DNA from: an uncultured Acidimicrobiia bacterium
Lineage (GTDB): Bacteria; Actinomycetota; Acidimicrobiia; Spongiisociales; UBA5794
Assembly: GCA_963704825.1 (NCBI GenBank)
Contig: CAVPHV010000021.1
Coordinates: 38,771-102,770, forward strand
Length of the DNA stretch: 64,000 bases
Direction: 5' to 3'
Shown here: piece by piece, positions 1 to 64,000 of the stretch
Numbering within the stretch: the stretch's first letter is position 1
Layout: every line of letters starts with the position of its first letter
Notes under the pieces: model-generated
Databases searched by the model: none
What the model saw: the letters and a program-made list of their open reading frames with translations, nothing else
Told to the model about the DNA's origin: nothing
Made by a program: the position numbers and the translations under genes

Positions 1-1
1 C

Positions 2-2008
2 CGATTCGGGATAGGTGGCTCCGGCCTCCGGCACGGCGAGTTCGACCGTTGGCACCGCCATATCTTCGTTTGCCGGTGGCAGCGTCGTGGTCGTGGTCGT
101 CGTGGTCGTGGTCGTGGTCGTCGTGGTCGGCGCCACCGTCGTGGTCGTCGTGGTCGGCGCCACCGTCGTGGTCGTCGTGGTCGGCGCCACCGTCGTCGTG
201 GTCGTGGTCGGCGCCACCGTCGTCGTGGTCGTCGTGGTCGTCCCCGGCCCGCCGCTCACCACGAGGAAGGCGGCGTCTTTGGCTGGGATGGTGATGGTGG
301 TGACCGGTGTGGGGTCGCCTTGGGGGTTCTTGTTGACGACGTCGTAGTAGGTGCCGCCCAGGTTGTGGGTCTTGGTGGTGCTGGTTGGGTTGACGATGAT
401 CAACCCGTTGCTGTAGGCACGGGCATACAGCCCTGAGGGCAACGCCAACCCCGATACCTGGGAGGTGGTTTCACTCGGGGTACCCCAGTCCCAGAAGTAC
501 AACTCGTCGGGCCGGTCGAGGTTGAACGGGCCCCCATAGGTGTACTTGGTTGCCGAGGGGCGATGCGCCAACAGCAACGACCCGTACGCAAACCGCTCAT
601 AGCGTTGCGGATCGGGCACCCCACGATTCCAGCGCACCCAATACGCTGCGGGCCAGTTGTTGGCCATGGTCCGAATCGTGCGGTCCATCTCCGCGGTCCA
701 CGAGAACCCGTTCCCCCACGACCCGTCGGTACGCATCCAGTTCTCCATCACCCCCGCATCGGTGTGATTGGCCAACAACTCATCCGCACACGAATCATTG
801 TTCTGGAGCGTGTTCGTCACCATCTTCTTCCCCGGCAACTCGGAACGCAGCCCAGCAAGCTTGGTTTGCTGATGGTCACCCCACCGATCCCGCGTCAGTT
901 TCTTGTTCACCGGGTCGTCCCACCCCCACACCGGGTTCCCCGCCCAATCGGCGTTGTTGTACTGCACACACGACGTCACATCCAACCAGAACGCGTTATA
1001 GCCCTGGAACCCCGACCCGAACGTGTCCCGAATCCGATCCGCGATCCACCCATACCCATCGGGCTGCCACAACTTGATCCCATACCGCAACGCATACCGG
1101 CTGTCGTCACGACCCGGAATCCCCGACAGGCCCTGATCATCGGCCACTGCGGTCTTCGACCCGATATACACCGGCGACATCACCCGAGCATTCGCCGCAT
1201 GCGACGTCGCCTCCGTCCCCCACAAACCACGCCGCACCGCCAACACCACATCCCCACCATCAACCGACGGGTTCCCCGTGATCTGCATCAACTCGTCATC
1301 AACCCGAACAAACGACACCACATCATGCGTATTCGCCGTATGCGCCCCCGCCGCCGTCCCCGCACCACGCGAACTGCGATACGGCCACGTCGCCGCCTCA
1401 CCCGACGGCCGCACCGACGCTGCGGACTTGACCCGCACCGTGGTCGCCCCCGCCGACAACGACCCCGACAACTTCGCCACATCCGCCCCATTGTCACCCG
1501 CCACATACGGCGCATAATTCCCCGGCCAGAACGTCGCGATCGCCAACGGGGCATTCGCCTCCAAATCCCCCGCCTCACCAAACAACAACGGCGCCGACTG
1601 CGACGACTGACTCACATACGAACCATTCCGATAATTCGACGCCACCACCCCACGCGACGCCAACTTCGCCGCCAACGTCGACGACGACGACCCCCGACAC
1701 AAATCACCCAACGTAAACACATTCGAACCTTCGCCGTGGAAATGCTCATACCAGACGGTGAGTTCGGCCAACCGCGCGTCCAAGGCGCCACCCGTCAACT
1801 CATTCACCGCCCGAATCTGTCCACAATCACCCACCTCAGTAAACAAATCGACATACGGTTCATCGCCCATGGCGGCATCCGGATAGGCGGAGCTGATGCC
1901 CATGCCCGGGGTCAGGCTCAGCGCGAGCCCGGCCAGCAGAACAAAAGCGAGAGTAGCGATCAGGGCGCGTCGAATGGACGACTTAGCGCCGCTTAGCGTG
2001 GATAGCAT
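2..2008 (-). CDS. Secreted putative glycoside hydrolase (GHL15-like) with Thr-rich linker; 3' end runs off the window
   Basis: Missing from the ORF track because there is no stop in the window. ATG at 2008 after a GAGGAAGGG RBS. Translates as MLSTLSGAKSSIRRALIATLAFVLLAGLALSL (signal peptide), then a core near-identical to 28524-30121 (GYNAFWLDV, GVMENW, YARAYSNGLIIVNP), a poly-Thr/VAP linker and the start of an Ig-like repeat (AVPTVELAVP). Confidence 0.8.
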   Translation of the reverse strand, partial: MLSTLSGAKSSIRRALIATLAFVLLAGLALSLTPGMGISSAYPDAAMGDEPYVDLFTEVGDCGQIRAVNELTGGALDARLAELTVWYEHFHGEGSNVFTLGDLCRGSSSSTLAAKLASRGVVASNYRNGSYVSQSSQSAPLLFGEAGDLEANAPLAIATFWPGNYAPYVAGDNGADVAKLSGSLSAGATTVRVKSAASVRPSGEAATWPYRSSRGAGTAAGAHTANTHDVVSFVRVDDELMQITGNPSVDGGDVVLAVRRGLWGTEATSHAANARVMSPVYIGSKTAVADDQGLSGIPGRDDSRYALRYGIKLWQPDGYGWIADRIRDTFGSGFQGYNAFWLDVTSCVQYNNADWAGNPVWGWDDPVNKKLTRDRWGDHQQTKLAGLRSELPGKKMVTNTLQNNDSCADELLANHTDAGVMENWMRTDGSWGNGFSWTAEMDRTIRTMANNWPAAYWVRWNRGVPDPQRYERFAYGSLLLAHRPSATKYTYGGPFNLDRPDELYFWDWGTPSETTSQVSGLALPSGLYARAYSNGLIIVNPTSTTKTHNLGGTYYDVVNKNPQGDPTPVTTITIPAKDAAFLVVSGGPGTTTTTTTTVAPTTTTTTVAPTTTTTTVAPTTTTTTVAPTTTTTTTTTTTTTTTLPPANEDMAVPTVELAVPEAGATYPES
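84..242. repeat. Intragenic low-complexity tandem repeat (27-bp unit encoding TTTTTTVAP, plus poly-Thr)
   Basis: gtcgtggtcgtcgtggtcggcgccacc-like unit repeated about four times, flanked by (gtc/gtg)n. Confidence 0.9.
261..1858. repeat. Copy A of a 1598-bp near-identical inverted repeat (partner 28524-30121)
   Basis: The reverse complement aligns end to end with 28524-30121. Both ends give the same coordinate sum (30382), so there is no net indel. Only scattered substitutions. Confidence 0.92.
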
Positions 2009-2174
2009 ATTCCCTTCCTCACTCATCTCATCTGCTGAATTGGTGAGGGTTACACAGTCGGTCCAGTCGGGCAACGCCTTGAGGAGATTCTTCCGACCCT
2101 TTTAGGACCGGCTTGTGGTCGCTCCGCGGCGTGAAACTGTCGCTTTCAGGCGCAGAACCGCGCCGGCGGGGGCG

Positions 2175-3296
2175 TCAGCTGCCGAAGGCGTTGGCCTCCA
2201 GCGCGGCATCGAGAGCCTCGAGTTCGTCGGGCGTCAGCAGGCGGTCGTAGTTGCGAGGGAGTTCGACCGCACCGGCGCCCTGACCAACCGCCCACTCCAC
2301 CGCGGCCGCCAAGTCGCCGACCAGCTCCGGCTTGGCGGTCTGGAGCGAGATCGGGGCACCAAGCGCCGCCATCGACTCGTACATCCGCTCATACCGGCCC
2401 TCGAACGGCGGCCACCGGATACTGTTGTTCTCGAGCACACACCGCTCGCCGAGCACCTCTCGGCAGTAGCTCATCATCGAGACCGTGAACTCGAGATCTA
2501 CACCGACCGTGCCATCCTGGTTGATCACCTGATAGGGGTTGAAGGCGAGCCCAGATCGCGTCGATCTCCACACCTGATGTGCCTCGACTTGGCGACGAAG
2601 GCACTCGCGGTCTTGAACCGAGTCGAACTCTGCCGCGAGCAGATTTGCGACGGAGACCTCATCAGCTGCGTCGCGGATGAAGGGTTCCGCGTAGACCGTC
2701 ATGCACTGCGAGATCGTGACGACTCTCAGTTCCGGCACGAGGTCGTAACGGTCGGCGAGTTTGGTATGCAGGTCCGTGTAGGCGTCCCCATAGTCGTCGG
2801 TCCAGAATCGTCCGATGGTGCCACTCACTTTGTCCTGGGGATCCATGATCGCCACGGGCCCTCCGGTGAGGCGCTTGAGTTCCTCAGGAGCCCCCAGACC
2901 GCCGAGGATGCGGAGCTTGATCTGAAGGCCCGTCCCGGGTTCTGCCGCTTCGATGCGGCGCACCTCTTCGATGGCGAGATCGAGTGGATTGCCCTCCAAG
3001 ATAGGACCAAACGGTTCGGCTTGAAGGTCTGACCAGTCCACCAGGACCACAAAGCCGTTGACAACCTCGCGCAACTCCTTGGGTGGCAGCATGTGGCGAT
3101 CTACGAGACCGGCCATAGCCGGCTTGAGTTCCACCGGCGGCTCGGTCGCTTCCGACGCTGCGATCGGATCGTCGCCGCCGGTTTGGCATCCTGCCATGGC
3201 AACGACAACCACCAGCAAGGCCGACAGCTCCAACAACCGGCGGCGTCTCGTTCGAACGCCGCCGGTTGCTACCACTTCGCTCCCAGCCTGGATCAT
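2175..3296 (-). CDS. Lipoprotein with putative glycoside hydrolase (TIM-barrel, GH42-like) domain
   Basis: Arg-rich n-region, hydrophobic stretch and lipobox MAGC. Motifs VDWSDLQ and FWTDDYGDAYTDLHTKLADRYD. Follows the 2244-aa gene after a 13-bp gap. Confidence 0.65.
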   Translation of the reverse strand: MIQAGSEVVATGGVRTRRRRLLELSALLVVVVAMAGCQTGGDDPIAASEATEPPVELKPAMAGLVDRHMLPPKELREVVNGFVVLVDWSDLQAEPFGPILEGNPLDLAIEEVRRIEAAEPGTGLQIKLRILGGLGAPEELKRLTGGPVAIMDPQDKVSGTIGRFWTDDYGDAYTDLHTKLADRYDLVPELRVVTISQCMTVYAEPFIRDAADEVSVANLLAAEFDSVQDRECLRRQVEAHQVWRSTRSGLAFNPYQVINQDGTVGVDLEFTVSMMSYCREVLGERCVLENNSIRWPPFEGRYERMYESMAALGAPISLQTAKPELVGDLAAAVEWAVGQGAGAVELPRNYDRLLTPDELEALDAALEANAFGS

Positions 3297-3309
3297 GGGC
3301 TTCGAGGGC

Positions 3310-6300
3310 TCAGCTTACGCTGAACCGCACCCATGGCTTGGTCTGGTCCGAATTGCCCGCCGCGTCATCGGCGCGAAGGCTGATGGCAAACTGCCCAGGA
3401 GCCGTCGGCGTGAAGTCGTAGCTCCACGTCGTGAGCGTTCCACCCGGTGTCCCCAGCGTGGTGTCGCCCGGGATCCAGATCCAGCCAACCTGCCAGTCGG
3501 TTCCGTTCCAGAACAGAGTGTTGGCGACGTCCTTGATCGCGATCCGGACCCGTGACACGCCGACGTTGTCCGTGGCCTCACCGGAGAACGTGATCGGGCC
3601 AACGGGGAAGTCCTGGTTGTTGGTCGGGACAATCACGGTTCCGTTCGGGTCGATCGTGTCCGGCACCTGGTCGGTGAGGTAGAACAGCACCCACGGCTTC
3701 GATTGGTCTTGGTTCCCGGATGTGTCTTCCGCCCGCACCAAGATGTTGAACTCACCGGCGGCCGGAGGAATCCAGCCCAGGCTCCACGCCGTGCTCGGCG
3801 CCCCCGGGTTGGCCAGCACCGTCTGCAAATACCGGAACCCGGTCACCCAACCCGTCCCGTCCCAGTACTGGTCGGTGAGACGATTCTTGATCGCGATCTC
3901 GACCTCAGCCACGCCCACGTCGTCGGTGGCTTCGCCGGAGAACCCGGTCCACGTCGCCATGTCGTAGGTCGCCTGGTGCAGTGGCACCGCTACGGTGGCA
4001 TCCGGCTCGACCGTATCCCCGGTCGGGATCGTGAGAGAGAAGGCCACCCAGGGCTTGGTTTGGTCCTGGTTGCCGGAGGTGTCTTCGGCCCGAACCAGGA
4101 CGGCATAGTTGCCCGGTCCGGCCGGCACCCAGTCGTTGCTCCAGTCGGTATCCACCGCATTGGGTGCGGCCAACACCGTCGGGAGGTAGACAAAGGCGGT
4201 CTGCCAAGTAAGGCCGTTCCACCAGGTTCCGGCATCACGATCTTTGATGGCAACGACGACCTCGGCAACCCCGACATCGTCGGTTGCGTTGCCGGTAATG
4301 CCGGTCCACGTTGGCAATGGGTAGGTCTGCAGGTGCTGCGGAACGGTGACCGTTGCGTCCGGATCCACCGCGTCCGGCGGCAGTTCGCTCACGGAGAACC
4401 GAACCCACGGACGGGTCGAGTCACTGTTGCCGGCGCCGTCGGTGGCCATCACCGCAATGCCGAAGTCGCCCTCCCGCGGCGTCCACGCAAAGGTCCATCC
4501 GGTGGACACCCCGCCCGGAGCGTCGAGGACGGTGACGTGACGCTTGTAACCCGGGGAGAACGTCACGCCGTCGGCCTCGAGCCACTCGTCCGTGTTGCGA
4601 TCCTTGATCGCGACCTGAACCATGGCGACTCCGCTGCCATCGACCTCGTCTGTTGCGGTTCCGGAGATCACGGCGATTTCGGCAGCCGTATACACCTCGT
4701 CGTTCACCGGCAGCGTGACCTCACCGTTTGGCTCGGTGGTGTCGGGCGGCGTCGGCCCCGAAAGTGCCAGGTCCCAGTACGTGATTCGGTTGTTGTCGTG
4801 GTCGCTGACGGCGAGCGTCATCTCGTCCGGCGACACTGCGACACCCTTGGGGCCGCTCAGCTGTCCGAGGCCAACCGCCGTGGAGAAGGTGCCCGAGGTT
4901 CCGAAGAACTTGACCAGATTGTTGCCCGAGTCGGCGACCAGCAGCATTTCGCTGTCGCCAAACATCTCAACCGCAAGGTTGTGCGGGTTGCGCACCTGAT
5001 TCTGAGCGGTGCCTCCGGTGACAATGGTCCCGATCAAGTCACCGGCAGCGTTGTACTTTGTGATCGAGTCGGTGGCGCCGTCGTTGGCGGAATAGATGTT
5101 GCCGGCGGAGTCGACGGCGACGCCGCGCGGTGACACCACGGAAGCCGTGATCACATCGAGGGTGAAGCCGGTGACATCCAAACGGATCAACCGGTTGTTG
5201 AGGGTGTCGGCGATCCAGTAGGAACCGTCGGCGGCAATCGCCGTCTGATGGGGCCGACCAAGCGTCGTCGACACCGGCACAACCGTGGAGTCAAAGGTGC
5301 CATCGGCTGCGAACAGTGACAGGCGGTTGTTCTCGCTGTCGGTCACGACAACTCTGCCGTCGGCCGCCATGATGGCGGCACGCGGGAAGATGAGGCCGCC
5401 GTCACCCGAACCGTAGGCACCCCACTCGGTGGCAAACGACCCATCAGGGTTGAACTTCTGCATCCGATGGTTGAACCAGTCGGCCACGTAAAGGTTGCCG
5501 GCGTCGTCGTAGGTGAGGCCGAACGGGCCGTTGAACCCACCGGGACTCGGCGGCGTTCCGCCAATCGTCTCGGCATACGAAGGCGCGCCACCACTCACGG
5601 TGAACCGCTGCAACTGGAATGACCACTGGTCGCTGACCACAACGTCGCCGTTGTCCATGAAGATCCCCGAAGGCTGCCGGAACTGGCCGGGGCCGTTCCC
5701 GTAGCCGCCGATCGGCGCCGCAATGGGGGTTCCGTTGGTCTGGACGTGAGCCAGCTGCAGGTTCCTCGCATCACCCACCCAGAGCCCGCCGCTGCCGTCG
5801 GCGGCGATGGCGCGGGGACGGTCGATGAAGAAGCTGCCGAGCTCGGCGCCCGTCGTCGGGTTCAGCGAAACGACCCGGTCGTTGTCGGCATCACCGATGT
5901 ACAGATTGCCGTCATCGCCGATCTCGATCGTGCGTGGCCGCGACAGGGGTGTGCCGCCAACTTCTGTTGTCTGCCACATCTCGAGGTCGGTGGTCGCGTT
6001 GATCTTGACCACCCGGTTGTTGTAGGTGTCGGCAACGTAGACGCCGGTGGCATCGGCCACCACGCCCCATGGCCCGTCAAGTCCCGTGCCACGCAGCTCC
6101 GTCACCACCGTGCCGGTCTTGGTGATCTTGACCACCTTGTTGTCACCGCTGGATTGATCGCCAACCCAGAGGTGGACCCCGTCTGGGTCGAGGGCAACGA
6201 CCCGAGGGTCGTTCCAACCGACATCGGATACCACCGTGACGTTGCGAGCGGCGTCGATTCTCACGATCCGACTGTTACCCGAGTCGGCGACATACCAATT

Positions 6301-9300
6301 GGTTCCGTCGTGGGCGCCGTCGCCCGGGTAGAGCGGAGCCACTCCTGCGGGGTTCGAAGCCTCGCCGCCGTAGGTGTCGTCGAAGTTCACGAGATTCTCG
6401 CCGACGCGGAACTTCTGGACACGATGGTTGTAGGTGTCGGCTACGTACAGGAACCCGTTGTCGTAGCGCAGCGCGTGCGGCCGGGCGAACTCGCCGTTGC
6501 CGGTCCCCGGGGCGCCGAAGCCGTCACCGAGGTCGTTGAGGTCGCTGTCGAAGTGGCGGATCCGGCCGTTGCCGGTGTCGGCAACCCAGAGGGTGCCGTC
6601 GGCAGCCAGTGCGATGCCTTCAGGAGCTGAGAGCCCTGCGGCGGCCTGCGCAACGAAGGTGCCATTGATGGTGAGCTTCTGGATCCGGTTGTTGCCGGAG
6701 TCGGCAACGTACATGTGCGTGTCGTCGACGGCCACACCCTGGGGAGTGTTGAACTGTCCATCCCCGATCCCAAAGCTCCCGATCGCGGCGCCGTAGGTGT
6801 CCGTGGCCGGGTTGTACGGAAGGATGCGGAAGTTGTACGTATCCACGATGTAGAGGATGCCGTTGTAGAACGTGAGCCCCTCAGGTCCGTTCAGTGGGCT
6901 TCCCGGGGGACCCTCGGTCTCGAAGCTGCTCCCATTGAGGTTCGCATCCCAGAGTTGCACTCCGCCGCCGCGAGTGTCGGCCGCCCAGACCGTACCGTCG
7001 TCGGCGACGGCAACAGCCTCCGGCCAGCTGAAGGTGCCCGGAGCAGTTGCGCGCGAACCCTTGTGAGCAACATAGTTGCCGTTGGCATCGAGCTTCTGGA
7101 TGCGATGGTTGAGCCGCTCCATGACGTAGATCGAGCCGTCGGGTCCGATGTCAATGCCGTAGGGCTGGGCGAACCCGGGAACGGGGGCCGTGGCGCCCTC
7201 GATCGACGAAGCGTAGGTCCCATCGGGGTTGAAGACCTCGATGCCGTTACCCCAGAAGTCCAGGCCGTAGACCTTGCCAGCAGAGTCGATGGCGACGCGG
7301 CGCAGGTGGTTGAATAGCCCAGGCTCGAAGCCGGGCGCGCCGGGGTCGACACAGAAGTCGGGGTGAACCGAGCAACGGCCTGCCCACTCTGCGGTGAAGG
7401 ACCAGTCGCCTGCGCTGTAGTCGTAGATGACGACACGGCCGGTTCCGGTGTCGGAGACGTACATCCGATTGCCGGTCGAATCCCACACCATGTTGTACGG
7501 GAAGTTCAGGTCTCCGTCGCCGGGACCGCCGAGTTCGTACACCGGGGTCGAGTTCCACGAACCCCCAGGGGTGACGTCGAAGGCCTTGATACGGTGGTTC
7601 TTGTAGTCGGACACCCAGAGGTAGCCGTCGGGACCCCGCGCCGCGTCGCGCGGACCGTTGAGGCCAACCGCCGGTGAGACCCACTGGAATACGCCGGCGG
7701 CATCCCACGCTTTGATTCGGTCCTGAGCGCTCGACGCCACGAGGACCTGGCCGTTGACGGCATCCCAGCTCAAACCGATAGGTGTGTTCAGGCAGTCGCT
7801 ACAGGTGCCCGTCGTCCCTCGGGTCCACACGTGATTGCCCGCGGCGTCGAACTTCTGAATCCGGTCGTTCTCGGCGTCGGCAACATAGATGTTCCCCACA
7901 TCATCGATCGCGACGTCGCGGGGGCTCTCGAACTCGCCGTCTGCTCCGCCATCGGAACCAAACTCGCCGAGCTTGGTCCCGTCGAGGGCGTAGCGCAGAA
8001 TCCGGTCCATCCCGGTATCGGCGATCACGAGCTGATTGTTGGTGGCGTCGTATTCGAACCCCGACGGATACATCGCAGCGGTTGACTGACCCGCCGGCGT
8101 GCCCACATACGGTGCGGGGGCATCAGCCACGGCAATGTCCCACGTGAACACGTGGATCTGGTCGTTGTAGGTGTCGGAGACGTAGACGAGATCGCCGTCG
8201 ACCGTAACCGCGGCTGGATGGTTGAAGCCCGGGCCGCTGAACTCGCCGATCACGTTGTAGGTGCCGTCCATGATGACGATCTTGTTGTTGTTGGAGTCGG
8301 CGACGTAGATACGACCGAGGTCATCGACGGCGATGCCTTCGGGATGGTCGAAGCCGCGGTCGACGTTGCGCTCGGTCACATAGTTGACGCCGTCGCTGGT
8401 TTGGACGACCTTGATCCGGTTGTTGTTGGTGTCCGAGATCAGGAGCCGGCCGCTGATGGGATGGACGACCACTCCCTGCGGGTTGAGCATCTGACCCCAG
8501 TTGGATCCTTTGGACCCGTACTTGCCGAGGTACTGGCGAGTGGCGACGTCATACGCCTTGATCCGGTGGTTCTCGGTGTCGGCGATGAAGGCAATGTTGT
8601 CGGTCTCGCGAATGTCGAGGGCGTAGGGCCACACAAACTGATTGTCGCCATCACCCGCACCGGCTCCGATGAACTCGATGCCCGTGCAGTTGGGATCAAC
8701 GATTTGGATGCGGTGCTGCTTGGTGTCGGCAATCCAGATCTCACCGGTGGTCTTGTCGACTTCGAGACCGCGCGGCCAGTTGAACTTTCCGAGCTCAGCC
8801 CCGGCAGACGCTCGAGTTCCACAAACCGAGATGACCTCTCCGCCGCCGGTCACGTTGCCTTCAGCGTCCAAGGTGAGTGGGTTCATCCGTACGAACCTGT
8901 GGTGCACGGTATCGATGACGTTGAGAACGCCGTCGGCGCCGATCCCCACTTCGCGTGGCTCGTGGAATACCGAGGTATCGGACGGGACCCCCGGCGGGGT
9001 GCCGATCTCCTGGGCCCAGACATACCCGGTTGGGGTGCGCTCGAAGCGCTCGACCTTGAAGCCCCACAGGTCGGAAACCCAGACGTCGCCGGAACCGTCC
9101 GTGGCGACAGCAGAACGGCGCATCGTCGTGATGGTGCCGGTCGTCTCGGGAGTGCCCTCCACACCGAACTTGTCGATGAACGTTCCGTCGAGTTCGAACG
9201 TCTGCACCCGGAAGTTGAGCGCATCGGCGACGTAGAGGATCTCCCGACCAAGCACCGGGTCGGTGGCCACTCGAACGCCGTACGGCGTCTTGAATTGCCC

Positions 9301-10044
9301 ATTGCCGGTACCCGTCGTCCCCCAGGTGGTGCAGGTGTCGTCGAGGGCGATTTTGGCGATCTCGTTGGTCTCGTAGCCGGCGACGTACACGTTGCCGGCG
9401 GAATCGGCGGTGGCGTCGCGGATGCCGGCGAAATTCAGACACGCGTCGTTTGCGGTGAGGTCATCATGGACGATCTCACGCAGGGTCGAGAAGTCCGTGG
9501 TGTCGATAACCCGCACCCGCTTGCGCCCGGTATCGGCGAGGTAGAGCAGGTCGTCGGTGATTGAACCGCCCATCGGGAAGTTCACGTCCTTTGCGACCGT
9601 GCCCGTGTAGGTGTCGGTCCAGACGCCGTTCGGGTCGAGTTTCACAACGCGCGAGTTGCGGGTGTCTATCACAAAGACGTTGCCGACTGAATCGACCGCA
9701 ACATCACGCGGGTTGTCGAATTGGTTGATGCCGGCACCCCACTCGCCGATCCGCCACAGCTCATTGCCGCTCTGGTCGAACTTCACGATCTGGTTGTTGC
9801 CGGTGTCCGCCACGACCAGCGTGTTGTCGACCGCCGACGTCTCGAGGCCCGACGAGTAGATCTGACTGTGCGAAGGCCCGCCGAGTGTTCCGAGGTATTG
9901 CGGCGTCAGGCCGGCGTCGGCCTTCACCTGGGTTGGGGTGATGATCACCATCGAAACCAGCAGAGCCAACGCCAAGGCGAGGGCGATCAAACCGCGGGCC
10001 TGGGCACGCCCGAGTGTGATTGAAGTGGTCCTGTGCGTTGTCAT
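3310..10044 (-). CDS. Giant secreted NHL-repeat (multi beta-propeller) protein with four C-terminal Trp-rich Ig-like repeats
   Basis: 2244-aa ORF with a signal peptide and many F-x-x-P-x-G/D-[VI]-A-V-D...YVAD-x-x-N-x-R-I-Q-K-F repeats. Four G-x-A-T-D...W-x-G-x-x-W...RA-x-D-x-x-GN-x-D-x-T-K-P-W repeats. Confidence 0.9.
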   Translation of the reverse strand: MTTHRTTSITLGRAQARGLIALALALALLVSMVIITPTQVKADAGLTPQYLGTLGGPSHSQIYSSGLETSAVDNTLVVADTGNNQIVKFDQSGNELWRIGEWGAGINQFDNPRDVAVDSVGNVFVIDTRNSRVVKLDPNGVWTDTYTGTVAKDVNFPMGGSITDDLLYLADTGRKRVRVIDTTDFSTLREIVHDDLTANDACLNFAGIRDATADSAGNVYVAGYETNEIAKIALDDTCTTWGTTGTGNGQFKTPYGVRVATDPVLGREILYVADALNFRVQTFELDGTFIDKFGVEGTPETTGTITTMRRSAVATDGSGDVWVSDLWGFKVERFERTPTGYVWAQEIGTPPGVPSDTSVFHEPREVGIGADGVLNVIDTVHHRFVRMNPLTLDAEGNVTGGGEVISVCGTRASAGAELGKFNWPRGLEVDKTTGEIWIADTKQHRIQIVDPNCTGIEFIGAGAGDGDNQFVWPYALDIRETDNIAFIADTENHRIKAYDVATRQYLGKYGSKGSNWGQMLNPQGVVVHPISGRLLISDTNNNRIKVVQTSDGVNYVTERNVDRGFDHPEGIAVDDLGRIYVADSNNNKIVIMDGTYNVIGEFSGPGFNHPAAVTVDGDLVYVSDTYNDQIHVFTWDIAVADAPAPYVGTPAGQSTAAMYPSGFEYDATNNQLVIADTGMDRILRYALDGTKLGEFGSDGGADGEFESPRDVAIDDVGNIYVADAENDRIQKFDAAGNHVWTRGTTGTCSDCLNTPIGLSWDAVNGQVLVASSAQDRIKAWDAAGVFQWVSPAVGLNGPRDAARGPDGYLWVSDYKNHRIKAFDVTPGGSWNSTPVYELGGPGDGDLNFPYNMVWDSTGNRMYVSDTGTGRVVIYDYSAGDWSFTAEWAGRCSVHPDFCVDPGAPGFEPGLFNHLRRVAIDSAGKVYGLDFWGNGIEVFNPDGTYASSIEGATAPVPGFAQPYGIDIGPDGSIYVMERLNHRIQKLDANGNYVAHKGSRATAPGTFSWPEAVAVADDGTVWAADTRGGGVQLWDANLNGSSFETEGPPGSPLNGPEGLTFYNGILYIVDTYNFRILPYNPATDTYGAAIGSFGIGDGQFNTPQGVAVDDTHMYVADSGNNRIQKLTINGTFVAQAAAGLSAPEGIALAADGTLWVADTGNGRIRHFDSDLNDLGDGFGAPGTGNGEFARPHALRYDNGFLYVADTYNHRVQKFRVGENLVNFDDTYGGEASNPAGVAPLYPGDGAHDGTNWYVADSGNSRIVRIDAARNVTVVSDVGWNDPRVVALDPDGVHLWVGDQSSGDNKVVKITKTGTVVTELRGTGLDGPWGVVADATGVYVADTYNNRVVKINATTDLEMWQTTEVGGTPLSRPRTIEIGDDGNLYIGDADNDRVVSLNPTTGAELGSFFIDRPRAIAADGSGGLWVGDARNLQLAHVQTNGTPIAAPIGGYGNGPGQFRQPSGIFMDNGDVVVSDQWSFQLQRFTVSGGAPSYAETIGGTPPSPGGFNGPFGLTYDDAGNLYVADWFNHRMQKFNPDGSFATEWGAYGSGDGGLIFPRAAIMAADGRVVVTDSENNRLSLFAADGTFDSTVVPVSTTLGRPHQTAIAADGSYWIADTLNNRLIRLDVTGFTLDVITASVVSPRGVAVDSAGNIYSANDGATDSITKYNAAGDLIGTIVTGGTAQNQVRNPHNLAVEMFGDSEMLLVADSGNNLVKFFGTSGTFSTAVGLGQLSGPKGVAVSPDEMTLAVSDHDNNRITYWDLALSGPTPPDTTEPNGEVTLPVNDEVYTAAEIAVISGTATDEVDGSGVAMVQVAIKDRNTDEWLEADGVTFSPGYKRHVTVLDAPGGVSTGWTFAWTPREGDFGIAVMATDGAGNSDSTRPWVRFSVSELPPDAVDPDATVTVPQHLQTYPLPTWTGITGNATDDVGVAEVVVAIKDRDAGTWWNGLTWQTAFVYLPTVLAAPNAVDTDWSNDWVPAGPGNYAVLVRAEDTSGNQDQTKPWVAFSLTIPTGDTVEPDATVAVPLHQATYDMATWTGFSGEATDDVGVAEVEIAIKNRLTDQYWDGTGWVTGFRYLQTVLANPGAPSTAWSLGWIPPAAGEFNILVRAEDTSGNQDQSKPWVLFYLTDQVPDTIDPNGTVIVPTNNQDFPVGPITFSGEATDNVGVSRVRIAIKDVANTLFWNGTDWQVGWIWIPGDTTLGTPGGTLTTWSYDFTPTAPGQFAISLRADDAAGNSDQTKPWVRFSVS

Positions 10045-10424
10045 CTGTGCCGCCTCACGTTGTGCTCATCCCTTGTTGACCCCCACCAATACATCCCGCT
10101 CTGGCACGCCAATTCAGGCGCGCGTGCGCCACCAGGTGATTGGTGCATTTCATTCCCCGACCATCCAGGCACGGTTCCCCCCGCTCCCCACTCTTCCAAG
10201 CCTCAGCAGCCGCGTAGCGCGGCTTCCGTCGTTGCGATTCCTATTGACGCCAGCGTCTGGCACCTTCGGGCCACGATTCCCCCTTGTGGAATCCCCGAGG
10301 TTGTGCCCTCTACGAGCATGTAAGAATCTTAACGGGGCCACGGTGGTATGTCACCAGGAATTGGCCCATTTTGTCAGCCTGTTGCACTGACTAGTCACCA
10401 TGTGCGTCGCGGCGGAGGTTGGGT

Positions 10425-10841
10425 TCAACGGAACCGCACCATCACCTCGTGATTCCCCCGGCCGGGAGGCGGTCCAACGTCTCGATCTTCCACTTCAACC
10501 CAGGCATGAGCAGAGATGTCCTCCCCCGCTTCGGGGAGGCCGATGGCGAGCAGGGCGGGAGATCGCTGCTCATGAAGCACCCGAAACACGACCAATGACC
10601 CGATGAGACAACGTGGCCGATAGGGCCCCAACCGGAGGAGGCGATACGTTGCCCAGCTCACCCGACGCGGCGGATGCACATCGCGGGCGACCGACGCGCC
10701 CACCGCCAGGTTGCGAACGAGTTCCGGGAGGGGGCGGCGGCGCAGTCGCAACCCGACCTGCACGACCACAAAGGCCCGGAAGATCCGCAGCGCGAGGCGG
10801 ATTCGACTCGCCGCCGAAACAGGCGCCCATGAGTCGGTCAT
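10425..10841 (-). CDS. Lasso peptide biosynthesis B2 protein (transglutaminase-like leader peptidase)
   Basis: 138 aa with catalytic motifs RCLIGS and AHAWVE. ATGA overlap with the upstream kinase gene. Confidence 0.88.
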   Translation of the reverse strand: MTDSWAPVSAASRIRLALRIFRAFVVVQVGLRLRRRPLPELVRNLAVGASVARDVHPPRRVSWATYRLLRLGPYRPRCLIGSLVVFRVLHEQRSPALLAIGLPEAGEDISAHAWVEVEDRDVGPPPGRGNHEVMVRFR

Positions 10842-11764
10842 CGCGCTACTGCCGAGGCGATCCTCGCCACCGTTGCCTCGAGTGCCTCCAAGACCATTGG
10901 CCGTCGCAAATCGAGGGTCGGAACGGAGTCGACGAGATCGCTCAAGTGGCCGAGCTTTTCGGCATGAGCTTCGCGTGTCGGTAGATGGAGGCTGAGCAGC
11001 CAGAGATCTCGTAGAGCGAGAGCGGGTTGCACAGGTTCGAGATGAACCGAATCTGCCTCACCTTTGAGCAACACCGTCGCGGCGATCGGCAACGGCCGGC
11101 CGGAACCGCGCCGCTCTCCATCGAGCGCCATGAACTCGCGATCCCCGTCTCCGCCGACCACCCGCAGCTCCAGATCTGCAGCAATCCCGGCAACATCCGT
11201 CCGCACCCTGACTCCGGCGGGCCCCGGGAAGACCATGGGCGTCGGCGACGTCAAACGGACTCGGACGAGATCCTCGCTCAAGATCCGATAGCCCTGTCGA
11301 GCGAAACCCAACGCCAGCGAAGTCTTCCCATGGCGGCTCGGGCCGGCCAACAGAACGGCCCGCCCATCGACCTCGACCGCGGCGGCGTGCAGGGGCATGT
11401 CGCCGGCGGCCAGGAAGATCAGCAGCGTCGGGAGTCCCCACAGCCGTTGCTCGCGCTTGACCACGTTGGGCGAAGTCGGTACGCCGATGAAGTTCGTGGC
11501 AGGATCCACCACATACCAGTCGTTGGGCTCGATCCACAGGTGAAAGGGCCCTTGCGGCTCCCCATACAGTCGAGCCGCAAAGGGCTGCCTACCGCCGCGC
11601 TCCCATTCGAACACAAGACGCTCGAGCGGTTGACGGGGCGGATCAACTTCGACCACCGTCAAGAGCTCACCGCTGCCCTTGCGCAAGTAGGCGAACTCGA
11701 GGTCGGATGCGACGCTATAGCCGTGGCAGACGCCATGCACGGAGAGGTCAACCGGAGCGTTCAT
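10838..11764 (-). CDS. HPr-kinase-like lasso peptide kinase
   Basis: LHAAAVEVDGRAVLLAGPSRHGKTSL (His motif plus Walker A) and ILSED. Start reassigned to ATG 11764, which overlaps the cyclase stop (ATGA). Confidence 0.82.
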   Translation of the reverse strand: MNAPVDLSVHGVCHGYSVASDLEFAYLRKGSGELLTVVEVDPPRQPLERLVFEWERGGRQPFAARLYGEPQGPFHLWIEPNDWYVVDPATNFIGVPTSPNVVKREQRLWGLPTLLIFLAAGDMPLHAAAVEVDGRAVLLAGPSRHGKTSLALGFARQGYRILSEDLVRVRLTSPTPMVFPGPAGVRVRTDVAGIAADLELRVVGGDGDREFMALDGERRGSGRPLPIAATVLLKGEADSVHLEPVQPALALRDLWLLSLHLPTREAHAEKLGHLSDLVDSVPTLDLRRPMVLEALEATVARIASAVAR

Positions 11765-13545
11765 GTGAACAGACTCACGAAGGCGTGGACGCGAGCCAAA
11801 TCGTAAGCCCACATCAGGTCTTGGGACGACAGGTTCCGCGACTCGATGCGCTCGATCAGTCGCGAATAGTCGACACCCGGCATGCGATAGTCGGCATCGT
11901 CGACCCAACCCAACAGTTGGTCGTAGGGAGCAGTAGCGATCATGTGCTCATCGAAGACCGTCTTGTCCGTTCTCCACAGGATCGTGTCCGGCAGCCGGCC
12001 CCGCATGGCGTTGCGCAGCAGCGATTTTGGCAGCGGGTTGGGGTGCTTCACCTCTGCCCTGAGGCTGAGCAAGAACTCCCACAGATCTCGATCGGCGAAC
12101 GGCCGCCGGACCGTGATCCCCAGCCGATCGGCAAAGATCTCGTCCGCCTCCATCGTCGCCGAGGCACCGCGGGTGGGTTCCAGCTGGGGCGCACTCCACC
12201 GCTCCCGCAGTGGCGAGGAGAGGTCGGTTCGCAAACGTGACCCGCCATGAGCTTCCGGTCGAATCCAATCTGGGATCAGCCGATTGTACCGTCGCGCCAA
12301 TCCCGTGTACCGGGCACCAAGCGCTCCCGGCGTGAGGTCCCGCCCCAACTGTCGCACCAGCGCCAGGCGGGTGCGTCCCTCGCGGCGGCGGGCGGTGACT
12401 TGACTCCGCAGCGCTCCAAAACGGCCGCGCAACAAGAGGTGCCCGAGGAAGCCGGCCCGGATGGTGAGTGCGTACTCGGCGAGGTCTCCCGTCATCACGG
12501 TGGAGGCACCGAGCCGGCGTGCCATGCCGTACCCTTCGCACACCAACGGTGCCGGCAGGCTGTCCCAGGGACCGTCGGCGAGGTCGACCCAATCGGCCAG
12601 ATCATCGATCGGACGAGCCTGCTGCTCGTACATGTGAACCTCGATGCCGAGGTAGGCGGCCACCTCCGCGGTGTAAGCCGACTCGTCGGTTGTCTGGTGG
12701 GCCGGGAAGACTGCCGAGTAGGCCGATAGAGGCACACCGGCCACCTCGACATGGGCGGGGGCAGCGAACGCGGCAATCGTGGTCGAGTCGAGCCCTCCGC
12801 TGAGGGCAACCGCGTCGGAGCCGGTGATGTAGCGCGTCACCGTCTGATCGAGGAGCGCCCTGAGCCGCTCGCTCGCCTCGGGTACGGTGAGTGATGAGGT
12901 CTCGAGGAGCGGGGCCGGATCCCAATACCGTGAGGCCGTGAAGGTCGACCGTGTGGCGGTGGCCAGGCACCCACCCATCATTCGCTCGACGCCGGCGATC
13001 GCCGTGTGCGAGTCCATCCCGCGATAGAAGAGCTCTTCGACCACATCCATGTCGGGCCGCCGGGACAGGTCCGATGCGGCGGCGACCATCTTGGCCTCGG
13101 TGGCGAACACCAGGCGCTCGCCCGTTCTCCGATAGAACAGCGGACGCGACCCGAGGTGATCCCGGAACCCCCACGTGGTCGTGCCGTCGGTGACGACGCC
13201 GGCGAATGCGCCGCGAAGTCGCTCAACCGCTGCTCCTCCCCAGCTACGAAAGGTCGCGAGAGTCAGCGCCGCTGCGCTCGCCCCCGATGCGGGTCGCAGC
13301 GGACCGGCCACGGCGGCCGCCAGTTCGGAGTCGTTGTCGATCGTGCCGTGGAGTACGGCCGCCCAGCCGTCCGCAACCGCGAGCGAAATGGTCGCATCGT
13401 TCGGCCGTCGACACACGGCAAGGTGGGTGGAACCGACCGTGTCCGCCCCGGCGAGAGTGCCTCGATGTGGAGCCGCAGCCAGGCCTCGGCGGGCGCGTTC
13501 GGCACGTCCCGGATCGGCATCGATCAGCGCAACAAACGCTCCCAT
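11761..13545 (-). CDS. Asparagine-synthetase-like lasso cyclase / isopeptide-bond-forming enzyme
   Basis: Start reassigned to ATG 13545 (AGGAG RBS). No N-terminal Cys. Motifs LRGAFA, RDHLGSRPLFY, PP-loop LSGGLDS, RRPFAD, KSLLRNAM...R-x-DK. Confidence 0.88.
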   Translation of the reverse strand: MGAFVALIDADPGRAERARRGLAAAPHRGTLAGADTVGSTHLAVCRRPNDATISLAVADGWAAVLHGTIDNDSELAAAVAGPLRPASGASAAALTLATFRSWGGAAVERLRGAFAGVVTDGTTTWGFRDHLGSRPLFYRRTGERLVFATEAKMVAAASDLSRRPDMDVVEELFYRGMDSHTAIAGVERMMGGCLATATRSTFTASRYWDPAPLLETSSLTVPEASERLRALLDQTVTRYITGSDAVALSGGLDSTTIAAFAAPAHVEVAGVPLSAYSAVFPAHQTTDESAYTAEVAAYLGIEVHMYEQQARPIDDLADWVDLADGPWDSLPAPLVCEGYGMARRLGASTVMTGDLAEYALTIRAGFLGHLLLRGRFGALRSQVTARRREGRTRLALVRQLGRDLTPGALGARYTGLARRYNRLIPDWIRPEAHGGSRLRTDLSSPLRERWSAPQLEPTRGASATMEADEIFADRLGITVRRPFADRDLWEFLLSLRAEVKHPNPLPKSLLRNAMRGRLPDTILWRTDKTVFDEHMIATAPYDQLLGWVDDADYRMPGVDYSRLIERIESRNLSSQDLMWAYDLARVHAFVSLFT

Positions 13546-13761
13546 CAAGACTCCTGTCCCCCGCGTCGCCGGCCCTCCAGGGGACCGCCACAAACTACCA
13601 TCGAATGCCAGCCAGCATCTCGAACCAAGCGTTGGCACCACCCGTTCAACCGACCCGCGGACCAAACGCCCCCGACCAAGAAAAGGGTGGCCTATCCAGC
13701 GCCGGTCGAGTACGCTTGGTCTCCAAGAGAAGGCAACCGGAATGGGGCATGGGGGAACATC

Positions 13762-13932
13762 ATGAAACCAGAGTCTTTGATCACGTACGAGCGACCCACG
13801 GTCGTTGACCACGGAAGCATCGCGGACCACACCTTCGCCGTATTCGGCGTACCCGCGGCAACGGCCGGCAAGACGGGCAGCGGTCCGTCGTTCCGTATGG
13901 ACAGCTTGGGCGAAGGCTCCGGCCTTTCGTAG
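13762..13932 (+). CDS. RiPP precursor peptide with a lasso-type leader, 56 aa: MKPESLITYERPTVVDHGSIADHTFAVFGVPAATAGKTGSGPSFRMDSLGEGSGLS
   Basis: GGGGGA RBS then ATG at 13762, TAG at 13930-13932. YERPTVVDHGSIADHT matches the lasso leader YxxPx(L/V)xxxGxxxxxT. Directly upstream of the PqqD/RRE gene. C-terminal Ser. Confidence 0.88.
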   Translation: MKPESLITYERPTVVDHGSIADHTFAVFGVPAATAGKTGSGPSFRMDSLGEGSGLS

Positions 13933-13964
13933 AGACCATTCGAGACAGCGTGCCGGGTTTGCAC

Positions 13965-13995
13965 CCGCCCGCCAACGTCATGGCGGCGGCGTTTC
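13965..13995 (+). terminator. Possible hairpin (attenuator or stabiliser) between the precursor and RRE genes
   Basis: ccgcccgcca-acgtca-tggcggcgg stem with one bulge, followed by cgtttc. Confidence 0.35.
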
Positions 13996-14020
13996 AATAC
14001 GCCCCCTTTGAGGTCCGTCC

Positions 14021-14302
14021 GTGATTGCCACAACTGCTCGGATCGAGCCCAATCCTGTCGTGATCTACCGCGATCTGTCCGAGGGCGCCGTACTCCTGCA
14101 CGCCGATAGCGGGCAATACCACGGGCTCAACCCGGTCAGCGCCGTGATCTGGCGGTACCTCGAGGAAAGCGGCACCGCCGACTTCGGATCCGTCGTCGCC
14201 GCGGTGGAGACCTCGGTCGTCGACCCGCCGCCAGAACTGGCGTCCGACGTTTCCGACTTCATAGAGGACCTTGCCGGGCGCGACCTGGTCTTCATCACCT
14301 AG
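14021..14302 (+). CDS. PqqD-family RiPP recognition element (lasso B1)
   Basis: 93 aa: YRDLSEGAVLLHADSGQYHGLNPVSAVIW...DVSDFIEDLAGRDLV, a typical RRE pattern. Confidence 0.9.
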   Translation: MIATTARIEPNPVVIYRDLSEGAVLLHADSGQYHGLNPVSAVIWRYLEESGTADFGSVVAAVETSVVDPPPELASDVSDFIEDLAGRDLVFIT

Positions 14303-15440
14303 GCGAATCGGTCTCCTCGGCGCGAGCGAGCGACGCGAAGTAGTCGGCGCGTCCTCCGTCCAGCCGGCGAGAGGGTTCGAGCACGTCAGGGGCCGGCGTT
14401 ACCCGGTTCTGCGCCCACCGCACACTTCGTGCCCCGAGGGCGCGTCCGGTTCCAGTCGCAGCCGACCGCAGCGAACTGGACCACACCTCGGCAAGTCCCG
14501 CCTCCGACGTTGCCGATGCATAGGGCCAGCGCCGCTCGACCTGCGCGGTGATCGCCCGTTGCGCCGCTGCGGGCTGAAGGGCCGCCACAACATCCTCGGG
14601 AACCGGGGCATCAGCGAGTCGGTGCGCCCGCAACAGCGAGAGCCACACCAGGGACCCGACCTGCCACGCCCGAGCCCGGGCCACAACATCTGGCCACGAC
14701 AGTCCGCCGCGCTCGATCAAGTAGCGGAGGTCCACGGAGGCCAACAGACGCCGCCCACCCCCCAGCGCCGCGTTCGTCGCGACATGCACGATCGTGTCTT
14801 CGGGACTCATCGTGTCGACCGCGAAGCCACCGACCTTGACACGAACCCGACGATCAAAGAGTGGCTGAATGGGGACGCCGAAGGACTCCCGCACCGAGCC
14901 GCGGTTCATGAGATGCCAATGCAGATCGACCATGTTTCCGAATGGCGTCCGCAGGTGGAGTTGGCTCCTCCGTTCGCTGAGGACCAACTCCCAGTTGGCG
15001 TCGATGAGATCACAGCCGACCGCCTCGAGCGTTTCCACCGCACCCTCGAAGTCCGCAGCGGCAACGAGAAGGTCGATGTCGCCATACGGTCGCAGACTGG
15101 GGTCTCGATACACGCACTCCGTGAGCACCGGGCCCTTGAGGGCCATCATGGCGATTCCCGCGGCATCAAGCGCTGCGGAGATCCGCCGCAGGTCGGCCAG
15201 GACCGCAATGTGGGTGGTCACCCGGCGGTCGGACCACGATCGCAGTTCGTCGACCAGAATGCCATCGGCGGAGATCCGCTCGAGGTCGTGGAGCAGTAAA
15301 CCCTGCAGCCGGTTGGCAGACACCAACGGAGTCAAACGAGTCAGATCGGCCGACCCCATCGCGGCGAAGGCGGTCGCACCACTGAGGTCGCGGCGTGCGA
15401 TCGCCAGGATCGGATCATCGAACAATGCTCGCCGTGCCAC
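14295..15440 (-). CDS. Nucleotidyltransferase family protein (NTP_transf_5-like, lasso-cluster associated)
   Basis: Motifs MALKGPVL, Y-x-DPSLRPYGDIDLLV and VDLHW. Confidence 0.85.
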   Translation of the reverse strand: MARRALFDDPILAIARRDLSGATAFAAMGSADLTRLTPLVSANRLQGLLLHDLERISADGILVDELRSWSDRRVTTHIAVLADLRRISAALDAAGIAMMALKGPVLTECVYRDPSLRPYGDIDLLVAAADFEGAVETLEAVGCDLIDANWELVLSERRSQLHLRTPFGNMVDLHWHLMNRGSVRESFGVPIQPLFDRRVRVKVGGFAVDTMSPEDTIVHVATNAALGGGRRLLASVDLRYLIERGGLSWPDVVARARAWQVGSLVWLSLLRAHRLADAPVPEDVVAALQPAAAQRAITAQVERRWPYASATSEAGLAEVWSSSLRSAATGTGRALGARSVRWAQNRVTPAPDVLEPSRRLDGGRADYFASLARAEETDSPR

Positions 15441-15476
15441 GTCGGGCAGGGTAGCGAATGCCGGATTGACCTGGTT

Positions 15477-15515
15477 GGGCCTTCGGGACCGCCACGGGGG
15501 CGGTCCCGAAGGCCC
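15477..15515. terminator. Strong hairpin terminator downstream of the 1452-aa NHL gene
   Basis: Perfect 17-bp stem gggccttcgggaccgcc / ggcggtcccgaaggccc with a 5-nt loop, about 10 bp after the stop. Confidence 0.75.
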
Positions 15516-15524
15516 TCGTCTTGG

Positions 15525-18500
15525 CTAGTTGACCGAGAACGGGACCCAGGGTTTGGTCGGGTCCTGCTTACCGGACGTGTCCTGGGCTCGCACCCACAGC
15601 GCAAAGTCACCGCTGCCCGGCGCCGACCAGGAATACGACCAGCCGGTTGTCGGTTGGTCGGGATTGTCCAGCGTCGTCTCCAGCACAGTCCACGAGCCCC
15701 ACCCGGTCCCCGTCCACCACTGGTTGGTGACCGTGTTGCGAATGGCGATGTCCACCTCAGCCACACCGATATCGTCGGTCGCCGTACCGGACATGTTCAC
15801 CGTCGTGCTCGGGAACGACTGGTTGTTGCTCGGAACGGTCACGGTTGCGTTCGGGTCCTCGACGTCGGTGCCGCCACCGCCCGACGAGATACTGAACGGA
15901 CGCCACACCTTGGTCGGATCCTGATTACCGGACGTGTCGTCGGCCCGTACCCACAAGGAGTACTGACCATCGCCAGGACCGTTGAAGACGTACGACCAAT
16001 CGGTGCTCGTGCCACCCGGGTTGGTGAGCGTCGCTTGATGCGTCGCCCAGCCGCCCCATCCGGTCCCGTTCCACCATTGATTGGTGGCATTGTTCCGAAT
16101 CGCAACCAGGACCTGACCGACGCCGACATTGTCGGTGGCCGAACCTTGCAGGGTCGGCTGGGCATCGGTCAACACCTGACCGTTGACTGCCGGCACACTC
16201 GCCGTGGCATCCGGCGGCGTCGTATCCGCCACCGCACTCACCTCAACCGTGATCTGCGCCGGCGTCGGATCGACGTTCGGGATCGCATCGGACGCCCGCG
16301 CCGTAACCGTCACCGATCCCGCCAGATTGGCGTTCCAGTTGTAGGACCACCCGGTTGAGGTCGCCCCTGGACTGCTCACCGTGGCCGCGACTGCGGTCGG
16401 GCCGGCCTGCCACGACCCACCGGTCCAGTACTGGTTCGTCGTCGTGTTGTGGATCTCCACGTCAACCCCGGTAACCCCGACGTTGTCGGTGGCGTTACCC
16501 GTGATCGTCACATTCCCGAACAACAGGCTCGCCCCGTTGCCGGGAGAGCCAATCGTCGTGTCCGGCGCAATCGCATCAGCCACCGGGTCGGCGGTGAAGC
16601 CGACGATCTCCGGCGACGCGTCGGCATTGCCGAACGCATCACGCGCCCCAGCCGTAACCGTGTAGTCACCAGGCGGCGCCACAAAGTCATACGACCAATC
16701 CGTGCTCAACCCCAACGGTGCCGACAAGTTCGCCGAAACCACTGCGATCACCGAGTCAAACCCGGAGCCATCCCAGTAGAACCCGGTCGCATCATCAACA
16801 ATCGTCAGATCTATCCCAGCCACACCGGTGTCATCCGACGCGGTCCCCGAAATGGTGACCGGACCGGCATCGACCGACGAACCATCCGCCGGGAAGCCGA
16901 GCGTCGTCTCCGGAGCCACGGTGTCGGTTCCCTCGATCGCCGACACCGTCACTGTGGGCGGCGCCGGGTCCTCATTGCCATCCAGATCGCTCGCAATAGC
17001 GGTGATCACATAGGTGTCGACACCGTCCGGTGTGAAGTCGAAGGACCAGTCGGTCGACGCTTCGACCGGATTGGTCAACGTCGCCGGCGCAAACCGCTCA
17101 CTCGACGACCACGAAGCGCGTGACGCCCGCCACCAATACCCATCGGACTGGCGCTGGATATACACATCGACATCCGCGATGGCAACGTTATCGGTAGCAG
17201 CACCACCGATCTGGAGCGCAACGCCAACACCAACTACGGCCGCGTCCGGTGGCGAGGTCAGTGTCGTCGCCGGTGCTACCTCATCGGGTGCGATCGTGAA
17301 GTTCCTCACTCCCTTGGGTGACTTGTTGCCGGACAGGTCGATTGCCTCAACGAACACCCGGTAGTTGCCGCCCGGGGCCAGCCACGGGAAGCTGAAGCCG
17401 GTCGATACATCCCCGGGGGCATCGATCTCGGCGTCCCACCACCGGAACGCCGTCGAGAAACCGCTCCCGTTCCACCAACCATTGGCGTCGAGATCCTTGA
17501 TGGCGAGATGGACCAGGTCGATCCCGCCGGCATCGGTGGCCGTCCCGGAGATGAGGACCTCACCGGGAGGATTGGCCGAGCCCTCCAGTGGGGTACTCAT
17601 CGTCACCGCCGGAGCGACGATGTCATCCGCCGGTGGCGGGGGCACCGGCGGCGGCGTTGCCCCACCGACGGCAAACGAACCCATCACCGGGTTGCCCAGA
17701 TTGCCGGCATGGTCGCGGGCGCGCGTCTCGATCGTGTAGCGACCGGACTGCGAGCCGCCGAGGAACTCCCACTGCCATTGCACCGACGTCGCCGGCGCGT
17801 TCGGTGCCGTCCAGGCTGCCCGGTTGCGCACCTTCGCCACCTGCCACGACGAATCGAACGCGTTCCAGTACAGACCGGAGTCGACGTCTTGGATCGCGAT
17901 TTCGACGTTGCCGACCGCGATGTTGTCCGCAGCGGTACCCGAGAGCTGGACGTTGCCGGCCGGCAACGAGGCGGCCGGTCCCGGCTGACTCATTGTCACC
18001 GTCGGCGCCACCAGCTCGAACTGCCTCGCAGCCAGGGGGTTGAACACCTGGATGCGGTCGTTGGCAGAGTCGGTGACGTAGATCCGGCCCTGGGGATCGG
18101 CCGCCAACCCAACCGGGTTGCGGAAGTCGTACGGGTTCGAGCCGTACGACGCACCCCAGCCACCCCGGTACGTGCCGTCGAGCTCGAACGCCTGCACGTT
18201 GCCGTTGCGCTCATCAGCGACATACAGCACCTCATTCGAGATCACACCGTCAACCGGATCCTGGAACTGGCCCGGACCGGTCCCACGCTCGCCGAACCCG
18301 AACAACTCGACACCGTCCTGATCGAACACCTGAATCGGCGTGCCGCCGCCGCGCATCACATAGATGTTCCCGGTAGCCGGGTCCACCGCCGTGCCGTGAT
18401 TCGGACTGCTGAACTGACTGATTTCCTGATAGGTGTCGGCGTCGAAGATCTTGACCACACCACCCATCCGGTCACCAATGATCACCCGACGCCCGTAGAA

Positions 18501-19883
18501 CTCGAAGTCCACCGGCCACCGGAAATGACCCGGATCCGTGTCGTCACTCCCGATCTGACCGATCTGACGAATGTAGTTCCCGCCGTACGTGTAGACCTGG
18601 AGATGGTGACCACGCTCATTGGCGATCCACACCCGGCGGGTCACCGGATCGATCCCGATCGACCGCGGGTAATTCATGTCATAGGCGCCACCCGGGCCGC
18701 GCTTGCCCCACGTATTGAGGAACTGACCCGAAGCCGAGAACCGATCAAACCGCTGATTCCAGGCCTCAACGATCCACACGTCGCCGGACTGGGCGTCGAC
18801 GGCGACGTCACGGGGCTGACCCAGATAGCCCTCAGGCGGCAGCCGCGACGGATCCGGCGCCTCCAGCAACGGAGTCCCAAACGCGTTGAACTTGAGCGTC
18901 CGGAACCCACCAAAGTCCGCCACCCACACATTCCCATCACCATCAACCGTGACCTGACGGCCACCACCGGTGAACTGACCGGGCCCATCCCCCTCGCTGC
19001 CGAAGCTGCTCATGTAGGCGCCCGTGTTGAGGTTGAAGACATCAACGTCGGAGTTCTCGGCATCAACGATGTAGACCCGGCCCAGGTCCTCGTTGATCGC
19101 CACCCCACGCTCATCACCACCAAGGAAGTTGCCGGCTGTTTCGCCGAGCAGGGTGCCGTCAGTCGAGTAGCGATAGACCCTTCGGTTCCACGCATCCGAC
19201 ATCCAGATCACACCGTCGGACGTGACGTCGACGCCGTAAAGCCGCGGCGCCTCGTTCACCGAATCCGGGAACACCGGCCACTGCTGGACGATCGTCACCT
19301 CTTCGGTGGCGTCGTTCCACTCGAGTTCGAGCATCCGCGGCGGGTTTGTTTCAGAGTTGGTGAAGTGGCTGTCCATCACCCACATGTGACCGTTGTCGTC
19401 GATCGTCAACCACACCGTATAGAACGCCCGGATCGTGTCGAACGAATTGCGCAAGGCGACGTCCTTGGAATACATGAAGTTGCCGTTGACGTCGTACTTG
19501 GCGATCGCAACATCCAGCGGGTTGTCCTTCAACTCCGATACGTAGATCGACCCATCATTGGGATCAATACCCACCGAATACGGCTGTCCGACGTGATCAT
19601 CACGCCAGAACTCACCGAGGTAGTTCCCCGAGGTGTCATAACGACGCAACTTGAAGTGCAGATAGTCCGACACGATGATCTCGTCGCTGACCGGGTTGTA
19701 CTGGACCCCCCACGAGAACACCCCAGGCCGGCCCTGCCCACCAATCGAACGCTCAAACCGTGGCGTCACCCACGGAGCCGAAGCCGCATCAGCAGGCGTT
19801 GCCGGCGTTGCCGCCACCAGTGCCGCTGCGATCACAAACAATGCAATGAGCGCCGTCAACCAGCGCCGCTGAATAGAAGCCAA
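15525..19883 (-). CDS. Secreted NHL-repeat protein with seven Trp-rich Ig-like repeats (paralog 1)
   Basis: 1452-aa ORF with TTG start and AGGGGGAG RBS. Signal peptide ending in ADA, then NHL repeats, then Ig-like repeats ending DPTKPWVPFSVN. Confidence 0.9.
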   Translation of the reverse strand: MASIQRRWLTALIALFVIAAALVAATPATPADAASAPWVTPRFERSIGGQGRPGVFSWGVQYNPVSDEIIVSDYLHFKLRRYDTSGNYLGEFWRDDHVGQPYSVGIDPNDGSIYVSELKDNPLDVAIAKYDVNGNFMYSKDVALRNSFDTIRAFYTVWLTIDDNGHMWVMDSHFTNSETNPPRMLELEWNDATEEVTIVQQWPVFPDSVNEAPRLYGVDVTSDGVIWMSDAWNRRVYRYSTDGTLLGETAGNFLGGDERGVAINEDLGRVYIVDAENSDVDVFNLNTGAYMSSFGSEGDGPGQFTGGGRQVTVDGDGNVWVADFGGFRTLKFNAFGTPLLEAPDPSRLPPEGYLGQPRDVAVDAQSGDVWIVEAWNQRFDRFSASGQFLNTWGKRGPGGAYDMNYPRSIGIDPVTRRVWIANERGHHLQVYTYGGNYIRQIGQIGSDDTDPGHFRWPVDFEFYGRRVIIGDRMGGVVKIFDADTYQEISQFSSPNHGTAVDPATGNIYVMRGGGTPIQVFDQDGVELFGFGERGTGPGQFQDPVDGVISNEVLYVADERNGNVQAFELDGTYRGGWGASYGSNPYDFRNPVGLAADPQGRIYVTDSANDRIQVFNPLAARQFELVAPTVTMSQPGPAASLPAGNVQLSGTAADNIAVGNVEIAIQDVDSGLYWNAFDSSWQVAKVRNRAAWTAPNAPATSVQWQWEFLGGSQSGRYTIETRARDHAGNLGNPVMGSFAVGGATPPPVPPPPADDIVAPAVTMSTPLEGSANPPGEVLISGTATDAGGIDLVHLAIKDLDANGWWNGSGFSTAFRWWDAEIDAPGDVSTGFSFPWLAPGGNYRVFVEAIDLSGNKSPKGVRNFTIAPDEVAPATTLTSPPDAAVVGVGVALQIGGAATDNVAIADVDVYIQRQSDGYWWRASRASWSSSERFAPATLTNPVEASTDWSFDFTPDGVDTYVITAIASDLDGNEDPAPPTVTVSAIEGTDTVAPETTLGFPADGSSVDAGPVTISGTASDDTGVAGIDLTIVDDATGFYWDGSGFDSVIAVVSANLSAPLGLSTDWSYDFVAPPGDYTVTAGARDAFGNADASPEIVGFTADPVADAIAPDTTIGSPGNGASLLFGNVTITGNATDNVGVTGVDVEIHNTTTNQYWTGGSWQAGPTAVAATVSSPGATSTGWSYNWNANLAGSVTVTARASDAIPNVDPTPAQITVEVSAVADTTPPDATASVPAVNGQVLTDAQPTLQGSATDNVGVGQVLVAIRNNATNQWWNGTGWGGWATHQATLTNPGGTSTDWSYVFNGPGDGQYSLWVRADDTSGNQDPTKVWRPFSISSGGGGTDVEDPNATVTVPSNNQSFPSTTVNMSGTATDDIGVAEVDIAIRNTVTNQWWTGTGWGSWTVLETTLDNPDQPTTGWSYSWSAPGSGDFALWVRAQDTSGKQDPTKPWVPFSVN

Positions 19884-20117
19884 TTCGCTCCCCCTTTTGT
19901 CCCAAGCCCCTGACGATTCCTACAAAGCCCCCCGAGGAGCCCTCCCTTTTTGCACACCTAGTCGTGCGCAGCGTGAAACCTACCGATCGAAATCCGAAAG
20001 CTCAATGGGCAATTGCGAAGAATCAAGGAAAGGCCAGCAAGAGTCCCCAATAAAAACCCCCCGGGGCTGCCCAGGATGGGGTCGGTGATGGCTCACCATG
20101 AGGGGGATACTCGGAAT

Positions 20118-20157
20118 CGGGTCTTCGGGCCGCCCAGATCGGCAGCCCGAAGACCCG
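20118..20157. terminator. Hairpin terminator downstream of NHL paralog 2
   Basis: cgggtcttcgggc...gcccgaagacccg 13-bp stem plus extension, in the same position as the hairpin after paralog 1. Confidence 0.7.
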
Positions 20158-20168
20158 TCGTTTGTTGG

Positions 20169-23100
20169 CTAGGACACCGAGAACGGGACCCAGGGTTTGG
20201 TCGGGTCCTGCTTACCGGACGTGTCCTGGGCTCGCACCCACAGCGCAAAGCTGCCGCTGCCCGGTGCCGTCCAGCTGTACGACCAGCCGGTCGATGCCCC
20301 GTCCGGATTGTCCAGCGTCGTCTCCAGCACAGTCCACGAGCCCCACCCGGTCCCCGTCCACCATTGGCTGGTGGCCGTGTTGCGAATGGCGATGTCCACC
20401 TTTGCCACACCGACATCGTCGGTCGCCGTACCGGACATGTTGACCGTCGTACTCGGGAACGACTGATTGCTCGTCGGAGTCGTCACGGTTGCGTTCGGGT
20501 CCTCAACGTCGGTACCCCCACCGGTCAAGATGCTGAACGGACGCCACACCTTGGTCGGGTCCTGATTACCCGACGTATCGTCGGCCCGCACCCACAGGGC
20601 GTACTGACCATCCCCAGGACCGTTGAAGACATACGACCAACCGGTACTCGAAGCACCCGGGCTGGTGAGTGTCGCTTGATGCGTCGCCCAGCCGCCCCAT
20701 CCGGTCCCGTTCCACCATTGATTGGTGGCATTGTTCCGAATCGCAACCAGGACCTGACCGATACCGACATTGTCGGTGGCGGTTCCCTCGAGGGTCGGCT
20801 GGGCATCGGTCAACACCTGACCGTTGACTGCCGGCACACTCGCCGTGGCATCCGGCGGCGTGGTATCCGCCACCGCACTCACCTCAACCGTGATCTGCGC
20901 CGGCGAACCGTCCACATTGCCCACCGCATCGGACGCTGCGGCCGTGATCGTCACCGATCCCGCCAAGTTGGCGTCCCAGTCGTACGACCAACCCGTCGAC
21001 GTCGCCCCCGGAGTGTTCACCGTGGCCGCAACCGTCGGTCTGACCGGCCTGCCACGACCCACCGGTCCAGTACTGGTCCGTGGTTGTGTTGTGGATCTCC
21101 ACGTCGACCCCGGTTACCCCCACGTTGTCGGTGGCGTTACCCGTGATCGTCACATTCCCGAACAACAGGCTCGCCCCGTTAGCGGGAGAGCCAATCGTCG
21201 TGTCCGGCGCCGTGGCATCCGCCACCGGGTCGGCGGTGAAGCCGACGATCTCCGGCGACGCGTCGGCGTTGCCGAACGCGTCACGGGCCCCCGCCGTGAC
21301 CGTGTAGTCGCCGGCGGGCACCACCACGTCATAGGACCAATCGGTGGTGAGACCCAGCGGCGAATCGAGGCTCGCCGACACCACTGCGATCACCGAGTCA
21401 AACCCGGAGCCATCCCAGTAGTTGCCGGTCGCATCATCAACGATGGTCAGATCAACCCCAGCCACACCGGTGTCATCCGACGCGGTCCCCGAAATGGTGA
21501 CCGGACCGGCATCGACCGACGAACCATCCGCCGGGAAGCCGAGCGTCGTCTCCGGAGCCACGGTGTCGGTTCCCTCGATCGCCGACACCGTCACTGTGGG
21601 CGGCGCCGGGTCCTCATTGCCATCCAGATCGCTCGCAATAGCGGTGATCACATAGGTGTCGACACCGTCCGGTGTGAAGTCGAAGGACCAGTCGGTCGAC
21701 GCTTCGACCGGATTGGTCAACGTCGCCGGCGCAGAGCGCTCGCTCGACGACCACGAAGCGCGTGACGCCCGCCACCAGTACCCGTCGGACTGGCGCTGGA
21801 TATACACATCGACATCCGCGATGGCGACGTTATCGGTAGCAGCACCACCGATCTGGAGCGCAACGCCAACACCAACCGTGCCACCGTCTGGAGGCGAGGT
21901 GAGTGTCGTCGCCGGCGCTTCCTCATCGGGTGCGATCGTGAAGTTCCTCACTCCCTTGGGTGACTTGTTGCCCGAGAGATCGATCGCTTCGACGAACACC
22001 CGGTAGTTGCCGCCCGGGGCCAGCCACGGATAGCTGAACCCGGTTGAGACTCCACCGGGGGTATCGATGTCGGCGTCCCACCAACGGAACGCCGTTGAGA
22101 ACCCGCTTCCATTCCACCACGCGTTCGCGTCGAGATCCTTGATGGCGAGATGGACCAGGTCGATCCCTCCGGCATCAGTCGCCGTCCCCGAGATCAGGAC
22201 CTCACCGGGAGGATTGGCCGAGCCCTCCAGTGGGGTGCTCATCGTCACCGCCGGGGCGACGATGTCATCCGCCGGTGGCGGGGGCACCGGCGGCGGCGTT
22301 GCCCCACCGACGGCAAACGAACCCATCACCGCATCGCCCAGGTTCCCGGCATGATCACGCGCCCGCGTCTCGATCGTGTAGCGACCGGACTGCGAGCCAC
22401 CGAGGAACTCCCACTGCCACTGCACCGACGTCGCCGGTGCAGTCGGTGCCGTCCAGGCTGCCCGGTTGCGCACCTTCGCCACCTGCCACGACATGTCGAA
22501 CGCGTTCCAGTACAGACCGGAGTCGACATCCTGCACCACGATCTCGACATTGCCTACGGCGATGCCGTCTTGGGCGGTGCCGGCCATGTGGACATTGCCT
22601 GCCGGCAACGAGGCGGCCGGTCCCGGCTGACTCATCGTCACCGTCGGCGCCACCAGCTCCCACTGCCTGGCCAGCAGCGGGTTGAACACCTGGATCCGGT
22701 CGTTGGCCGAGTCGGTCACATAGATCCGGCCTTGCGGATCGGCCGCCAACCCAACCGGGTTGCGGAACTCGTACGGGTTCGAGCCGTACGACGCACCCCA
22801 GCCACCCCGATAGGTGCCGTCGAGCTCGAACGCCTGCACGTTGCCGTTGCGCTCATCAGCGACATACAGCACCTCATTCGAGATCACACCGTCAACCGGA
22901 TCCTGGAACTGGCCCGGACCGGTCCCACGCTCGCCGAACCCGAACAACTCGACACCGTCCTGATCGAACACCCGAATCGGCGTGCCGCCGCCGCGCATCA
23001 CATAAATGTTCCCGGTAGCCGGGTCCACCGCCGTGCCGTGATTGGTGCTGTCGAACTGGAGGATCTCCTGGAAGGTGTCGGCGTCGAAGATCTTGACCAC

Positions 23101-24522
23101 ACCACCCATCCGGTCACCAATGATCACCCGACGCCCGTAGAACTCGAAGTCCACCGGCCACCGGAAATGACCCGGATCCGTGTCGTCACTCCCGATCAGG
23201 CCGATCTGGGTGACGTAGTTGCCGGTGTACGTGTAGACCTGAACGTGGTGACCACGCTCATTGGCGATCCACACCCGGCGGGTCACCGGATCGATCCCGA
23301 TCGACCGCGGATAATTCATGTCATAGGGACCACCCGGGCCGCGCTTGCCCCACGTATTGAGGAACTGACCCGAAGCCGAGAACCGGTCAAACCGCTGATT
23401 CCAGGCCTCGGCGATCCACACATCACCCGTGAGGGCGTCGACGGCGACGTCACGGGGCTGACCCAGATAGCCCTCAGGCGGCAGCCGCGACGGATCCGGC
23501 GCCTCCAGCAACGGAGTCCCAAACGCATTGAACTTGAGCGTCCGGAACCCACCAAAGTCCGCCACCCACACATTCCCATCACCATCAACCGTCACCTGAC
23601 GGCCACCACCGGTGAACTGACCCGGACCGGTGCCCTCACTCCCAAAGCTACTGAGGTACTGACCATTCATGTTGAAGACGTCAACATCGGAGTGTTCCGC
23701 ATCAACGATGTAGACCCGGCCCAGGTCCTCGTTGATCGCCACCCCACGCTCATCACCACCAAGGAAGTTGCCGGCCGTCTCGGAGAGCAAGGTGCCGTCG
23801 CTCGAATACCGATAGATGCGCCGGTTCCACGCATCCGACATCCACACCACACCATCGGAGGTGACGTCGACGCCGTAAAGCCGCGGCGCCTCATTCACCG
23901 AATCCGGGAACACCGGCCACTCCTGGACAATGGTCACCTCTTCGGTGGCGTCATTCCAGTCCAACTCGAGCATCCGCGGCGGATTGTCCTCATCATTGGT
24001 GAAGTGGCTGTCCATCACCCACATGTGACCGTTGTCATCGATCGTCAACCACACCGTATAGAACGCCCGGATCGTGTCGAAGCGAGTCCGCATCGCGACG
24101 TCCTTGGAATACATGAAGTTGCCGTTGACGTCGTACTTGGCGATCGCAACATCCAGCGGGTTGTCCTTCAACTCCGACACGTAGATCGACCCATCATTGG
24201 GATCAATACCCACCGAATACGGCTGTCCGACGTGATCATCACGCCAGAACTCACCGAGGTAGTTCCCCGAGGTGTCATAACGACGCAACTTGAAGTGCAG
24301 ATAGTCCGACACGATGATCTCGTCGCTGACCGGGTTGTACTGGACCCCCCACGAGAACACCCCAGGCCGGCCCTGCCCACCAATCGAACGCTCAAACCGT
24401 GGCGTCACCCACGGAGCCGAAGCCGCATCGGCCGATTGTGCAGGCATCACCGCTACCAAGGCCGCTGCAACCACAAACACTGACACGAGCGCCGTCAACC
24501 AGCGCCGCTGAATAGAAGCCAC
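20169..24522 (-). CDS. Secreted NHL-repeat/Ig-like protein (paralog 2, tandem duplicate of 15525-19883) with one frameshift near 21035
   Basis: GTG start at 24522 (VASIQRRWL). ORFs 20884-24588 and 20169-21062 join if one extra base (14 vs 13 nt relative to paralog 1) near 21030-21040 is removed. Ends DPTKPWVPFSVS. Confidence 0.82.
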
Positions 24523-24810
24523 TATCGCTTCCCCCTTTGTGCCCAAGCCCCAAACAATTCCTGGACCCCCAAACCAAGGGGGCCTCACCCTGTGCCCATC
24601 TTCTCACGAGCGCCCAAAAACCTCTAGCCCACAATGTGATGTCACACTGGAGAAGGCCGCCCGCCGGGCGCACCCTCCGCAGCCCGATCGCGACCGGTCA
24701 AGCCCGCAGCCGCAAATTCCTCTGACCGTGCGTCACCCACCGGGTCTAGAATGTGGTCGGGAATGAAGGTGGGGCCTGGCGACAGGCCGGGAAAACAGGG
24801 GGCGTGTCTG

Positions 24811-27800
24811 ATGGTGAAACGAGTGATGGGGCTGCGACGGCTGCAGTCTGCATCCCGCATCGCGATATCGGTTGCACTACTTCTCTCGGTGCTCGTGGTG
24901 GCACAGGGAGAAGCTCGTGCCGAATGGTCGCCGCCGGCTTTCGAGCGATCCATGGCGGGCATCGGACGCCCCGGGGTCTACGCGTGGGGTCTGGCCTACA
25001 ACCCCGTGAGCGACGAGATCATCGTTTCCGATTACCTCAACTTCAAGGTGCGTCGCTACTCGACGGACGGTCGCCACCTCGGTGACCTCGAGGACCAACC
25101 AGGTGAGCCCTGGTCGGTGGCCACCGATCCCAACAGCGGCGACATCTACTACATGAACAACTGGGACAACCGGTTGGAGCGCTTCGACTCGGCCGGCAAC
25201 CACATCAGCACCATCAGCGTCAGCAGTGGATGGAACGCGTGGATCGACGTCGACCACCGCGGATGGATCTGGATCATTCGTGGCGGACCGCAGGCAACCA
25301 ACTTCCGGCTCGACCACTACCACCCCGACGGCACCAAGCTCGGCCAGTGGAACATCAACGCCCCGGCGCCACTCGAACCGACCATGTTCGGCATCGAGGT
25401 GGCCGGCGACGGGTCGGTGTTCCTCTCCGACGCCAACAACGGCCTGATCCACGTCTACGACAACGACGGCAACTACGAACGCAGTTTTGGTGAAGGGCAC
25501 CTCTCCGGGGGCGACGCTCGAGGACTCACTCTGGACGAAACCAACGGCTGGGTCTACGTATCGGATGCCAGCAGCAACACCTTCGTCAAGTTCACGATGG
25601 CGGGCGACTACCTCGGCGCCTATGGAGGCACCGGCGAAGCGCCCGGCTTGTTCAACGGCCCCCGCCAGCTCGCCGTGGACGACGACGGCGACGTCTGGGT
25701 CGCCGACTTCGGCAACTACCGGTTCCAGGAGTTCGCATCGGACGGCACCCATCTGGGCACCTACCCGGACCCGCCCCAATCGCCTCCGGCCGGCCACCTC
25801 GCCCACGCCGCCGACTCGGTCGTCGACCCGGCGACGGGTGATGTGTGGGTCGCCGACACCTACAACCAGCGCTTCCACCGACTGGCGGCCGACGGGACAC
25901 CCACCGGGGTGTGGGGCAAGCGAGGCGGCACCGACGGTTACGGGATGAACTACCCCAGCACGATCGGGTTCGACCCCGTGCTGCGGCGCGTCTGGGTCGG
26001 GATGGAAGAGGGGCGCCACATCAAGGTCTACGACGACCAGGCGAACTACCTGTTCATCATCGGGGATCAAACCAAGACCCCGGAGAACCCCGGCTACCTG
26101 CGCAACGTGACCGACATCGACTTCTACCAGGACAAGGCATTCATCTCCGACGAGCAGGCGCACAACATCAAGGTGCTGGACGCCGACACCGGCGAGGAGC
26201 TCTACGAGATCGACGCGTATGACGGCAGCGGTTGGAGCGGGAACCACGGGCTCGCTATCAACCCGGCGAACGGCGACCTCTTTGTTGCCAGCTACAGCCT
26301 CGATCGGGTCAGCGTGTTCGATCAGAGCGGCGCCCTGCAATACAGCTTTGGATCGAGTGGCACCGGAGACGGTCAGTTCAGGTCGCCACGCGATGTCGCC
26401 ATCATCGATGATGTCGTATACGTCTCGGACGCCGAGACGAGCCGGGTCCAGGCGTTCCAACTCGACGGCACCTATCTGGGCCGGTGGGGTGGCTGGGGCA
26501 ACGGCCCCTACCAGTTCCGCAACCCGATGGGACTCGACACCGACCCCGCCGGTCGCCTCTACGTCACCGATGTCGAGAACGGAAGGATCACCGTCTTCAA
26601 CCCCTCGGTCCCCAAGCCTGCCTTTGTGTGGGGCCGCCCCGAGGTCACGCTCGCCACGCCCGGAAACGGCCAGCTGTTCACGGGTGACCAACTGTTCGTG
26701 ACCGGGACGGCGACCGACAACGACGGTATCGCCACCGTCGGGGTCCGGGTGCAGAACGCCGCCACCGGTCTGTGGTGGAACGGGAGGTCGTCGAGTTGGC
26801 AAACGGCCGCAGTCCCGAATATGGGTTTGTGGATGGCCCCATCGGCGCCGGCCACTTCGGTCACCTTCAGTTGGTACTTCCCGGCGATCGAACCGGGAGC
26901 GTCCTACACCATCGAGGTCGTGGCTCGCGACGTGCACAACACGCCGAGCAACCCCGCCGCCACGGCAACCGTGACGATTGCCGACGACGGACTCGTCGAC
27001 CTCGAGGACCCGACGCTCACCATGGCCAGCCCGGTTCCCGATGAGGTATTTGGGTCGCTGGACTCCGTCACGATCGAGGGGTCGGCGGCCGACGACGTTG
27101 CCGTCGACTTCGTCGACGTTGCCATCCAGGACAAGACAACCTCGCTGTGGTGGACGACGGCCGGCGACTGGGGCTCCTTTGCCTGGCTGGCTGCCGATCT
27201 GGCTGCGCCCGGAACACCGGCGACCGACTGGAGCTACGGATGGGTGCCTCCTGGCGAAGGCGACTACGCCGTCTCGAGTCGGGTCGGCGACGCCGCCGGC
27301 AAGGAGGCAACCCTGCCGCAAACCCTCTTCAGCGTCGTGGACGCAGCCGCCGACACCGAACCGCCCGACGGCACGGTCTCTCAGCCGGCTCGCAACGAAG
27401 CCGTTCCGTTGGGGACGGTCTCCGTCCAGGGCATGGCGACCGACAACATTGGAGTCGGCGCGGTGCAGGTCGCCGTGCGCAACAACGAGACACTCCAGTG
27501 GCTGCGGCCGAATGGAACCTGGGGCAACTTCGCCTGGCACACCGCCAGCATGGCGAGCCCAGGTGAGACCGAGACCACATGGTCGTGGTCCTTTGATGCA
27601 ACCGATGTCGCGGCCTACGGGCTGGCGGCCAGAGCCACCGACCTCGCCGGCAACATCGACCCGACGCGACCGTGGATCCCCTTCTCGGTCTCGTCGGGCG
27701 TCGGAGATACGGTTCCTCCCAACGCAACGGTCACGACGCCGACCCGGCTCCAGACACTGCCGGCCGGCCTCTTCGATGCCGGCGGGTCGGCAACCGACGA

Positions 27801-28050
27801 TGTCGGGGTTGCCGGCGTCAGCCTGGCAGTGCGCGACAACACGACATTGCTTTGGCTTCGCCCCAACGGCACTTGGGGGAACTTCGCCTGGTTACCGGCG
27901 CAGCTCACCAATCCGGACGCGGCGTCAACCGATTGGACGTTCGCCGCCACGCTCCCCGATCCCGGGGACTATGCGATATCGGTACGGGCCGAAGATACGT
28001 CGGGAAACATGGACCCGACCCGACCCTGGGTCCCCTTCACGCTCGAGTGA
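24811..28050 (+). CDS. Secreted NHL-repeat protein with four Trp-rich Ig-like repeats (divergent paralog 3)
   Basis: Probable ATG at 24811 (AGGGGG RBS). Shares the N-terminus FERS..G.GRPGV..WG..YNPVSDEIIVSDYL with paralogs 1 and 2. Ends DPTRPWVPFTLE. Confidence 0.88.
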   Translation: MVKRVMGLRRLQSASRIAISVALLLSVLVVAQGEARAEWSPPAFERSMAGIGRPGVYAWGLAYNPVSDEIIVSDYLNFKVRRYSTDGRHLGDLEDQPGEPWSVATDPNSGDIYYMNNWDNRLERFDSAGNHISTISVSSGWNAWIDVDHRGWIWIIRGGPQATNFRLDHYHPDGTKLGQWNINAPAPLEPTMFGIEVAGDGSVFLSDANNGLIHVYDNDGNYERSFGEGHLSGGDARGLTLDETNGWVYVSDASSNTFVKFTMAGDYLGAYGGTGEAPGLFNGPRQLAVDDDGDVWVADFGNYRFQEFASDGTHLGTYPDPPQSPPAGHLAHAADSVVDPATGDVWVADTYNQRFHRLAADGTPTGVWGKRGGTDGYGMNYPSTIGFDPVLRRVWVGMEEGRHIKVYDDQANYLFIIGDQTKTPENPGYLRNVTDIDFYQDKAFISDEQAHNIKVLDADTGEELYEIDAYDGSGWSGNHGLAINPANGDLFVASYSLDRVSVFDQSGALQYSFGSSGTGDGQFRSPRDVAIIDDVVYVSDAETSRVQAFQLDGTYLGRWGGWGNGPYQFRNPMGLDTDPAGRLYVTDVENGRITVFNPSVPKPAFVWGRPEVTLATPGNGQLFTGDQLFVTGTATDNDGIATVGVRVQNAATGLWWNGRSSSWQTAAVPNMGLWMAPSAPATSVTFSWYFPAIEPGASYTIEVVARDVHNTPSNPAATATVTIADDGLVDLEDPTLTMASPVPDEVFGSLDSVTIEGSAADDVAVDFVDVAIQDKTTSLWWTTAGDWGSFAWLAADLAAPGTPATDWSYGWVPPGEGDYAVSSRVGDAAGKEATLPQTLFSVVDAAADTEPPDGTVSQPARNEAVPLGTVSVQGMATDNIGVGAVQVAVRNNETLQWLRPNGTWGNFAWHTASMASPGETETTWSWSFDATDVAAYGLAARATDLAGNIDPTRPWIPFSVSSGVGDTVPPNATVTTPTRLQTLPAGLFDAGGSATDDVGVAGVSLAVRDNTTLLWLRPNGTWGNFAWLPAQLTNPDAASTDWTFAATLPDPGDYAISVRAEDTSGNMDPTRPWVPFTLE

Positions 28051-28274
28051 ACCGGCGGAGGGTCGGCACTTCCCGCAACGGTTGGGCCCTCCCTCGTGTG
28101 TAGGGACCACTGCGGAGAAGTGGTCATAGTGGCGCGAGCGGGCTACGCTCGCTGCCGCTGCCGCGGTGACTAGTCCGCGGCTGCCCTCAATTGCCATCCC
28201 CCCAATTCTCCTAAAGTCCCGATCCATCGGCCCGAAGTAATCACGGTGCCGGTCACAATCCCGGCCTATTTGTC

Positions 28275-31200
28275 GTGATGCAGAAGGGAAATCTTGTGTT
28301 TCGCAGTCTCGTCACCGCGCTTGTCGCATTCACCACCGCCATCGCCGTCGTCGGCGTCGTTGGCCCCCTCGACCTCGCAGGCTCACCCGCTCAGGCAGCA
28401 GAGCCCGCTCCGATAGCAGAGACGGCCCCACCGGCAGAGACGGCCCCACCGGCACAGCCCGCCCAATCAGCGGAGGCCGCTGATGCGGCGATTCCTGCGG
28501 CCGCCGCAGCTCCGGGATCCTCACCGTATGTGGCCTTGTTTACTGAGGTGGGTGATTGTGGACAGGTGGTGGCGACCAATGAGTTGACGGGTGGCGCCTT
28601 GAACGCGCGGTTGGCCGAACTCACCGTCTGGTATGAGCATTTCCACGGTCAGGGTTCGAATGTGTTTACGTTGGGTGATTTGTGTCGGGGGTCGTCGTCG
28701 TCGACGTTGGCGGCGAAGTTGGCGTCGCGTGGGGTGGTGGCGTCGAATTATCGGAATGGTTCGTATGTGAGTCAGTCGTCGCAGTCGGCGCCGTTGTTGT
28801 TTGGTGAGGCGGGGGATTTGGAGGCGAATGCCCCGTTGGCGATCGCGACGTTCTGGCCGGGGAATTATGCGCCGTATGTGGCGGGTGACAATGGGGCGGA
28901 TGTGGCGAAGTTGTCGGGGTCGTTGTCGGCGGGGGCGACGACGGTGCGGGTCAAGTCCGCGGCGTCGGTGCGGCCGTCGGGTGAGGCGGCGACGTGGCCG
29001 TATCGCAGTTCGCGTGGTGCGGGGACGGCGGCGGGGGCGCATACGGCGAATACGCATGATGTGGTGTCGTTTGTTCGGGTTGATGACGAGTTGATGCAGA
29101 TCACGGGGAACCCGTCGGTTGATGGTGGGGATGTGGTGTTGGCGGTGCGGCGTGGTTTGTGGGGGACGGAGGCGACGTCGCATGCGGCGAATGCTCGGGT
29201 GATGTCGCCGGTGTATATCGGGTCGAAGACCGCAGTGGCCGATGATCAGGGCCTGTCGGGGATTCCGGGTCGTGACGACAGCCGGTATGCGTTGCGGTAT
29301 GGGATCAAGTTGTGGCAGCCCGATGGGTATGGGTGGATCGCGGATCGGATTCGGGACACGTTCGGGTCGGGGTTCCAGGGCTATAACGCGTTCTGGTTGG
29401 ATGTGACGTCGTGTGTGCAGTACAACAACGCCGATTGGGCGGGGAACCCGGTGTGGGGGTGGGACGACCCGGTGGACAAGAAACTGACGCGGGATCGGTG
29501 GGGTGACCATCAGCAAACCAAGCTTGCTGGGCTGCGTTCCGAGTTGCCGGGGAAAAAGATGGTGACGAACACGCTCCAGAACAATGATTCGTGTGCGGAT
29601 GAGTTGTTGGCCAATCACACCGATGCGGGGGTGATGGAGAACTGGATGCGTACCGACGGGTCGTGGGGGAACGGGTTCTCGTGGACCGCGGAGATGGACC
29701 GCACGATTCGGACCATGGCCAACAACTGGCCCGCAGCGTATTGGGTGCGCTGGAATCGTGGGGTGCCCGATCCGCAACGCTATGAGCGGTTTGCGTACGG
29801 GTCGTTGCTGTTGGCGCATCGCCCCTCGGCAACCAAGTACACCTATGGGGGCCCGTTCGATCTCGACCGGCCCGACGAGTTGTACTTTTGGGACTGGGGT
29901 ACCCCGAGTGAAACCACCTCCCAGGTATCGGGGTTGGCGTTGCCCTCAGGGCTGTATGCCCGTGCCTACAGCAACGGGTTGATCATCGTCAACCCAACCA
30001 GCACCACCAAGACCCACAACCTGGGCGGCACCTACTACGACGTCGTCAACAAGAACCCCCAAGGCGACCCCACACCGGTCACCACCATCACCATCCCAGC
30101 CAAAGACGCCGCCTTCCTCGTTGGCAACGTGACTGCGGGTGATCCTCCGCCCAAGTGTGACGGCAAGACGGCCACCATCGTCGGCACCAACGGACCCAAC
30201 ACTCTCATCGGAACGTCCGGCCCTGACGTGATTTGGGGCGGCGGCGGCAACGACACCATCAAGGGCCTTGCCGGCAACGACACCATCTGCGGCGGAGGCG
30301 GCAAGGACGTCATCTTTGGCGCCGGGGGCAACGACACCATACTTGGCGGCAAAGGCAACGACACCATCTGGGCAAGCGACGGCTCAGACACGGTCTCCGG
30401 CGGCAAAGGTAACGACACCATCTGGCCGGGCGGGGGCACCAACGAGAGTCGCGGCAACGGGGGCGACGATGCCATCCACGCCACCTTCGGAAACAACGAT
30501 TCGTACGGCGGCAACAACAATGATGTCATCTACGTCGCAGCCGGATCCGGCGAGGTCTCCGGCGGCAAGGGCATCGATACCATCGACGCCCGGGATGCGA
30601 GTTCTCGCGTCGAGATCGACGTCGCCAACCCGGACGGCAAGGGCGGCACGTTCTCGACGACCCAAGGCAGCGCCGTCTTGTTCGGCATCGAGCACGCCGT
30701 CGGCTCCGCGTTTGGGGACGAGTTGCTCGGGGACTTCAGGAACAACGTGCTCACCGGACGAGGTGGTCCCGACACCATCCGCGGGTTTGCCGGCAACGAC
30801 GCCCTCTACGGCAGCAGCGGCAACGACTACCTCAACGGTGGCAGCGGCGCCGACCAGAACTACGGAGGGGCCGGAACCGGTGATGAGTGCACCAACGGCA
30901 CTCCACACGATTGCGAGTCCGGTGGCGGCGGTGGCGGTGGAGCCTGCACACCCGACAGTGCCCCCTACGGAATCGGGGAGAAGACCGTCACCCTGGTCGA
31001 CCCGAGTCGGGGCCGGACGCTGCAGACAACCATCTACTACCCGGCGACCTCGAACGGGACGAACGCTCCGGTTGTGTGCGGACCCTTCCCGATGGTCGTC
31101 GCCGGCCACGGTGCCGCCGGCACCGGCCGCAGCGCCGCGGACCTGTTCCGGTTCCTCGTGAACGATGGCTACGTTGTGGTCGGCCCGACCTTCCCGTCCG

Positions 31201-31709
31201 GCTTTCAGTTCGACCAAATGGCCCGCGATGTGAGCTTCGTCATCGATGAGGTCCTTGACATGCGGAGCGGGAACGACCCGATGACCCAGTTCGACGGGCA
31301 GAACATCGGCTTCATCGGCACCTCTCTCGGCGGTGGAGTGGGATACTCGCTGTTTTTGAACTGTTGCACGGACTCGAGGGTCGATGCAGTCCTCCCCCGT
31401 GCCGGCGTCGTGCCGACGGGGTCGTTCAACTACAACAACGGTCCCGCACTACTCGCCATACACGGAGACGCCGACACGGTGGTACCGATTGCGCCCGCCC
31501 TCAGCTTCTACAACTCGGCGCAGTCACCGAAGGGCTTCATCCGCCTGGCGGGCGTCGGTCACGACCTCAACGTCGGGCCGCACCCCTTGCTACGAGACGT
31601 CGCCCTGGGATTCTTCGACTGGCAGCTCAGGGGCGACGCCGGCGGCAAGAACGTGATCCTCCAATCGGTGAACAGCTTGGGTCTCGCCACGATCCAGCAC
31701 GACTGGTAG
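28275..31709 (+). CDS. Secreted multidomain protein: GHL15-like putative glycoside hydrolase + RTX Ca-binding repeats + alpha/beta-hydrolase
   Basis: Signal peptide and Pro/Ala linker. Shared GH-like core, GGxGxD nonapeptides, then a C-terminal domain with VVAGHG, GTSLGG (GxSxG), HGDAD and GVGH (Ser-Asp-His triad). Confidence 0.85.
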   Translation: MMQKGNLVFRSLVTALVAFTTAIAVVGVVGPLDLAGSPAQAAEPAPIAETAPPAETAPPAQPAQSAEAADAAIPAAAAAPGSSPYVALFTEVGDCGQVVATNELTGGALNARLAELTVWYEHFHGQGSNVFTLGDLCRGSSSSTLAAKLASRGVVASNYRNGSYVSQSSQSAPLLFGEAGDLEANAPLAIATFWPGNYAPYVAGDNGADVAKLSGSLSAGATTVRVKSAASVRPSGEAATWPYRSSRGAGTAAGAHTANTHDVVSFVRVDDELMQITGNPSVDGGDVVLAVRRGLWGTEATSHAANARVMSPVYIGSKTAVADDQGLSGIPGRDDSRYALRYGIKLWQPDGYGWIADRIRDTFGSGFQGYNAFWLDVTSCVQYNNADWAGNPVWGWDDPVDKKLTRDRWGDHQQTKLAGLRSELPGKKMVTNTLQNNDSCADELLANHTDAGVMENWMRTDGSWGNGFSWTAEMDRTIRTMANNWPAAYWVRWNRGVPDPQRYERFAYGSLLLAHRPSATKYTYGGPFDLDRPDELYFWDWGTPSETTSQVSGLALPSGLYARAYSNGLIIVNPTSTTKTHNLGGTYYDVVNKNPQGDPTPVTTITIPAKDAAFLVGNVTAGDPPPKCDGKTATIVGTNGPNTLIGTSGPDVIWGGGGNDTIKGLAGNDTICGGGGKDVIFGAGGNDTILGGKGNDTIWASDGSDTVSGGKGNDTIWPGGGTNESRGNGGDDAIHATFGNNDSYGGNNNDVIYVAAGSGEVSGGKGIDTIDARDASSRVEIDVANPDGKGGTFSTTQGSAVLFGIEHAVGSAFGDELLGDFRNNVLTGRGGPDTIRGFAGNDALYGSSGNDYLNGGSGADQNYGGAGTGDECTNGTPHDCESGGGGGGGACTPDSAPYGIGEKTVTLVDPSRGRTLQTTIYYPATSNGTNAPVVCGPFPMVVAGHGAAGTGRSAADLFRFLVNDGYVVVGPTFPSGFQFDQMARDVSFVIDEVLDMRSGNDPMTQFDGQNIGFIGTSLGGGVGYSLFLNCCTDSRVDAVLPRAGVVPTGSFNYNNGPALLAIHGDADTVVPIAPALSFYNSAQSPKGFIRLAGVGHDLNVGPHPLLRDVALGFFDWQLRGDAGGKNVILQSVNSLGLATIQHDW
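28524..30121. repeat. Copy B of the 1598-bp inverted repeat (partner 261-1858)
   Basis: Reverse complement of 261-1858, near-identical. Confidence 0.92.
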
Positions 31710-31786
31710 CCCGGCCGCACCCAACGCGCCGTAGACGCGAGGTGGGCAAAGGTGGACAATCGCAGGGTACGACCAGGAGGTACCCC

Positions 31787-32611
31787 TTGACCCGCCCGAA
31801 GCGGACGTTTCCCTTGCTCGTTGTCCTTGGCCTTGGTCTCACGGTGCTTGTGCCGATCGCGGCATCGGCCGCCCCGGTCCCGTACAAATGCGATGGCAAA
31901 GATGCCACCACCTGGGGCGACGACGGACCCAACACGCTGCACGGCACGACCGGGGACGACGTCATCTGGGCCGGAAGCGGCGATGACGTGGTCTTCGGCT
32001 ACGGGGGCAACGATACGGTCTGCGCCGGACTCGGCGACGACCACGTTTACGGCGGACAAGGCGAAGACATTCTCTACGGGGGCGGCGGCGACGACGAGAT
32101 GTGGTCGGGAGCCGGTGTCGACACGATGTTCGGCAATTCAGGCCGCGATGTCCTCCATGCCGGACCCGGACTCAACTTCTCGTATGGCGGCAACGGCAAT
32201 GACCGCATCACGATGTTCGCCGGCGACGGCGAGGTCTACGGCGGTGACGGATTCGATACCATCGACGGCCGACCGGCGGCCGGTCCGGTCCACATCGACC
32301 TCGCCGATCCCAACGGCTCAGGCGGCACCTTCTGGACCTTCGAGGGCGGGGCGCTGCTGTTCGGCATCGAGAAGGCGATCGGATCAGAGTTCAACGACCG
32401 ACTCCAGGGCACCTACCAGGACAACGTGTTGGTCGGCCGCGGTGGCAAAGACACCATCGGTGGCCGCGGCGGCGATGACACGCTCTACGGCGGCAAGGCC
32501 AGCGACTACCTCGACGGCGGCAGCGGTATCAATCATCTCTACGGAGGTTCAGGCCTCAGCGACCGCTGCACCAAGGGGATCTATCACGGTTGTGAGGTCG
32601 TCACCATCTGA
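31787..32611 (+). CDS. Secreted hemolysin-type (RTX) calcium-binding repeat protein
   Basis: TTG start after AGGAGG. Signal peptide, CDGKDAT, GGxGxD repeats, ends DRCTKGIYHGCEVVTI. Similar to the RTX part of 28275-31709. Confidence 0.82.
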   Translation: MTRPKRTFPLLVVLGLGLTVLVPIAASAAPVPYKCDGKDATTWGDDGPNTLHGTTGDDVIWAGSGDDVVFGYGGNDTVCAGLGDDHVYGGQGEDILYGGGGDDEMWSGAGVDTMFGNSGRDVLHAGPGLNFSYGGNGNDRITMFAGDGEVYGGDGFDTIDGRPAAGPVHIDLADPNGSGGTFWTFEGGALLFGIEKAIGSEFNDRLQGTYQDNVLVGRGGKDTIGGRGGDDTLYGGKASDYLDGGSGINHLYGGSGLSDRCTKGIYHGCEVVTI

Positions 32612-32622
32612 GCGAACCAGTC

Positions 32623-33318
32623 TCAGCCGCCGCCGGCGCGGCGCGCCTGGAGCGCCGCCAGCCGCTCGTGGACATCGGTGGTCTGACGAGATGGCTCGTG
32701 GCGGGAAGGCGTCGGTCGGGTTGCTCCCGGTCGGCCGGGTGCCGGCGACCTCGACTCCTCAGCCTCGGGCAATGAAACCCTGGCCGATGCGGCGGGTGCG
32801 GCCATCTCTTGGCCCACCCGCACCACCAGTAGCAGAACGACGATGGCGATGGTCGCCACATACATGGTGAGGACTGCGGAATGCTGAGTGTCAGTGCCTG
32901 CCATCACGCCGTGAAAGGCCGCGGCCGCAAAGGTGCCGAAGGCGAGGAAGTGAATCGTGCGCCACGCCGCCTGGCCGATCCACTTCTTGACGTAGAAGCT
33001 GGCCGAGACCACAAAAGCGGCGTAGAACGCCACGATCCCGAAGGCCACCGCCAACGGCTCCCAGGTGGAAGCTCCGGGGATGAAAAGCTCCCGGGGACCG
33101 AACTCGATGAAGTCATCGCTCCACAGGAAGAACAGGTGCGCTCCCGTGGCGAGCAGCGCCCCAACGGCGAGCCCTTCATGGAGCCAGGTCAGCGGCTTGG
33201 CCTTGACGATGCGAACAAACAGCTTCGACGAAAGGGCAAGACCCCATATCGTCGAGGCCGCCAGCATCAGGTAGGCGACAAGGCCGGTGCCCCGGATCAA
33301 CATCCACTCGAGATTCAT
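32623..33318 (-). CDS. Ferric reductase-like (MsrQ-like) transmembrane protein
   Basis: Start MNLEWMLIRGTGLVAY overlaps the apbE stop. Heme-ligand-like His in WLHEGL, GAHL, WRTIHFLAF and FHGVMAGTD. Several TM helices. Confidence 0.82.
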   Translation of the reverse strand: MNLEWMLIRGTGLVAYLMLAASTIWGLALSSKLFVRIVKAKPLTWLHEGLAVGALLATGAHLFFLWSDDFIEFGPRELFIPGASTWEPLAVAFGIVAFYAAFVVSASFYVKKWIGQAAWRTIHFLAFGTFAAAAFHGVMAGTDTQHSAVLTMYVATIAIVVLLLVVRVGQEMAAPAASARVSLPEAEESRSPAPGRPGATRPTPSRHEPSRQTTDVHERLAALQARRAGGG

Positions 33319-34166
33319 GCCGCCACCTCGACTCCGGGCGTGGCAAATACGTTGCCGTCGTGCCACACCGCAAGCGCCGAGCGAATCCACGACTGCCGAG
33401 CCGCCCACGCCAAGCCGCTCTCACCGAGAATGAGCACTGCCTTCGCTCCGGCTTCCGCTTCGGCGGCTGTGGCGGCGATGACGGTGGCGGAGAGAATCGG
33501 GGTCACGGCGGGGTTGCCGGTGCGAGGATCGATGATGTGGTGAGCAGGACCGCCTGCGGCCGTCCAGCGGCGACGGCCGATGGAACTCGTCGCCAAACCG
33601 CCGACTCCCAGATGAAGGTGGGCGGCAACCTCGCCCCAGGGATCGAGAACTTCGGCCGTCGTGGTGGGGTCGCTGCTTGCGATGTCGCCGCCGGCGGACA
33701 CAACTGCGGCGTGGCCGGCTTCGACGGCACGATCGGCCGTCCAGCCCTTGGCGATACCGCCGAGATCGAATCGGGTACCGGCCGGGCGGTCGATGACACC
33801 GTCCGCGATGCTCCATCCGGCCTGCCTCCGGTCGGCGTCCGGGACCACATCCACCTCGCCGAGTTCGCTGAAGGTTCGGTCGTAGCCCCAGTCGATCACC
33901 CGGCCCCCAACGGCGGGATCGACCAGGCCGTTGGTGCGCCGCACCAACTCCTCGGCCACGGTCAGGACTGCGGCAAGCACCGGAGACAGCTCGACTCGGC
34001 TTGCGATGCTGTCGTTCAGGTGGATGAGTTCGCTCGAGTCGCGGAATCGAGAGAAACAGGCCTCAGCCAACTCGAAGTCGGCCCGCACCGCGTCATGACC
34101 GGCAGCGCTGTCGGCCCGAACCTCGACCCACGTTCCCATGGCGTCAAAACGCTCGACGGTTCTCAT
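33315..34166 (-). CDS. apbE: FAD:protein FMN transferase
   Basis: Motifs AMGT, FSRFRDSSEL, FDLGGIAKGW, SAGGD, GLATSS and HHIIDPRTG. Confidence 0.92.
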   Translation of the reverse strand: MRTVERFDAMGTWVEVRADSAAGHDAVRADFELAEACFSRFRDSSELIHLNDSIASRVELSPVLAAVLTVAEELVRRTNGLVDPAVGGRVIDWGYDRTFSELGEVDVVPDADRRQAGWSIADGVIDRPAGTRFDLGGIAKGWTADRAVEAGHAAVVSAGGDIASSDPTTTAEVLDPWGEVAAHLHLGVGGLATSSIGRRRWTAAGGPAHHIIDPRTGNPAVTPILSATVIAATAAEAEAGAKAVLILGESGLAWAARQSWIRSALAVWHDGNVFATPGVEVAA

Positions 34167-34519
34167 GATCCGGAGGTCGGCACGGGATCGGACGGTGTGG
34201 GGGCGGATCCACCACCACCACCACCCCCGCCCCCACCACCACCGCTCACCGTCACGGTGCGGGTGATGACCTGCGGGGGTGGTGCCGGGGTGGGCGTGAA
34301 CCTGAGGACCACCAGTCCTTCATCGGTCGCTTCGGGCAGCGGTGCCAGAGTGGTGGTCGTCGTCGGGATGGCAGCGGGCTCCTCGGGCGGCGGTGGCGGC
34401 TCGGCGTCGGCGACGCTACTTGATTGGATCACCAGCAGCGACGTCGCCCAGGCGATGGCCGCCCCGGTCCAGGCCAGGATGCGGGCCCAACGGTTTGGGA
34501 AGAATCGCTTGATGATCAC
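34163..34519 (-). CDS. Small membrane-anchored Pro/Thr/Gly-rich protein ending in TSGS (candidate ApbE substrate)
   Basis: N-terminal TM helix and low-complexity linker. ATGA coupling to apbE. Confidence 0.7.
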   Translation of the reverse strand: MIIKRFFPNRWARILAWTGAAIAWATSLLVIQSSSVADAEPPPPPEEPAAIPTTTTTLAPLPEATDEGLVVLRFTPTPAPPPQVITRTVTVSGGGGGGGGGGGGSAPTPSDPVPTSGS

Positions 34520-34887
34520 GGCGACGCCTCCGGGTCATCCTCGGCAACCCGCAGCACGACGTCGTTGTCGGCCAAGACGTTGACGACCGAAACTGGCAGT
34601 CCGAGCGCTCCGGCGCTTTCCTCGCGCACGTTGCCGGCGGCTTCGAGGGCGCGCACCACCGATTCGGGTAGCTCGTTGACTACCACAGGGTCGGGGGTGA
34701 TCACGATGGTTTCGGTCACCGGGGCCGTCTCAGCAATCGTCGAGGTGACGGTGGTGGGAACCGGCTCTGGCACCGCTGCTTCGGACCCCGTCGAGGTGTA
34801 CCACACCAGAGGGACCACGGCCGCGGCCGCCACGACTAGACCGGTGAGCACGGACGCCAGGCCCGTGCCACGTGGGGAAGACGCCAT
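34516..34887 (-). CDS. Membrane-anchored hypothetical protein
   Basis: 123 aa with N-terminal TM helix and Thr/Pro linker. Translationally coupled at both ends. Confidence 0.7.
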   Translation of the reverse strand: MASSPRGTGLASVLTGLVVAAAAVVPLVWYTSTGSEAAVPEPVPTTVTSTIAETAPVTETIVITPDPVVVNELPESVVRALEAAGNVREESAGALGLPVSVVNVLADNDVVLRVAEDDPEASP

Positions 34888-35453
34888 CAGTCGTCGTCCT
34901 CGTGGTGATCGTCCTCGTCGTCCTCGTGGTGATCGTCCTCGTCGTCCTCATCGTGATCGTCGTCTTCATCGTGATCGTCGTCTTCGTCGCCGTGGTCACG
35001 CGACCCGTCATCGTCACTCGCCGGAGCGTCGGATGCGTCGTCGCCACCTCCGCCACCGCTCGACACCGTCACGGTCTGAATCACCGGGGGTGGCGCCGGC
35101 GGGCCGGCAAGCTCCATGCCGGCTTCGGCGCAGATGGGACGCAGTGCATCGAGTGCCGCCTGCTCCAGGTCGGTGATGGTTCCATCCGCCTCGGCCCCCA
35201 CAAGAGCCCAGCCGTCGTCACCACACGCCGCGGCAAGGTCCGCAGCGGGATCGGCCGTCGTCGGGACCGCGACCGTTTCCACGACCTCTACGGCCGTCGT
35301 CGTCGTTGTGGTCTCCTCGGCCGCCAAGGCAGGCGTTGGTTCGGTCGTTCCTCCAGCCACCAAGGCGAAGGCGGCCACCGCGCTGAGCGGAACCAGCAAC
35401 AGACCCATCAAGAACGAAGGGGCGTACTTGCGGCCCCCAGGCTGGCCGGCCAT
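34887..35453 (-). CDS. Membrane-anchored protein with a Cys pair and an Asp/Glu/His-rich tail
   Basis: Probable start MAGQPGGRKY (uncertain). TM helix, AAC...PIC, tail DHDEDDDHDEDDEDDHHEDDEDDHHEDDD. Confidence 0.65.
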   Translation of the reverse strand: MAGQPGGRKYAPSFLMGLLLVPLSAVAAFALVAGGTTEPTPALAAEETTTTTTAVEVVETVAVPTTADPAADLAAACGDDGWALVGAEADGTITDLEQAALDALRPICAEAGMELAGPPAPPPVIQTVTVSSGGGGGDDASDAPASDDDGSRDHGDEDDDHDEDDDHDEDDEDDHHEDDEDDHHEDDD

Positions 35454-35898
35454 CAGCGCAGCTCGGCAATCTGCGGCCCAGCCGCTGCGATCATGGTCAT
35501 CGTTGTCATCAGTGTCAGCTCGCTTCTCGCCATGCATGGCGCTCGACGTCGGGACAGACTGCAGGAAGCTCGGATAAGCGAACGCTAAACGTGACTCAAA
35601 GACCACTTAGCGTTGGGGGTTGGTTGGCGCTTCCGCACGCATTTCGACCGCAGTTGGGGTCTTCCGCCCCTGGTCAGGGGCCTGTCGACCAATCAGGTTG
35701 GTCGTGTAACCGCGGAGGGGTTTCGATGCGAGTTGGGGACGCTCGTCGAGTCGAGTGCACCGGGCGTTCGGTGCGAGTCAGGCGACCGCGCCCCAAACAC
35801 CGGGATACCTCCACGCCGCGAAGCAGATTCATCCCGACCGAGGCTGCGACCTGAGCCAATCCGGCCGCGATGCCGTCTGCAAGAAGGAGGAATGCAGG

Positions 35899-36447
35899 AT
35901 GGGCAAGAAGAGTGCCATTGGGGTTCTGCTGGCGTTGACGCTGATCCTCGCCGTGGTCCCCGGCATCGGGGCAACCACGGAGGCGCCGGAGGCAGACGCT
36001 CCGGAGGCGACGACGGGGTATGTCGACATCGCGACCCAGGGAACCGAGTGGGTTGTCCAGCGGAAGTGGAAGTTCAAGGTCAATATGCCGTACGGATGGG
36101 GGGTGCGCACCAAGGCCAAGGCGGCAACCCAGGAATGGATCCACATCCCGCTGACCTACACGACCTTCCTCGATTCGACGGCAATGGAACTGAGCAAGGT
36201 CGAGTTCTGCGCACAGGCAACCAACCCAACTCAGACCAAACCGGTCAGGATGGACGTCTGGGCCAAGGACGTCAGAATCTCGTCGAAGAACATCACATGG
36301 CCAAACAACACCGGGGTCGTCTGCCAGTGGATCGACTACGCCTCACCCAAGTGGTACGAGGCCATCGGTATCAGCGTGCTGGTCAACTACGCCAACGACA
36401 AGGACAAAGTCACCTTCTACAAGGCGTGGCTGCGTCTCGTCCCGTAG
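35899..36447 (+). CDS. Secreted hypothetical protein
   Basis: AGGAGG upstream, signal peptide MGKKSAIGVLLALTLILAVVPGIGA, strong GC3 codon bias. Confidence 0.75.
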   Translation: MGKKSAIGVLLALTLILAVVPGIGATTEAPEADAPEATTGYVDIATQGTEWVVQRKWKFKVNMPYGWGVRTKAKAATQEWIHIPLTYTTFLDSTAMELSKVEFCAQATNPTQTKPVRMDVWAKDVRISSKNITWPNNTGVVCQWIDYASPKWYEAIGISVLVNYANDKDKVTFYKAWLRLVP

Positions 36448-36478
36448 GCGACTCTGTCCAAATCTCGGAGAAGGACCA

Positions 36479-36514
36479 CGATCCCTCCCCCGCTCAACGG
36501 CCGGGGAGGGATCG
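36479..36514. terminator. Hairpin after the 35899-36447 gene
   Basis: cgatccctcccc...ggggagggatcg 12-bp stem. Confidence 0.6.
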
Positions 36515-36561
36515 CTGCTCATGTGGATGAAATGACCCTCGCGGACAGGGCTTTCCAGGTT

Positions 36562-38186
36562 ATGGTTCGCGCCATGAGCACTTCCCTGCGTTTCCTGATC
36601 GCAGCACTTCTGCTTCTGACGGCGGGGATGGCCCCGGCCGGCGCCGACGAACCCACGGTCATGTGCGACGGCAAGCCGGCCACCATGATCGGGACCCCGG
36701 GCGACGACAAACTCATCGGCGATGCCTCCGACGACGTCATCGTCGGCCTTGGCGGGAACGACACTCTGGTCGGAGCCGGCGGCAACGACACGATCTGTGG
36801 CTTCGACGGCGACGACACGCTCATCGGCGGCCCCGGCGACGATATCCTGCTGGGCGGCCGGGGCTCCGACTGGCTCGACTACCGGACCGCGTATCAACGG
36901 CAATCGAGGTCGACCTCGGCGCCGGCACCGCCGACGGGCACGGAAGCGACACCCTGCTTCGATCGAGAACGTCTAAGGCAGCGACCACCACAACGACATC
37001 TATGGCAGCGCCGCTGCCAACACCTCGTTTCGATGGCGGCGGAGACGACATCGTGTGGGGTCGCGGCGGCGATGACATCCTCGAGGCCGGCCGACGAGTT
37101 CGCCGAACTCCGAGGCGGCCAGGCGACGACCACCTGAGCGGGCCAAATCACTACGACCCCTTCCGCGGCCCAGCGCCGTCATGCGCGGCGGACCCGGCAA
37201 TGACCTCATCGAGAACCGTACAACTCCGACACCGTCACCGGGGCCGCCGGCAACGACCACATCCGCATCCTCTATGGGGGACAACCAGGTCCATCCCGGC
37301 GCCGGCGACGACGTCGTTGAGGACGTCGACGGGGACGCAATGTGTCCGTACTGGAACGCTCCCGGACCAATCGAGGTCGACCTCGCAACCGGTATCGCGA
37401 CAGGTTGGGGCATCGACCAACTCGTCGGCGTGGCCGAAGTCCACGGCAGCCGCTTCGACGACGTCATGCGTGGCGGACCGGCCGGCGGCAGGTTCCATGG
37501 CCTCGGCGGCGACGACGTGCTCGAAGCCGTCGACTTCGCCGACCCCAACACGTCAGCTCTCGAGGAGGCCGCGGCAACGACATCCTCCGTGGCGGCGCCG
37601 GCGACGACTCTCTTTCCGGTGGCCCGGGCACCGACATCTCTTGGGATTCGGCTGGCAGATGATTGACCTGCGGGGTGGGGAGCGGCAGAGACGAACTCGA
37701 CGGCGGAGACGGCAACGACACCATCTCCTTCAGCGACTCGCCCGGCCCTATGGTCATCAACCTCACCACCTCGAAGGCCTTCGGCCCAAGCGCCGATGCT
37801 TCGTCAATATCGAGGACGTCTACGGAAGTCTGGGCGACGATCACATCACCGGGACTATGGGCCGAACTTTCATCCTCGGATCAGCCGGCAACGACATCAT
37901 CCATGGACGAGGGGAGACGACACTATCGGAGGGTGGCCGGGCGACGACGATCATCTACGCCGGTTTTGGCGCCGACTACGTCGACGGCGACGCCGGCAAG
38001 CGACGTCATCTACGGAGGCGCCGGCGAGACATGCTGCGCGGCGGCTCCCGGCGACGACTTGTCTTCGGCGGGCAGCGGGACGACACCCTCAATGGCGTGG
38101 CGGCAACAGACACCCTCGACGGCGGACCGCACTACGATACGTGCAAGGAGGGTACGACCTACGTCTCCTGTGAGCTGATCCTCTAG
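36562..38186 (+). pseudogene. Secreted RTX Ca-binding repeat protein broken by many frameshifts (pseudogene or low-quality assembly)
   Basis: Signal peptide plus CDGKPATMIGTPGDD. GGxGxD repeats jump among all three frames. Ends DTCKEGTTYVSCELIL. Confidence 0.75.
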
Positions 38187-38227
38187 ACGGTTTTGCCCCC
38201 TCGGAATCCGCTGGGTAGCTTCCGCTT

Positions 38228-39277
38228 ATGAACCGAAGCCGGCGTGTCCTCAGCTTCGCCGCCGTGGTGTTCGTCGCCACACTGATTCCCGTCTCGGGTA
38301 CCGCCGCACCCGTTCCAAGGTGCGAAGGCGAGGTCGCCACCATCGTCGGCACTTCTGGAGATGACATCCTGATCGGAACCAACGGCGACGACGTCATCGT
38401 CGGCCTCGAGGGCAACGACCAGATCGAAGGCGGAGCGGGGCACGACATCCTCTGCGGCTCCCAAGGCGATGACACCCTGATCGGCGGAACCGGCAACGAC
38501 ATCCTGCGAGGGGGCTACGGCTCGGACTGGGCTTCCTACGGCAAGGCCCGGGGCGCCGTCATCGTCGACCTCGTCGCCAAGGTTGTCACCGGGCACGGCA
38601 CCGACTCGATCTCAGGAGTTGAGAACATCATCGGGTCGCCGTATTCGGACAAGATCTATGCCAACAACGTCGACAACATCTTGCGCGGCTCGGGCGGCGT
38701 CGACTTCATTCGAGGCCGCGACGGAAACGACACCATCCACGGCGGACCCGCCTACGACCTCATCTACGGCGGCGAGGGCGACGACCTCATGTTCACCGAC
38801 TGTGGCGGGGACTTCGAGGGCCCCGGTCAGTTCGACTACGTCTCGGGCGGAAAGGGCAACGACACCTTGGTGGCCGCCGCGGCGTGGACCGTCATGTTCG
38901 GCGGACCCGGCGACGACATCTTGCAGGGCGGCTACGGCCGCGATGACCTGCATCCCGGCGCCGGCGACGACATCGTTGATGGTTCCGGTGAGGTCGACAC
39001 CGTCCTCTACGGCAACGCCCCGGGTCCGGTGTCGGTTGACCTCACGACCGGGATCGCCACCGGTTGGGGTACCGACCAGATCGTCGAGATTGAATGGGTC
39101 GCCACCGGCACCCACGACGATGTGATCATCGGCAATTCGAGTTACAACAAGCTGCGGGGCCGCGCCGGCGCCGACAAGATCTTCGGCGGAGGTGGCGGCG
39201 ACTTGATCAACGGCGGCGCCGATACGGACGAGTGCCGTCACGGAGCAATGTACCTGAACTGTGAGATCATTCGCTGA
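38228..39277 (+). CDS. Secreted RTX Ca-binding repeat protein
   Basis: Signal peptide, CEGEVATIVGT, GGxGxD repeats, ends DECRHGAMYLNCEIIR. Confidence 0.88.
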   Translation: MNRSRRVLSFAAVVFVATLIPVSGTAAPVPRCEGEVATIVGTSGDDILIGTNGDDVIVGLEGNDQIEGGAGHDILCGSQGDDTLIGGTGNDILRGGYGSDWASYGKARGAVIVDLVAKVVTGHGTDSISGVENIIGSPYSDKIYANNVDNILRGSGGVDFIRGRDGNDTIHGGPAYDLIYGGEGDDLMFTDCGGDFEGPGQFDYVSGGKGNDTLVAAAAWTVMFGGPGDDILQGGYGRDDLHPGAGDDIVDGSGEVDTVLYGNAPGPVSVDLTTGIATGWGTDQIVEIEWVATGTHDDVIIGNSSYNKLRGRAGADKIFGGGGGDLINGGADTDECRHGAMYLNCEIIR

Positions 39278-39384
39278 CCAGCGCGACGGCCGCGGAGACC
39301 CGTACAGCCCGAGGATGTGGGACACTCAGGGCGACGCTCCAAGCCGGCGGCGGCCGAGCCGGGGGCTAGGATGTCACGTTGAGT

Positions 39385-39398
39385 CTATCGATCGATAG
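39385..39398. promoter_or_regulatory. Palindromic operator CTATCGATCGATAG (copy 1), upstream of the aor operon
   Basis: Perfect 14-bp palindrome next to the RBS, 9 bp before the GTG. Same core at 51241-51260 and 51945-51960. Confidence 0.75.
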
Positions 39399-39407
39399 GA
39401 GGCGGGT

Positions 39408-41366
39408 GTGCAGTACGGATACGCAGGCAAAATCCTGCATGTCGACCTGACGAAGGGCACGCTCGACGTCGAGGAACCGTCCGACGACATCTACCGGACC
39501 TACATGGGCGGGAGCGCCCTCGGTCTCTACTACCTCTTCAAGAACACTCCAGCCGGCGCCGACCCCTACGGGCCCGAGAACACACTCGCCTTCATGCTCG
39601 CCGGGGTCACCGGAGCGCCCGTAGCCGGCCAAAGCCGAGCAACGGTCGTCGCCAAGTCACCTCTGACCGGCGGCGTCGGCGACAGCCAAGCCGGCGGCTT
39701 CTGGCCGGCCGAACTCAAGTTCGCCGGATTCGACGGGATCGTGGTGCGCGGGATCTCCCCCAAGCCCGTCTACCTGTGGATCAACCAGGGCGAAGTCGAA
39801 CTGCGCGACGCCGACCACCTCTGGGGCAAGACCACCCTCGAGGTCGACGAGATTCTGCAAGAGGAACTGGGCGACAAGCGGATCCAGGTCGCCCAGATCG
39901 GCCCGGCCGGCGAAAAGCTGGTTCGCTACGCCGCCATCATGAACATGCACGCCCGCGCTCACGGACGCACCGGAATGGGCGCCGTGATGGGAAGCAAGAA
40001 GCTCAAGGCGATCGTGGTTCGCGGCGGCAAGAAGAAGCTGCCGATGGCCGATCCCGACGGGCTCAAGAAGATCATGCAAGGGACACTGCCCAACATCCGA
40101 GGGGATGAGGACGTCTTCGATCTCGCCAAGTACGGGACCATCGGCATCCTGGAGAGCCAAAACGGCTCCGGCGGCCTCCCCACCCGCAACTGGCAGAGCG
40201 GATTCATGGGGTACGACCGCGCCGCGGCCATCGGCGGGGAACGGCTCTACGACGAGCTGTTGCGTGGTGCCCCCGAGGAGACCCAGTTCAAGCAGGGGCG
40301 CGAGACCTGCTACTCGTGTGCGGTGCGGTGCAAACGAGTCGTCCAGGCCGAGTGGGAAGAGCGGATGATCGACCCCGAATACGGTGGACCCGAATACGAA
40401 ACCGCGTCGACCTTTGGGTCGTATTGCGACATCGACGACCTCCACGCCGTCTCCTACGCCAATCAACTGTGCAACGAATACGGCGTCGACACCATCTCGG
40501 CCGGAGCCACGATGGCGTTCGCCATCGAGTGTTTCGAGCGGGGCCTGATCACGGTGGAGGACACCGGCGGTATCGAACTCGGCTGGGGCAAGGCGCCCGA
40601 GATGATCGCCATGCTCGAGTTGACGCTCAAGCGTGAGGGGTTCGGCGACATCCTCGCCGAGGGCTCGGCTGCGGCCGCCGCCCACATCGGCAACGGATCG
40701 ACGGACTTCCTGGTGACGTCGAAGGATCAGGAGTTCCCCGCTCACATGCCTCAGGTGAAGCCGTCGTTGGCCCTCATCTATGCGGTGAATCCCTTCGGAG
40801 CGGATCACCAATCGAGCGAGCATGACCCGATGTACACGCCCGAGGTCATTGCGGACTCCCCGGACAAGTATGGCAAGCGCATGGCCGATATCGGGTTGAC
40901 CGATCCGCAACCCGAGGACGTACTCAACGAGGAGAAGGTGCGCTACGCCCTCACCACCCAATACGCCTACTCAGCGCTCGACACCGCTGATGTGTGCCAG
41001 TTCGTGTTTGGGCCGGCCTGGCAGCTGATGGGGATGGAGGACCTCGCCGACATCGTGACAACCGTCACCGGGGAGGACACCACGGTTGATGATCTCCTCA
41101 CCATCGGGAAGCGCCGATTGAACCTGCTGCGAGCCTTCAACGCTCGCGAGGGCATAACCCGCGAACGCGATACCCTTCCGAAGCGCCTGTTCGAACCGCT
41201 CAGCGGTGGACCGTCGAATGGCAAATCGATCGACCAGAAAGAGTTCGAGGCGGCCCTCGCAATGTATTACCAACAGGCCGGTTGGGATCCGGTCACCGGG
41301 AACCCGCCCCGCGAGACACTCGAAAGCCTTGATCTTGGTTGGGTAGCCGACGAACTCGGCGTCTGA
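39408..41366 (+). CDS. aor: Aldehyde:ferredoxin oxidoreductase (tungstopterin AOR family)
   Basis: Motifs GYAGKILHVDL, AKSPLTGG, GRTGMGAVMGSKKLKAI, CYSCAVRC, GPEYET and CNEYGVDTIS. Confidence 0.93.
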   Translation: MQYGYAGKILHVDLTKGTLDVEEPSDDIYRTYMGGSALGLYYLFKNTPAGADPYGPENTLAFMLAGVTGAPVAGQSRATVVAKSPLTGGVGDSQAGGFWPAELKFAGFDGIVVRGISPKPVYLWINQGEVELRDADHLWGKTTLEVDEILQEELGDKRIQVAQIGPAGEKLVRYAAIMNMHARAHGRTGMGAVMGSKKLKAIVVRGGKKKLPMADPDGLKKIMQGTLPNIRGDEDVFDLAKYGTIGILESQNGSGGLPTRNWQSGFMGYDRAAAIGGERLYDELLRGAPEETQFKQGRETCYSCAVRCKRVVQAEWEERMIDPEYGGPEYETASTFGSYCDIDDLHAVSYANQLCNEYGVDTISAGATMAFAIECFERGLITVEDTGGIELGWGKAPEMIAMLELTLKREGFGDILAEGSAAAAAHIGNGSTDFLVTSKDQEFPAHMPQVKPSLALIYAVNPFGADHQSSEHDPMYTPEVIADSPDKYGKRMADIGLTDPQPEDVLNEEKVRYALTTQYAYSALDTADVCQFVFGPAWQLMGMEDLADIVTTVTGEDTTVDDLLTIGKRRLNLLRAFNAREGITRERDTLPKRLFEPLSGGPSNGKSIDQKEFEAALAMYYQQAGWDPVTGNPPRETLESLDLGWVADELGV

Positions 41367-41416
41367 CCAACCATCAAGGACCTACAACATCAACAGGACA
41401 AGGAGTCGGAGTAGCC

Positions 41417-41878
41417 ATGAAATGGTGGAAGTGGTGGGTGATGATCGGCGCAGTGGCGCTCCTGGCGAGCGCATGCTCCGGTGACGACGAAGCAGACGCC
41501 GAGACCGTGGACTTGCCGCCGCCCGCCGACGACGTGGTGCTGCGGGTGATCGTCGACCAAGAAATCGCCGCCGACTGGACCCTTGAGGAACTCGACTACA
41601 GCCTGCCGTTCGCCACGCTGACCCTCGATGGCGACGAGCAGGAGGGGCCGCTACTCCTCGAGGTACTGGAAGCATCAGGCGTCGTGGATTGGGAATCCAT
41701 GGAGGTGCTTGGTCTCGGCGAGGGTCGAACTTTTGAGGTGACCTTGTTCGTCAACGCACCCGAGGTCAACGAAACCTGGATTCTCGACGTTTCCAACCAG
41801 GGCACACTGAAGCTCGCCGCCGAGAATCTGCCGCGCGAGAAATGGGTACGAGACGTTGCCGAACTCCGGATCAACTGA
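41417..41878 (+). CDS. Lipoprotein, possibly with a molybdopterin-oxidoreductase-like fold
   Basis: Lipobox LASAC. Motifs WTLEEL, EGPLLLEVLEASGV and C-terminal KWVRDVAELRI. Confidence 0.65.
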   Translation: MKWWKWWVMIGAVALLASACSGDDEADAETVDLPPPADDVVLRVIVDQEIAADWTLEELDYSLPFATLTLDGDEQEGPLLLEVLEASGVVDWESMEVLGLGEGRTFEVTLFVNAPEVNETWILDVSNQGTLKLAAENLPREKWVRDVAELRIN

Positions 41879-42587
41879 CCGCGCCGTCATCGGCATCGAC
41901 GACACCGACACCCCCGATGAAGGAGGTACCGGGTGCCTGGCGCGCCGTCTCGTCGGTGAAGTCGAAGCGCTCGGCCTTGGCGTGTCGCTCGGCGTCACCC
42001 GACATCAGTTCTATCAGGGCCCAGAAGTCCCCAAGACGGCGCGCAACTCGGCTGCGGCCATCATCTTCCGCGAGCCGGCCGATCCCGAGGCACTGTTCGA
42101 GGCGGTGACGACCATCGTTTCCCGCGAGTCGATCCGGGGATCCAATCCCGGCGTCGCCATGCTCACCCGCAAGCCACCGCGCCCCGCCGTCCTGTTCGCC
42201 CGCCTCGCTCAGCAGACGATCGTCACTCAGGAGCAGACAGTCACGCTGGCCGCGGCCGTCGAGGTGACCCTGGCCGGCCTGGGCGGAACCGAGGGCGGCA
42301 TCATCGGCGCATTCGGCGCCGCCGTATTGAGAGGCGACGGCCGCGACGGCCGGTTTGTCGGGCTGCGCGGCATTCGCGACGTGTCCGGCGAAATGACCGT
42401 GGCCGATCTGATCGCTGCCACGGACATTGCGGCCGTGGTCAACGTCGACGGATGGGAACCGCTCGAAGCCGAGACAAGCCTCGACATCGGTGACTGGGTT
42501 CGTCCCCGGCTCATCGGGGGTCGTCCCGTCATCGTTGCCCGCGAGGAGAAGGGATCGTGGGTCAATGCAGACACACGCCGTCAGTAG
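41856..42587 (+). CDS. TiaS N-terminal-like (GIDDTD) protein
   Basis: IGIDDTD, VPKTARNS, SNPG and GIIGA resemble the catalytic domain of the agmatidine synthetase TiaS. Too short to include tRNA-binding domains. Confidence 0.6.
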   Translation: MPNSGSTDRAVIGIDDTDTPDEGGTGCLARRLVGEVEALGLGVSLGVTRHQFYQGPEVPKTARNSAAAIIFREPADPEALFEAVTTIVSRESIRGSNPGVAMLTRKPPRPAVLFARLAQQTIVTQEQTVTLAAAVEVTLAGLGGTEGGIIGAFGAAVLRGDGRDGRFVGLRGIRDVSGEMTVADLIAATDIAAVVNVDGWEPLEAETSLDIGDWVRPRLIGGRPVIVAREEKGSWVNADTRRQ

Positions 42588-43146
42588 AGCCACGGCAACC
42601 AGCCGGCCTCTCTACGTCGATGTTCTGCTCGCCCTAGCGATCGGGTTCGTCGCAGCCTTGGCCAAACGATATCTCGACTTCTCCCTCGGCATTCCCGGTC
42701 ACGCCGGAGTGGGGTGGATCGCGGTTTTGGTGCTCGGCCGGATCGTCAACCCGCGGCGCGGCATGGCCACCCTGGCCGGTATCTCGATGGGATTCTGGGG
42801 GATCCCAATCGGACTCGACCACTCCGTTGCCTACAACACGTTGCTCTATGGCGTCTCCGCCGGTCTGCTCGACATGCCGGTCGTGGCGCGGCTGCCGCTG
42901 CGTCGGCCCTGGGGCGCCGCAGTCGCGGGGATCATCGTGCACCTCGGCAAGTACGCCTTCGTCTTCATCAACGCTTGGGTATCAGGCATCGTCCGGCGCG
43001 TCGTCGTGTACGGCCTTGCCGCCGCCCTGGGCAACCACATCCTCTTCGGCGCCCTCGGCGGCTTGCTGGGATGGACGGTGTGGCGCAGCGGGAGGGCCAT
43101 CGCCTACAGGGTGCGGCCATCGCACCGCTCCATCGGCTCGGCGTAG
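42565..43146 (+). CDS. Integral membrane protein, ECF S-component-like
   Basis: About 5-6 hydrophobic helices, LGIPGHAG and NHILFGALGG. Confidence 0.6.
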   Translation: MQTHAVSRATATSRPLYVDVLLALAIGFVAALAKRYLDFSLGIPGHAGVGWIAVLVLGRIVNPRRGMATLAGISMGFWGIPIGLDHSVAYNTLLYGVSAGLLDMPVVARLPLRRPWGAAVAGIIVHLGKYAFVFINAWVSGIVRRVVVYGLAAALGNHILFGALGGLLGWTVWRSGRAIAYRVRPSHRSIGSA

Positions 43147-43154
43147 GTTCTGCG

Positions 43155-44660
43155 GTGGTGCAGGTTTCGATCCCCGGTGCATTGCGCAGATACGCCGCCG
43201 GGCACGAGACGGTTCCCGTTGCCGGCGCCACGGTGGCGGAAGCACTCCGGGCTGCTGCCGTCGCCCATCCCGACCTCCAGATCCGGCTCTTCGATTCGGC
43301 AGGAAGTCTCCACCCGCACCTGACGGTATTCCACGACGATGATCAGGTGCCGCGTGACGAGCTCGACTCGACCCCGGTCGGACCCGACGACCGCGTCGAT
43401 GTGCTGATCGCCATCGTCGGAGGCGCCGAGGATGTGCGGATGCGGGGGTTCCGGGATCGCGCAACCGTCGCGACGGCGCTCGCCACCGCTGTTGCCGGCG
43501 TCGAGCCGCTCCCGGCGGAATCGGTCGAAATCGCCGCCGCCGTCGGACGAGTGCTGGCAGAAGCCGTGGTGAGCGAGGTCGACGTGCCTCCCTTCCGGCG
43601 GGCCACGATGGATGGCTATGCGGTGTGGGCCGAGGCGACGTATGGAGCGTCGCCGTACAACCCGGCGGTGCTCGAGGTCGTCGGTGAAAGCATGCCGGGC
43701 ACCACTCCCCCGGACATGGTTGGACCGGACGCGGCGTGCCGCATCATGACGGGTGCCCCGGTTCCGCACAACGCCGACGCCGTCGTCCGGGCCGAGGACG
43801 CCACTGAACGCGGTTATCACGTCGAGATCACGGCGCCGGTAGCCACCGGCCGCAACGTGGGCCGGATCGGTGAGGACATCGCGATAGGCGCCGAGGTGCT
43901 GCCGGCAGGTCGGCGACTGCTCCCCCAGGACATCGGACTGCTCGCCTCGATCGGGCACGAGCCCGTCGCGGTACACCGCAGGCCTGCGGTGCGGATCATC
44001 GTTTCGGGAGACGAGTTGCTTGCGCCTGGGGCGCGACCTGGAGGCACCAGCATCGTCGACAGCAACTCACCGATGCTCGCCGCCCTCGTGGCCCGCGACG
44101 GCGGCGTCCCCACCGTCGTTCGGCTGCCGGACGACCGCGACGTCATGCGAGCTGCACTGGCCGAACCGGGTGCCGACGTGATCGTTACGGCCGGCGCAGC
44201 TTCGGTCGGACGCGAGGACAACGTCCCGTACCTGGTCGCCGAACTCGGCGAACTGACCATCCACGGTGTTGCCATGCGACCCTCGTCACCGAGTGGCGTC
44301 GGACGGATCGGCTCGGCGCCGGTGCTACTGCTGCCGGGAAACCCGGTCTCATGTCTCGTGGCGTACGACTTCTTTGCCGGACCGGTGATCCGCATCCTCG
44401 GCGGTCGCTCCGAGAGGTGGCCCTACCGCACGGTTCGGCTGCCACTGAGCAAGCGGATCGTGTCCCAGATCGGCCGCACCGACTACGCCAGGGTGACCGT
44501 GAAGGACGGCGCCGTTGAGTCGCTTGCAGTGAGCGGCGCATCGGTCCTTTCGTCCGTCACGCGCGCGACGGGGTTCGTTGTGATCCCGGCCGGTCTCGAG
44601 GGTTACCCGGAGGGCGCCGAAGTGGACGTCCACCTCTATGACGACGAGGCGGCATTGTGA
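43155..44660 (+). CDS. moeA: MoaD/ThiS-MoeA fusion protein
   Basis: N-terminal VQVSIPGALRRY...GATVAEAL...AIVGG (ubiquitin-like) reads in frame into MoeA motifs VDVPPFRRATMDGYAV, IMTGAPVP, SGDEL and LLPGNPVS. Confidence 0.85.
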   Translation: MVQVSIPGALRRYAAGHETVPVAGATVAEALRAAAVAHPDLQIRLFDSAGSLHPHLTVFHDDDQVPRDELDSTPVGPDDRVDVLIAIVGGAEDVRMRGFRDRATVATALATAVAGVEPLPAESVEIAAAVGRVLAEAVVSEVDVPPFRRATMDGYAVWAEATYGASPYNPAVLEVVGESMPGTTPPDMVGPDAACRIMTGAPVPHNADAVVRAEDATERGYHVEITAPVATGRNVGRIGEDIAIGAEVLPAGRRLLPQDIGLLASIGHEPVAVHRRPAVRIIVSGDELLAPGARPGGTSIVDSNSPMLAALVARDGGVPTVVRLPDDRDVMRAALAEPGADVIVTAGAASVGREDNVPYLVAELGELTIHGVAMRPSSPSGVGRIGSAPVLLLPGNPVSCLVAYDFFAGPVIRILGGRSERWPYRTVRLPLSKRIVSQIGRTDYARVTVKDGAVESLAVSGASVLSSVTRATGFVVIPAGLEGYPEGAEVDVHLYDDEAAL

Positions 44661-46591
44661 AGCAGCGGCAGTTCCTCGATGTTGTTGACGAAGCGCTTGC
44701 CCACGAGCGCTTCGACGCTGCGACCGCGCACCTCGCACCGCGCTTCGAACAGATCCCGCTCGACCAAGCTTCGGGACGGGTCCTCGGAGAGGACGTCGTT
44801 GCCGCGGTCGACGTACCCGGGTTTGATCGCAGCAACATGGACGGCTTTGCGGTGCGGGCCACCGACACTCACGGCGCCGAGGAACTCGAGCCGGTCGTCC
44901 TCGCCGTCGCCGACCTGTCTCTGGCCGCCGGGCAAGCCCCTCCCGCAGGGTTCGAGCTTGCGCCCGGCCAGGCCGTCCCCATCGCCACCGGCGCTGTGGT
45001 GCCGCGCGGCGCGGACGCGGTGGTGATGGTCGAGCACACCGAACCCGATGCTGCGGGGGTCAAGATCACCAGGCCGTCGGCACCGGGCGGAAACGTCACC
45101 TTCGCGGGGTCCGACATCGGCCGCGGCGAGATCGTGATGCGACGCGGAACTCGCCTCACGTCACGCGAGACCGGGGTGCTGGCCGCGGTCGGGGTTGCCG
45201 AGGTCACCGTCGTCCGCCGCCCAAGGGTTGCCGTCATCTCGACGGGCGACGAGATCGTGGCGCCGGGGCGGCCGATGGGCGTCGGACAGGTCTACGACTC
45301 CAACCAGCGCATCCTGCTCGACGCCGTTGCCGAACTGGGCGGGGAGCCGATCGGACGCGGCATCGTCCCCGACGACGAGCGCCTCCTCGAGGCGGCGATT
45401 GAGCCACTGCTCACCGGGCCTGATCCCGTTGATGCGGTACTGCTGTCGGGGGGCACATCGAAGGGCGAAGGGGACGTCAATGCCACCGTCGTACATCGTC
45501 TCGCCCAGAGGCTTCCCGACTCTGCAGGCGTTGTCGTCCATGGCGTCGCTCTCAAGCCGGGCAAGCCCATCTTGCTCGCCGTAGTTGCCGAGACGCCGGT
45601 CGTGGTCCTGCCCGGCTTCCCGACCTCGGCGATCTTCACGTTCCATGAGTTCGTCGCTCCCCTGCTCCGCCGTCTCTCGGGCCGAGTTGAGCCCGACCGG
45701 GCGGTGGTTGCAGCGGTGACGCCGCTGCGCATCACCTCGGTTCCCGGCCGGACCCACTACTCGCTGGTCGACCTTGTTGTCGGGTCAGATGGTCTCGCCG
45801 CGTACCCGCTCGGGGCAGGCTCGGGCAGCGTCACCGCATTCGGTCGAGCGGACGGCTTCATCAGGATCCCAGCCAACACCGAGTACGTTGCCGAGGGGGC
45901 GCGAGTCTCGGTTCATCTGCTCCACGCCGAGATCAGGCCGGCCGACCTCGCCGCCATCGGCAGCCACTGCATCGGACTCGACTACCTATTGGGCCTGCTG
46001 ACCGACGAAGGGTTTCGGGTCAAGATGGTGCCGGTCGGCTCGATGGGTGGGATCACCGCGGTCGGCCGCGGCGAGGCCGACGTTGCCGGGATTCACCTCA
46101 TGGACGGGGAAACGGGTGAGTACAACGCACCGTTTCTACCGCCAGGCGTCAGGCTGCTGCGGGGTTATCGGCGCCGTCAGGGAATCGCCTTTCGGAACGG
46201 GGATCCGCTCCTCGACGTCGCCGACGAGGAGGCCCTGTTCGCTGCAGTCCGGCAGGGTTCCGTGCGCATGGTCAATCGCAACCCCGGGGCGGGGACCCGG
46301 ATCATCATCGATCAGCTCCTGGAGGGCCGCACCCCCGACGGATACCTCCACCAGGCCAAGACCCACCACTCCGTCGCCGCCGCCGTCGAACAGGGTCGCG
46401 CCGACTGGGGCGTCACGCTCGATACGGTGGCCGCCTCGGCCGGCCTGGGCTTTCACTTCCTCCAAGACGAGCTCTACGACTTTGCGGTCCCCGAGTCACG
46501 CTGGGACCGCCCGGCGGTCGTGGCCTTCCGCGCCCTGCTCGACGACCCCAAAATAGCGGCCGGCCTGCGCACCCTCGGCTTCGAGCGCTAG
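44657..46591 (+). CDS. moeA: MoeA with C-terminal periplasmic-binding-protein-like (molybdate/tungstate) domain
   Basis: Motifs DVPGFDRSNMDGFAV, STGDEI, SGGTSKG and LPGFPTSA, then GSHC, GSMGG and NRNPGAGTR. Confidence 0.9.
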   Translation: MKQRQFLDVVDEALAHERFDAATAHLAPRFEQIPLDQASGRVLGEDVVAAVDVPGFDRSNMDGFAVRATDTHGAEELEPVVLAVADLSLAAGQAPPAGFELAPGQAVPIATGAVVPRGADAVVMVEHTEPDAAGVKITRPSAPGGNVTFAGSDIGRGEIVMRRGTRLTSRETGVLAAVGVAEVTVVRRPRVAVISTGDEIVAPGRPMGVGQVYDSNQRILLDAVAELGGEPIGRGIVPDDERLLEAAIEPLLTGPDPVDAVLLSGGTSKGEGDVNATVVHRLAQRLPDSAGVVVHGVALKPGKPILLAVVAETPVVVLPGFPTSAIFTFHEFVAPLLRRLSGRVEPDRAVVAAVTPLRITSVPGRTHYSLVDLVVGSDGLAAYPLGAGSGSVTAFGRADGFIRIPANTEYVAEGARVSVHLLHAEIRPADLAAIGSHCIGLDYLLGLLTDEGFRVKMVPVGSMGGITAVGRGEADVAGIHLMDGETGEYNAPFLPPGVRLLRGYRRRQGIAFRNGDPLLDVADEEALFAAVRQGSVRMVNRNPGAGTRIIIDQLLEGRTPDGYLHQAKTHHSVAAAVEQGRADWGVTLDTVAASAGLGFHFLQDELYDFAVPESRWDRPAVVAFRALLDDPKIAAGLRTLGFER

Positions 46592-46601
46592 AGGTCCCAA
46601 T

Positions 46602-46656
46602 CCGTTCTTGCGTGGTTCAGGCGCGCTTTTCGGTACCCCAGCCACGCAAGAACAGG
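46602..46656. repeat. REP-like imperfect palindrome, copy 1
   Basis: gttcttgcgtggtt...ggtacc...gccacgcaagaac. Confidence 0.8.
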
Positions 46657-46692
46657 AAGGGGTTGAATTCGACGCTGTGATTTGGTCCTCTG

Positions 46693-47652
46693 ATGGCGAT
46701 GCTCGATATCGACGCTCGAATTGGCCGACTGGCCCGTCTCCAACATGGAGTCGTGAGCACAGCGCAATGCAGCGACCTCGGGATGCGGAAGCGCCAAGTG
46801 AGCGAACGGGTCAGATCTGGAGTCCTCCTCCGCCCCTTCGAGGACGTCGTTGCGCTCGCCGCCGTGCCGCCGACTTGGAAGCAGAAGGTGATGGCGAGTG
46901 TGCTCGCAGCGGGCAACGATGCGCTTGCCTCCCACCGGACCGCGGCCTACCTGTGGGGGCTGACCTCGTACCAACATCCCACCATCGAGGTCGTCATGCC
47001 ACGCTGGGAGCGAGCGTTTCGCGAGTTCACGGTCCATGAGTCGCTCGATCTGATCGCCAAAGATCGGAGGGAGACGGATGGCATCCCGACAACGTCGCCG
47101 GAAAGGACAGTGGTCGACCTGGGTGCAGTTGCCCCGTGGTTGGTGGAGTCGGCACTCGATACCGGCATTCGCAAGGGCCTCTTCAAGCTTGTCGATGTCC
47201 AGGCATTCGTGAACCGAGTGGCACGCCGCGGCCGTCGCGGCGTGGGCGTGATCAGGCCATTCCTCGAAGCTCGCAGAACGTGGGACGCGGCGACGGAAAG
47301 CGCACTCGAAGATCTGTTCTGCCGAGTCCTGGCAGAGTACAACGTTCCCCTTCCCGTCGCTCAGTTCGTCCTCCGCAACGATGCCGACGCCTTTGTGTGC
47401 CGGGCCGACTTCGCGTATCCCCATCGCAGGATCCTGATCGAACTCGACAGCGAGGCACACCACATGGATCGTCAGACGTTCCGCCGCGATCGCGCCAAGC
47501 AGAACCAGACCGGCCGTTTGGGCTGGCGCACCCTCCGCTACACCTGGTGGGATCTCACAGAAACCCCATGGCGGGTAGCCGACGACATCAGGGCGCTTCT
47601 CGATCCCCTGCCGCACGAACAGCCGCACGAACAAGCGCACGAACAAGCGTGA
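46693..47652 (+). CDS. AbiEi-like N-terminus + DUF559/Vsr-like endonuclease protein
   Basis: LARLQHGVVS, ASHRTAAYLWGL, GIPTTSPERTVVDL, ESALE, RADFAYP...IELDSEAHH and RDRAKQN...GWRTLRYTW. Confidence 0.85.
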   Translation: MAMLDIDARIGRLARLQHGVVSTAQCSDLGMRKRQVSERVRSGVLLRPFEDVVALAAVPPTWKQKVMASVLAAGNDALASHRTAAYLWGLTSYQHPTIEVVMPRWERAFREFTVHESLDLIAKDRRETDGIPTTSPERTVVDLGAVAPWLVESALDTGIRKGLFKLVDVQAFVNRVARRGRRGVGVIRPFLEARRTWDAATESALEDLFCRVLAEYNVPLPVAQFVLRNDADAFVCRADFAYPHRRILIELDSEAHHMDRQTFRRDRAKQNQTGRLGWRTLRYTWWDLTETPWRVADDIRALLDPLPHEQPHEQAHEQA

Positions 47653-47764
47653 TCAAGGTACGGAAAACGGTACCCGAGCCACGCAAGAACAGATTGCGCC
47701 AGCCCCCAAGCCGTTTCGGCGTGGTTGGAGCGCGGTTTTTGGTACCGCAACCACGCAAGAACGG
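47644..47764. repeat. REP-like palindromes, copies 2 (degenerate, about 47644-47692) and 3 (47711-47764)
   Basis: Both contain ggtacc and end in ccacgcaagaac. Copy 3 starts ccgtttcggcgtggtt. Confidence 0.75.
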
Positions 47765-47766
47765 GT

Positions 47767-49581
47767 TTAGAGGTATCCGGCGGCGGTGGCGCGTCTGTCC
47801 AACTCGGCGATGACCTCGGTCTGGACCTCGGCGAAGAATTCCGGGGTGTTGAAATAGGGCAGCGTGGAGTTGACCATCGGCTCGTGGGCTTCGGCGGGCA
47901 GCACGAAGTCGGCCTTGCCAAAACCGGTGCGGCGCTCGACGGCGTAGCCGCGCAGGAAGGTGCGCATCACGACATCGACCAACTCGTCTTCGGTGATAGC
48001 GAGCCCGGCGGCGATCCCGAGCGCCTCCGCTTCGAGGGCCGGGGTTGCGTTGGCGAACTTGCACAGCCCGGTGATGTCGTCCATCAGATACAGCGGACCG
48101 CGGTTGGTGATGGCGTCGACCCAGTAGTCGACACTGGTCTCGCGTTCGATGACGAACAGGAAGAACGTGCGCATCGACATGTGCCCCCCTGCCAGCGCCC
48201 ACGCAAAGCCGGGGTTGGTCTGGGGCTGATACGCCGGGTACTCGACACCCTTCGAGTGCATGGCATAGCCACCCTCGCCGGTTTGGTCGGCGAGCCGCTT
48301 CACCCCTTGGCCCAGCTCGACGAGTCGCCCGGCGGCGATCTCGTGCATGACGTCGAGGACAGCCCCGACATCGCCGTACCCGATGCCGCCCCCCAGCGAC
48401 CCCTCGTTGCGGCGGTTGTACTCCATGGCGTAGCCGATGGTCACCCCGAGCGAAATGGAGTCCATCCCCAGTTCATCGGATAACTCGATGAAGGTGAGCG
48501 CCGGGTCCGGATCGAAGATCCCCAGGTTGGACGACAGCAGTGTGATCGGCTCGAAGTCGACCTTGGCCCGGAACGCCCCGGCCTCACCCTCCGGGCCTTC
48601 GTCGTAGACGTTCTTGTGACACCTGATGCCGCACAGATAACACCCCTCGGCCTTGACGACATAGGGACCCGCCTCAACGCTGGGGCGCAGCAGCGGGACC
48701 GAGGCGTCGGTTCCGCTCGGGGCGAAGTTGAACTCGGGAAGCGATTGCGCCTCCTGCATCATCTTCATCGTGCGCCACGTGCCGCCACGATCATTGGGGA
48801 GGTCGCGGTAGCGGGCACTCCCCTCTCCGAGGTTGATTTCCTTGTTGATGTCCCTCAGGCCGCGCTCCCGACCCGGGTCTGGCCCGTCGGCGGCGATCGC
48901 CCACAGATTCTTCGAGGCCATCACCCCGCCAAAACCACCGCGGGCGCAGAACCGCGCCTTGGGGTCGCCGCTCTCCAATTGGTTGTCGGTGGTGACGGCG
49001 ATGGCGGCGTAGCGCACCGCCTCGTAATGCTCGGCCGCCGGGCCGGTCACGGCGAAATGGGCATCCGGGTACCGGCCGTGGAGGTCGTGAACCCGGTCGT
49101 TGATCATCCGGCCCGCCAGGTCGCTCGCATCGAGAAACTGGAAGACGGGCCCGTCGGCACCGGGCGAGACGTGCAGCAGTGTTGGGTGGTCGCCGCGGCC
49201 GGTGAAAACCACATCATCGATCCCCAGCCCACGAAGCTTGGTACCGAAGTGCCCACTGCCCGCCGACCACATCAGGCCGGGCGCACCAGACGCGGACACT
49301 TTGAGCGGTGAGTAGCCGTGGAAGAATGTGCGAAGCCCGGTCATCACCCGGGTGCCGCTCAGCAACCCGATGTTCATCATCAGCGGGGCGGCCGGGTCGT
49401 AGGGATCGTCGACCTCGACGTCGGCGAGGTACTTCGTCGCCCGGGCGATCCCACCGAGGGCGTCCTCGAAATCCGCGCAGGCGATCCGCTCGAGCCGAAC
49501 GGTACGGGTCGACAGGTCAACGTGGTATCGATTCGCCGAAAATGCGGTGGCCGGCTCCGGCTCACTCACCTGCACGAGCAC
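47767..49581 (-). CDS. Second, divergent AOR-family oxidoreductase
   Basis: Motifs YSPLK, ARGGFGGVMASKNL, CYLCGIRC, DELGMDSIS, GVKRLA and MHSKGVEYPAY. Confidence 0.85.
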   Translation of the reverse strand: MLVQVSEPEPATAFSANRYHVDLSTRTVRLERIACADFEDALGGIARATKYLADVEVDDPYDPAAPLMMNIGLLSGTRVMTGLRTFFHGYSPLKVSASGAPGLMWSAGSGHFGTKLRGLGIDDVVFTGRGDHPTLLHVSPGADGPVFQFLDASDLAGRMINDRVHDLHGRYPDAHFAVTGPAAEHYEAVRYAAIAVTTDNQLESGDPKARFCARGGFGGVMASKNLWAIAADGPDPGRERGLRDINKEINLGEGSARYRDLPNDRGGTWRTMKMMQEAQSLPEFNFAPSGTDASVPLLRPSVEAGPYVVKAEGCYLCGIRCHKNVYDEGPEGEAGAFRAKVDFEPITLLSSNLGIFDPDPALTFIELSDELGMDSISLGVTIGYAMEYNRRNEGSLGGGIGYGDVGAVLDVMHEIAAGRLVELGQGVKRLADQTGEGGYAMHSKGVEYPAYQPQTNPGFAWALAGGHMSMRTFFLFVIERETSVDYWVDAITNRGPLYLMDDITGLCKFANATPALEAEALGIAAGLAITEDELVDVVMRTFLRGYAVERRTGFGKADFVLPAEAHEPMVNSTLPYFNTPEFFAEVQTEVIAELDRRATAAGYL

Positions 49582-49641
49582 CTCCTCGTTCGTCCGCTGG
49601 ACCCCTGCGGGGCCACGAACGCGAGGCTACACCCGTCGGCG

Positions 49642-50982
49642 TCACCCCAGGCTGTGCTCGGCCACGAACCCGTCGAGGATGCCGACCAAGTCCGGTTTAC
49701 CGATCTCCTGCAGGTCGTAGTAGACCCGGGTGTGTGGCTTGTCGATCTTCACGATGCGGGCCAGGTCGATCGGCGTCCCGATGACGACCGCGTCGCAATC
49801 GACCGCGTTGATCGTGGCCTCCAGATCGGCGAGCTGCTCGTCGCTGTATCCCATGGCGGGCAGGATCGTCCCGATCTCGGGGTAGATCTCGAACGTCTCG
49901 GCCAACTTGCCGACCAAATAGGGCCGGGCGTCGACGAGCTCGGTGGCGCCGTACTTGATGGCAGCGACCACCCCGGCGCCGATCTTCATCCCACCGTGGG
50001 TGAGCGTCGGGCCGTCCTCAATCACCAGCACCCGCTTGCCTTTGACCACCGATGGGTCGTCGAGCCGCAGCGTTGATGCGGCTTCCACCACGGTCGCCGT
50101 CGGATTGACCTTGGCGATGTTGGCGCGAACCGCCTCGATGCCGGCAAGATCGGCCGAATCGATCTTGTTGATGATCGCCACGTCGGCGGTGCGCAGGCTG
50201 ACCTCACCCGGGTAGTAGGACAGCTCATGGCCGGGCCGGTGCGGGTCGGTGACGGTGATGGCGAGATCGGCGGCGTAGAACGAGAAGTCGTTGTTGCCCC
50301 CGTCCCACACGATCACGTCACAGCCGTCGGGATCTGCTTCGGCGGCGCGGACAATCGCCTCGTAGTCGACGCCGGCGTAGATCACGTTGCCGCGCACGAT
50401 GTGCGGCTCGTACTCCTCCATCTCTTCGATGGTGCAGTCCTGCTTCTCGAGGTCGGAAAGCTCTGCGAAGCGCTGTACCTTCTGGGCGACCAGGTCGCCG
50501 TACGGCATGGGGTGGCGAATGGCGACGGGCTTGAGGCCCTTCTCCATCAGGATCTCGATGACGCGCCGAGTGGTCTGACTCTTGCCGCATCCGGTCCGCA
50601 CGGCACAGATCGAGATGACCGGCTTGGTGCTCTTGATCTGCGTGTCGGCCGGACCGAGCAGCGTGAACGACGCCCCGGCGGCCTGAACGATGGCGGCCAC
50701 CGCCATCACCTGGTTGTAGGAGATGTCACTGTAGGAAAACGCACACTCGTCGGCACCGAGGTCGACGATCAGGCGGGGCAGCTCCTCTTCCGCATAGATC
50801 GGAATCCCCTGCGGGTAGAGGGGACCGGCGAGCTCGGCCGGATACGTGCGGCCCTCGATCCCCGGGATTTGTTCGGCAGTGAACGCCACCACTTCAACGC
50901 TGTCGTCGTCGCGGTATCGGGTGTTGAAGTTGTGGAAATCGCGGCCCGCGGCCCCGATGATGATGACCCTGCGCTTCGGCAT
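49642..50982 (-). CDS. COG2403-type P-loop enzyme (cyclic 2,3-diphosphoglycerate synthetase-like / arginine synthetase ArcE-like)
   Basis: Motifs IIGAAGRDFHNFN, AVRTGCGKSQT, RHPMPYGDL, WDGGNND and EDGPTLTHG. Confidence 0.82.
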   Translation of the reverse strand: MPKRRVIIIGAAGRDFHNFNTRYRDDDSVEVVAFTAEQIPGIEGRTYPAELAGPLYPQGIPIYAEEELPRLIVDLGADECAFSYSDISYNQVMAVAAIVQAAGASFTLLGPADTQIKSTKPVISICAVRTGCGKSQTTRRVIEILMEKGLKPVAIRHPMPYGDLVAQKVQRFAELSDLEKQDCTIEEMEEYEPHIVRGNVIYAGVDYEAIVRAAEADPDGCDVIVWDGGNNDFSFYAADLAITVTDPHRPGHELSYYPGEVSLRTADVAIINKIDSADLAGIEAVRANIAKVNPTATVVEAASTLRLDDPSVVKGKRVLVIEDGPTLTHGGMKIGAGVVAAIKYGATELVDARPYLVGKLAETFEIYPEIGTILPAMGYSDEQLADLEATINAVDCDAVVIGTPIDLARIVKIDKPHTRVYYDLQEIGKPDLVGILDGFVAEHSLG

Positions 50983-51027
50983 CTATTTGCTCCTCGTTCT
51001 CTTGTTCTGTGGTGTGGGGTCGGGCGG

Positions 51028-51207
51028 TCAGTGGTTGGTCAGAATCAGTAGCGAGGGATCTGCTTCGGTTCCCGCCGAGAATCCGCGCTCGGGCCAGTCG
51101 CGCACCGTCGCGGGTTCGGCAGCTTGCACCATGGTGCCGTCGGCGCGACCAACGATGACCCGGCGTAGCCGACTCCACTCGTTCCAAGAGTTGACGATCT
51201 TCGCCAC
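51028..51207 (-). pseudogene. Truncated amidinotransferase (glycine amidinotransferase-like N-terminus), 59 aa
   Basis: Not in the ORF track. GAGGGG RBS then GTG. Translates as MAKIVNSWNEWSRLRRVIVGRADGTMVQAAEPATVRDWPERGF, then stops. VNSWNEW..L..VIVG is the amidinotransferase N-terminal signature. Confidence 0.7.
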
Positions 51208-51240
51208 AGCTTGCCCCTCTTCTCGATGCTGTCACCACTC

Positions 51241-51260
51241 TACCTATCGATCGATAGGTA
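51241..51260. promoter_or_regulatory. Palindromic operator TACCTATCGATCGATAGGTA (copy 2), between tetR and the divergent operon
   Basis: Perfect 20-bp palindrome, 41 bp upstream of the tetR ATG and 33 bp upstream of the divergent GTG. Confidence 0.82.
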
Positions 51261-51301
51261 TGCGACATCGACTAGCCTATCAAGTGCTAGGGAAGGATTT
51301 C

Positions 51302-51940
51302 ATGGGAACCGCGCCGACGGATATCGCCGACCTCTCAACCCGCCAGCGAATTCTGCGAGAAGCCTCACTCTTGTTCGCCACCAAGGGCTACCACGGGACC
51401 TCGACCCGCGAGATCGCCGCCGCGGTCGGGATCCAACAGCCCTCGCTCTTTCATCACTTCGAGTCAAAGGACGCGATCATGGCCGACCTGATCGCCTTCG
51501 ATCTCGACGAACCCGTCGCCGTCGCCGAACGCGAGGCAGCGGCGGACGGCTCACCGGCGTTGCGCTTCTACCGCTACCTGGTGTGGGACATCGCATTCCT
51601 CTGCAGCTCCCCCTACAACCTCTCGTCGATCGAAACGGTCCGTACCGACCCGGCCTTTGCCTCTGCCGGGCACCGCTTCCGCCGCATCGCCGAGGCTCGG
51701 GAGTCCATGATCGCCCAGGCCGTCGCAGCGGGAGAGTTCATCGAGATCGACCCAACGTTCGCTCAGCTGGCGATCCTCTGGATGATCACGGGAACCGTGA
51801 CCGAGGTGAGCGGCGAACCGGACGATCGAGCCCGAGAGATTGCCCATCAGCTCGCCTCCTTTGCGTTGCGGGCGCTCTTGAAGAACCCGTCACAACTCGA
51901 GGAGATTCAGGCCATTGCCAGCACCAACGACTCTGAGTAG
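51302..51940 (+). CDS. TetR/AcrR-family transcriptional regulator
   Basis: ATG at 51302. HTH: RQRILREASLLFATKGYHGTSTREIAAAVGIQQPSLFHHFESK. Confidence 0.92.
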   Translation: MGTAPTDIADLSTRQRILREASLLFATKGYHGTSTREIAAAVGIQQPSLFHHFESKDAIMADLIAFDLDEPVAVAEREAAADGSPALRFYRYLVWDIAFLCSSPYNLSSIETVRTDPAFASAGHRFRRIAEARESMIAQAVAAGEFIEIDPTFAQLAILWMITGTVTEVSGEPDDRAREIAHQLASFALRALLKNPSQLEEIQAIASTNDSE

Positions 51941-51944
51941 AATA

Positions 51945-51960
51945 CCTATCGATCGATAGG
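51945..51960. promoter_or_regulatory. Palindromic operator CCTATCGATCGATAGG (copy 3), upstream of the aminotransferase-ald operon
   Basis: Perfect 16-bp palindrome in the 40-bp gap between tetR and the aminotransferase gene. Confidence 0.8.
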
Positions 51961-51980
51961 CAAACGAGAGAGGCTACGCC

Positions 51981-53189
51981 GTGCCGAGCCCATTCCTCCA
52001 TCCCTTCACCCCACCACGCAAGGACAAGTTCCTGACCATCACCGGAGGCAAGGACGCCGTCGTCTGGGACGACGCCGGCAAGGAGTACATCGACGGCATG
52101 GCCTCTCTCTGGTACGTCAACGTCGGCCACGGTCGCGCCGAGATGGCCGACGCCATCGGCGCCCAGGCGAAACAGCTCGCCGCATATCACGCCTTCGACC
52201 CCTTCACCAACGAGCCCGCCGAGGCGGCCGCCGCCAAGATCGCTGAACTCTCCCCGTACGAGGGTGCCCGGGTGTTCTTCGGCACCTCAGGGTCGGAGGC
52301 CGTCGACACCGCGATGAAGCTGGCCCGGATCGCCCAGCGGGAAGCCGGCCACCCGGAGAAGACCATCGTCGTCAGCCGAGAACGTGGCTACCACGGCACC
52401 AACTACGGCGGCACCTCGCTCCAAGGCATCGCCCCCAATCGCGAGGGCTTCGGCCCGCTGGTACCCGGCGTGATGAACGTCATGGCCGAGGACGAGGAGG
52501 AGATGAAGCGGGTCTTTGCCGACCACGGCGACGAGATCGCCGCCGTCATCACCGAGCCGGTCCAGGGTGCCGGCGGGGTGTGGCCTCCCCCACCGGGCTA
52601 CCTCCAGTATCTGCGTGACCTGTGCGACGCCTACGGCGCCTACCTCATCCACGACGAGGTCATCACCGGCTTCGGACGCCTTGGCGCCTGGTTCGGCAGC
52701 CAGTTCTACGGCGTCACACCCGACATGATCACCTTCGCCAAGGCCGTGACCTCGGGTTACGTACCCTTCTCCGGGGTCATCGTCGGACCGGACGTTGTCG
52801 CCCCGCTCGAAGCCAACGATGGCTTCCTGCTGCGCACCGGCTACACCTACTCAGGCCATCCGCTTGGCGCCGTGGCCGCCTTGAAGTCAATCGAGATCCA
52901 GGAGCGCGAGGGCCTGCTCGCCCGCGCCACCGCCATCGGGGCTCGCCTCGAACACCGCCTCGACGACCTCCGCAACGACGGGCTCGTGACCAACGTCCGC
53001 GGCGACGGGGCGGTGTGGGGCGTATCACTCCCCGACGGCGTCGATGCCGTCGCAGCCCGTGACGCTCTGCTCGCCGAGGGCGTGATTGTTCGGCCGCTCC
53101 CTCCCCACCTGTTGATGTGCCCGCCACTGGTCATCAGCGACGACCAGATCGACCGTATGGTGGCGGCCATGCGCAAGGTGCTCTCGTGA
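51981..53189 (+). CDS. Class III PLP-dependent aminotransferase (omega-amine:pyruvate type)
   Basis: Motifs YIDGMASLWYVNVGHGR, SGSEAVDTA, GYHG, EPVQGAGG, DEVITGFGRLG, FAKAVTSGY and TYSGHP. Confidence 0.92.
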   Translation: MPSPFLHPFTPPRKDKFLTITGGKDAVVWDDAGKEYIDGMASLWYVNVGHGRAEMADAIGAQAKQLAAYHAFDPFTNEPAEAAAAKIAELSPYEGARVFFGTSGSEAVDTAMKLARIAQREAGHPEKTIVVSRERGYHGTNYGGTSLQGIAPNREGFGPLVPGVMNVMAEDEEEMKRVFADHGDEIAAVITEPVQGAGGVWPPPPGYLQYLRDLCDAYGAYLIHDEVITGFGRLGAWFGSQFYGVTPDMITFAKAVTSGYVPFSGVIVGPDVVAPLEANDGFLLRTGYTYSGHPLGAVAALKSIEIQEREGLLARATAIGARLEHRLDDLRNDGLVTNVRGDGAVWGVSLPDGVDAVAARDALLAEGVIVRPLPPHLLMCPPLVISDDQIDRMVAAMRKVLS

Positions 53190-53223
53190 AGTATCAAGCC
53201 AATCGAGTTCACGGAGGTGAACG

Positions 53224-54345
53224 ATGATCGTCGGAGCCCCCAAGGAGATCAAGAACGCGGAGCGCCGGGTCGGCCTCACCCCCGGCAGCGTTCGTGAATT
53301 GGTGGCGCACGGTCACGACGTGGTTGTCGAGACAGAAGCCGGTGTCGGCATCATGGCCTCCGACGACGACTATCTCGGCGCCGGGGCGGAGATCGCAGCA
53401 ACGGCCGACGAGGTGTGGGAACGAGCCACGCTCATCGTCAAGGTCAAGGAACCCCAGGCGGTGGAACGCGCCAGACTCCGACCCGACCACGTGCTCTTCA
53501 CGTACCTCCACCTGGCACCGGATCCCGACCAGACCAAGGATCTCGTCGCCAGCGGCGCCACCTGCATCGCGTACGAGACCGTCACCGATGCCGCCGGCGG
53601 CCTCCCCCTCCTCGCCCCGATGTCTCAGGTGGCCGGTCGCATGTCCATCCAGGCGGGGGCCCATTGCCTCGAAGCGCCCCACGGGGGAGCCGGCCTGCTG
53701 CTCGGTGGGGTCCCCGGCGTGCATTCGGCCTCCGTTGTAGTGCTCGGCGGCGGCGTCGTCGGCGAACACGCCATCCAGATGGCGGCCGGTCTCGGCGCCG
53801 ACGTCACCGTGCTCGACAACAACGTCACCGTCCTCGCCACACTGGCGCGGCGGTTCGGTGTTGCCCTCGAGACCGTCTACTCGACCCGCACCTCGGTCGA
53901 GGAGTACGTACTCAACGCAGATCTCGTTGTCGGCGCCGTCCTCGTCAAGGGCGACCGGGCGCCGCGTTTGGTGACGGCCGAGATGGTGCGCCAGATGCGG
54001 CCTGGTTCGGTCCTCGTCGATGTTGCTATCGACCAGGGTGGCTGCTTCGAGACCTCCCGGCCAACGACGCACGAGAAGCCGACGTACATCATCGATGAGG
54101 TCGTCCACTACTGCGTCGCCAACATGCCTGGTGCCGTCCCGAAGACGTCGACATACGCGCTCAACAACGTGACGCTGCCGTTCACGCTGGCGCTGGCCGA
54201 CAAGGGCGCCCGCAAGGCCATGCTCGATGACGTGCACCTGCTGGGCGGCCTCAACGTCTGCAACGGGTTCGTCACCGAAGAGCACGTGGCACGGGCTCTC
54301 GGCTACGACTACGTCGATCCAGCCGTAGCTCTTGCCGACGCCTAG
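53224..54345 (+). CDS. ald: Alanine dehydrogenase
   Basis: Motifs [56 protein letters not shown] and [12 protein letters not shown]. Confidence 0.96.
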
Positions 54346-55337
54346 GAAGACATTCCGGCGGCGCGCTCGGCAAGGCCGTTGAGGATTTCGAGCACGACGC
54401 GGTTGCCGAGCAACGAGGTGATCGCGCCCGGTCCGTCATAGGGCGGAGAGATTTCGACGATGTCGGCGCCAACGATGTTCAACTCGCGGCTCAACCGGCG
54501 CACGGTGTCGAGCAGCTGCCGGGCAGTCAGTCCGCCCGGCTCCGGCGTGCCGGTTCCGGGCGCCATGCCGGGGTCGACGACGTCGATGTCGATGGAGAGA
54601 AACACGCCGGACGCACCCTCCCCGGCGTAGCGGACTGCGTCATCCACCACGGCGGGGAGTCCACGCCGCTCGATTTCGGTCATCAGGTAGGAGCGCATCC
54701 CCTGCTCCTTCATCCACGCCATCGTTTCGGGCCCCGGCCAGTAGCCGCGCAGACCGACCTGGACGAAACGATGGCCGGGCACGGCGCCGGACTCGATCAG
54801 GCGCCGCATCGGCGTGCCGTGACCGTAGAGCGCTCCAATCCCGTGAGTCCTTCCCGTATCGGCGTGGGCATCGAAGTGGACGAGGGCGACCTTGCCGAAC
54901 CCATGAACGCGGGCAACGCCGGTGGCGTCGGCGTAGGTGATGGTGTGATCGCCGCCGAGCACAATCGGGATCGACCCTGAGGCGCTGACCTGCTCAACCG
55001 TGGCGGCGATGCGCTCCAAGTCGCCCTCGATGTCGCCCGGTGAGAGCAGCACATCACCGATGTCGACCACACCTTCGAGGGCGTCAAGACCGGTGGGCAG
55101 GTGGGGGCGTTCCCCGTCGGCGCCGAGAGTGTCGCTCTCCCGAATCGCCTTTGGACCAAAGCGGGCGCCGGGCCGGTTGGTGGTGCCCCAATCGAACGGC
55201 GCCCCGATGATCACGGCGCGGGCACCCTGCAGATCGTCCAGAGTCGCGGCGGGAACGCCGGCAAAGGAACTGGTTGCGCTGAACTGGTTCTGTCGTGCCG
55301 CCTCGAATGGGGTTCCTGCAGCCATCTCACTCTCCAA
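54342..55337 (-). CDS. Ureohydrolase (agmatinase/guanidinobutyrase family)
   Basis: Motifs RPGARFGP, GGDHTIT, HFDAHAD, HGTPM and SIDIDVVDP...GTGTPEPGG. The start may be ATG 55325. Confidence 0.9.
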   Translation of the reverse strand: MESEMAAGTPFEAARQNQFSATSSFAGVPAATLDDLQGARAVIIGAPFDWGTTNRPGARFGPKAIRESDTLGADGERPHLPTGLDALEGVVDIGDVLLSPGDIEGDLERIAATVEQVSASGSIPIVLGGDHTITYADATGVARVHGFGKVALVHFDAHADTGRTHGIGALYGHGTPMRRLIESGAVPGHRFVQVGLRGYWPGPETMAWMKEQGMRSYLMTEIERRGLPAVVDDAVRYAGEGASGVFLSIDIDVVDPGMAPGTGTPEPGGLTARQLLDTVRRLSRELNIVGADIVEISPPYDGPGAITSLLGNRVVLEILNGLAERAAGMSS

Positions 55338-55471
55338 CGGGCCGGCGACTATTCAGGCGATGGTCGGGGCCATGGCCGTCACCTCGGCATGATCGCAGGC
55401 TGGTGCAACTTCGACCACGTCCAGGCTGACCTCTCCGGCCGCGGGGATCATGCCTAGCTACGAGGTTCGGT

Positions 55472-56920
55472 CTAGTGGCGCCAGAGTTCTCGGTTGAACA
55501 GGATGACGATGGGCAGGATCTCGAGACGTCCGACGACCATCAGGGCCGACAAGAGCCACTTGCCGAGACCGGGCACTACGAGGTAGTTCTCGGTCGGGCC
55601 TACAAGACCAAGGCCCGGGCCGACATTGCCGAGTGACGACGCCACCGCTGAGACGGTCGACACGGCATCGAGTTGCGGGCCGAAGATCGATCCGATGATG
55701 GCCAGAAGGAAGGTCCCCGTCATGAAGGCGAACATGTAGAGCAGGAAGAACGTTTGGATGGCCTCGACGATCTGATCGGGCACCGGTGCCTTGCCGACCC
55801 GGGTGACAAAGACACCGCGGGGGTAGATAAGGCGACGAACGTCGACCCGTGACGCCTCGTACAGCACCTCGAGGCGGTAGACCTTCACGGCGCCCGAGGT
55901 TGAGCCCGCCATGCCGCCGACGAACATCATGCCGACGATCATGATCTGCAGCGCCGGCCCCCACAGGCCGAAGTCGGCAGTGCCGTACCCGGTCGTCGTG
56001 ATGATCGAAACCGTCGTGAACACGGCGTCTCGAATGACCTCGGCAACCGCTCCGCCCCAGGTGCCGATGACGATCAAGGCAGAAGCGCCGGCCATGATGA
56101 TCATGTAGAGGCGGAACTCGGCGCTGCGCAGGTAGACCCGAGGATCGCGGCCCGCCCGGTAGTGCAGGGAGAACGAAGCACCGGCGAGCACCATGAAGAT
56201 GATCACGATCCACTGGGCATAGGCCGAGAACGCCCCCATCGACCCGACATTGGTGCTGAAGCCCCCGGTCGACATCGTCGTCAGCGAGTGATTGATCGCT
56301 TCGAAGAGCGTCATGTCGCCGATCCACAGCAGCGCCGTCTCAACGACGGTGAGCAGCAGGTAGACGAGCCACAGGCGCTTGGCCGTCTCCCTGAAGCGAG
56401 GGGTCAGCCGATCGGGCGTCGGCCCCGGGCTCTCCGCCCTCGCCAACTGAACTGCCCCCATCCCCAACAGCGGGAGGATCGCCACCGAAAGCACGATGAT
56501 GCCCATGCCGCCGATCCATTGGGTCAGCGAGCGCCAGAACTGGATGCCGTGCGGCAAGGCCCCAGGGTCGGGGATGATGGATGCACCGGTAGTGGTGAAC
56601 CCCGCGGCCGACTCGAACACGGCGTCGGTTACGTTGCCAATCGAGCCGGTGAACAGATAGGGAAGGGTCCCGAGCAGACACATCGCCGTCCACGCCAGAC
56701 CAACCGTGGCAAAGCCCTCACGGGTGGTCAGCTCGCCGGGGCGGTCGAAGACCCTCCACAGCAGGACTCCGATGACAACGGTGACGGCGGCCGCCACCAG
56801 GATCAATACGGCATCGGACCATTCGCGGTAGATGGAGCTGACCACCACCGCCGAGAGCATCGAGGTGCCGATGGCGGCAACCACGGCCCCGACCACATGG
56901 AGCAGGTGGCGCCACTTCAC
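55472..56920 (-). CDS. trkH: Trk potassium uptake membrane protein
   Basis: Motifs FESAAGFTTTGAS, QWIGGMGII, STGGFS, TTTGYG, GSTSGAVK, GNVGPG and GRLE. Confidence 0.95.
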   Translation of the reverse strand: MKWRHLLHVVGAVVAAIGTSMLSAVVVSSIYREWSDAVLILVAAAVTVVIGVLLWRVFDRPGELTTREGFATVGLAWTAMCLLGTLPYLFTGSIGNVTDAVFESAAGFTTTGASIIPDPGALPHGIQFWRSLTQWIGGMGIIVLSVAILPLLGMGAVQLARAESPGPTPDRLTPRFRETAKRLWLVYLLLTVVETALLWIGDMTLFEAINHSLTTMSTGGFSTNVGSMGAFSAYAQWIVIIFMVLAGASFSLHYRAGRDPRVYLRSAEFRLYMIIMAGASALIVIGTWGGAVAEVIRDAVFTTVSIITTTGYGTADFGLWGPALQIMIVGMMFVGGMAGSTSGAVKVYRLEVLYEASRVDVRRLIYPRGVFVTRVGKAPVPDQIVEAIQTFFLLYMFAFMTGTFLLAIIGSIFGPQLDAVSTVSAVASSLGNVGPGLGLVGPTENYLVVPGLGKWLLSALMVVGRLEILPIVILFNRELWRH

Positions 56921-56924
56921 GAGG

Positions 56925-58253
56925 TCACCCGGAGAGCTTTTCGGCCGCAGAGATGCCGTCGGGCAACGCGATGACGATCAGGTGGTCGCCGACCTGAATC
57001 TCAGTGTCGCCGCGCGGGACGAAGGCTTCACCGTTGCGCTGCAAGCCTCCGATGATGACCGAACGATGAATCTTGAGATCGACGAGTGTCTTGCCGATGG
57101 CGGGGCTTTTCGGGCCGACCTCGAGTTCGATTGCCTCGGCCTCAGACCCCGGGATGGTGACGGCCGAATGGATCACGCCACGCCGAACAAAGCGAAGTAT
57201 CTCATTGGCAGCCGAAAGGCGAGAACTCACCGTTGCGTCGATACCTGAACCACCGAGCAAACCGACCAAGTCGGTATCGGTGAAACGGGCGATGACCTCT
57301 CCGGCCCCGAGCGCCCTAGCCACCAAGCAACCCAGCAGATTCTGGCCATCCCAACCGGTGAGCGCCAGCACGGCGTCGCCGCTCCCGATCCCGATCGACT
57401 GCAGGGTCTTTGGTTCGGTAGGGTCACCGCAAACCACCACCGTATCGGGCAACAGCTCGGCGAGCCTCCGGCAGCGAGCCCGGTCGCCGTCGATGAGGGT
57501 GGTCGGTATGCCTCGCTCGGAGAGCATGGATGCGGTCATTCCGGCGAGACGGGTGGCGCCGAGGATGATGACCTTCTCGGCGGGGCTGTCGATGAGGCCC
57601 AGCAGTTCGTAGGGCTCTTCGATCGCATCGGCTTTGGCCATCAACAGAACATGGTCACCCGATTCGAGCATCGTGTTGCCGCGAGCAATCGTCGTCTGAC
57701 CGCCTCGCACCACGGCGACCACGAGCCAATCCCAGTTGACGACGCTGGCCCGCAACTCCTCGAGCGTCGTGCCGACGAACGGCGAGGCCGAGTCAACGTA
57801 GGCTCCCACCAAGACGAGACCGCCGTCGGCGAACTCGATGAGTTCGGCAACATGCCCGTGGCTGACGAGGACCAGCAGGTCACGAGCGGCAGCCTCACCG
57901 GGGTCGATGACAAGGTCGACGCCGAGCGCCTCGACTTCGGCTTTGAGCTCAGGGTCTTCGACCCGGGCCACCTTGCGGGGAATCCCCAGCTTGGTGGCGG
58001 CATTGCAGGCGAGCACGTTGACCGCATCCGAGGAACTGACCGCCACGAGAAGATCAGCCTCGCTCAGCCCGGCTTGTTCGAGGGTGGCAGCGGAAGCGCC
58101 GTTGCCGGTGATCACCAGGCAGTCGAGTTCTGACTGCATCTGGGCGGCCCGTTCAGCTGAGGACTCGATGACTACGACGTCTTGACCCTCGAGCGAAAAA
58201 CGCTCAGCGAGGTACGAACCAACAGCCCCGGCTCCGACGATGACAATCTTCAT
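56925..58253 (-). CDS. trkA: Trk potassium uptake NAD-binding subunit
   Basis: MKIVIVGAGAVG, two RCK_N/RCK_C pairs, PRGDTEIQVGD. Confidence 0.95.
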   Translation of the reverse strand: MKIVIVGAGAVGSYLAERFSLEGQDVVVIESSAERAAQMQSELDCLVITGNGASAATLEQAGLSEADLLVAVSSSDAVNVLACNAATKLGIPRKVARVEDPELKAEVEALGVDLVIDPGEAAARDLLVLVSHGHVAELIEFADGGLVLVGAYVDSASPFVGTTLEELRASVVNWDWLVVAVVRGGQTTIARGNTMLESGDHVLLMAKADAIEEPYELLGLIDSPAEKVIILGATRLAGMTASMLSERGIPTTLIDGDRARCRRLAELLPDTVVVCGDPTEPKTLQSIGIGSGDAVLALTGWDGQNLLGCLVARALGAGEVIARFTDTDLVGLLGGSGIDATVSSRLSAANEILRFVRRGVIHSAVTIPGSEAEAIELEVGPKSPAIGKTLVDLKIHRSVIIGGLQRNGEAFVPRGDTEIQVGDHLIVIALPDGISAAEKLSG

Positions 58254-58425
58254 GCCGGATGCAGGTTAGGCGCTGGCACCACACCGCCCCAGGCGAGCTA
58301 CCTGAGGCTCCTATGACCATGGCCTAGGCGATCAGAGAACCGCGTGACCCGGAGCCCTCCTTCATGAGCGACCTTCCCGCCGCGAGCGATCCCGCCGGCA
58401 TGCTGCGATACGTTGCCAGCCGGCG

Positions 58426-58727
58426 TCACCGCCAGACCCGACGGATCGGGACGAAGCCGAAGTCGTCGATGATGGGCGGGCCGAGGCCGTCGATCACGAC
58501 GCGGTGCCCGGTCCAGACCTCACCCGGGCGCAGGTTCGCCGACACCCACGACCCATCGGAGCAAAGGTATTCGAGCCGGGTCTGGTACCGGGAAAGGACT
58601 CGCGGACCACACCGTCGGGGAACTCGAGAACCCAGGGATTCACCCCATCAGGGACCGACAGGACCGGCAACGGTTCGGTCAAGTCGAGGATGAATCCGCG
58701 ACAGGGGCGATGCAGCCCGGGACTCAA
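58426..58727 (-). pseudogene. Possible frameshifted remnant of a hypothetical CDS
   Basis: Coding-like codon use: ...PWVLEFPDGVVRE / [frameshift] RYQTRLEYLCSDGSWVSANLRPGEVWTGHRVVIDGLGPPIIDDFGFVPIRRVWR*. No family recognised. Confidence 0.3.
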
Positions 58728-58903
58728 GACCCTATGAGCCTTGCGAGGAGAGGATCCACGCCAATGACTAGCGCGTCCAGCAACCCAGGAAACCCTGCCG
58801 CCGTCGGCCAGGAACGCGCCCGAGTCTGACCCAAAACGCGTTATGGTGACCGAAGAGGCGTAGGGCCTCGCGACACGACCAGGGGTATGACAAGGTGGGA
58901 ATC

Positions 58904-61900
58904 ATGAATCGTCATTTGTTGTGGATGACGCTGCTCGTCACTGTTGCCGCCGCGGCACTGCCGGTGCCACATGCAGAAGCCGCAACCATTGCCGAAATCG
59001 TCAGCGACAACCCGGTGAACTGGACGCCGGATGTGCTCGATGGCCAGGTGGAGGCGATTGCCCAGGTCGGCAATCGGATCATCATCGGCGGCACCTTCAC
59101 CCAGGTCGAAGACAATGCCGGAGTCCACAACCGCTCCCGGATCGCCGCCTTCAACGCCTCGACTGGCACGGTCGACCCCGGTTTCAGCCCGACACTTGAT
59201 GGCGTCGTCACCGCCATCGTCCCTGCAGCAGACGGGACCTCGATCTACATCACCGGCGGGTTCAACACCGTCAACGGCACCATCGAACGCAAGGTGGCCA
59301 AACTCGATCTTGCCACCGGTGCCCGCGTCGCCGGATTCGACACCCCCTACATCCTCAACCAGGTCCGTGATGCCCGCCTCGTCGGTGACGAGTTGGTCAT
59401 CGCTGGAGCGTTTGCCGCCGTCGGCAGTGACCCACGGACCGCGCTTGCCAGCCTCGACGCTGCCACCGGCGACCTGACCTCTTTTGTGAACCTCGAGTTT
59501 GCCGGTGTCCACAGCGGCGGCTCCACCCTCGTCTCCAAGATCGACGTCACGCCCAATGGGCAGAAACTCCTTGCGATCGGCAACTTCACCAGTGTTGAAG
59601 CGCAAACCCGCGATCAGGTTGCCCTCATCGACCTCAGCGGACCGACGGCGACCCTCGCCAATTGGTACACGCCGTTTTTCGAGTCGCAGTGCGCCCCGGT
59701 GTTCAACACCTTCATGCGAGACCTCGACATCGACGCCACCGGGCAGTTCGCCGTCATCTCGACCACCGGTGCCTATCGCGGCGGGATCGAGGCGGGGGTG
59801 TCGTGCGACACGATCTCGCGGTGGGAACTCAACATGACGGGCACCAACCTCGAGTCCACCTGGACCACGTACACGGGTGGCGACACCACGTACGCGGTGG
59901 AGATAGGCCCCGGCGTTGTCTACGCCGGCGGCCACATGCGCTGGGTCAACAACCCCTACCAGGGCGACTACGCCGGACCGGGTTCCATTCCGCGCGAAGG
60001 GATCGTGGCGCTCGATACCGTCAACGGAATGCCGTTCTCGTGGGATCCGGGCCGCGCCCGGGGAGTCGGCGTCTTCGACATGCTGCTGACGGATGCCGGG
60101 CTTTGGGCCGGCAGCGACACGAACCGCTGGGGCGGCGAGATCCACATGAAGCTGGCCATGTTCCCCAGCGCTTCAGGCACCGAGGTCGAGGCCTACCAAA
60201 CGGGAAGTCTCCCCAACCACGTGAGCGCTCTTGGCAGGATTGCCTCCGCCGGGACACCCGACCCTGCGGTGCTCTACCGGGTGAATGCCGGTGGATCGGC
60301 TCTGCCCAGCGCCGACGACGGACCCGATTGGGAAAGCGACACGGCGACCACGTCGCCTTATCGCAACTCCGGCAGCAACCGGTCCGACTGGCCGGCGGTG
60401 CACTACGTCGAACCCAGCGTCCCCTCCGAGGACTTCGATCGGGTCCCACTGCAGGTCTTTGCCAGCGAGCGCTGGGATCCCAGCAGCGGTGCCGAACTGA
60501 CATGGAGCTTCCCGGTGACGGCGGGCACGCCGATTCAGGTGCGGCTCTATTTCGCCAACCGCTGCCGCTGCACCGACCAGCCGGGAGAACGGGTCTTCGA
60601 CGTCGACGTCGAGGGAACCGAGGCCATCAATGAACTCGACATCACGGCGGACCACGGCCACGAAACGGCCGTCGCATACACCTTCGACCTCGTCAGCGAC
60701 GGGGCGGTCGACATCGTGCTTCGTCACGTCGTCGAGAACCCCCTGATCAACGGCATCGAGATCGTACAAACCGGCGTTGCCGGAGGAACCATCACCAGCG
60801 ACGACAACGTCCTGCGCCGCTACCTCGACCCGGCCACCGGAGCAGACGCACCGGTTGCCACCGCGGGAACCGAGGCGTGGCGGTGGGCCCGGGGCGGGTT
60901 CATGGTCGACTCGACCGTGTACACCGGCTGGGCCGACGGGTCCATGATGATGCGGTCGCTCGATGGCGGAACCTGGGGCACCCCATCACGGATCGCGCTC
61001 TTCGGGAACAACGTCATCCCGACGACCTACGACATCACGGGAATGTTCTTCGACCCGATCGACGAGCGCGTGTACTACACACTCGCCGGAGACTCATCAC
61101 TGTATTGGCGCTGGTTCACACCAGAGAGCCACTCGTTGGGCGCCACCGCCTTCACCGCCACCGGTGCGGTCGGTGCGCTCGACCCGACCCGGGTGCGCGG
61201 CATGTTCCTCGCCGACGGGTGGATCTACTTCGCAAACGCAGCCAACGGAAACCTGTTGCGGATCGGCTTCGGCGGCGGGGTCGTGTCCGGGTCTGCGAGC
61301 GTGGTCGACACCGGATCGGATTGGCGCAGCAGGGCGCTGATCGTGTCCAGCAATCTGGCGCCGACTGCGGTTGCCAGCGGCGACTGCTCGTTCCGTGAGT
61401 GCGATTTCAACGGGACCGGATCGACCGACGCTGACGGCACCATCGTCTCGTACGACTGGGACTTCGGCGGCGGCTCCACGGACAGCGGTGCCACCGTGTC
61501 ACACCGTTACGACGACATCGGACCGCACACCGCCACCCTCACCGTCACCGACAACGAGGGACTGACGGCGACGGACCACGGTCGAGGTGAACGCCACCAA
61601 CGCTCCCCCGGTGGCGTCGTTCACAGCGGATTGCGACTTCCCCGACTGCGACTTCGACGCCACCGGGTCGACGGACGACGGCACCATCGTCAGCTACAGC
61701 TGGGACTTCGGCGACGGCACGAATGCGTTCCGGCGCCACGGTGTCACACACCTACGACCAACCCGGTGACTACGACGTGACGCTCACGGTGACCGACAAC
61801 GACGACGCCACCGGCGACACCACAACGACGGTCGAGAGTCCGGCGGCGGTCCATCTCCACGACCTCTTGCCGCGACCCTTCGACCGCGAAGGAGACCAGT

Positions 61901-62175
61901 GGGTCGCCAGGACGGTGGTGAAGGTGCGTGATGCCGACGGCTTCAAGGTCGAGGGCGTGGTGATCACTGCGAAGTTCGGCCTCGGGAAGATGAGGACGTG
62001 CACAACCAATGCGGACGGCAAGTGCAAGGTCAAGGCTCCGGTTCCGGACTCCAAGCCCAAGATCCCACTCGAGATCATCGGCGTCGACTGGGCAGGTGGG
62101 TACGACCCGAGCGCCAACGTCGACACCGACGGCGATGGCAACGGGGCGACGACCAAGGTCTTCCGCCCGTTTTAG
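58904..62175 (+). CDS. Secreted surface protein: beta-propeller + malectin-like + two PKD domains + C-terminal beta domain; two frameshifts (about 61575 and 61725)
   Basis: Signal peptide. LYRVNAGG...VRLYFA...GERVFDV...NPLINGIEI (malectin-like), STDADGTIVSYDWDFG and LTVTDN (PKD). The second PKD domain and the tail continue in ORFs 61587-61769 and 61723-62175. Confidence 0.8.
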
Positions 62176-62269
62176 GAGGGGTCGAGCGCCAGACTGGGCC
62201 GCAGGTCTGCTTGCCGGTGACGCCGTGCTGCGCTATTAATTGTGTCAGGGCTTGGAGGAAACAGGCGAT

Positions 62270-62623
62270 ATGCGGGCACTTCACCGCAACGGGGTATCGC
62301 GGAGCATCGAGGTATTGGATGGCAATACCAACCTGCTCGTGGTGCCGCACAGACGAGGGGTCGGCGACCAGACCGAGGTCGTACTCCATATTCTGAACTG
62401 GGACTTCAGCCGGGTCGCTGAGGAAGCCAGTTCGAACGGGCGCGTGCGCTTCTTCATCCCGGCGCGACTGCTGGCTGGGATCGACCGGCCGCGCTTCGAC
62501 CTGTTCGCCTCGGGTTCGGTCATCGAGGGCAACCCCACGGTGCGCCGGTCCGAGACCCGTCCCGGCTACGTCATCGAGATCCCCCAACTCCCTGCCAGCG
62601 CGGTTCTGCGGGTGACCCGGTAG
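62270..62623 (+). CDS. Hypothetical protein (resembles an orphan C-terminal beta-sandwich)
   Basis: GGAGG RBS then ATG at 62270. Beta-rich sequence with VVLHILNWD. Confidence 0.5.
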   Translation: MRALHRNGVSRSIEVLDGNTNLLVVPHRRGVGDQTEVVLHILNWDFSRVAEEASSNGRVRFFIPARLLAGIDRPRFDLFASGSVIEGNPTVRRSETRPGYVIEIPQLPASAVLRVTR

Positions 62624-62762
62624 AGGCGGTTCGCTTGCGCAGGTCGGCCACCGGCGATGCAGGTCCCGCAGGAATCAGACCAATCTTGGGGTCATTCGGC
62701 CTTAGAGCCTTCGCCCGAGTTCGAGTAGTCTCGTGGCAGGACATGGAAGCAAGGGGGAATGG

Positions 62763-63887
62763 ATGAATGCTGTAGCTACGCCCAGGTCGCTGGTTCTGAG
62801 TTCCGCTGCGATGCTTGTGATGACGGCGATGACGCTGCTCCCGGCTCGCACCGCCGACGCAGTGCCTCCGCTGTGTGACGGGAAGCCCGCCACCATCGTG
62901 GGAACCCCCGGCGACGACGTGCTCAAGGGAACCGACGGTGACGACGTGATCGTCGCACTGGGCGGGGATGATCGGCTGGTAGGCGGCGATGGAAACGACA
63001 CCCTGTGCGCGGATGACGGCGATGACACCCTTGTGGGCGGTGCCGGCAATGACGTGCTCATAGGCGGCCCCGGTTCGGATTGGGTTGCCTATGGTCTCGC
63101 CCCCCAACGCATCGTGCTCCGCCTCGACATCGGGACTGCAACAGGGTGGGGAACCGACGAGCTGGAGACCATCGAGAACATCGTCGGATCACAATGGTCT
63201 GACCATCTCGTCGGCGATGGTTCCCGGAACGTGATCAAGGGCAACGACGGTTTCGACACGATCGAGGGTCGACAGGGCAACGATCACGTGCTCGGTGGTC
63301 CCGGCGACGACCTGCTCTGGGGCGAAGAAGGCAACGACGTGGTCGACGGCCACGACGGAAACGACAGCTTGTACGGCGAATGGGGTGATGATCTCCTCCG
63401 GGGTGGCCCAGACGATGATTGGATCGAGCCGGGCTTCGGCGACGACACCGTCAAGGGAGGGAACGGCCGGGACTTCCTATCGCTGTTCCGCGCTCCCAAC
63501 GGCGTCATCGTCGACCTCAAGGCCGGCACCGCATCGGGGTTTGGGGACGACACCCTGGCGGGGATCACGTATGTCTTCGGCACGAGACATGACGACGTCA
63601 TCATGGGCAACGGCGCCGACAACGAGCTCCGGGGATGGTACGGGGACGACGTACTCATTGGCCGAGGCGGCAACGATTCCTTGCAGGGCGACATCGGTGA
63701 CGATGTCCTCAAGGGCGGCGACGGTGACGACGAGCTGCTCGGCAACGACGGCGACGACCGGCTCGCCGGCTGGACCGGCAACGATCATCTCAACGGCGGC
63801 GACGGCATCGACACGCTCGACGGCGGCGACAACAATGACGAATGCACCCGTGGCGAGGTGTACGAGTCGTGCGAGGTGATTCTGTAG
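62763..63887 (+). CDS. Secreted RTX Ca-binding repeat protein
   Basis: Signal peptide, CDGKPATIVGTPGDD, GGxGxD repeats, ends DECTRGEVYESCEVIL. Confidence 0.88.
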   Translation: MNAVATPRSLVLSSAAMLVMTAMTLLPARTADAVPPLCDGKPATIVGTPGDDVLKGTDGDDVIVALGGDDRLVGGDGNDTLCADDGDDTLVGGAGNDVLIGGPGSDWVAYGLAPQRIVLRLDIGTATGWGTDELETIENIVGSQWSDHLVGDGSRNVIKGNDGFDTIEGRQGNDHVLGGPGDDLLWGEEGNDVVDGHDGNDSLYGEWGDDLLRGGPDDDWIEPGFGDDTVKGGNGRDFLSLFRAPNGVIVDLKAGTASGFGDDTLAGITYVFGTRHDDVIMGNGADNELRGWYGDDVLIGRGGNDSLQGDIGDDVLKGGDGDDELLGNDGDDRLAGWTGNDHLNGGDGIDTLDGGDNNDECTRGEVYESCEVIL

Positions 63888-64000
63888 CGGGGCGCCGGCG
63901 CAGCTACGTGGGTCGCAGCTTCTCGGGTCTGGTGAGGACCGGCCTCCACACCTGGCCGGCCTCTTCACCCTGAGGACATGGCTTTCCGTTCTCGAAACAG

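Follow-up and report, generated by a model that had tools for sequence, protein, structure and literature searches.

Genes and palindromic sites of the locus

The locus lies in a window of 64,000 nt (the whole stretch of DNA that was analysed), and its features are collected in Table 1. Copies of one short palindrome stand before an aldehyde:ferredoxin oxidoreductase gene (AOR1), between a TetR-family gene and a divergent operon, and before an aminotransferase gene that is followed by ald. The gene calls of a preliminary description (AOR, MoeA, TetR, amidinotransferase remnant, ArcE-like protein, AOR2, aminotransferase, Ald and convergent ureohydrolase) hold.

Table 1. Genes, boxes and promoter-like site of the locus, by position in the window
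Feature	Position	Strand	Evidence or placement
Box 1 (tCTATCGATCGATAGg)	39385..39398		ends 9 bp before AOR1 GTG
AOR1, canonical single-subunit aldehyde:ferredoxin oxidoreductase	39408..41366	+	Pfam AFOR_N 257 bits, AFOR_C 377 bits
Methanogenesis marker 11 / TiaS TCKD domain-like protein	41856..42587	+	TIGR03280 E 1e-12 (below cut-off); PF22641 weak
Hydrophobic ORF, 239 aa	42427..43146	+	high GC3 in frame analysis; start uncertain
MoaD/ThiS-like domain fused to MoeA	43158..44660	+	Pfam ThiS, MoeA_N, MoCF_biosynth, MoeA_C
MoeA fused to PBP-like oxyanion-binding domain	44657..46591	+	NF011068 702 bits (cut-off 534); Pfam PBP_like 156 bits
AOR2, divergent AOR-family enzyme	47767..49581	-	Pfam AFOR_N 120 bits, AFOR_C 145 bits
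ArcE-family protein (arginine synthetase, ADP-forming)	49642..50982	-	Walker A motif GCGKS
L-arginine:glycine amidinotransferase (AGAT) homologue remnant	51028..51207	-	~47 N-terminal codons, then out-of-frame
Box 2 (cCTATCGATCGATAGg)	51244..51257		between divergent tetR and AGAT-remnant/ArcE/AOR2 genes
Box 2b, degenerate (CTATCAAGTGCTAG)	51277..51290		12 bp before tetR start codon; 1 core mismatch
AmtR-like TetR-family repressor, 212 aa (putative)	51302..51940	+	Pfam TetR_N 56.5 bits
Promoter-like TTGCCA-17-TAGAAT	51915..51943	+	10/12 consensus matches; consensus match only
Box 3 (cCTATCGATCGATAGg)	51946..51959		21 bp before aminotransferase start
Class-III aminotransferase, pyruvate-dependent omega-transaminase type	51981..53189	+	Pfam Aminotran_3 302 bits
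Alanine dehydrogenase (Ald)	53224..54345	+	TIGR00518 504.9 bits (cut-off 391.85)
Agmatinase-family ureohydrolase, convergent on ald	54342..55337	-	PF00491 282 bits; TIGR01230 183 bits (cut-off 174)

The 14-mer CTATCGATCGATAG is present exactly in boxes 1, 2 and 3, all of them intergenic, as had been described. These are three copies in the window against 0.12 expected, a number reached by none of 100 shuffles, and no further copy with up to two mismatches was found there. Scanning the whole assembly (3,898,187 bp in 25 contigs, 65% G+C) gave the same three places as the sole matches at zero and at up to one mismatch, five matches at up to two and 90 at up to three; about 0.004 exact copies per genome would be expected by an estimate from base composition. 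The relaxed core of the palindrome, CTATC-N4-GATAG, is perfect at the three sites only, genome-wide, against an expectation of about 1.25. With 5 occurrences in the genome where about 12 would be expected, the looser CTAT-N6-ATAG shows no enrichment. What marks these sites out is therefore which sequence they have, how they cluster and where they stand; the loose motif by itself carries no signal. Boxes 2 and 3 lengthen to a 16-bp palindrome, CCTATCGATCGATAGG.

The 3' end of box 1 overlaps the GGAGG ribosome-binding site of AOR1, and box 3 lies within the 40 bp that separate the tetR stop from the aminotransferase start. There is one promoter-like site where shuffled sequences would give 0.1; its -10 shares bases with the tetR stop codon and stops 2 bp short of box 3. 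No box was found upstream of the ureohydrolase gene in this genome, near the single PII gene of the genome or elsewhere in it, except for one possible site beside pntA (C18:254288).

Conservation of the box in related genomes

In related Acidimicrobiia the box precedes the TetR gene, AGAT-ArcE-AOR2, aminotransferase-Ald, ureohydrolase or agmatinase genes, and genes of PotD-like transporters (in G028, G039 and L030). The consensus derived from 38 boxes is C-CTATC-R-A-T-Y-GATAG-G, with the half-sites kept and the central 4 nt variable. At least one perfect CTATC-N4-GATAG core is found in 66 of the 80 loci fetched by TetR alignment, and in 23 chosen loci 39 of 46 perfect boxes lie at most 270 bp upstream of the start of a gene from the scored families (TetR, AOR1, AGAT, ArcE, aminotransferase, Ald, ureohydrolase, PotD-like and OTC); because the loci were picked via TetR or AOR2 from related genomes, these counts are not independent.

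Box 2 has orthologues in G001, G012, G028, G039, L025, L026, L029 and L109, and analogues of box 2b (ending in CGCTAG) stand just before tetR in L023-L026 and L075. The distance between the box and the orthologous aminotransferase gene is 28-34 bp in G001, G028, G039, L023, L024 and L109. A counterpart of box 1 precedes AOR1 in the sister genome G001 (L013:1601), and the AOR1 gene of G317 (L109) has no box in front; the link between box and AOR1 is seen in this genus only (window and G001). Near AOR2 the box is absent in 8 of the 15 copies examined. Distant TetR relatives with the same box adjoin genes for amino-acid transporters, gamma-glutamyltranspeptidase, a C-N hydrolase, amidase-like proteins, ureohydrolase and aminotransferase. 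Other genera and families have this box next to orthologous TetR genes and ahead of the same gene families, so that the palindrome very probably serves the adjacent TetR as its operator, which supports the TetR regulon proposed earlier.

Enzymes encoded at the locus

AOR1 matches PDB 1aor over its full length (E 3e-108) and keeps the CxxCxxxC motif. AOR2 matches the same structure with E 2e-22, with cluster cysteines and pterin motifs kept. AOR2 forms an AOR subfamily of its own, which is restricted to a single order of Acidimicrobiia; it was found in 10 of the 401 genomes sampled, all 10 of which also have ArcE. Because two AOR2 paralogues adjoin zinc alcohol dehydrogenases and the cofactor motifs are kept, AOR2 may be regarded as an aldehyde enzyme. 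Box-led operons of the order AGAT-ArcE-AOR2 are present in G001, G028, G039 and G317, and ArcE-AOR2 in L029. In G414 AGAT, aminotransferase and AOR2 form one box-led gene string, an operon from which ArcE and OTC are absent. This G414 string and the conserved position of AGAT-ArcE-AOR2 opposite aminotransferase-Ald speak for the suggested link of AORs to amine and guanidino catabolism.

Among the cofactor genes, the MoeA-PBP_like protein is predicted to act in metal insertion into the pterin cofactor. The MoaD/ThiS-MoeA reading frame spans at most 42714-44660, its likely start being a GTG near 43158. The marker 11-like protein travels with the cofactor genes and directly follows tetR in L029. 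The hydrophobic ORF as listed overlaps the marker 11-like gene; it is conserved in G001 and G317 and has no match in Pfam or NCBIfam. No ferredoxin gene or motif was found in the window.

The ArcE-family protein shows 47% identity over its full length to a protein of Hyperthermus butylicus, and Hyperthermus is a genus listed as holding ArcE (PMC11032458). The ArcE-family genes of relatives often adjoin OTC or carbamate kinase genes, up to a single string of OTC, carbamate kinase and ArcE in G414, so that the call "ArcE-like" was right. In the breakdown direction ArcE converts arginine, ADP and Pi to citrulline, NH3 and ATP, and the enzyme of T. kodakarensis is specific for L-arginine, agmatine being inactive (PMC11032458). 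OTCase-family and carbamate kinase genes are present elsewhere in this genome.

The amidinotransferase gene had been recognised correctly as a remnant: about 975 bp of the G001 gene (L013 13369-14343) are missing here, and the joint is bridged by contigs from two public DNA runs. The intact relative matches PDB 1jdw/1jdx (E 1e-73). Also deleted here is a stretch of about 1 kb that in G001 carries a true agmatinase (NF002564 322 bits, cut-off 302) preceded by its box. Since AGAT and the box-controlled agmatinase are lost relative to the sister genome, the module would be a reduced version. The best PDB matches of the aminotransferase are putrescine, polyamine, beta-alanine and amine:pyruvate transaminases (6gwi, E 1e-73), and it reaches no NCBIfam model of defined specificity at its cut-off. 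The ureohydrolase matches best the 3-guanidinopropionase 3nip (E 7e-59), its closest solved relatives being guanidino-acid hydrolases. A UreC query found no urease in this genome.

A proposed nitrogen module under an AmtR-like repressor

We consider it somewhat probable (about 0.55) that the palindrome is the operator of an AmtR-like repressor which governs a module for nitrogen from arginine and omega-amines, with aldehyde oxidation by AORs. A repressor dimer would bind the 16-bp inverted repeat CCTATC-RATY-GATAGG and most likely repress four transcription units: tetR itself, via boxes 2 and 2b; the divergent (AGAT remnant)-ArcE-AOR2 operon; the aminotransferase-alanine dehydrogenase operon, whose promoter-like -10 element abuts box 3; and AOR1 together with the MoaD/MoeA genes for cofactor insertion, a unit that is added in this genus only. 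The module would draw nitrogen out of arginine and related guanidino and omega-amino compounds. ArcE would convert arginine to citrulline with ATP being made, the pyruvate-dependent omega-transaminase would pass a terminal amino group to pyruvate, and alanine dehydrogenase would free this nitrogen as ammonium and regenerate pyruvate. The leftover aldehyde may be oxidised to the acid by the tungsten-type AOR-family enzymes, with a presumed electron acceptor. Candidate amine substrates are ornithine, putrescine, GABA and beta-alanine. The signal is likely nitrogen status, which a partner protein may convey as it does in Corynebacterium, or else a ligand.

That the palindrome is no protein operator at all, but a chance repeat, a mobile-element remnant or an RNA hairpin, is hardly credible. 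It does contain the common short palindromes ATCGAT and CGATCG, and before AOR1 it would lie in the transcribed 5' leader; however, it is unique to these sites genome-wide, the flanks of the copies are unlike, relatives keep the half-sites while the centre varies, and in one family after another the box precedes the same genes, always alongside one TetR subfamily. A minor possibility concerns the signal and substrate: a TetR freed by agmatine, putrescine or a guanidino acid would control an anaerobic path from agmatine via putrescine and 4-aminobutanal to GABA, in which AOR replaces an NAD-dependent dehydrogenase. TetR-family proteins mostly bind small ligands, the closest solved relative of the aminotransferase is a putrescine:pyruvate transaminase, and the boxes before the G001 agmatinase and the PotD-like transporters as well as the occurrence of the organism in sediment metagenomes would agree with such a path. 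Yet this genome has lost the agmatinase along with its box, the remaining ureohydrolase is boxless and closest to guanidino-acid hydrolases, and ArcE, found to be specific for L-arginine in the T. kodakarensis work, would be left without a role. Moreover, Corynebacterium AmtR is released by GlnK and not by a metabolite. Agmatine or putrescine on the one hand and nitrogen status or a protein partner on the other are equally likely signals, and agmatine and putrescine as substrates, put forward in the preliminary description, are weakly supported. The presence of three heme-copper oxidase genes (subunit I matches) in the genome leaves its "probably anaerobic" route unsupported; seven full-length NAD(P) aldehyde dehydrogenase matches lie elsewhere in it.

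It is doubtful that the genes take arginine all the way to glutamate, with ArcE yielding citrulline, OTC ornithine, an ornithine:pyruvate delta-transaminase following, AOR2 standing in for P5C dehydrogenase on glutamate semialdehyde, and AGAT and ureohydrolases feeding in other guanidino compounds. The smallest conserved box-led set is indeed ArcE and aminotransferase, with or without Ald: ArcE-OTC lies opposite TetR-aminotransferase-Ald in G012, L025 and L026, the order in L118 is ArcE, box, aminotransferase, and both the G414 OTC-carbamate kinase-ArcE string and the constant company of AOR2 and ArcE fit. But the aminotransferase stays under the ornithine aminotransferase model (TIGR01885 227 bits, cut-off 378) and resembles omega-amine:pyruvate enzymes, the operons of G012, L025 and L026 have no AOR2, and the AOR2 operon of G414 has neither ArcE nor OTC. 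Glutamate semialdehyde, besides, is mostly present as cyclic P5C. Very improbable is a general aldehyde-detoxification unit in which the ArcE-like protein is a P-loop GTPase maturing AOR2 by metal or cofactor insertion. The two genes adjoin in 7 loci, the protein has NKID and Walker A motifs, and for some homologues there is a precomputed Pfam match to cobW/HypB, next to a weak PDB match to HypB (E 0.05). Against this, the ArcE family occurs in 55 of the 401 genomes and AOR2 in far fewer, 8 of 15 AOR2 copies have no adjoining ArcE, many ArcE homologues adjoin OTC or carbamate kinase genes instead, and the Hyperthermus relative, to which the identity is full-length, lacks a conserved NKxD motif.

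Comparison with AmtR systems

For the preferred AmtR-like repressor, the best solved relatives of the TetR protein are AmtR of M. smegmatis (5e57, E 1e-19) and of C. glutamicum (5mqq, E 2e-12), a modest match of 74 bits over the N-terminal 130 residues only. One source (PMC2723105) gives the AmtR box as tttCTAT-N6-AtAGat/aA and describes the 6-nt spacing as essential; the box CTATC-N4-GATAG found here equals CTAT-N6-ATAG and has this spacing. Of the six residues named there as important in AmtR, T42, Q53, S55 and H59 are identical in this TetR, and Y57 and Y58 are replaced by F and H. According to PMC8864220, CTGTC-type sites are the reported targets of AmtR in mycobacteria and Streptomyces. 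By the likenesses to AmtR and its box, an AmtR-like repressor is the most likely protein to bind the palindrome. An AmtR-type regulator is of a known kind, while the gene set under the box is an undescribed one; unlike those of a global nitrogen regulator, the boxes are confined to this locus, the possible site beside pntA apart.

Distribution of the palindromic boxes

The palindrome which the preliminary description placed at three positions was found at all of them in our scan of the window: the 14-mer CTATCGATCGATAG occurs at 39385, 51244 and 51946 (boxes 1, 2 and 3). It consists of an inverted CTAT/ATAG repeat with the six-nucleotide spacer CGATCG, the spacing being that of the AmtR box. 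Boxes 2 and 3 extend to a 16-bp palindrome (CCTATCGATCGATAGG), and a degenerate fourth copy (box 2b, CTATCAAGTGCTAG) is located at 51277-51290 between box 2 and the start of tetR. No fourth match to the 14-mer with up to two mismatches exists in the window, and three matches were reached in none of 100 shuffles. The genome-wide motif scan that had been suggested showed that the palindrome is not frequent: in the whole assembly (3.9 Mb, 25 contigs, 65% G+C) the same three sites are the sole matches at zero or one mismatch; allowing two mismatches gives five matches, and allowing three gives 90. Outside boxes 1, 2 and 3 there is likewise no perfect copy of the relaxed core CTATC-N4-GATAG, and the loose motif CTAT-N6-ATAG is present five times where about 12 occurrences are expected from composition. 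Because the loose motif is not enriched, the case for an operator rests on the identity of the sites, their clustering within 12.6 kb and their position.

Among the near-boxes of the assembly, the one at C1:130559 was dropped as it lies inside an apparent 23S rRNA when read by eye, and the one at C18:362041 has no gene-like neighbours. A near-perfect box, cCTATCGGTGAATAGg, is found at C18:254288 (L103:4001-4014) between a gene for a 470-aa protein without a Pfam family and pntA, which encodes a transhydrogenase alpha subunit. This could possibly be an extra target linking the regulon to the NADPH/NADH balance.

The adjacent regulator is AmtR-like

The TetR protein carries an N-terminal helix-turn-helix domain (PF00440, 56.5 bits against a cut-off of 24). 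Its closest solved relative is AmtR of Mycobacterium smegmatis (5e57, E 1.2e-19), a modest match which covers the N-terminal 130 residues only; the next PDB match is 3vpr (E 2e-16), and the structures of Corynebacterium glutamicum AmtR (5mqq, 6gy3, 5dy0) match at E about 2e-12. No NCBIfam AmtR model matched in the NCBIfam search. The published AmtR box reads tttCTAT-N6-AtAGat/aA, and its six-base spacing is described as essential, compared with five bases in Tn10 TetR (PMC2723105). The same source names Thr42, Gln53, Ser55, Tyr57, Tyr58 and His59 of C. glutamicum AmtR as important. When aligned to 5mqq, Thr42, Gln53, Ser55 and His59 are identical in the window protein, Tyr57 is changed to Phe and Tyr58 to His. 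In addition, His43 is replaced by Arg, the residue of Tn10 TetR that contacts the G of CTATC (PMC2723105), which in our view fits the invariant fifth position of the box.

Judged from these alignments the regulator appears to be AmtR-like, and a simple assignment as AmtR is weakened by the modest match, by the CTGTC-type site reported for AmtR of Streptomyces avermitilis and M. smegmatis (PMC8864220) and by the restriction of the boxes to one locus. The core nitrogen-assimilation genes (amtB-glnK, glnA, gltBD, urea uptake) are not under perfect boxes in the assembly scan. Since, except for the possible pntA site, all boxes of the genome lie in one locus, the TetR protein is probably a local and not a global regulator. 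C. glutamicum AmtR is released from its DNA by GlnK upon nitrogen starvation; the genome studied here has one PII gene (C17:168865), and the assembly scan lists no near-box in its vicinity.

Conservation of the boxes in related genomes

Orthologues of the TetR protein are encoded in the sister genome of the same genus (G001, 90% identity), in a genome of the same family (G012, 63%) and in two genomes of another family of the order (G028 and G039, 55%). In all four the same box adjoins the TetR gene and precedes genes of the same families. A scan of the TetR alignment against the genomes of 185,579 species returned 80 loci, 66 of which have at least one perfect CTATC-N4-GATAG core, two only one-mismatch sites and 12 none. 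Within 23 hand-picked loci, comprising the closest TetR genes, the loci of the divergent aldehyde:ferredoxin oxidoreductase AOR2 and four Acidimicrobiales chromosomes, 39 of the 46 perfect boxes precede a module gene, at a distance of no more than 270 bp from its start. We counted as such the genes for TetR, the canonical AOR (AOR1), the homologue of L-arginine:glycine amidinotransferase (AGAT), arginine synthetase (ArcE), aminotransferase, alanine dehydrogenase (Ald), ureohydrolase, PotD-like binding protein and OTC; because the loci are related and were picked via the regulator, this proportion illustrates the pattern and is no statistical test. Taken together, 38 boxes from 19 close loci give the consensus C-CTATC-R-A-T-Y-GATAG-G. 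Of the AOR1 genes seen, only those of the window and the sister genome are preceded by a box; that of the relative G317 has none. None of our claims makes use of the unpublished genomes G027 and G038.

The same box also accompanies more distant TetR relatives. Their neighbours, too, are genes for nitrogen compounds: an amino-acid ABC transporter and a gamma-glutamyltranspeptidase in Mycolicibacterium, an amino-acid permease and an amidase-like gene in Pimelobacter, a permease and a C-N hydrolase in Streptomyces, and a ureohydrolase and an aminotransferase in Ca. Aldehydirespirator. For the last of these the literature found gives the family name and nothing on function. At the mycobacterial loci with CTATC boxes the TetR proteins are only 32-37% identical to that of the window, and they may represent a paralogue different from AmtR. 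A second TetR paralogue (35% identity) occurs together with a longer class-III aminotransferase at L032:14788-18161 and L018:6907-10251, in L032 also with an AGAT homologue (51%). Its boxes have A/T-rich centres (CTATCATTTGATAG), so that a parallel regulon with a diverged operator may exist.

Gene content of the locus

Pfam, NCBIfam and PDB searches, from which the gene map was drawn, bore out the gene calls of the preliminary description.

Genes at the boxed locus (window positions)
Feature	Position	Strand
AOR1, canonical aldehyde:ferredoxin oxidoreductase	39408-41366	+
Methanogenesis-marker-11 / TiaS-TCKD-like protein	41856-42587	+
Hydrophobic ORF	42427-43146	+
MoaD-like-MoeA fusion	~43158-44660	+
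MoeA-PBP-like fusion	44657-46591	+
AbiEi-like gene (AbiEi-antitoxin-like / REase_MTES_1575-like)	46693-47652	+
AOR2	47767-49581	-
ArcE-family protein	49642-50982	-
Amidinotransferase remnant	51028-51207	-
TetR	51302-51940	+
Class-III aminotransferase	51981-53189	+
Alanine dehydrogenase	53224-54345	+
Agmatinase-family ureohydrolase	54342-55337	-

The ureohydrolase gene is followed by trkH and trkA. The AbiEi-like gene between the MoeA-PBP gene and AOR2 is kept in the sister genome (90% identity) and looks like an unrelated insert between two AOR units. The protein resembling methanogenesis marker 11 and the TiaS kinase domain travels with the MoaD/MoeA genes, and one copy (L029:11074-11793) is located directly 3' of a TetR gene; TiaS is an agmatine-using tRNA modifier. 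Further away, an asparagine-synthase-like cyclase (11761-13830), a transglutaminase-like protease (10425-10841) and an NTP_transf_5 protein (14295-15440) form a possible lasso-peptide-type biosynthetic set at 10425-15440. Very large NHL-repeat/Big_7 proteins and several RTX calcium-binding repeat proteins flank the locus (3310-10044, 15525-19883, 20884-24588, 24751-28050, 28275-31709, 36523-39277, 62733-63887).

Close homologues bear names that point to an uncultured bacterium of the Acidimicrobiia. Metagenome runs of sediment, soil and marine sediment, belonging to three studies, contain the stretch, and the window may itself derive from one of them; estuary and salt-marsh runs in which its share is small do not enter this statement. 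Contigs from an estuary metatranscriptome library match tetR (51203-51850) and parts of ald (53214-54207) with 95-99% identity, hinting weakly at expression of tetR and ald by close relatives in nature. Contigs of an RNA library cannot show transcription, and no meaning attaches to the uncovered parts.

Predicted amine-metabolizing enzymes and gene loss

In the PDB search the aminotransferase is similar to omega-transaminases that depend on pyruvate, among them putrescine, polyamine and beta-alanine:pyruvate enzymes, and no NCBIfam model reaches its cut-off for this protein. The alanine dehydrogenase is bona fide (TIGR00518, 504.9 bits against a cut-off of 391.85). The ureohydrolase is closest to 3-guanidinopropionase, its best solved relative, and to guanidinobutyrase; it exceeds the cut-off of TIGR01230 (183.1 versus 174.3 bits) and stays below that of NF002564 (229 versus 302 bits). 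Its upstream region contains no box.

Comparison with the sister genome reveals two clean deletions of about 1 kb in the window, at 50983-51243 and 55338-55471 (cf. L013:13369-14343 and L014:6100-7077). The first, of about 975 bp, comprises most of the amidinotransferase gene, of which about 47 N-terminal codons and no complete catalytic domain are left. The second, of about 980 bp, carries in the sister genome a true agmatinase (NF002564, 322 bits; cut-off 302) along with an AmtR-type box. Intact AGAT homologues are encoded in G001, G028, G039, G317 and G414. The amidinotransferase joint is spanned by contigs from two public DNA runs, each of a different study, and for this reason the deletion is probably no assembly artefact, even if one of the runs may be the source of the assembly. 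By this comparison the deletions would have removed only the guanidino-entry steps of the module. No urease was found in the window's genome with the UreC protein of G028, which as a single query on a 95%-complete assembly does not show absence.

A bacterial member of the ArcE family

The protein encoded between the amidinotransferase remnant and AOR2 has 446 aa, belongs to no Pfam or NCBIfam family and is weakly similar to cyclic 2,3-diphosphoglycerate synthetase (E 0.01). Its family comprises 595 representatives at E <= 1e-30. A crenarchaeal representative is 45% identical to the window protein and has close relatives in Hyperthermus, Pyrodictium and Ignisphaera which are named 'GTPase' or 'cDPG synthase'; the ESM Atlas matches are 'putative GTPase / cDPG synthase' clusters only. 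The protein of Hyperthermus butylicus can be aligned over its full length (47% identity over 442 residues, E 9e-147). By our own reading of the translation a GCGKS Walker A and an hhhhDGG motif are present. The paper on the discovery of arginine synthetase (PMC11032458) lists Hyperthermus and Pyrodictium as holders of ArcE, describes the family in Thermococcales, Desulfurococcales and Thermoproteales, and states that homologues are annotated as GTPases with weak likeness to cDPG synthase and that some adjoin arcB or arcC. The paper mentions Actinomycetota; the text of its supplement names neither Acidimicrobiia nor Actinomycetota. The window protein is assigned to the ArcE family on similarity, with the Hyperthermus protein as the comparator, and the predicted reaction is arginine + ADP + Pi -> citrulline + NH3 + ATP.

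No OTC or carbamate kinase gene is located beside ArcE in the window itself. A true OTC lies 3' of ArcE in G012 (TIGR00658, 388 bits; cut-off 281), OTC homologues 84-90% identical to it stand beside ArcE at two further loci (L025 and L026), an OTC adjoins ArcE in L129, and G414 has an OTC-carbamate kinase-ArcE string. Carbamate kinase is found beside ArcE in six of 15 further loci. In the window's genome, a carbamate kinase gene (381 bits; cut-off 358) and genes of the OTCase family are located on other contigs. One such region (C4:2106-7166) groups a GntR-type regulator with two carbamoyltransferase-family genes and a carbamate kinase, has no AmtR-type box, and may represent the OTC and carbamate kinase supply for ArcE or another ureido-compound pathway.

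Two different AORs

AOR1 is a full-length homologue of Pyrococcus furiosus AOR (E 3e-108) with AFOR_N and AFOR_C domains, the CxxCxxxC motif and fourth cysteine for a [4Fe-4S] cluster, and pterin-binding motifs. AOR2 is distant from all solved AORs (best E 2e-22 in the PDB search), with both Pfam domains above cut-off (120 and 145 bits). In the alignment with AOR1 it keeps the CxxCxxxC, the fourth cysteine and the pterin-binding motifs, its CYLCGIRC, DITGLCKF, DELGMDSIS and GRGGFGGVM segments aligning with those of AOR1; the assignment of the motifs is based on what we take to be the cofactor-binding residues of P. furiosus AOR.

The AOR2 subfamily was detected in 10 of 401 sampled Acidimicrobiia genomes, all of one order, and ArcE in 55, including all ten with AOR2. 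Seven of 15 AOR2 copies examined in context belong to box-controlled strings: AGAT-ArcE-AOR2 in G001, G028, G039 and G317, remnant-ArcE-AOR2 in the window, ArcE-AOR2 in L029 and AGAT-aminotransferase-AOR2 in G414. The other eight have no box; two are beside zinc alcohol dehydrogenases, two beside MoeA genes and AOR1, and one beside ArcE. These contexts are in keeping with recruitment of an aldehyde-oxidising enzyme to the amine module and argue against ArcE being a maturation factor of AOR2. The unboxed paralogues of G039 and G028 beside the zinc alcohol dehydrogenases (L111:6382-9763, L112:6969-12500) also neighbour creatininase-family and xylose-isomerase-like TIM-barrel genes, which looks like a separate alcohol/aldehyde module.

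The preliminary description had proposed a probably anaerobic route, in which AOR with ferredoxin takes the place of an NAD-dependent dehydrogenase. This part is not supported: the genome contains three COX1 matches, which speak against an anaerobic lifestyle, and seven full-length aldehyde dehydrogenase matches as candidate NAD-dependent alternatives, and a motif scan of the window (CxxCxxCxxxC[P/A/G]) gave no dedicated ferredoxin gene. Neither did our searches of the window find a tungstate transporter gene. An aerobe might nevertheless use an AOR, as bacterial AorABC is reported to tolerate air in cell extracts (PMC6365974).

Proposed mechanism

The promoter-like sequence TTGCCA-17-TAGAAT stops 2 bp short of box 3, where a bound repressor would prevent use of the aminotransferase-ald promoter. 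Autoregulation is suggested by boxes 2 and 2b, which are situated in the divergent tetR/ArcE region. Box 1 abuts the ribosome-binding site of AOR1; a promoter scan before this gene found nothing. The controlled module would extract nitrogen by means of ArcE, the pyruvate transaminase and alanine dehydrogenase, with the AORs as aldehyde sink.

For the intact ancestral module (G001, G028, G039, G317) a more specific scheme can be drawn, which we consider rather unlikely, with ornithine as catalytic amidino carrier; the window's genome would represent a lineage in which this route is being lost. The AGAT homologue would take an amidino group from a guanidino compound of the environment and pass it to ornithine, giving arginine, from which ArcE, OTC and carbamate kinase would restore ornithine, with both nitrogens released as ammonia and a yield of two ATP. 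The pyruvate transaminase and alanine dehydrogenase would then take the last nitrogen from the de-amidinated amine, and AOR2 would oxidise the resulting aldehyde. If true, this would be an energy-conserving, urea-free degradation of guanidino compounds under an AmtR-type switch.

With the boxes taken as operator of the AmtR-like TetR over nitrogen-extraction genes, the regulator type and each enzyme family are already known. New are the combination, the AOR2 subfamily as set apart by its scores to solved AORs, the AmtR-type box in Acidimicrobiia and the regulatory context of a bacterial ArcE. In the literature searched there was no paper joining AOR with putrescine/agmatinase metabolism, AmtR, arginine synthetase or Acidimicrobiia, and the supplements of other papers might bear on this. 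AmtR-type control, known from Corynebacteriales and Streptomyces, would be extended to uncultured sediment Acidimicrobiia, and the sharp 16-bp operator can be used for regulon prediction across Actinomycetota and Chloroflexota. The recently discovered ArcE is given a regulated setting in bacteria, alongside an amidinotransferase, a pyruvate transaminase/Ald pair and a previously unclassified AOR subfamily. The locus further suggests a role of tungsten-type AORs in nitrogen scavenging, in organisms which also have aerobic respiratory genes.

Comparison with known systems

The system shares with C. glutamicum AmtR a TetR-type helix-turn-helix, an operator CTAT-N6-ATAG with 6-nt spacing, four of six DNA-contact residues and genes for the use of other nitrogen sources, among them guanidino compounds (creatine and creatinine in C. 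glutamicum). It differs in that the boxes are found in one gene neighbourhood without a large amtB/glnA/gltBD regulon, that the 16-bp box is strictly palindromic and its position 5 is always C/G, that Arg replaces His43 as in Tn10 TetR, and that autoregulation is likely, whereas C. glutamicum amtR is described as not autoregulated (PMC2723105). Local control of a few nitrogen-scavenging genes instead of a role as master regulator resembles AmtR of M. smegmatis and Streptomyces avermitilis; however, their consensus TAtCTGTCa-n2-cGACAGATAT has a CTGTC core (PMC8864220) and the core here is CTATC.

As in the Tpa-Ald and SpuC systems, a pyruvate-type class-III aminotransferase adjoins a bona fide alanine dehydrogenase, but the aminotransferase here is a short form of 402 aa and the putative aldehyde consumer of the regulon belongs to the AOR family, in place of Xsc or an NAD(P) aldehyde dehydrogenase. 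Tpa is a taurine:pyruvate enzyme paired with Ald, and SpuC a putrescine:pyruvate enzyme. The ureohydrolase routes for guanidino acids and agmatine (GbuA, GpuA, SpeB) have their counterpart in the ureohydrolase, with its closeness to 3-guanidinopropionase and guanidinobutyrase, and in the boxed SpeB-type agmatinase of the sister genome; the differences are that agmatinase and box are deleted here and that one UreC query found no urease. Compared with the ArcE-ArcB-ArcC pathway of Thermococcus kodakarensis, the protein family is the same and OTC and carbamate kinase are adjacent in several Acidimicrobiia. Here, though, ArcE is co-oriented with an AOR-family gene 60 bp apart, an amidinotransferase gene was ancestrally also adjacent, an AmtR-type box lies ahead, and the host is mesophilic with aerobic respiratory genes.

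AOR1 is like P. furiosus AOR in its full-length homology and its cluster and pterin motifs, and like AorABC of Aromatoleum aromaticum in being accompanied by MoaD-like and MoeA genes, as are aorABC by aorD and aorE (PMC6365974). Unlike in the AorABC system there are no genes for AorA or AorC subunits and no ferredoxin gene near AOR1. AOR2 is only distantly related to the solved AORs, and, in contrast to both known systems, the AOR genes here appear to be regulated together with nitrogen-catabolic genes.
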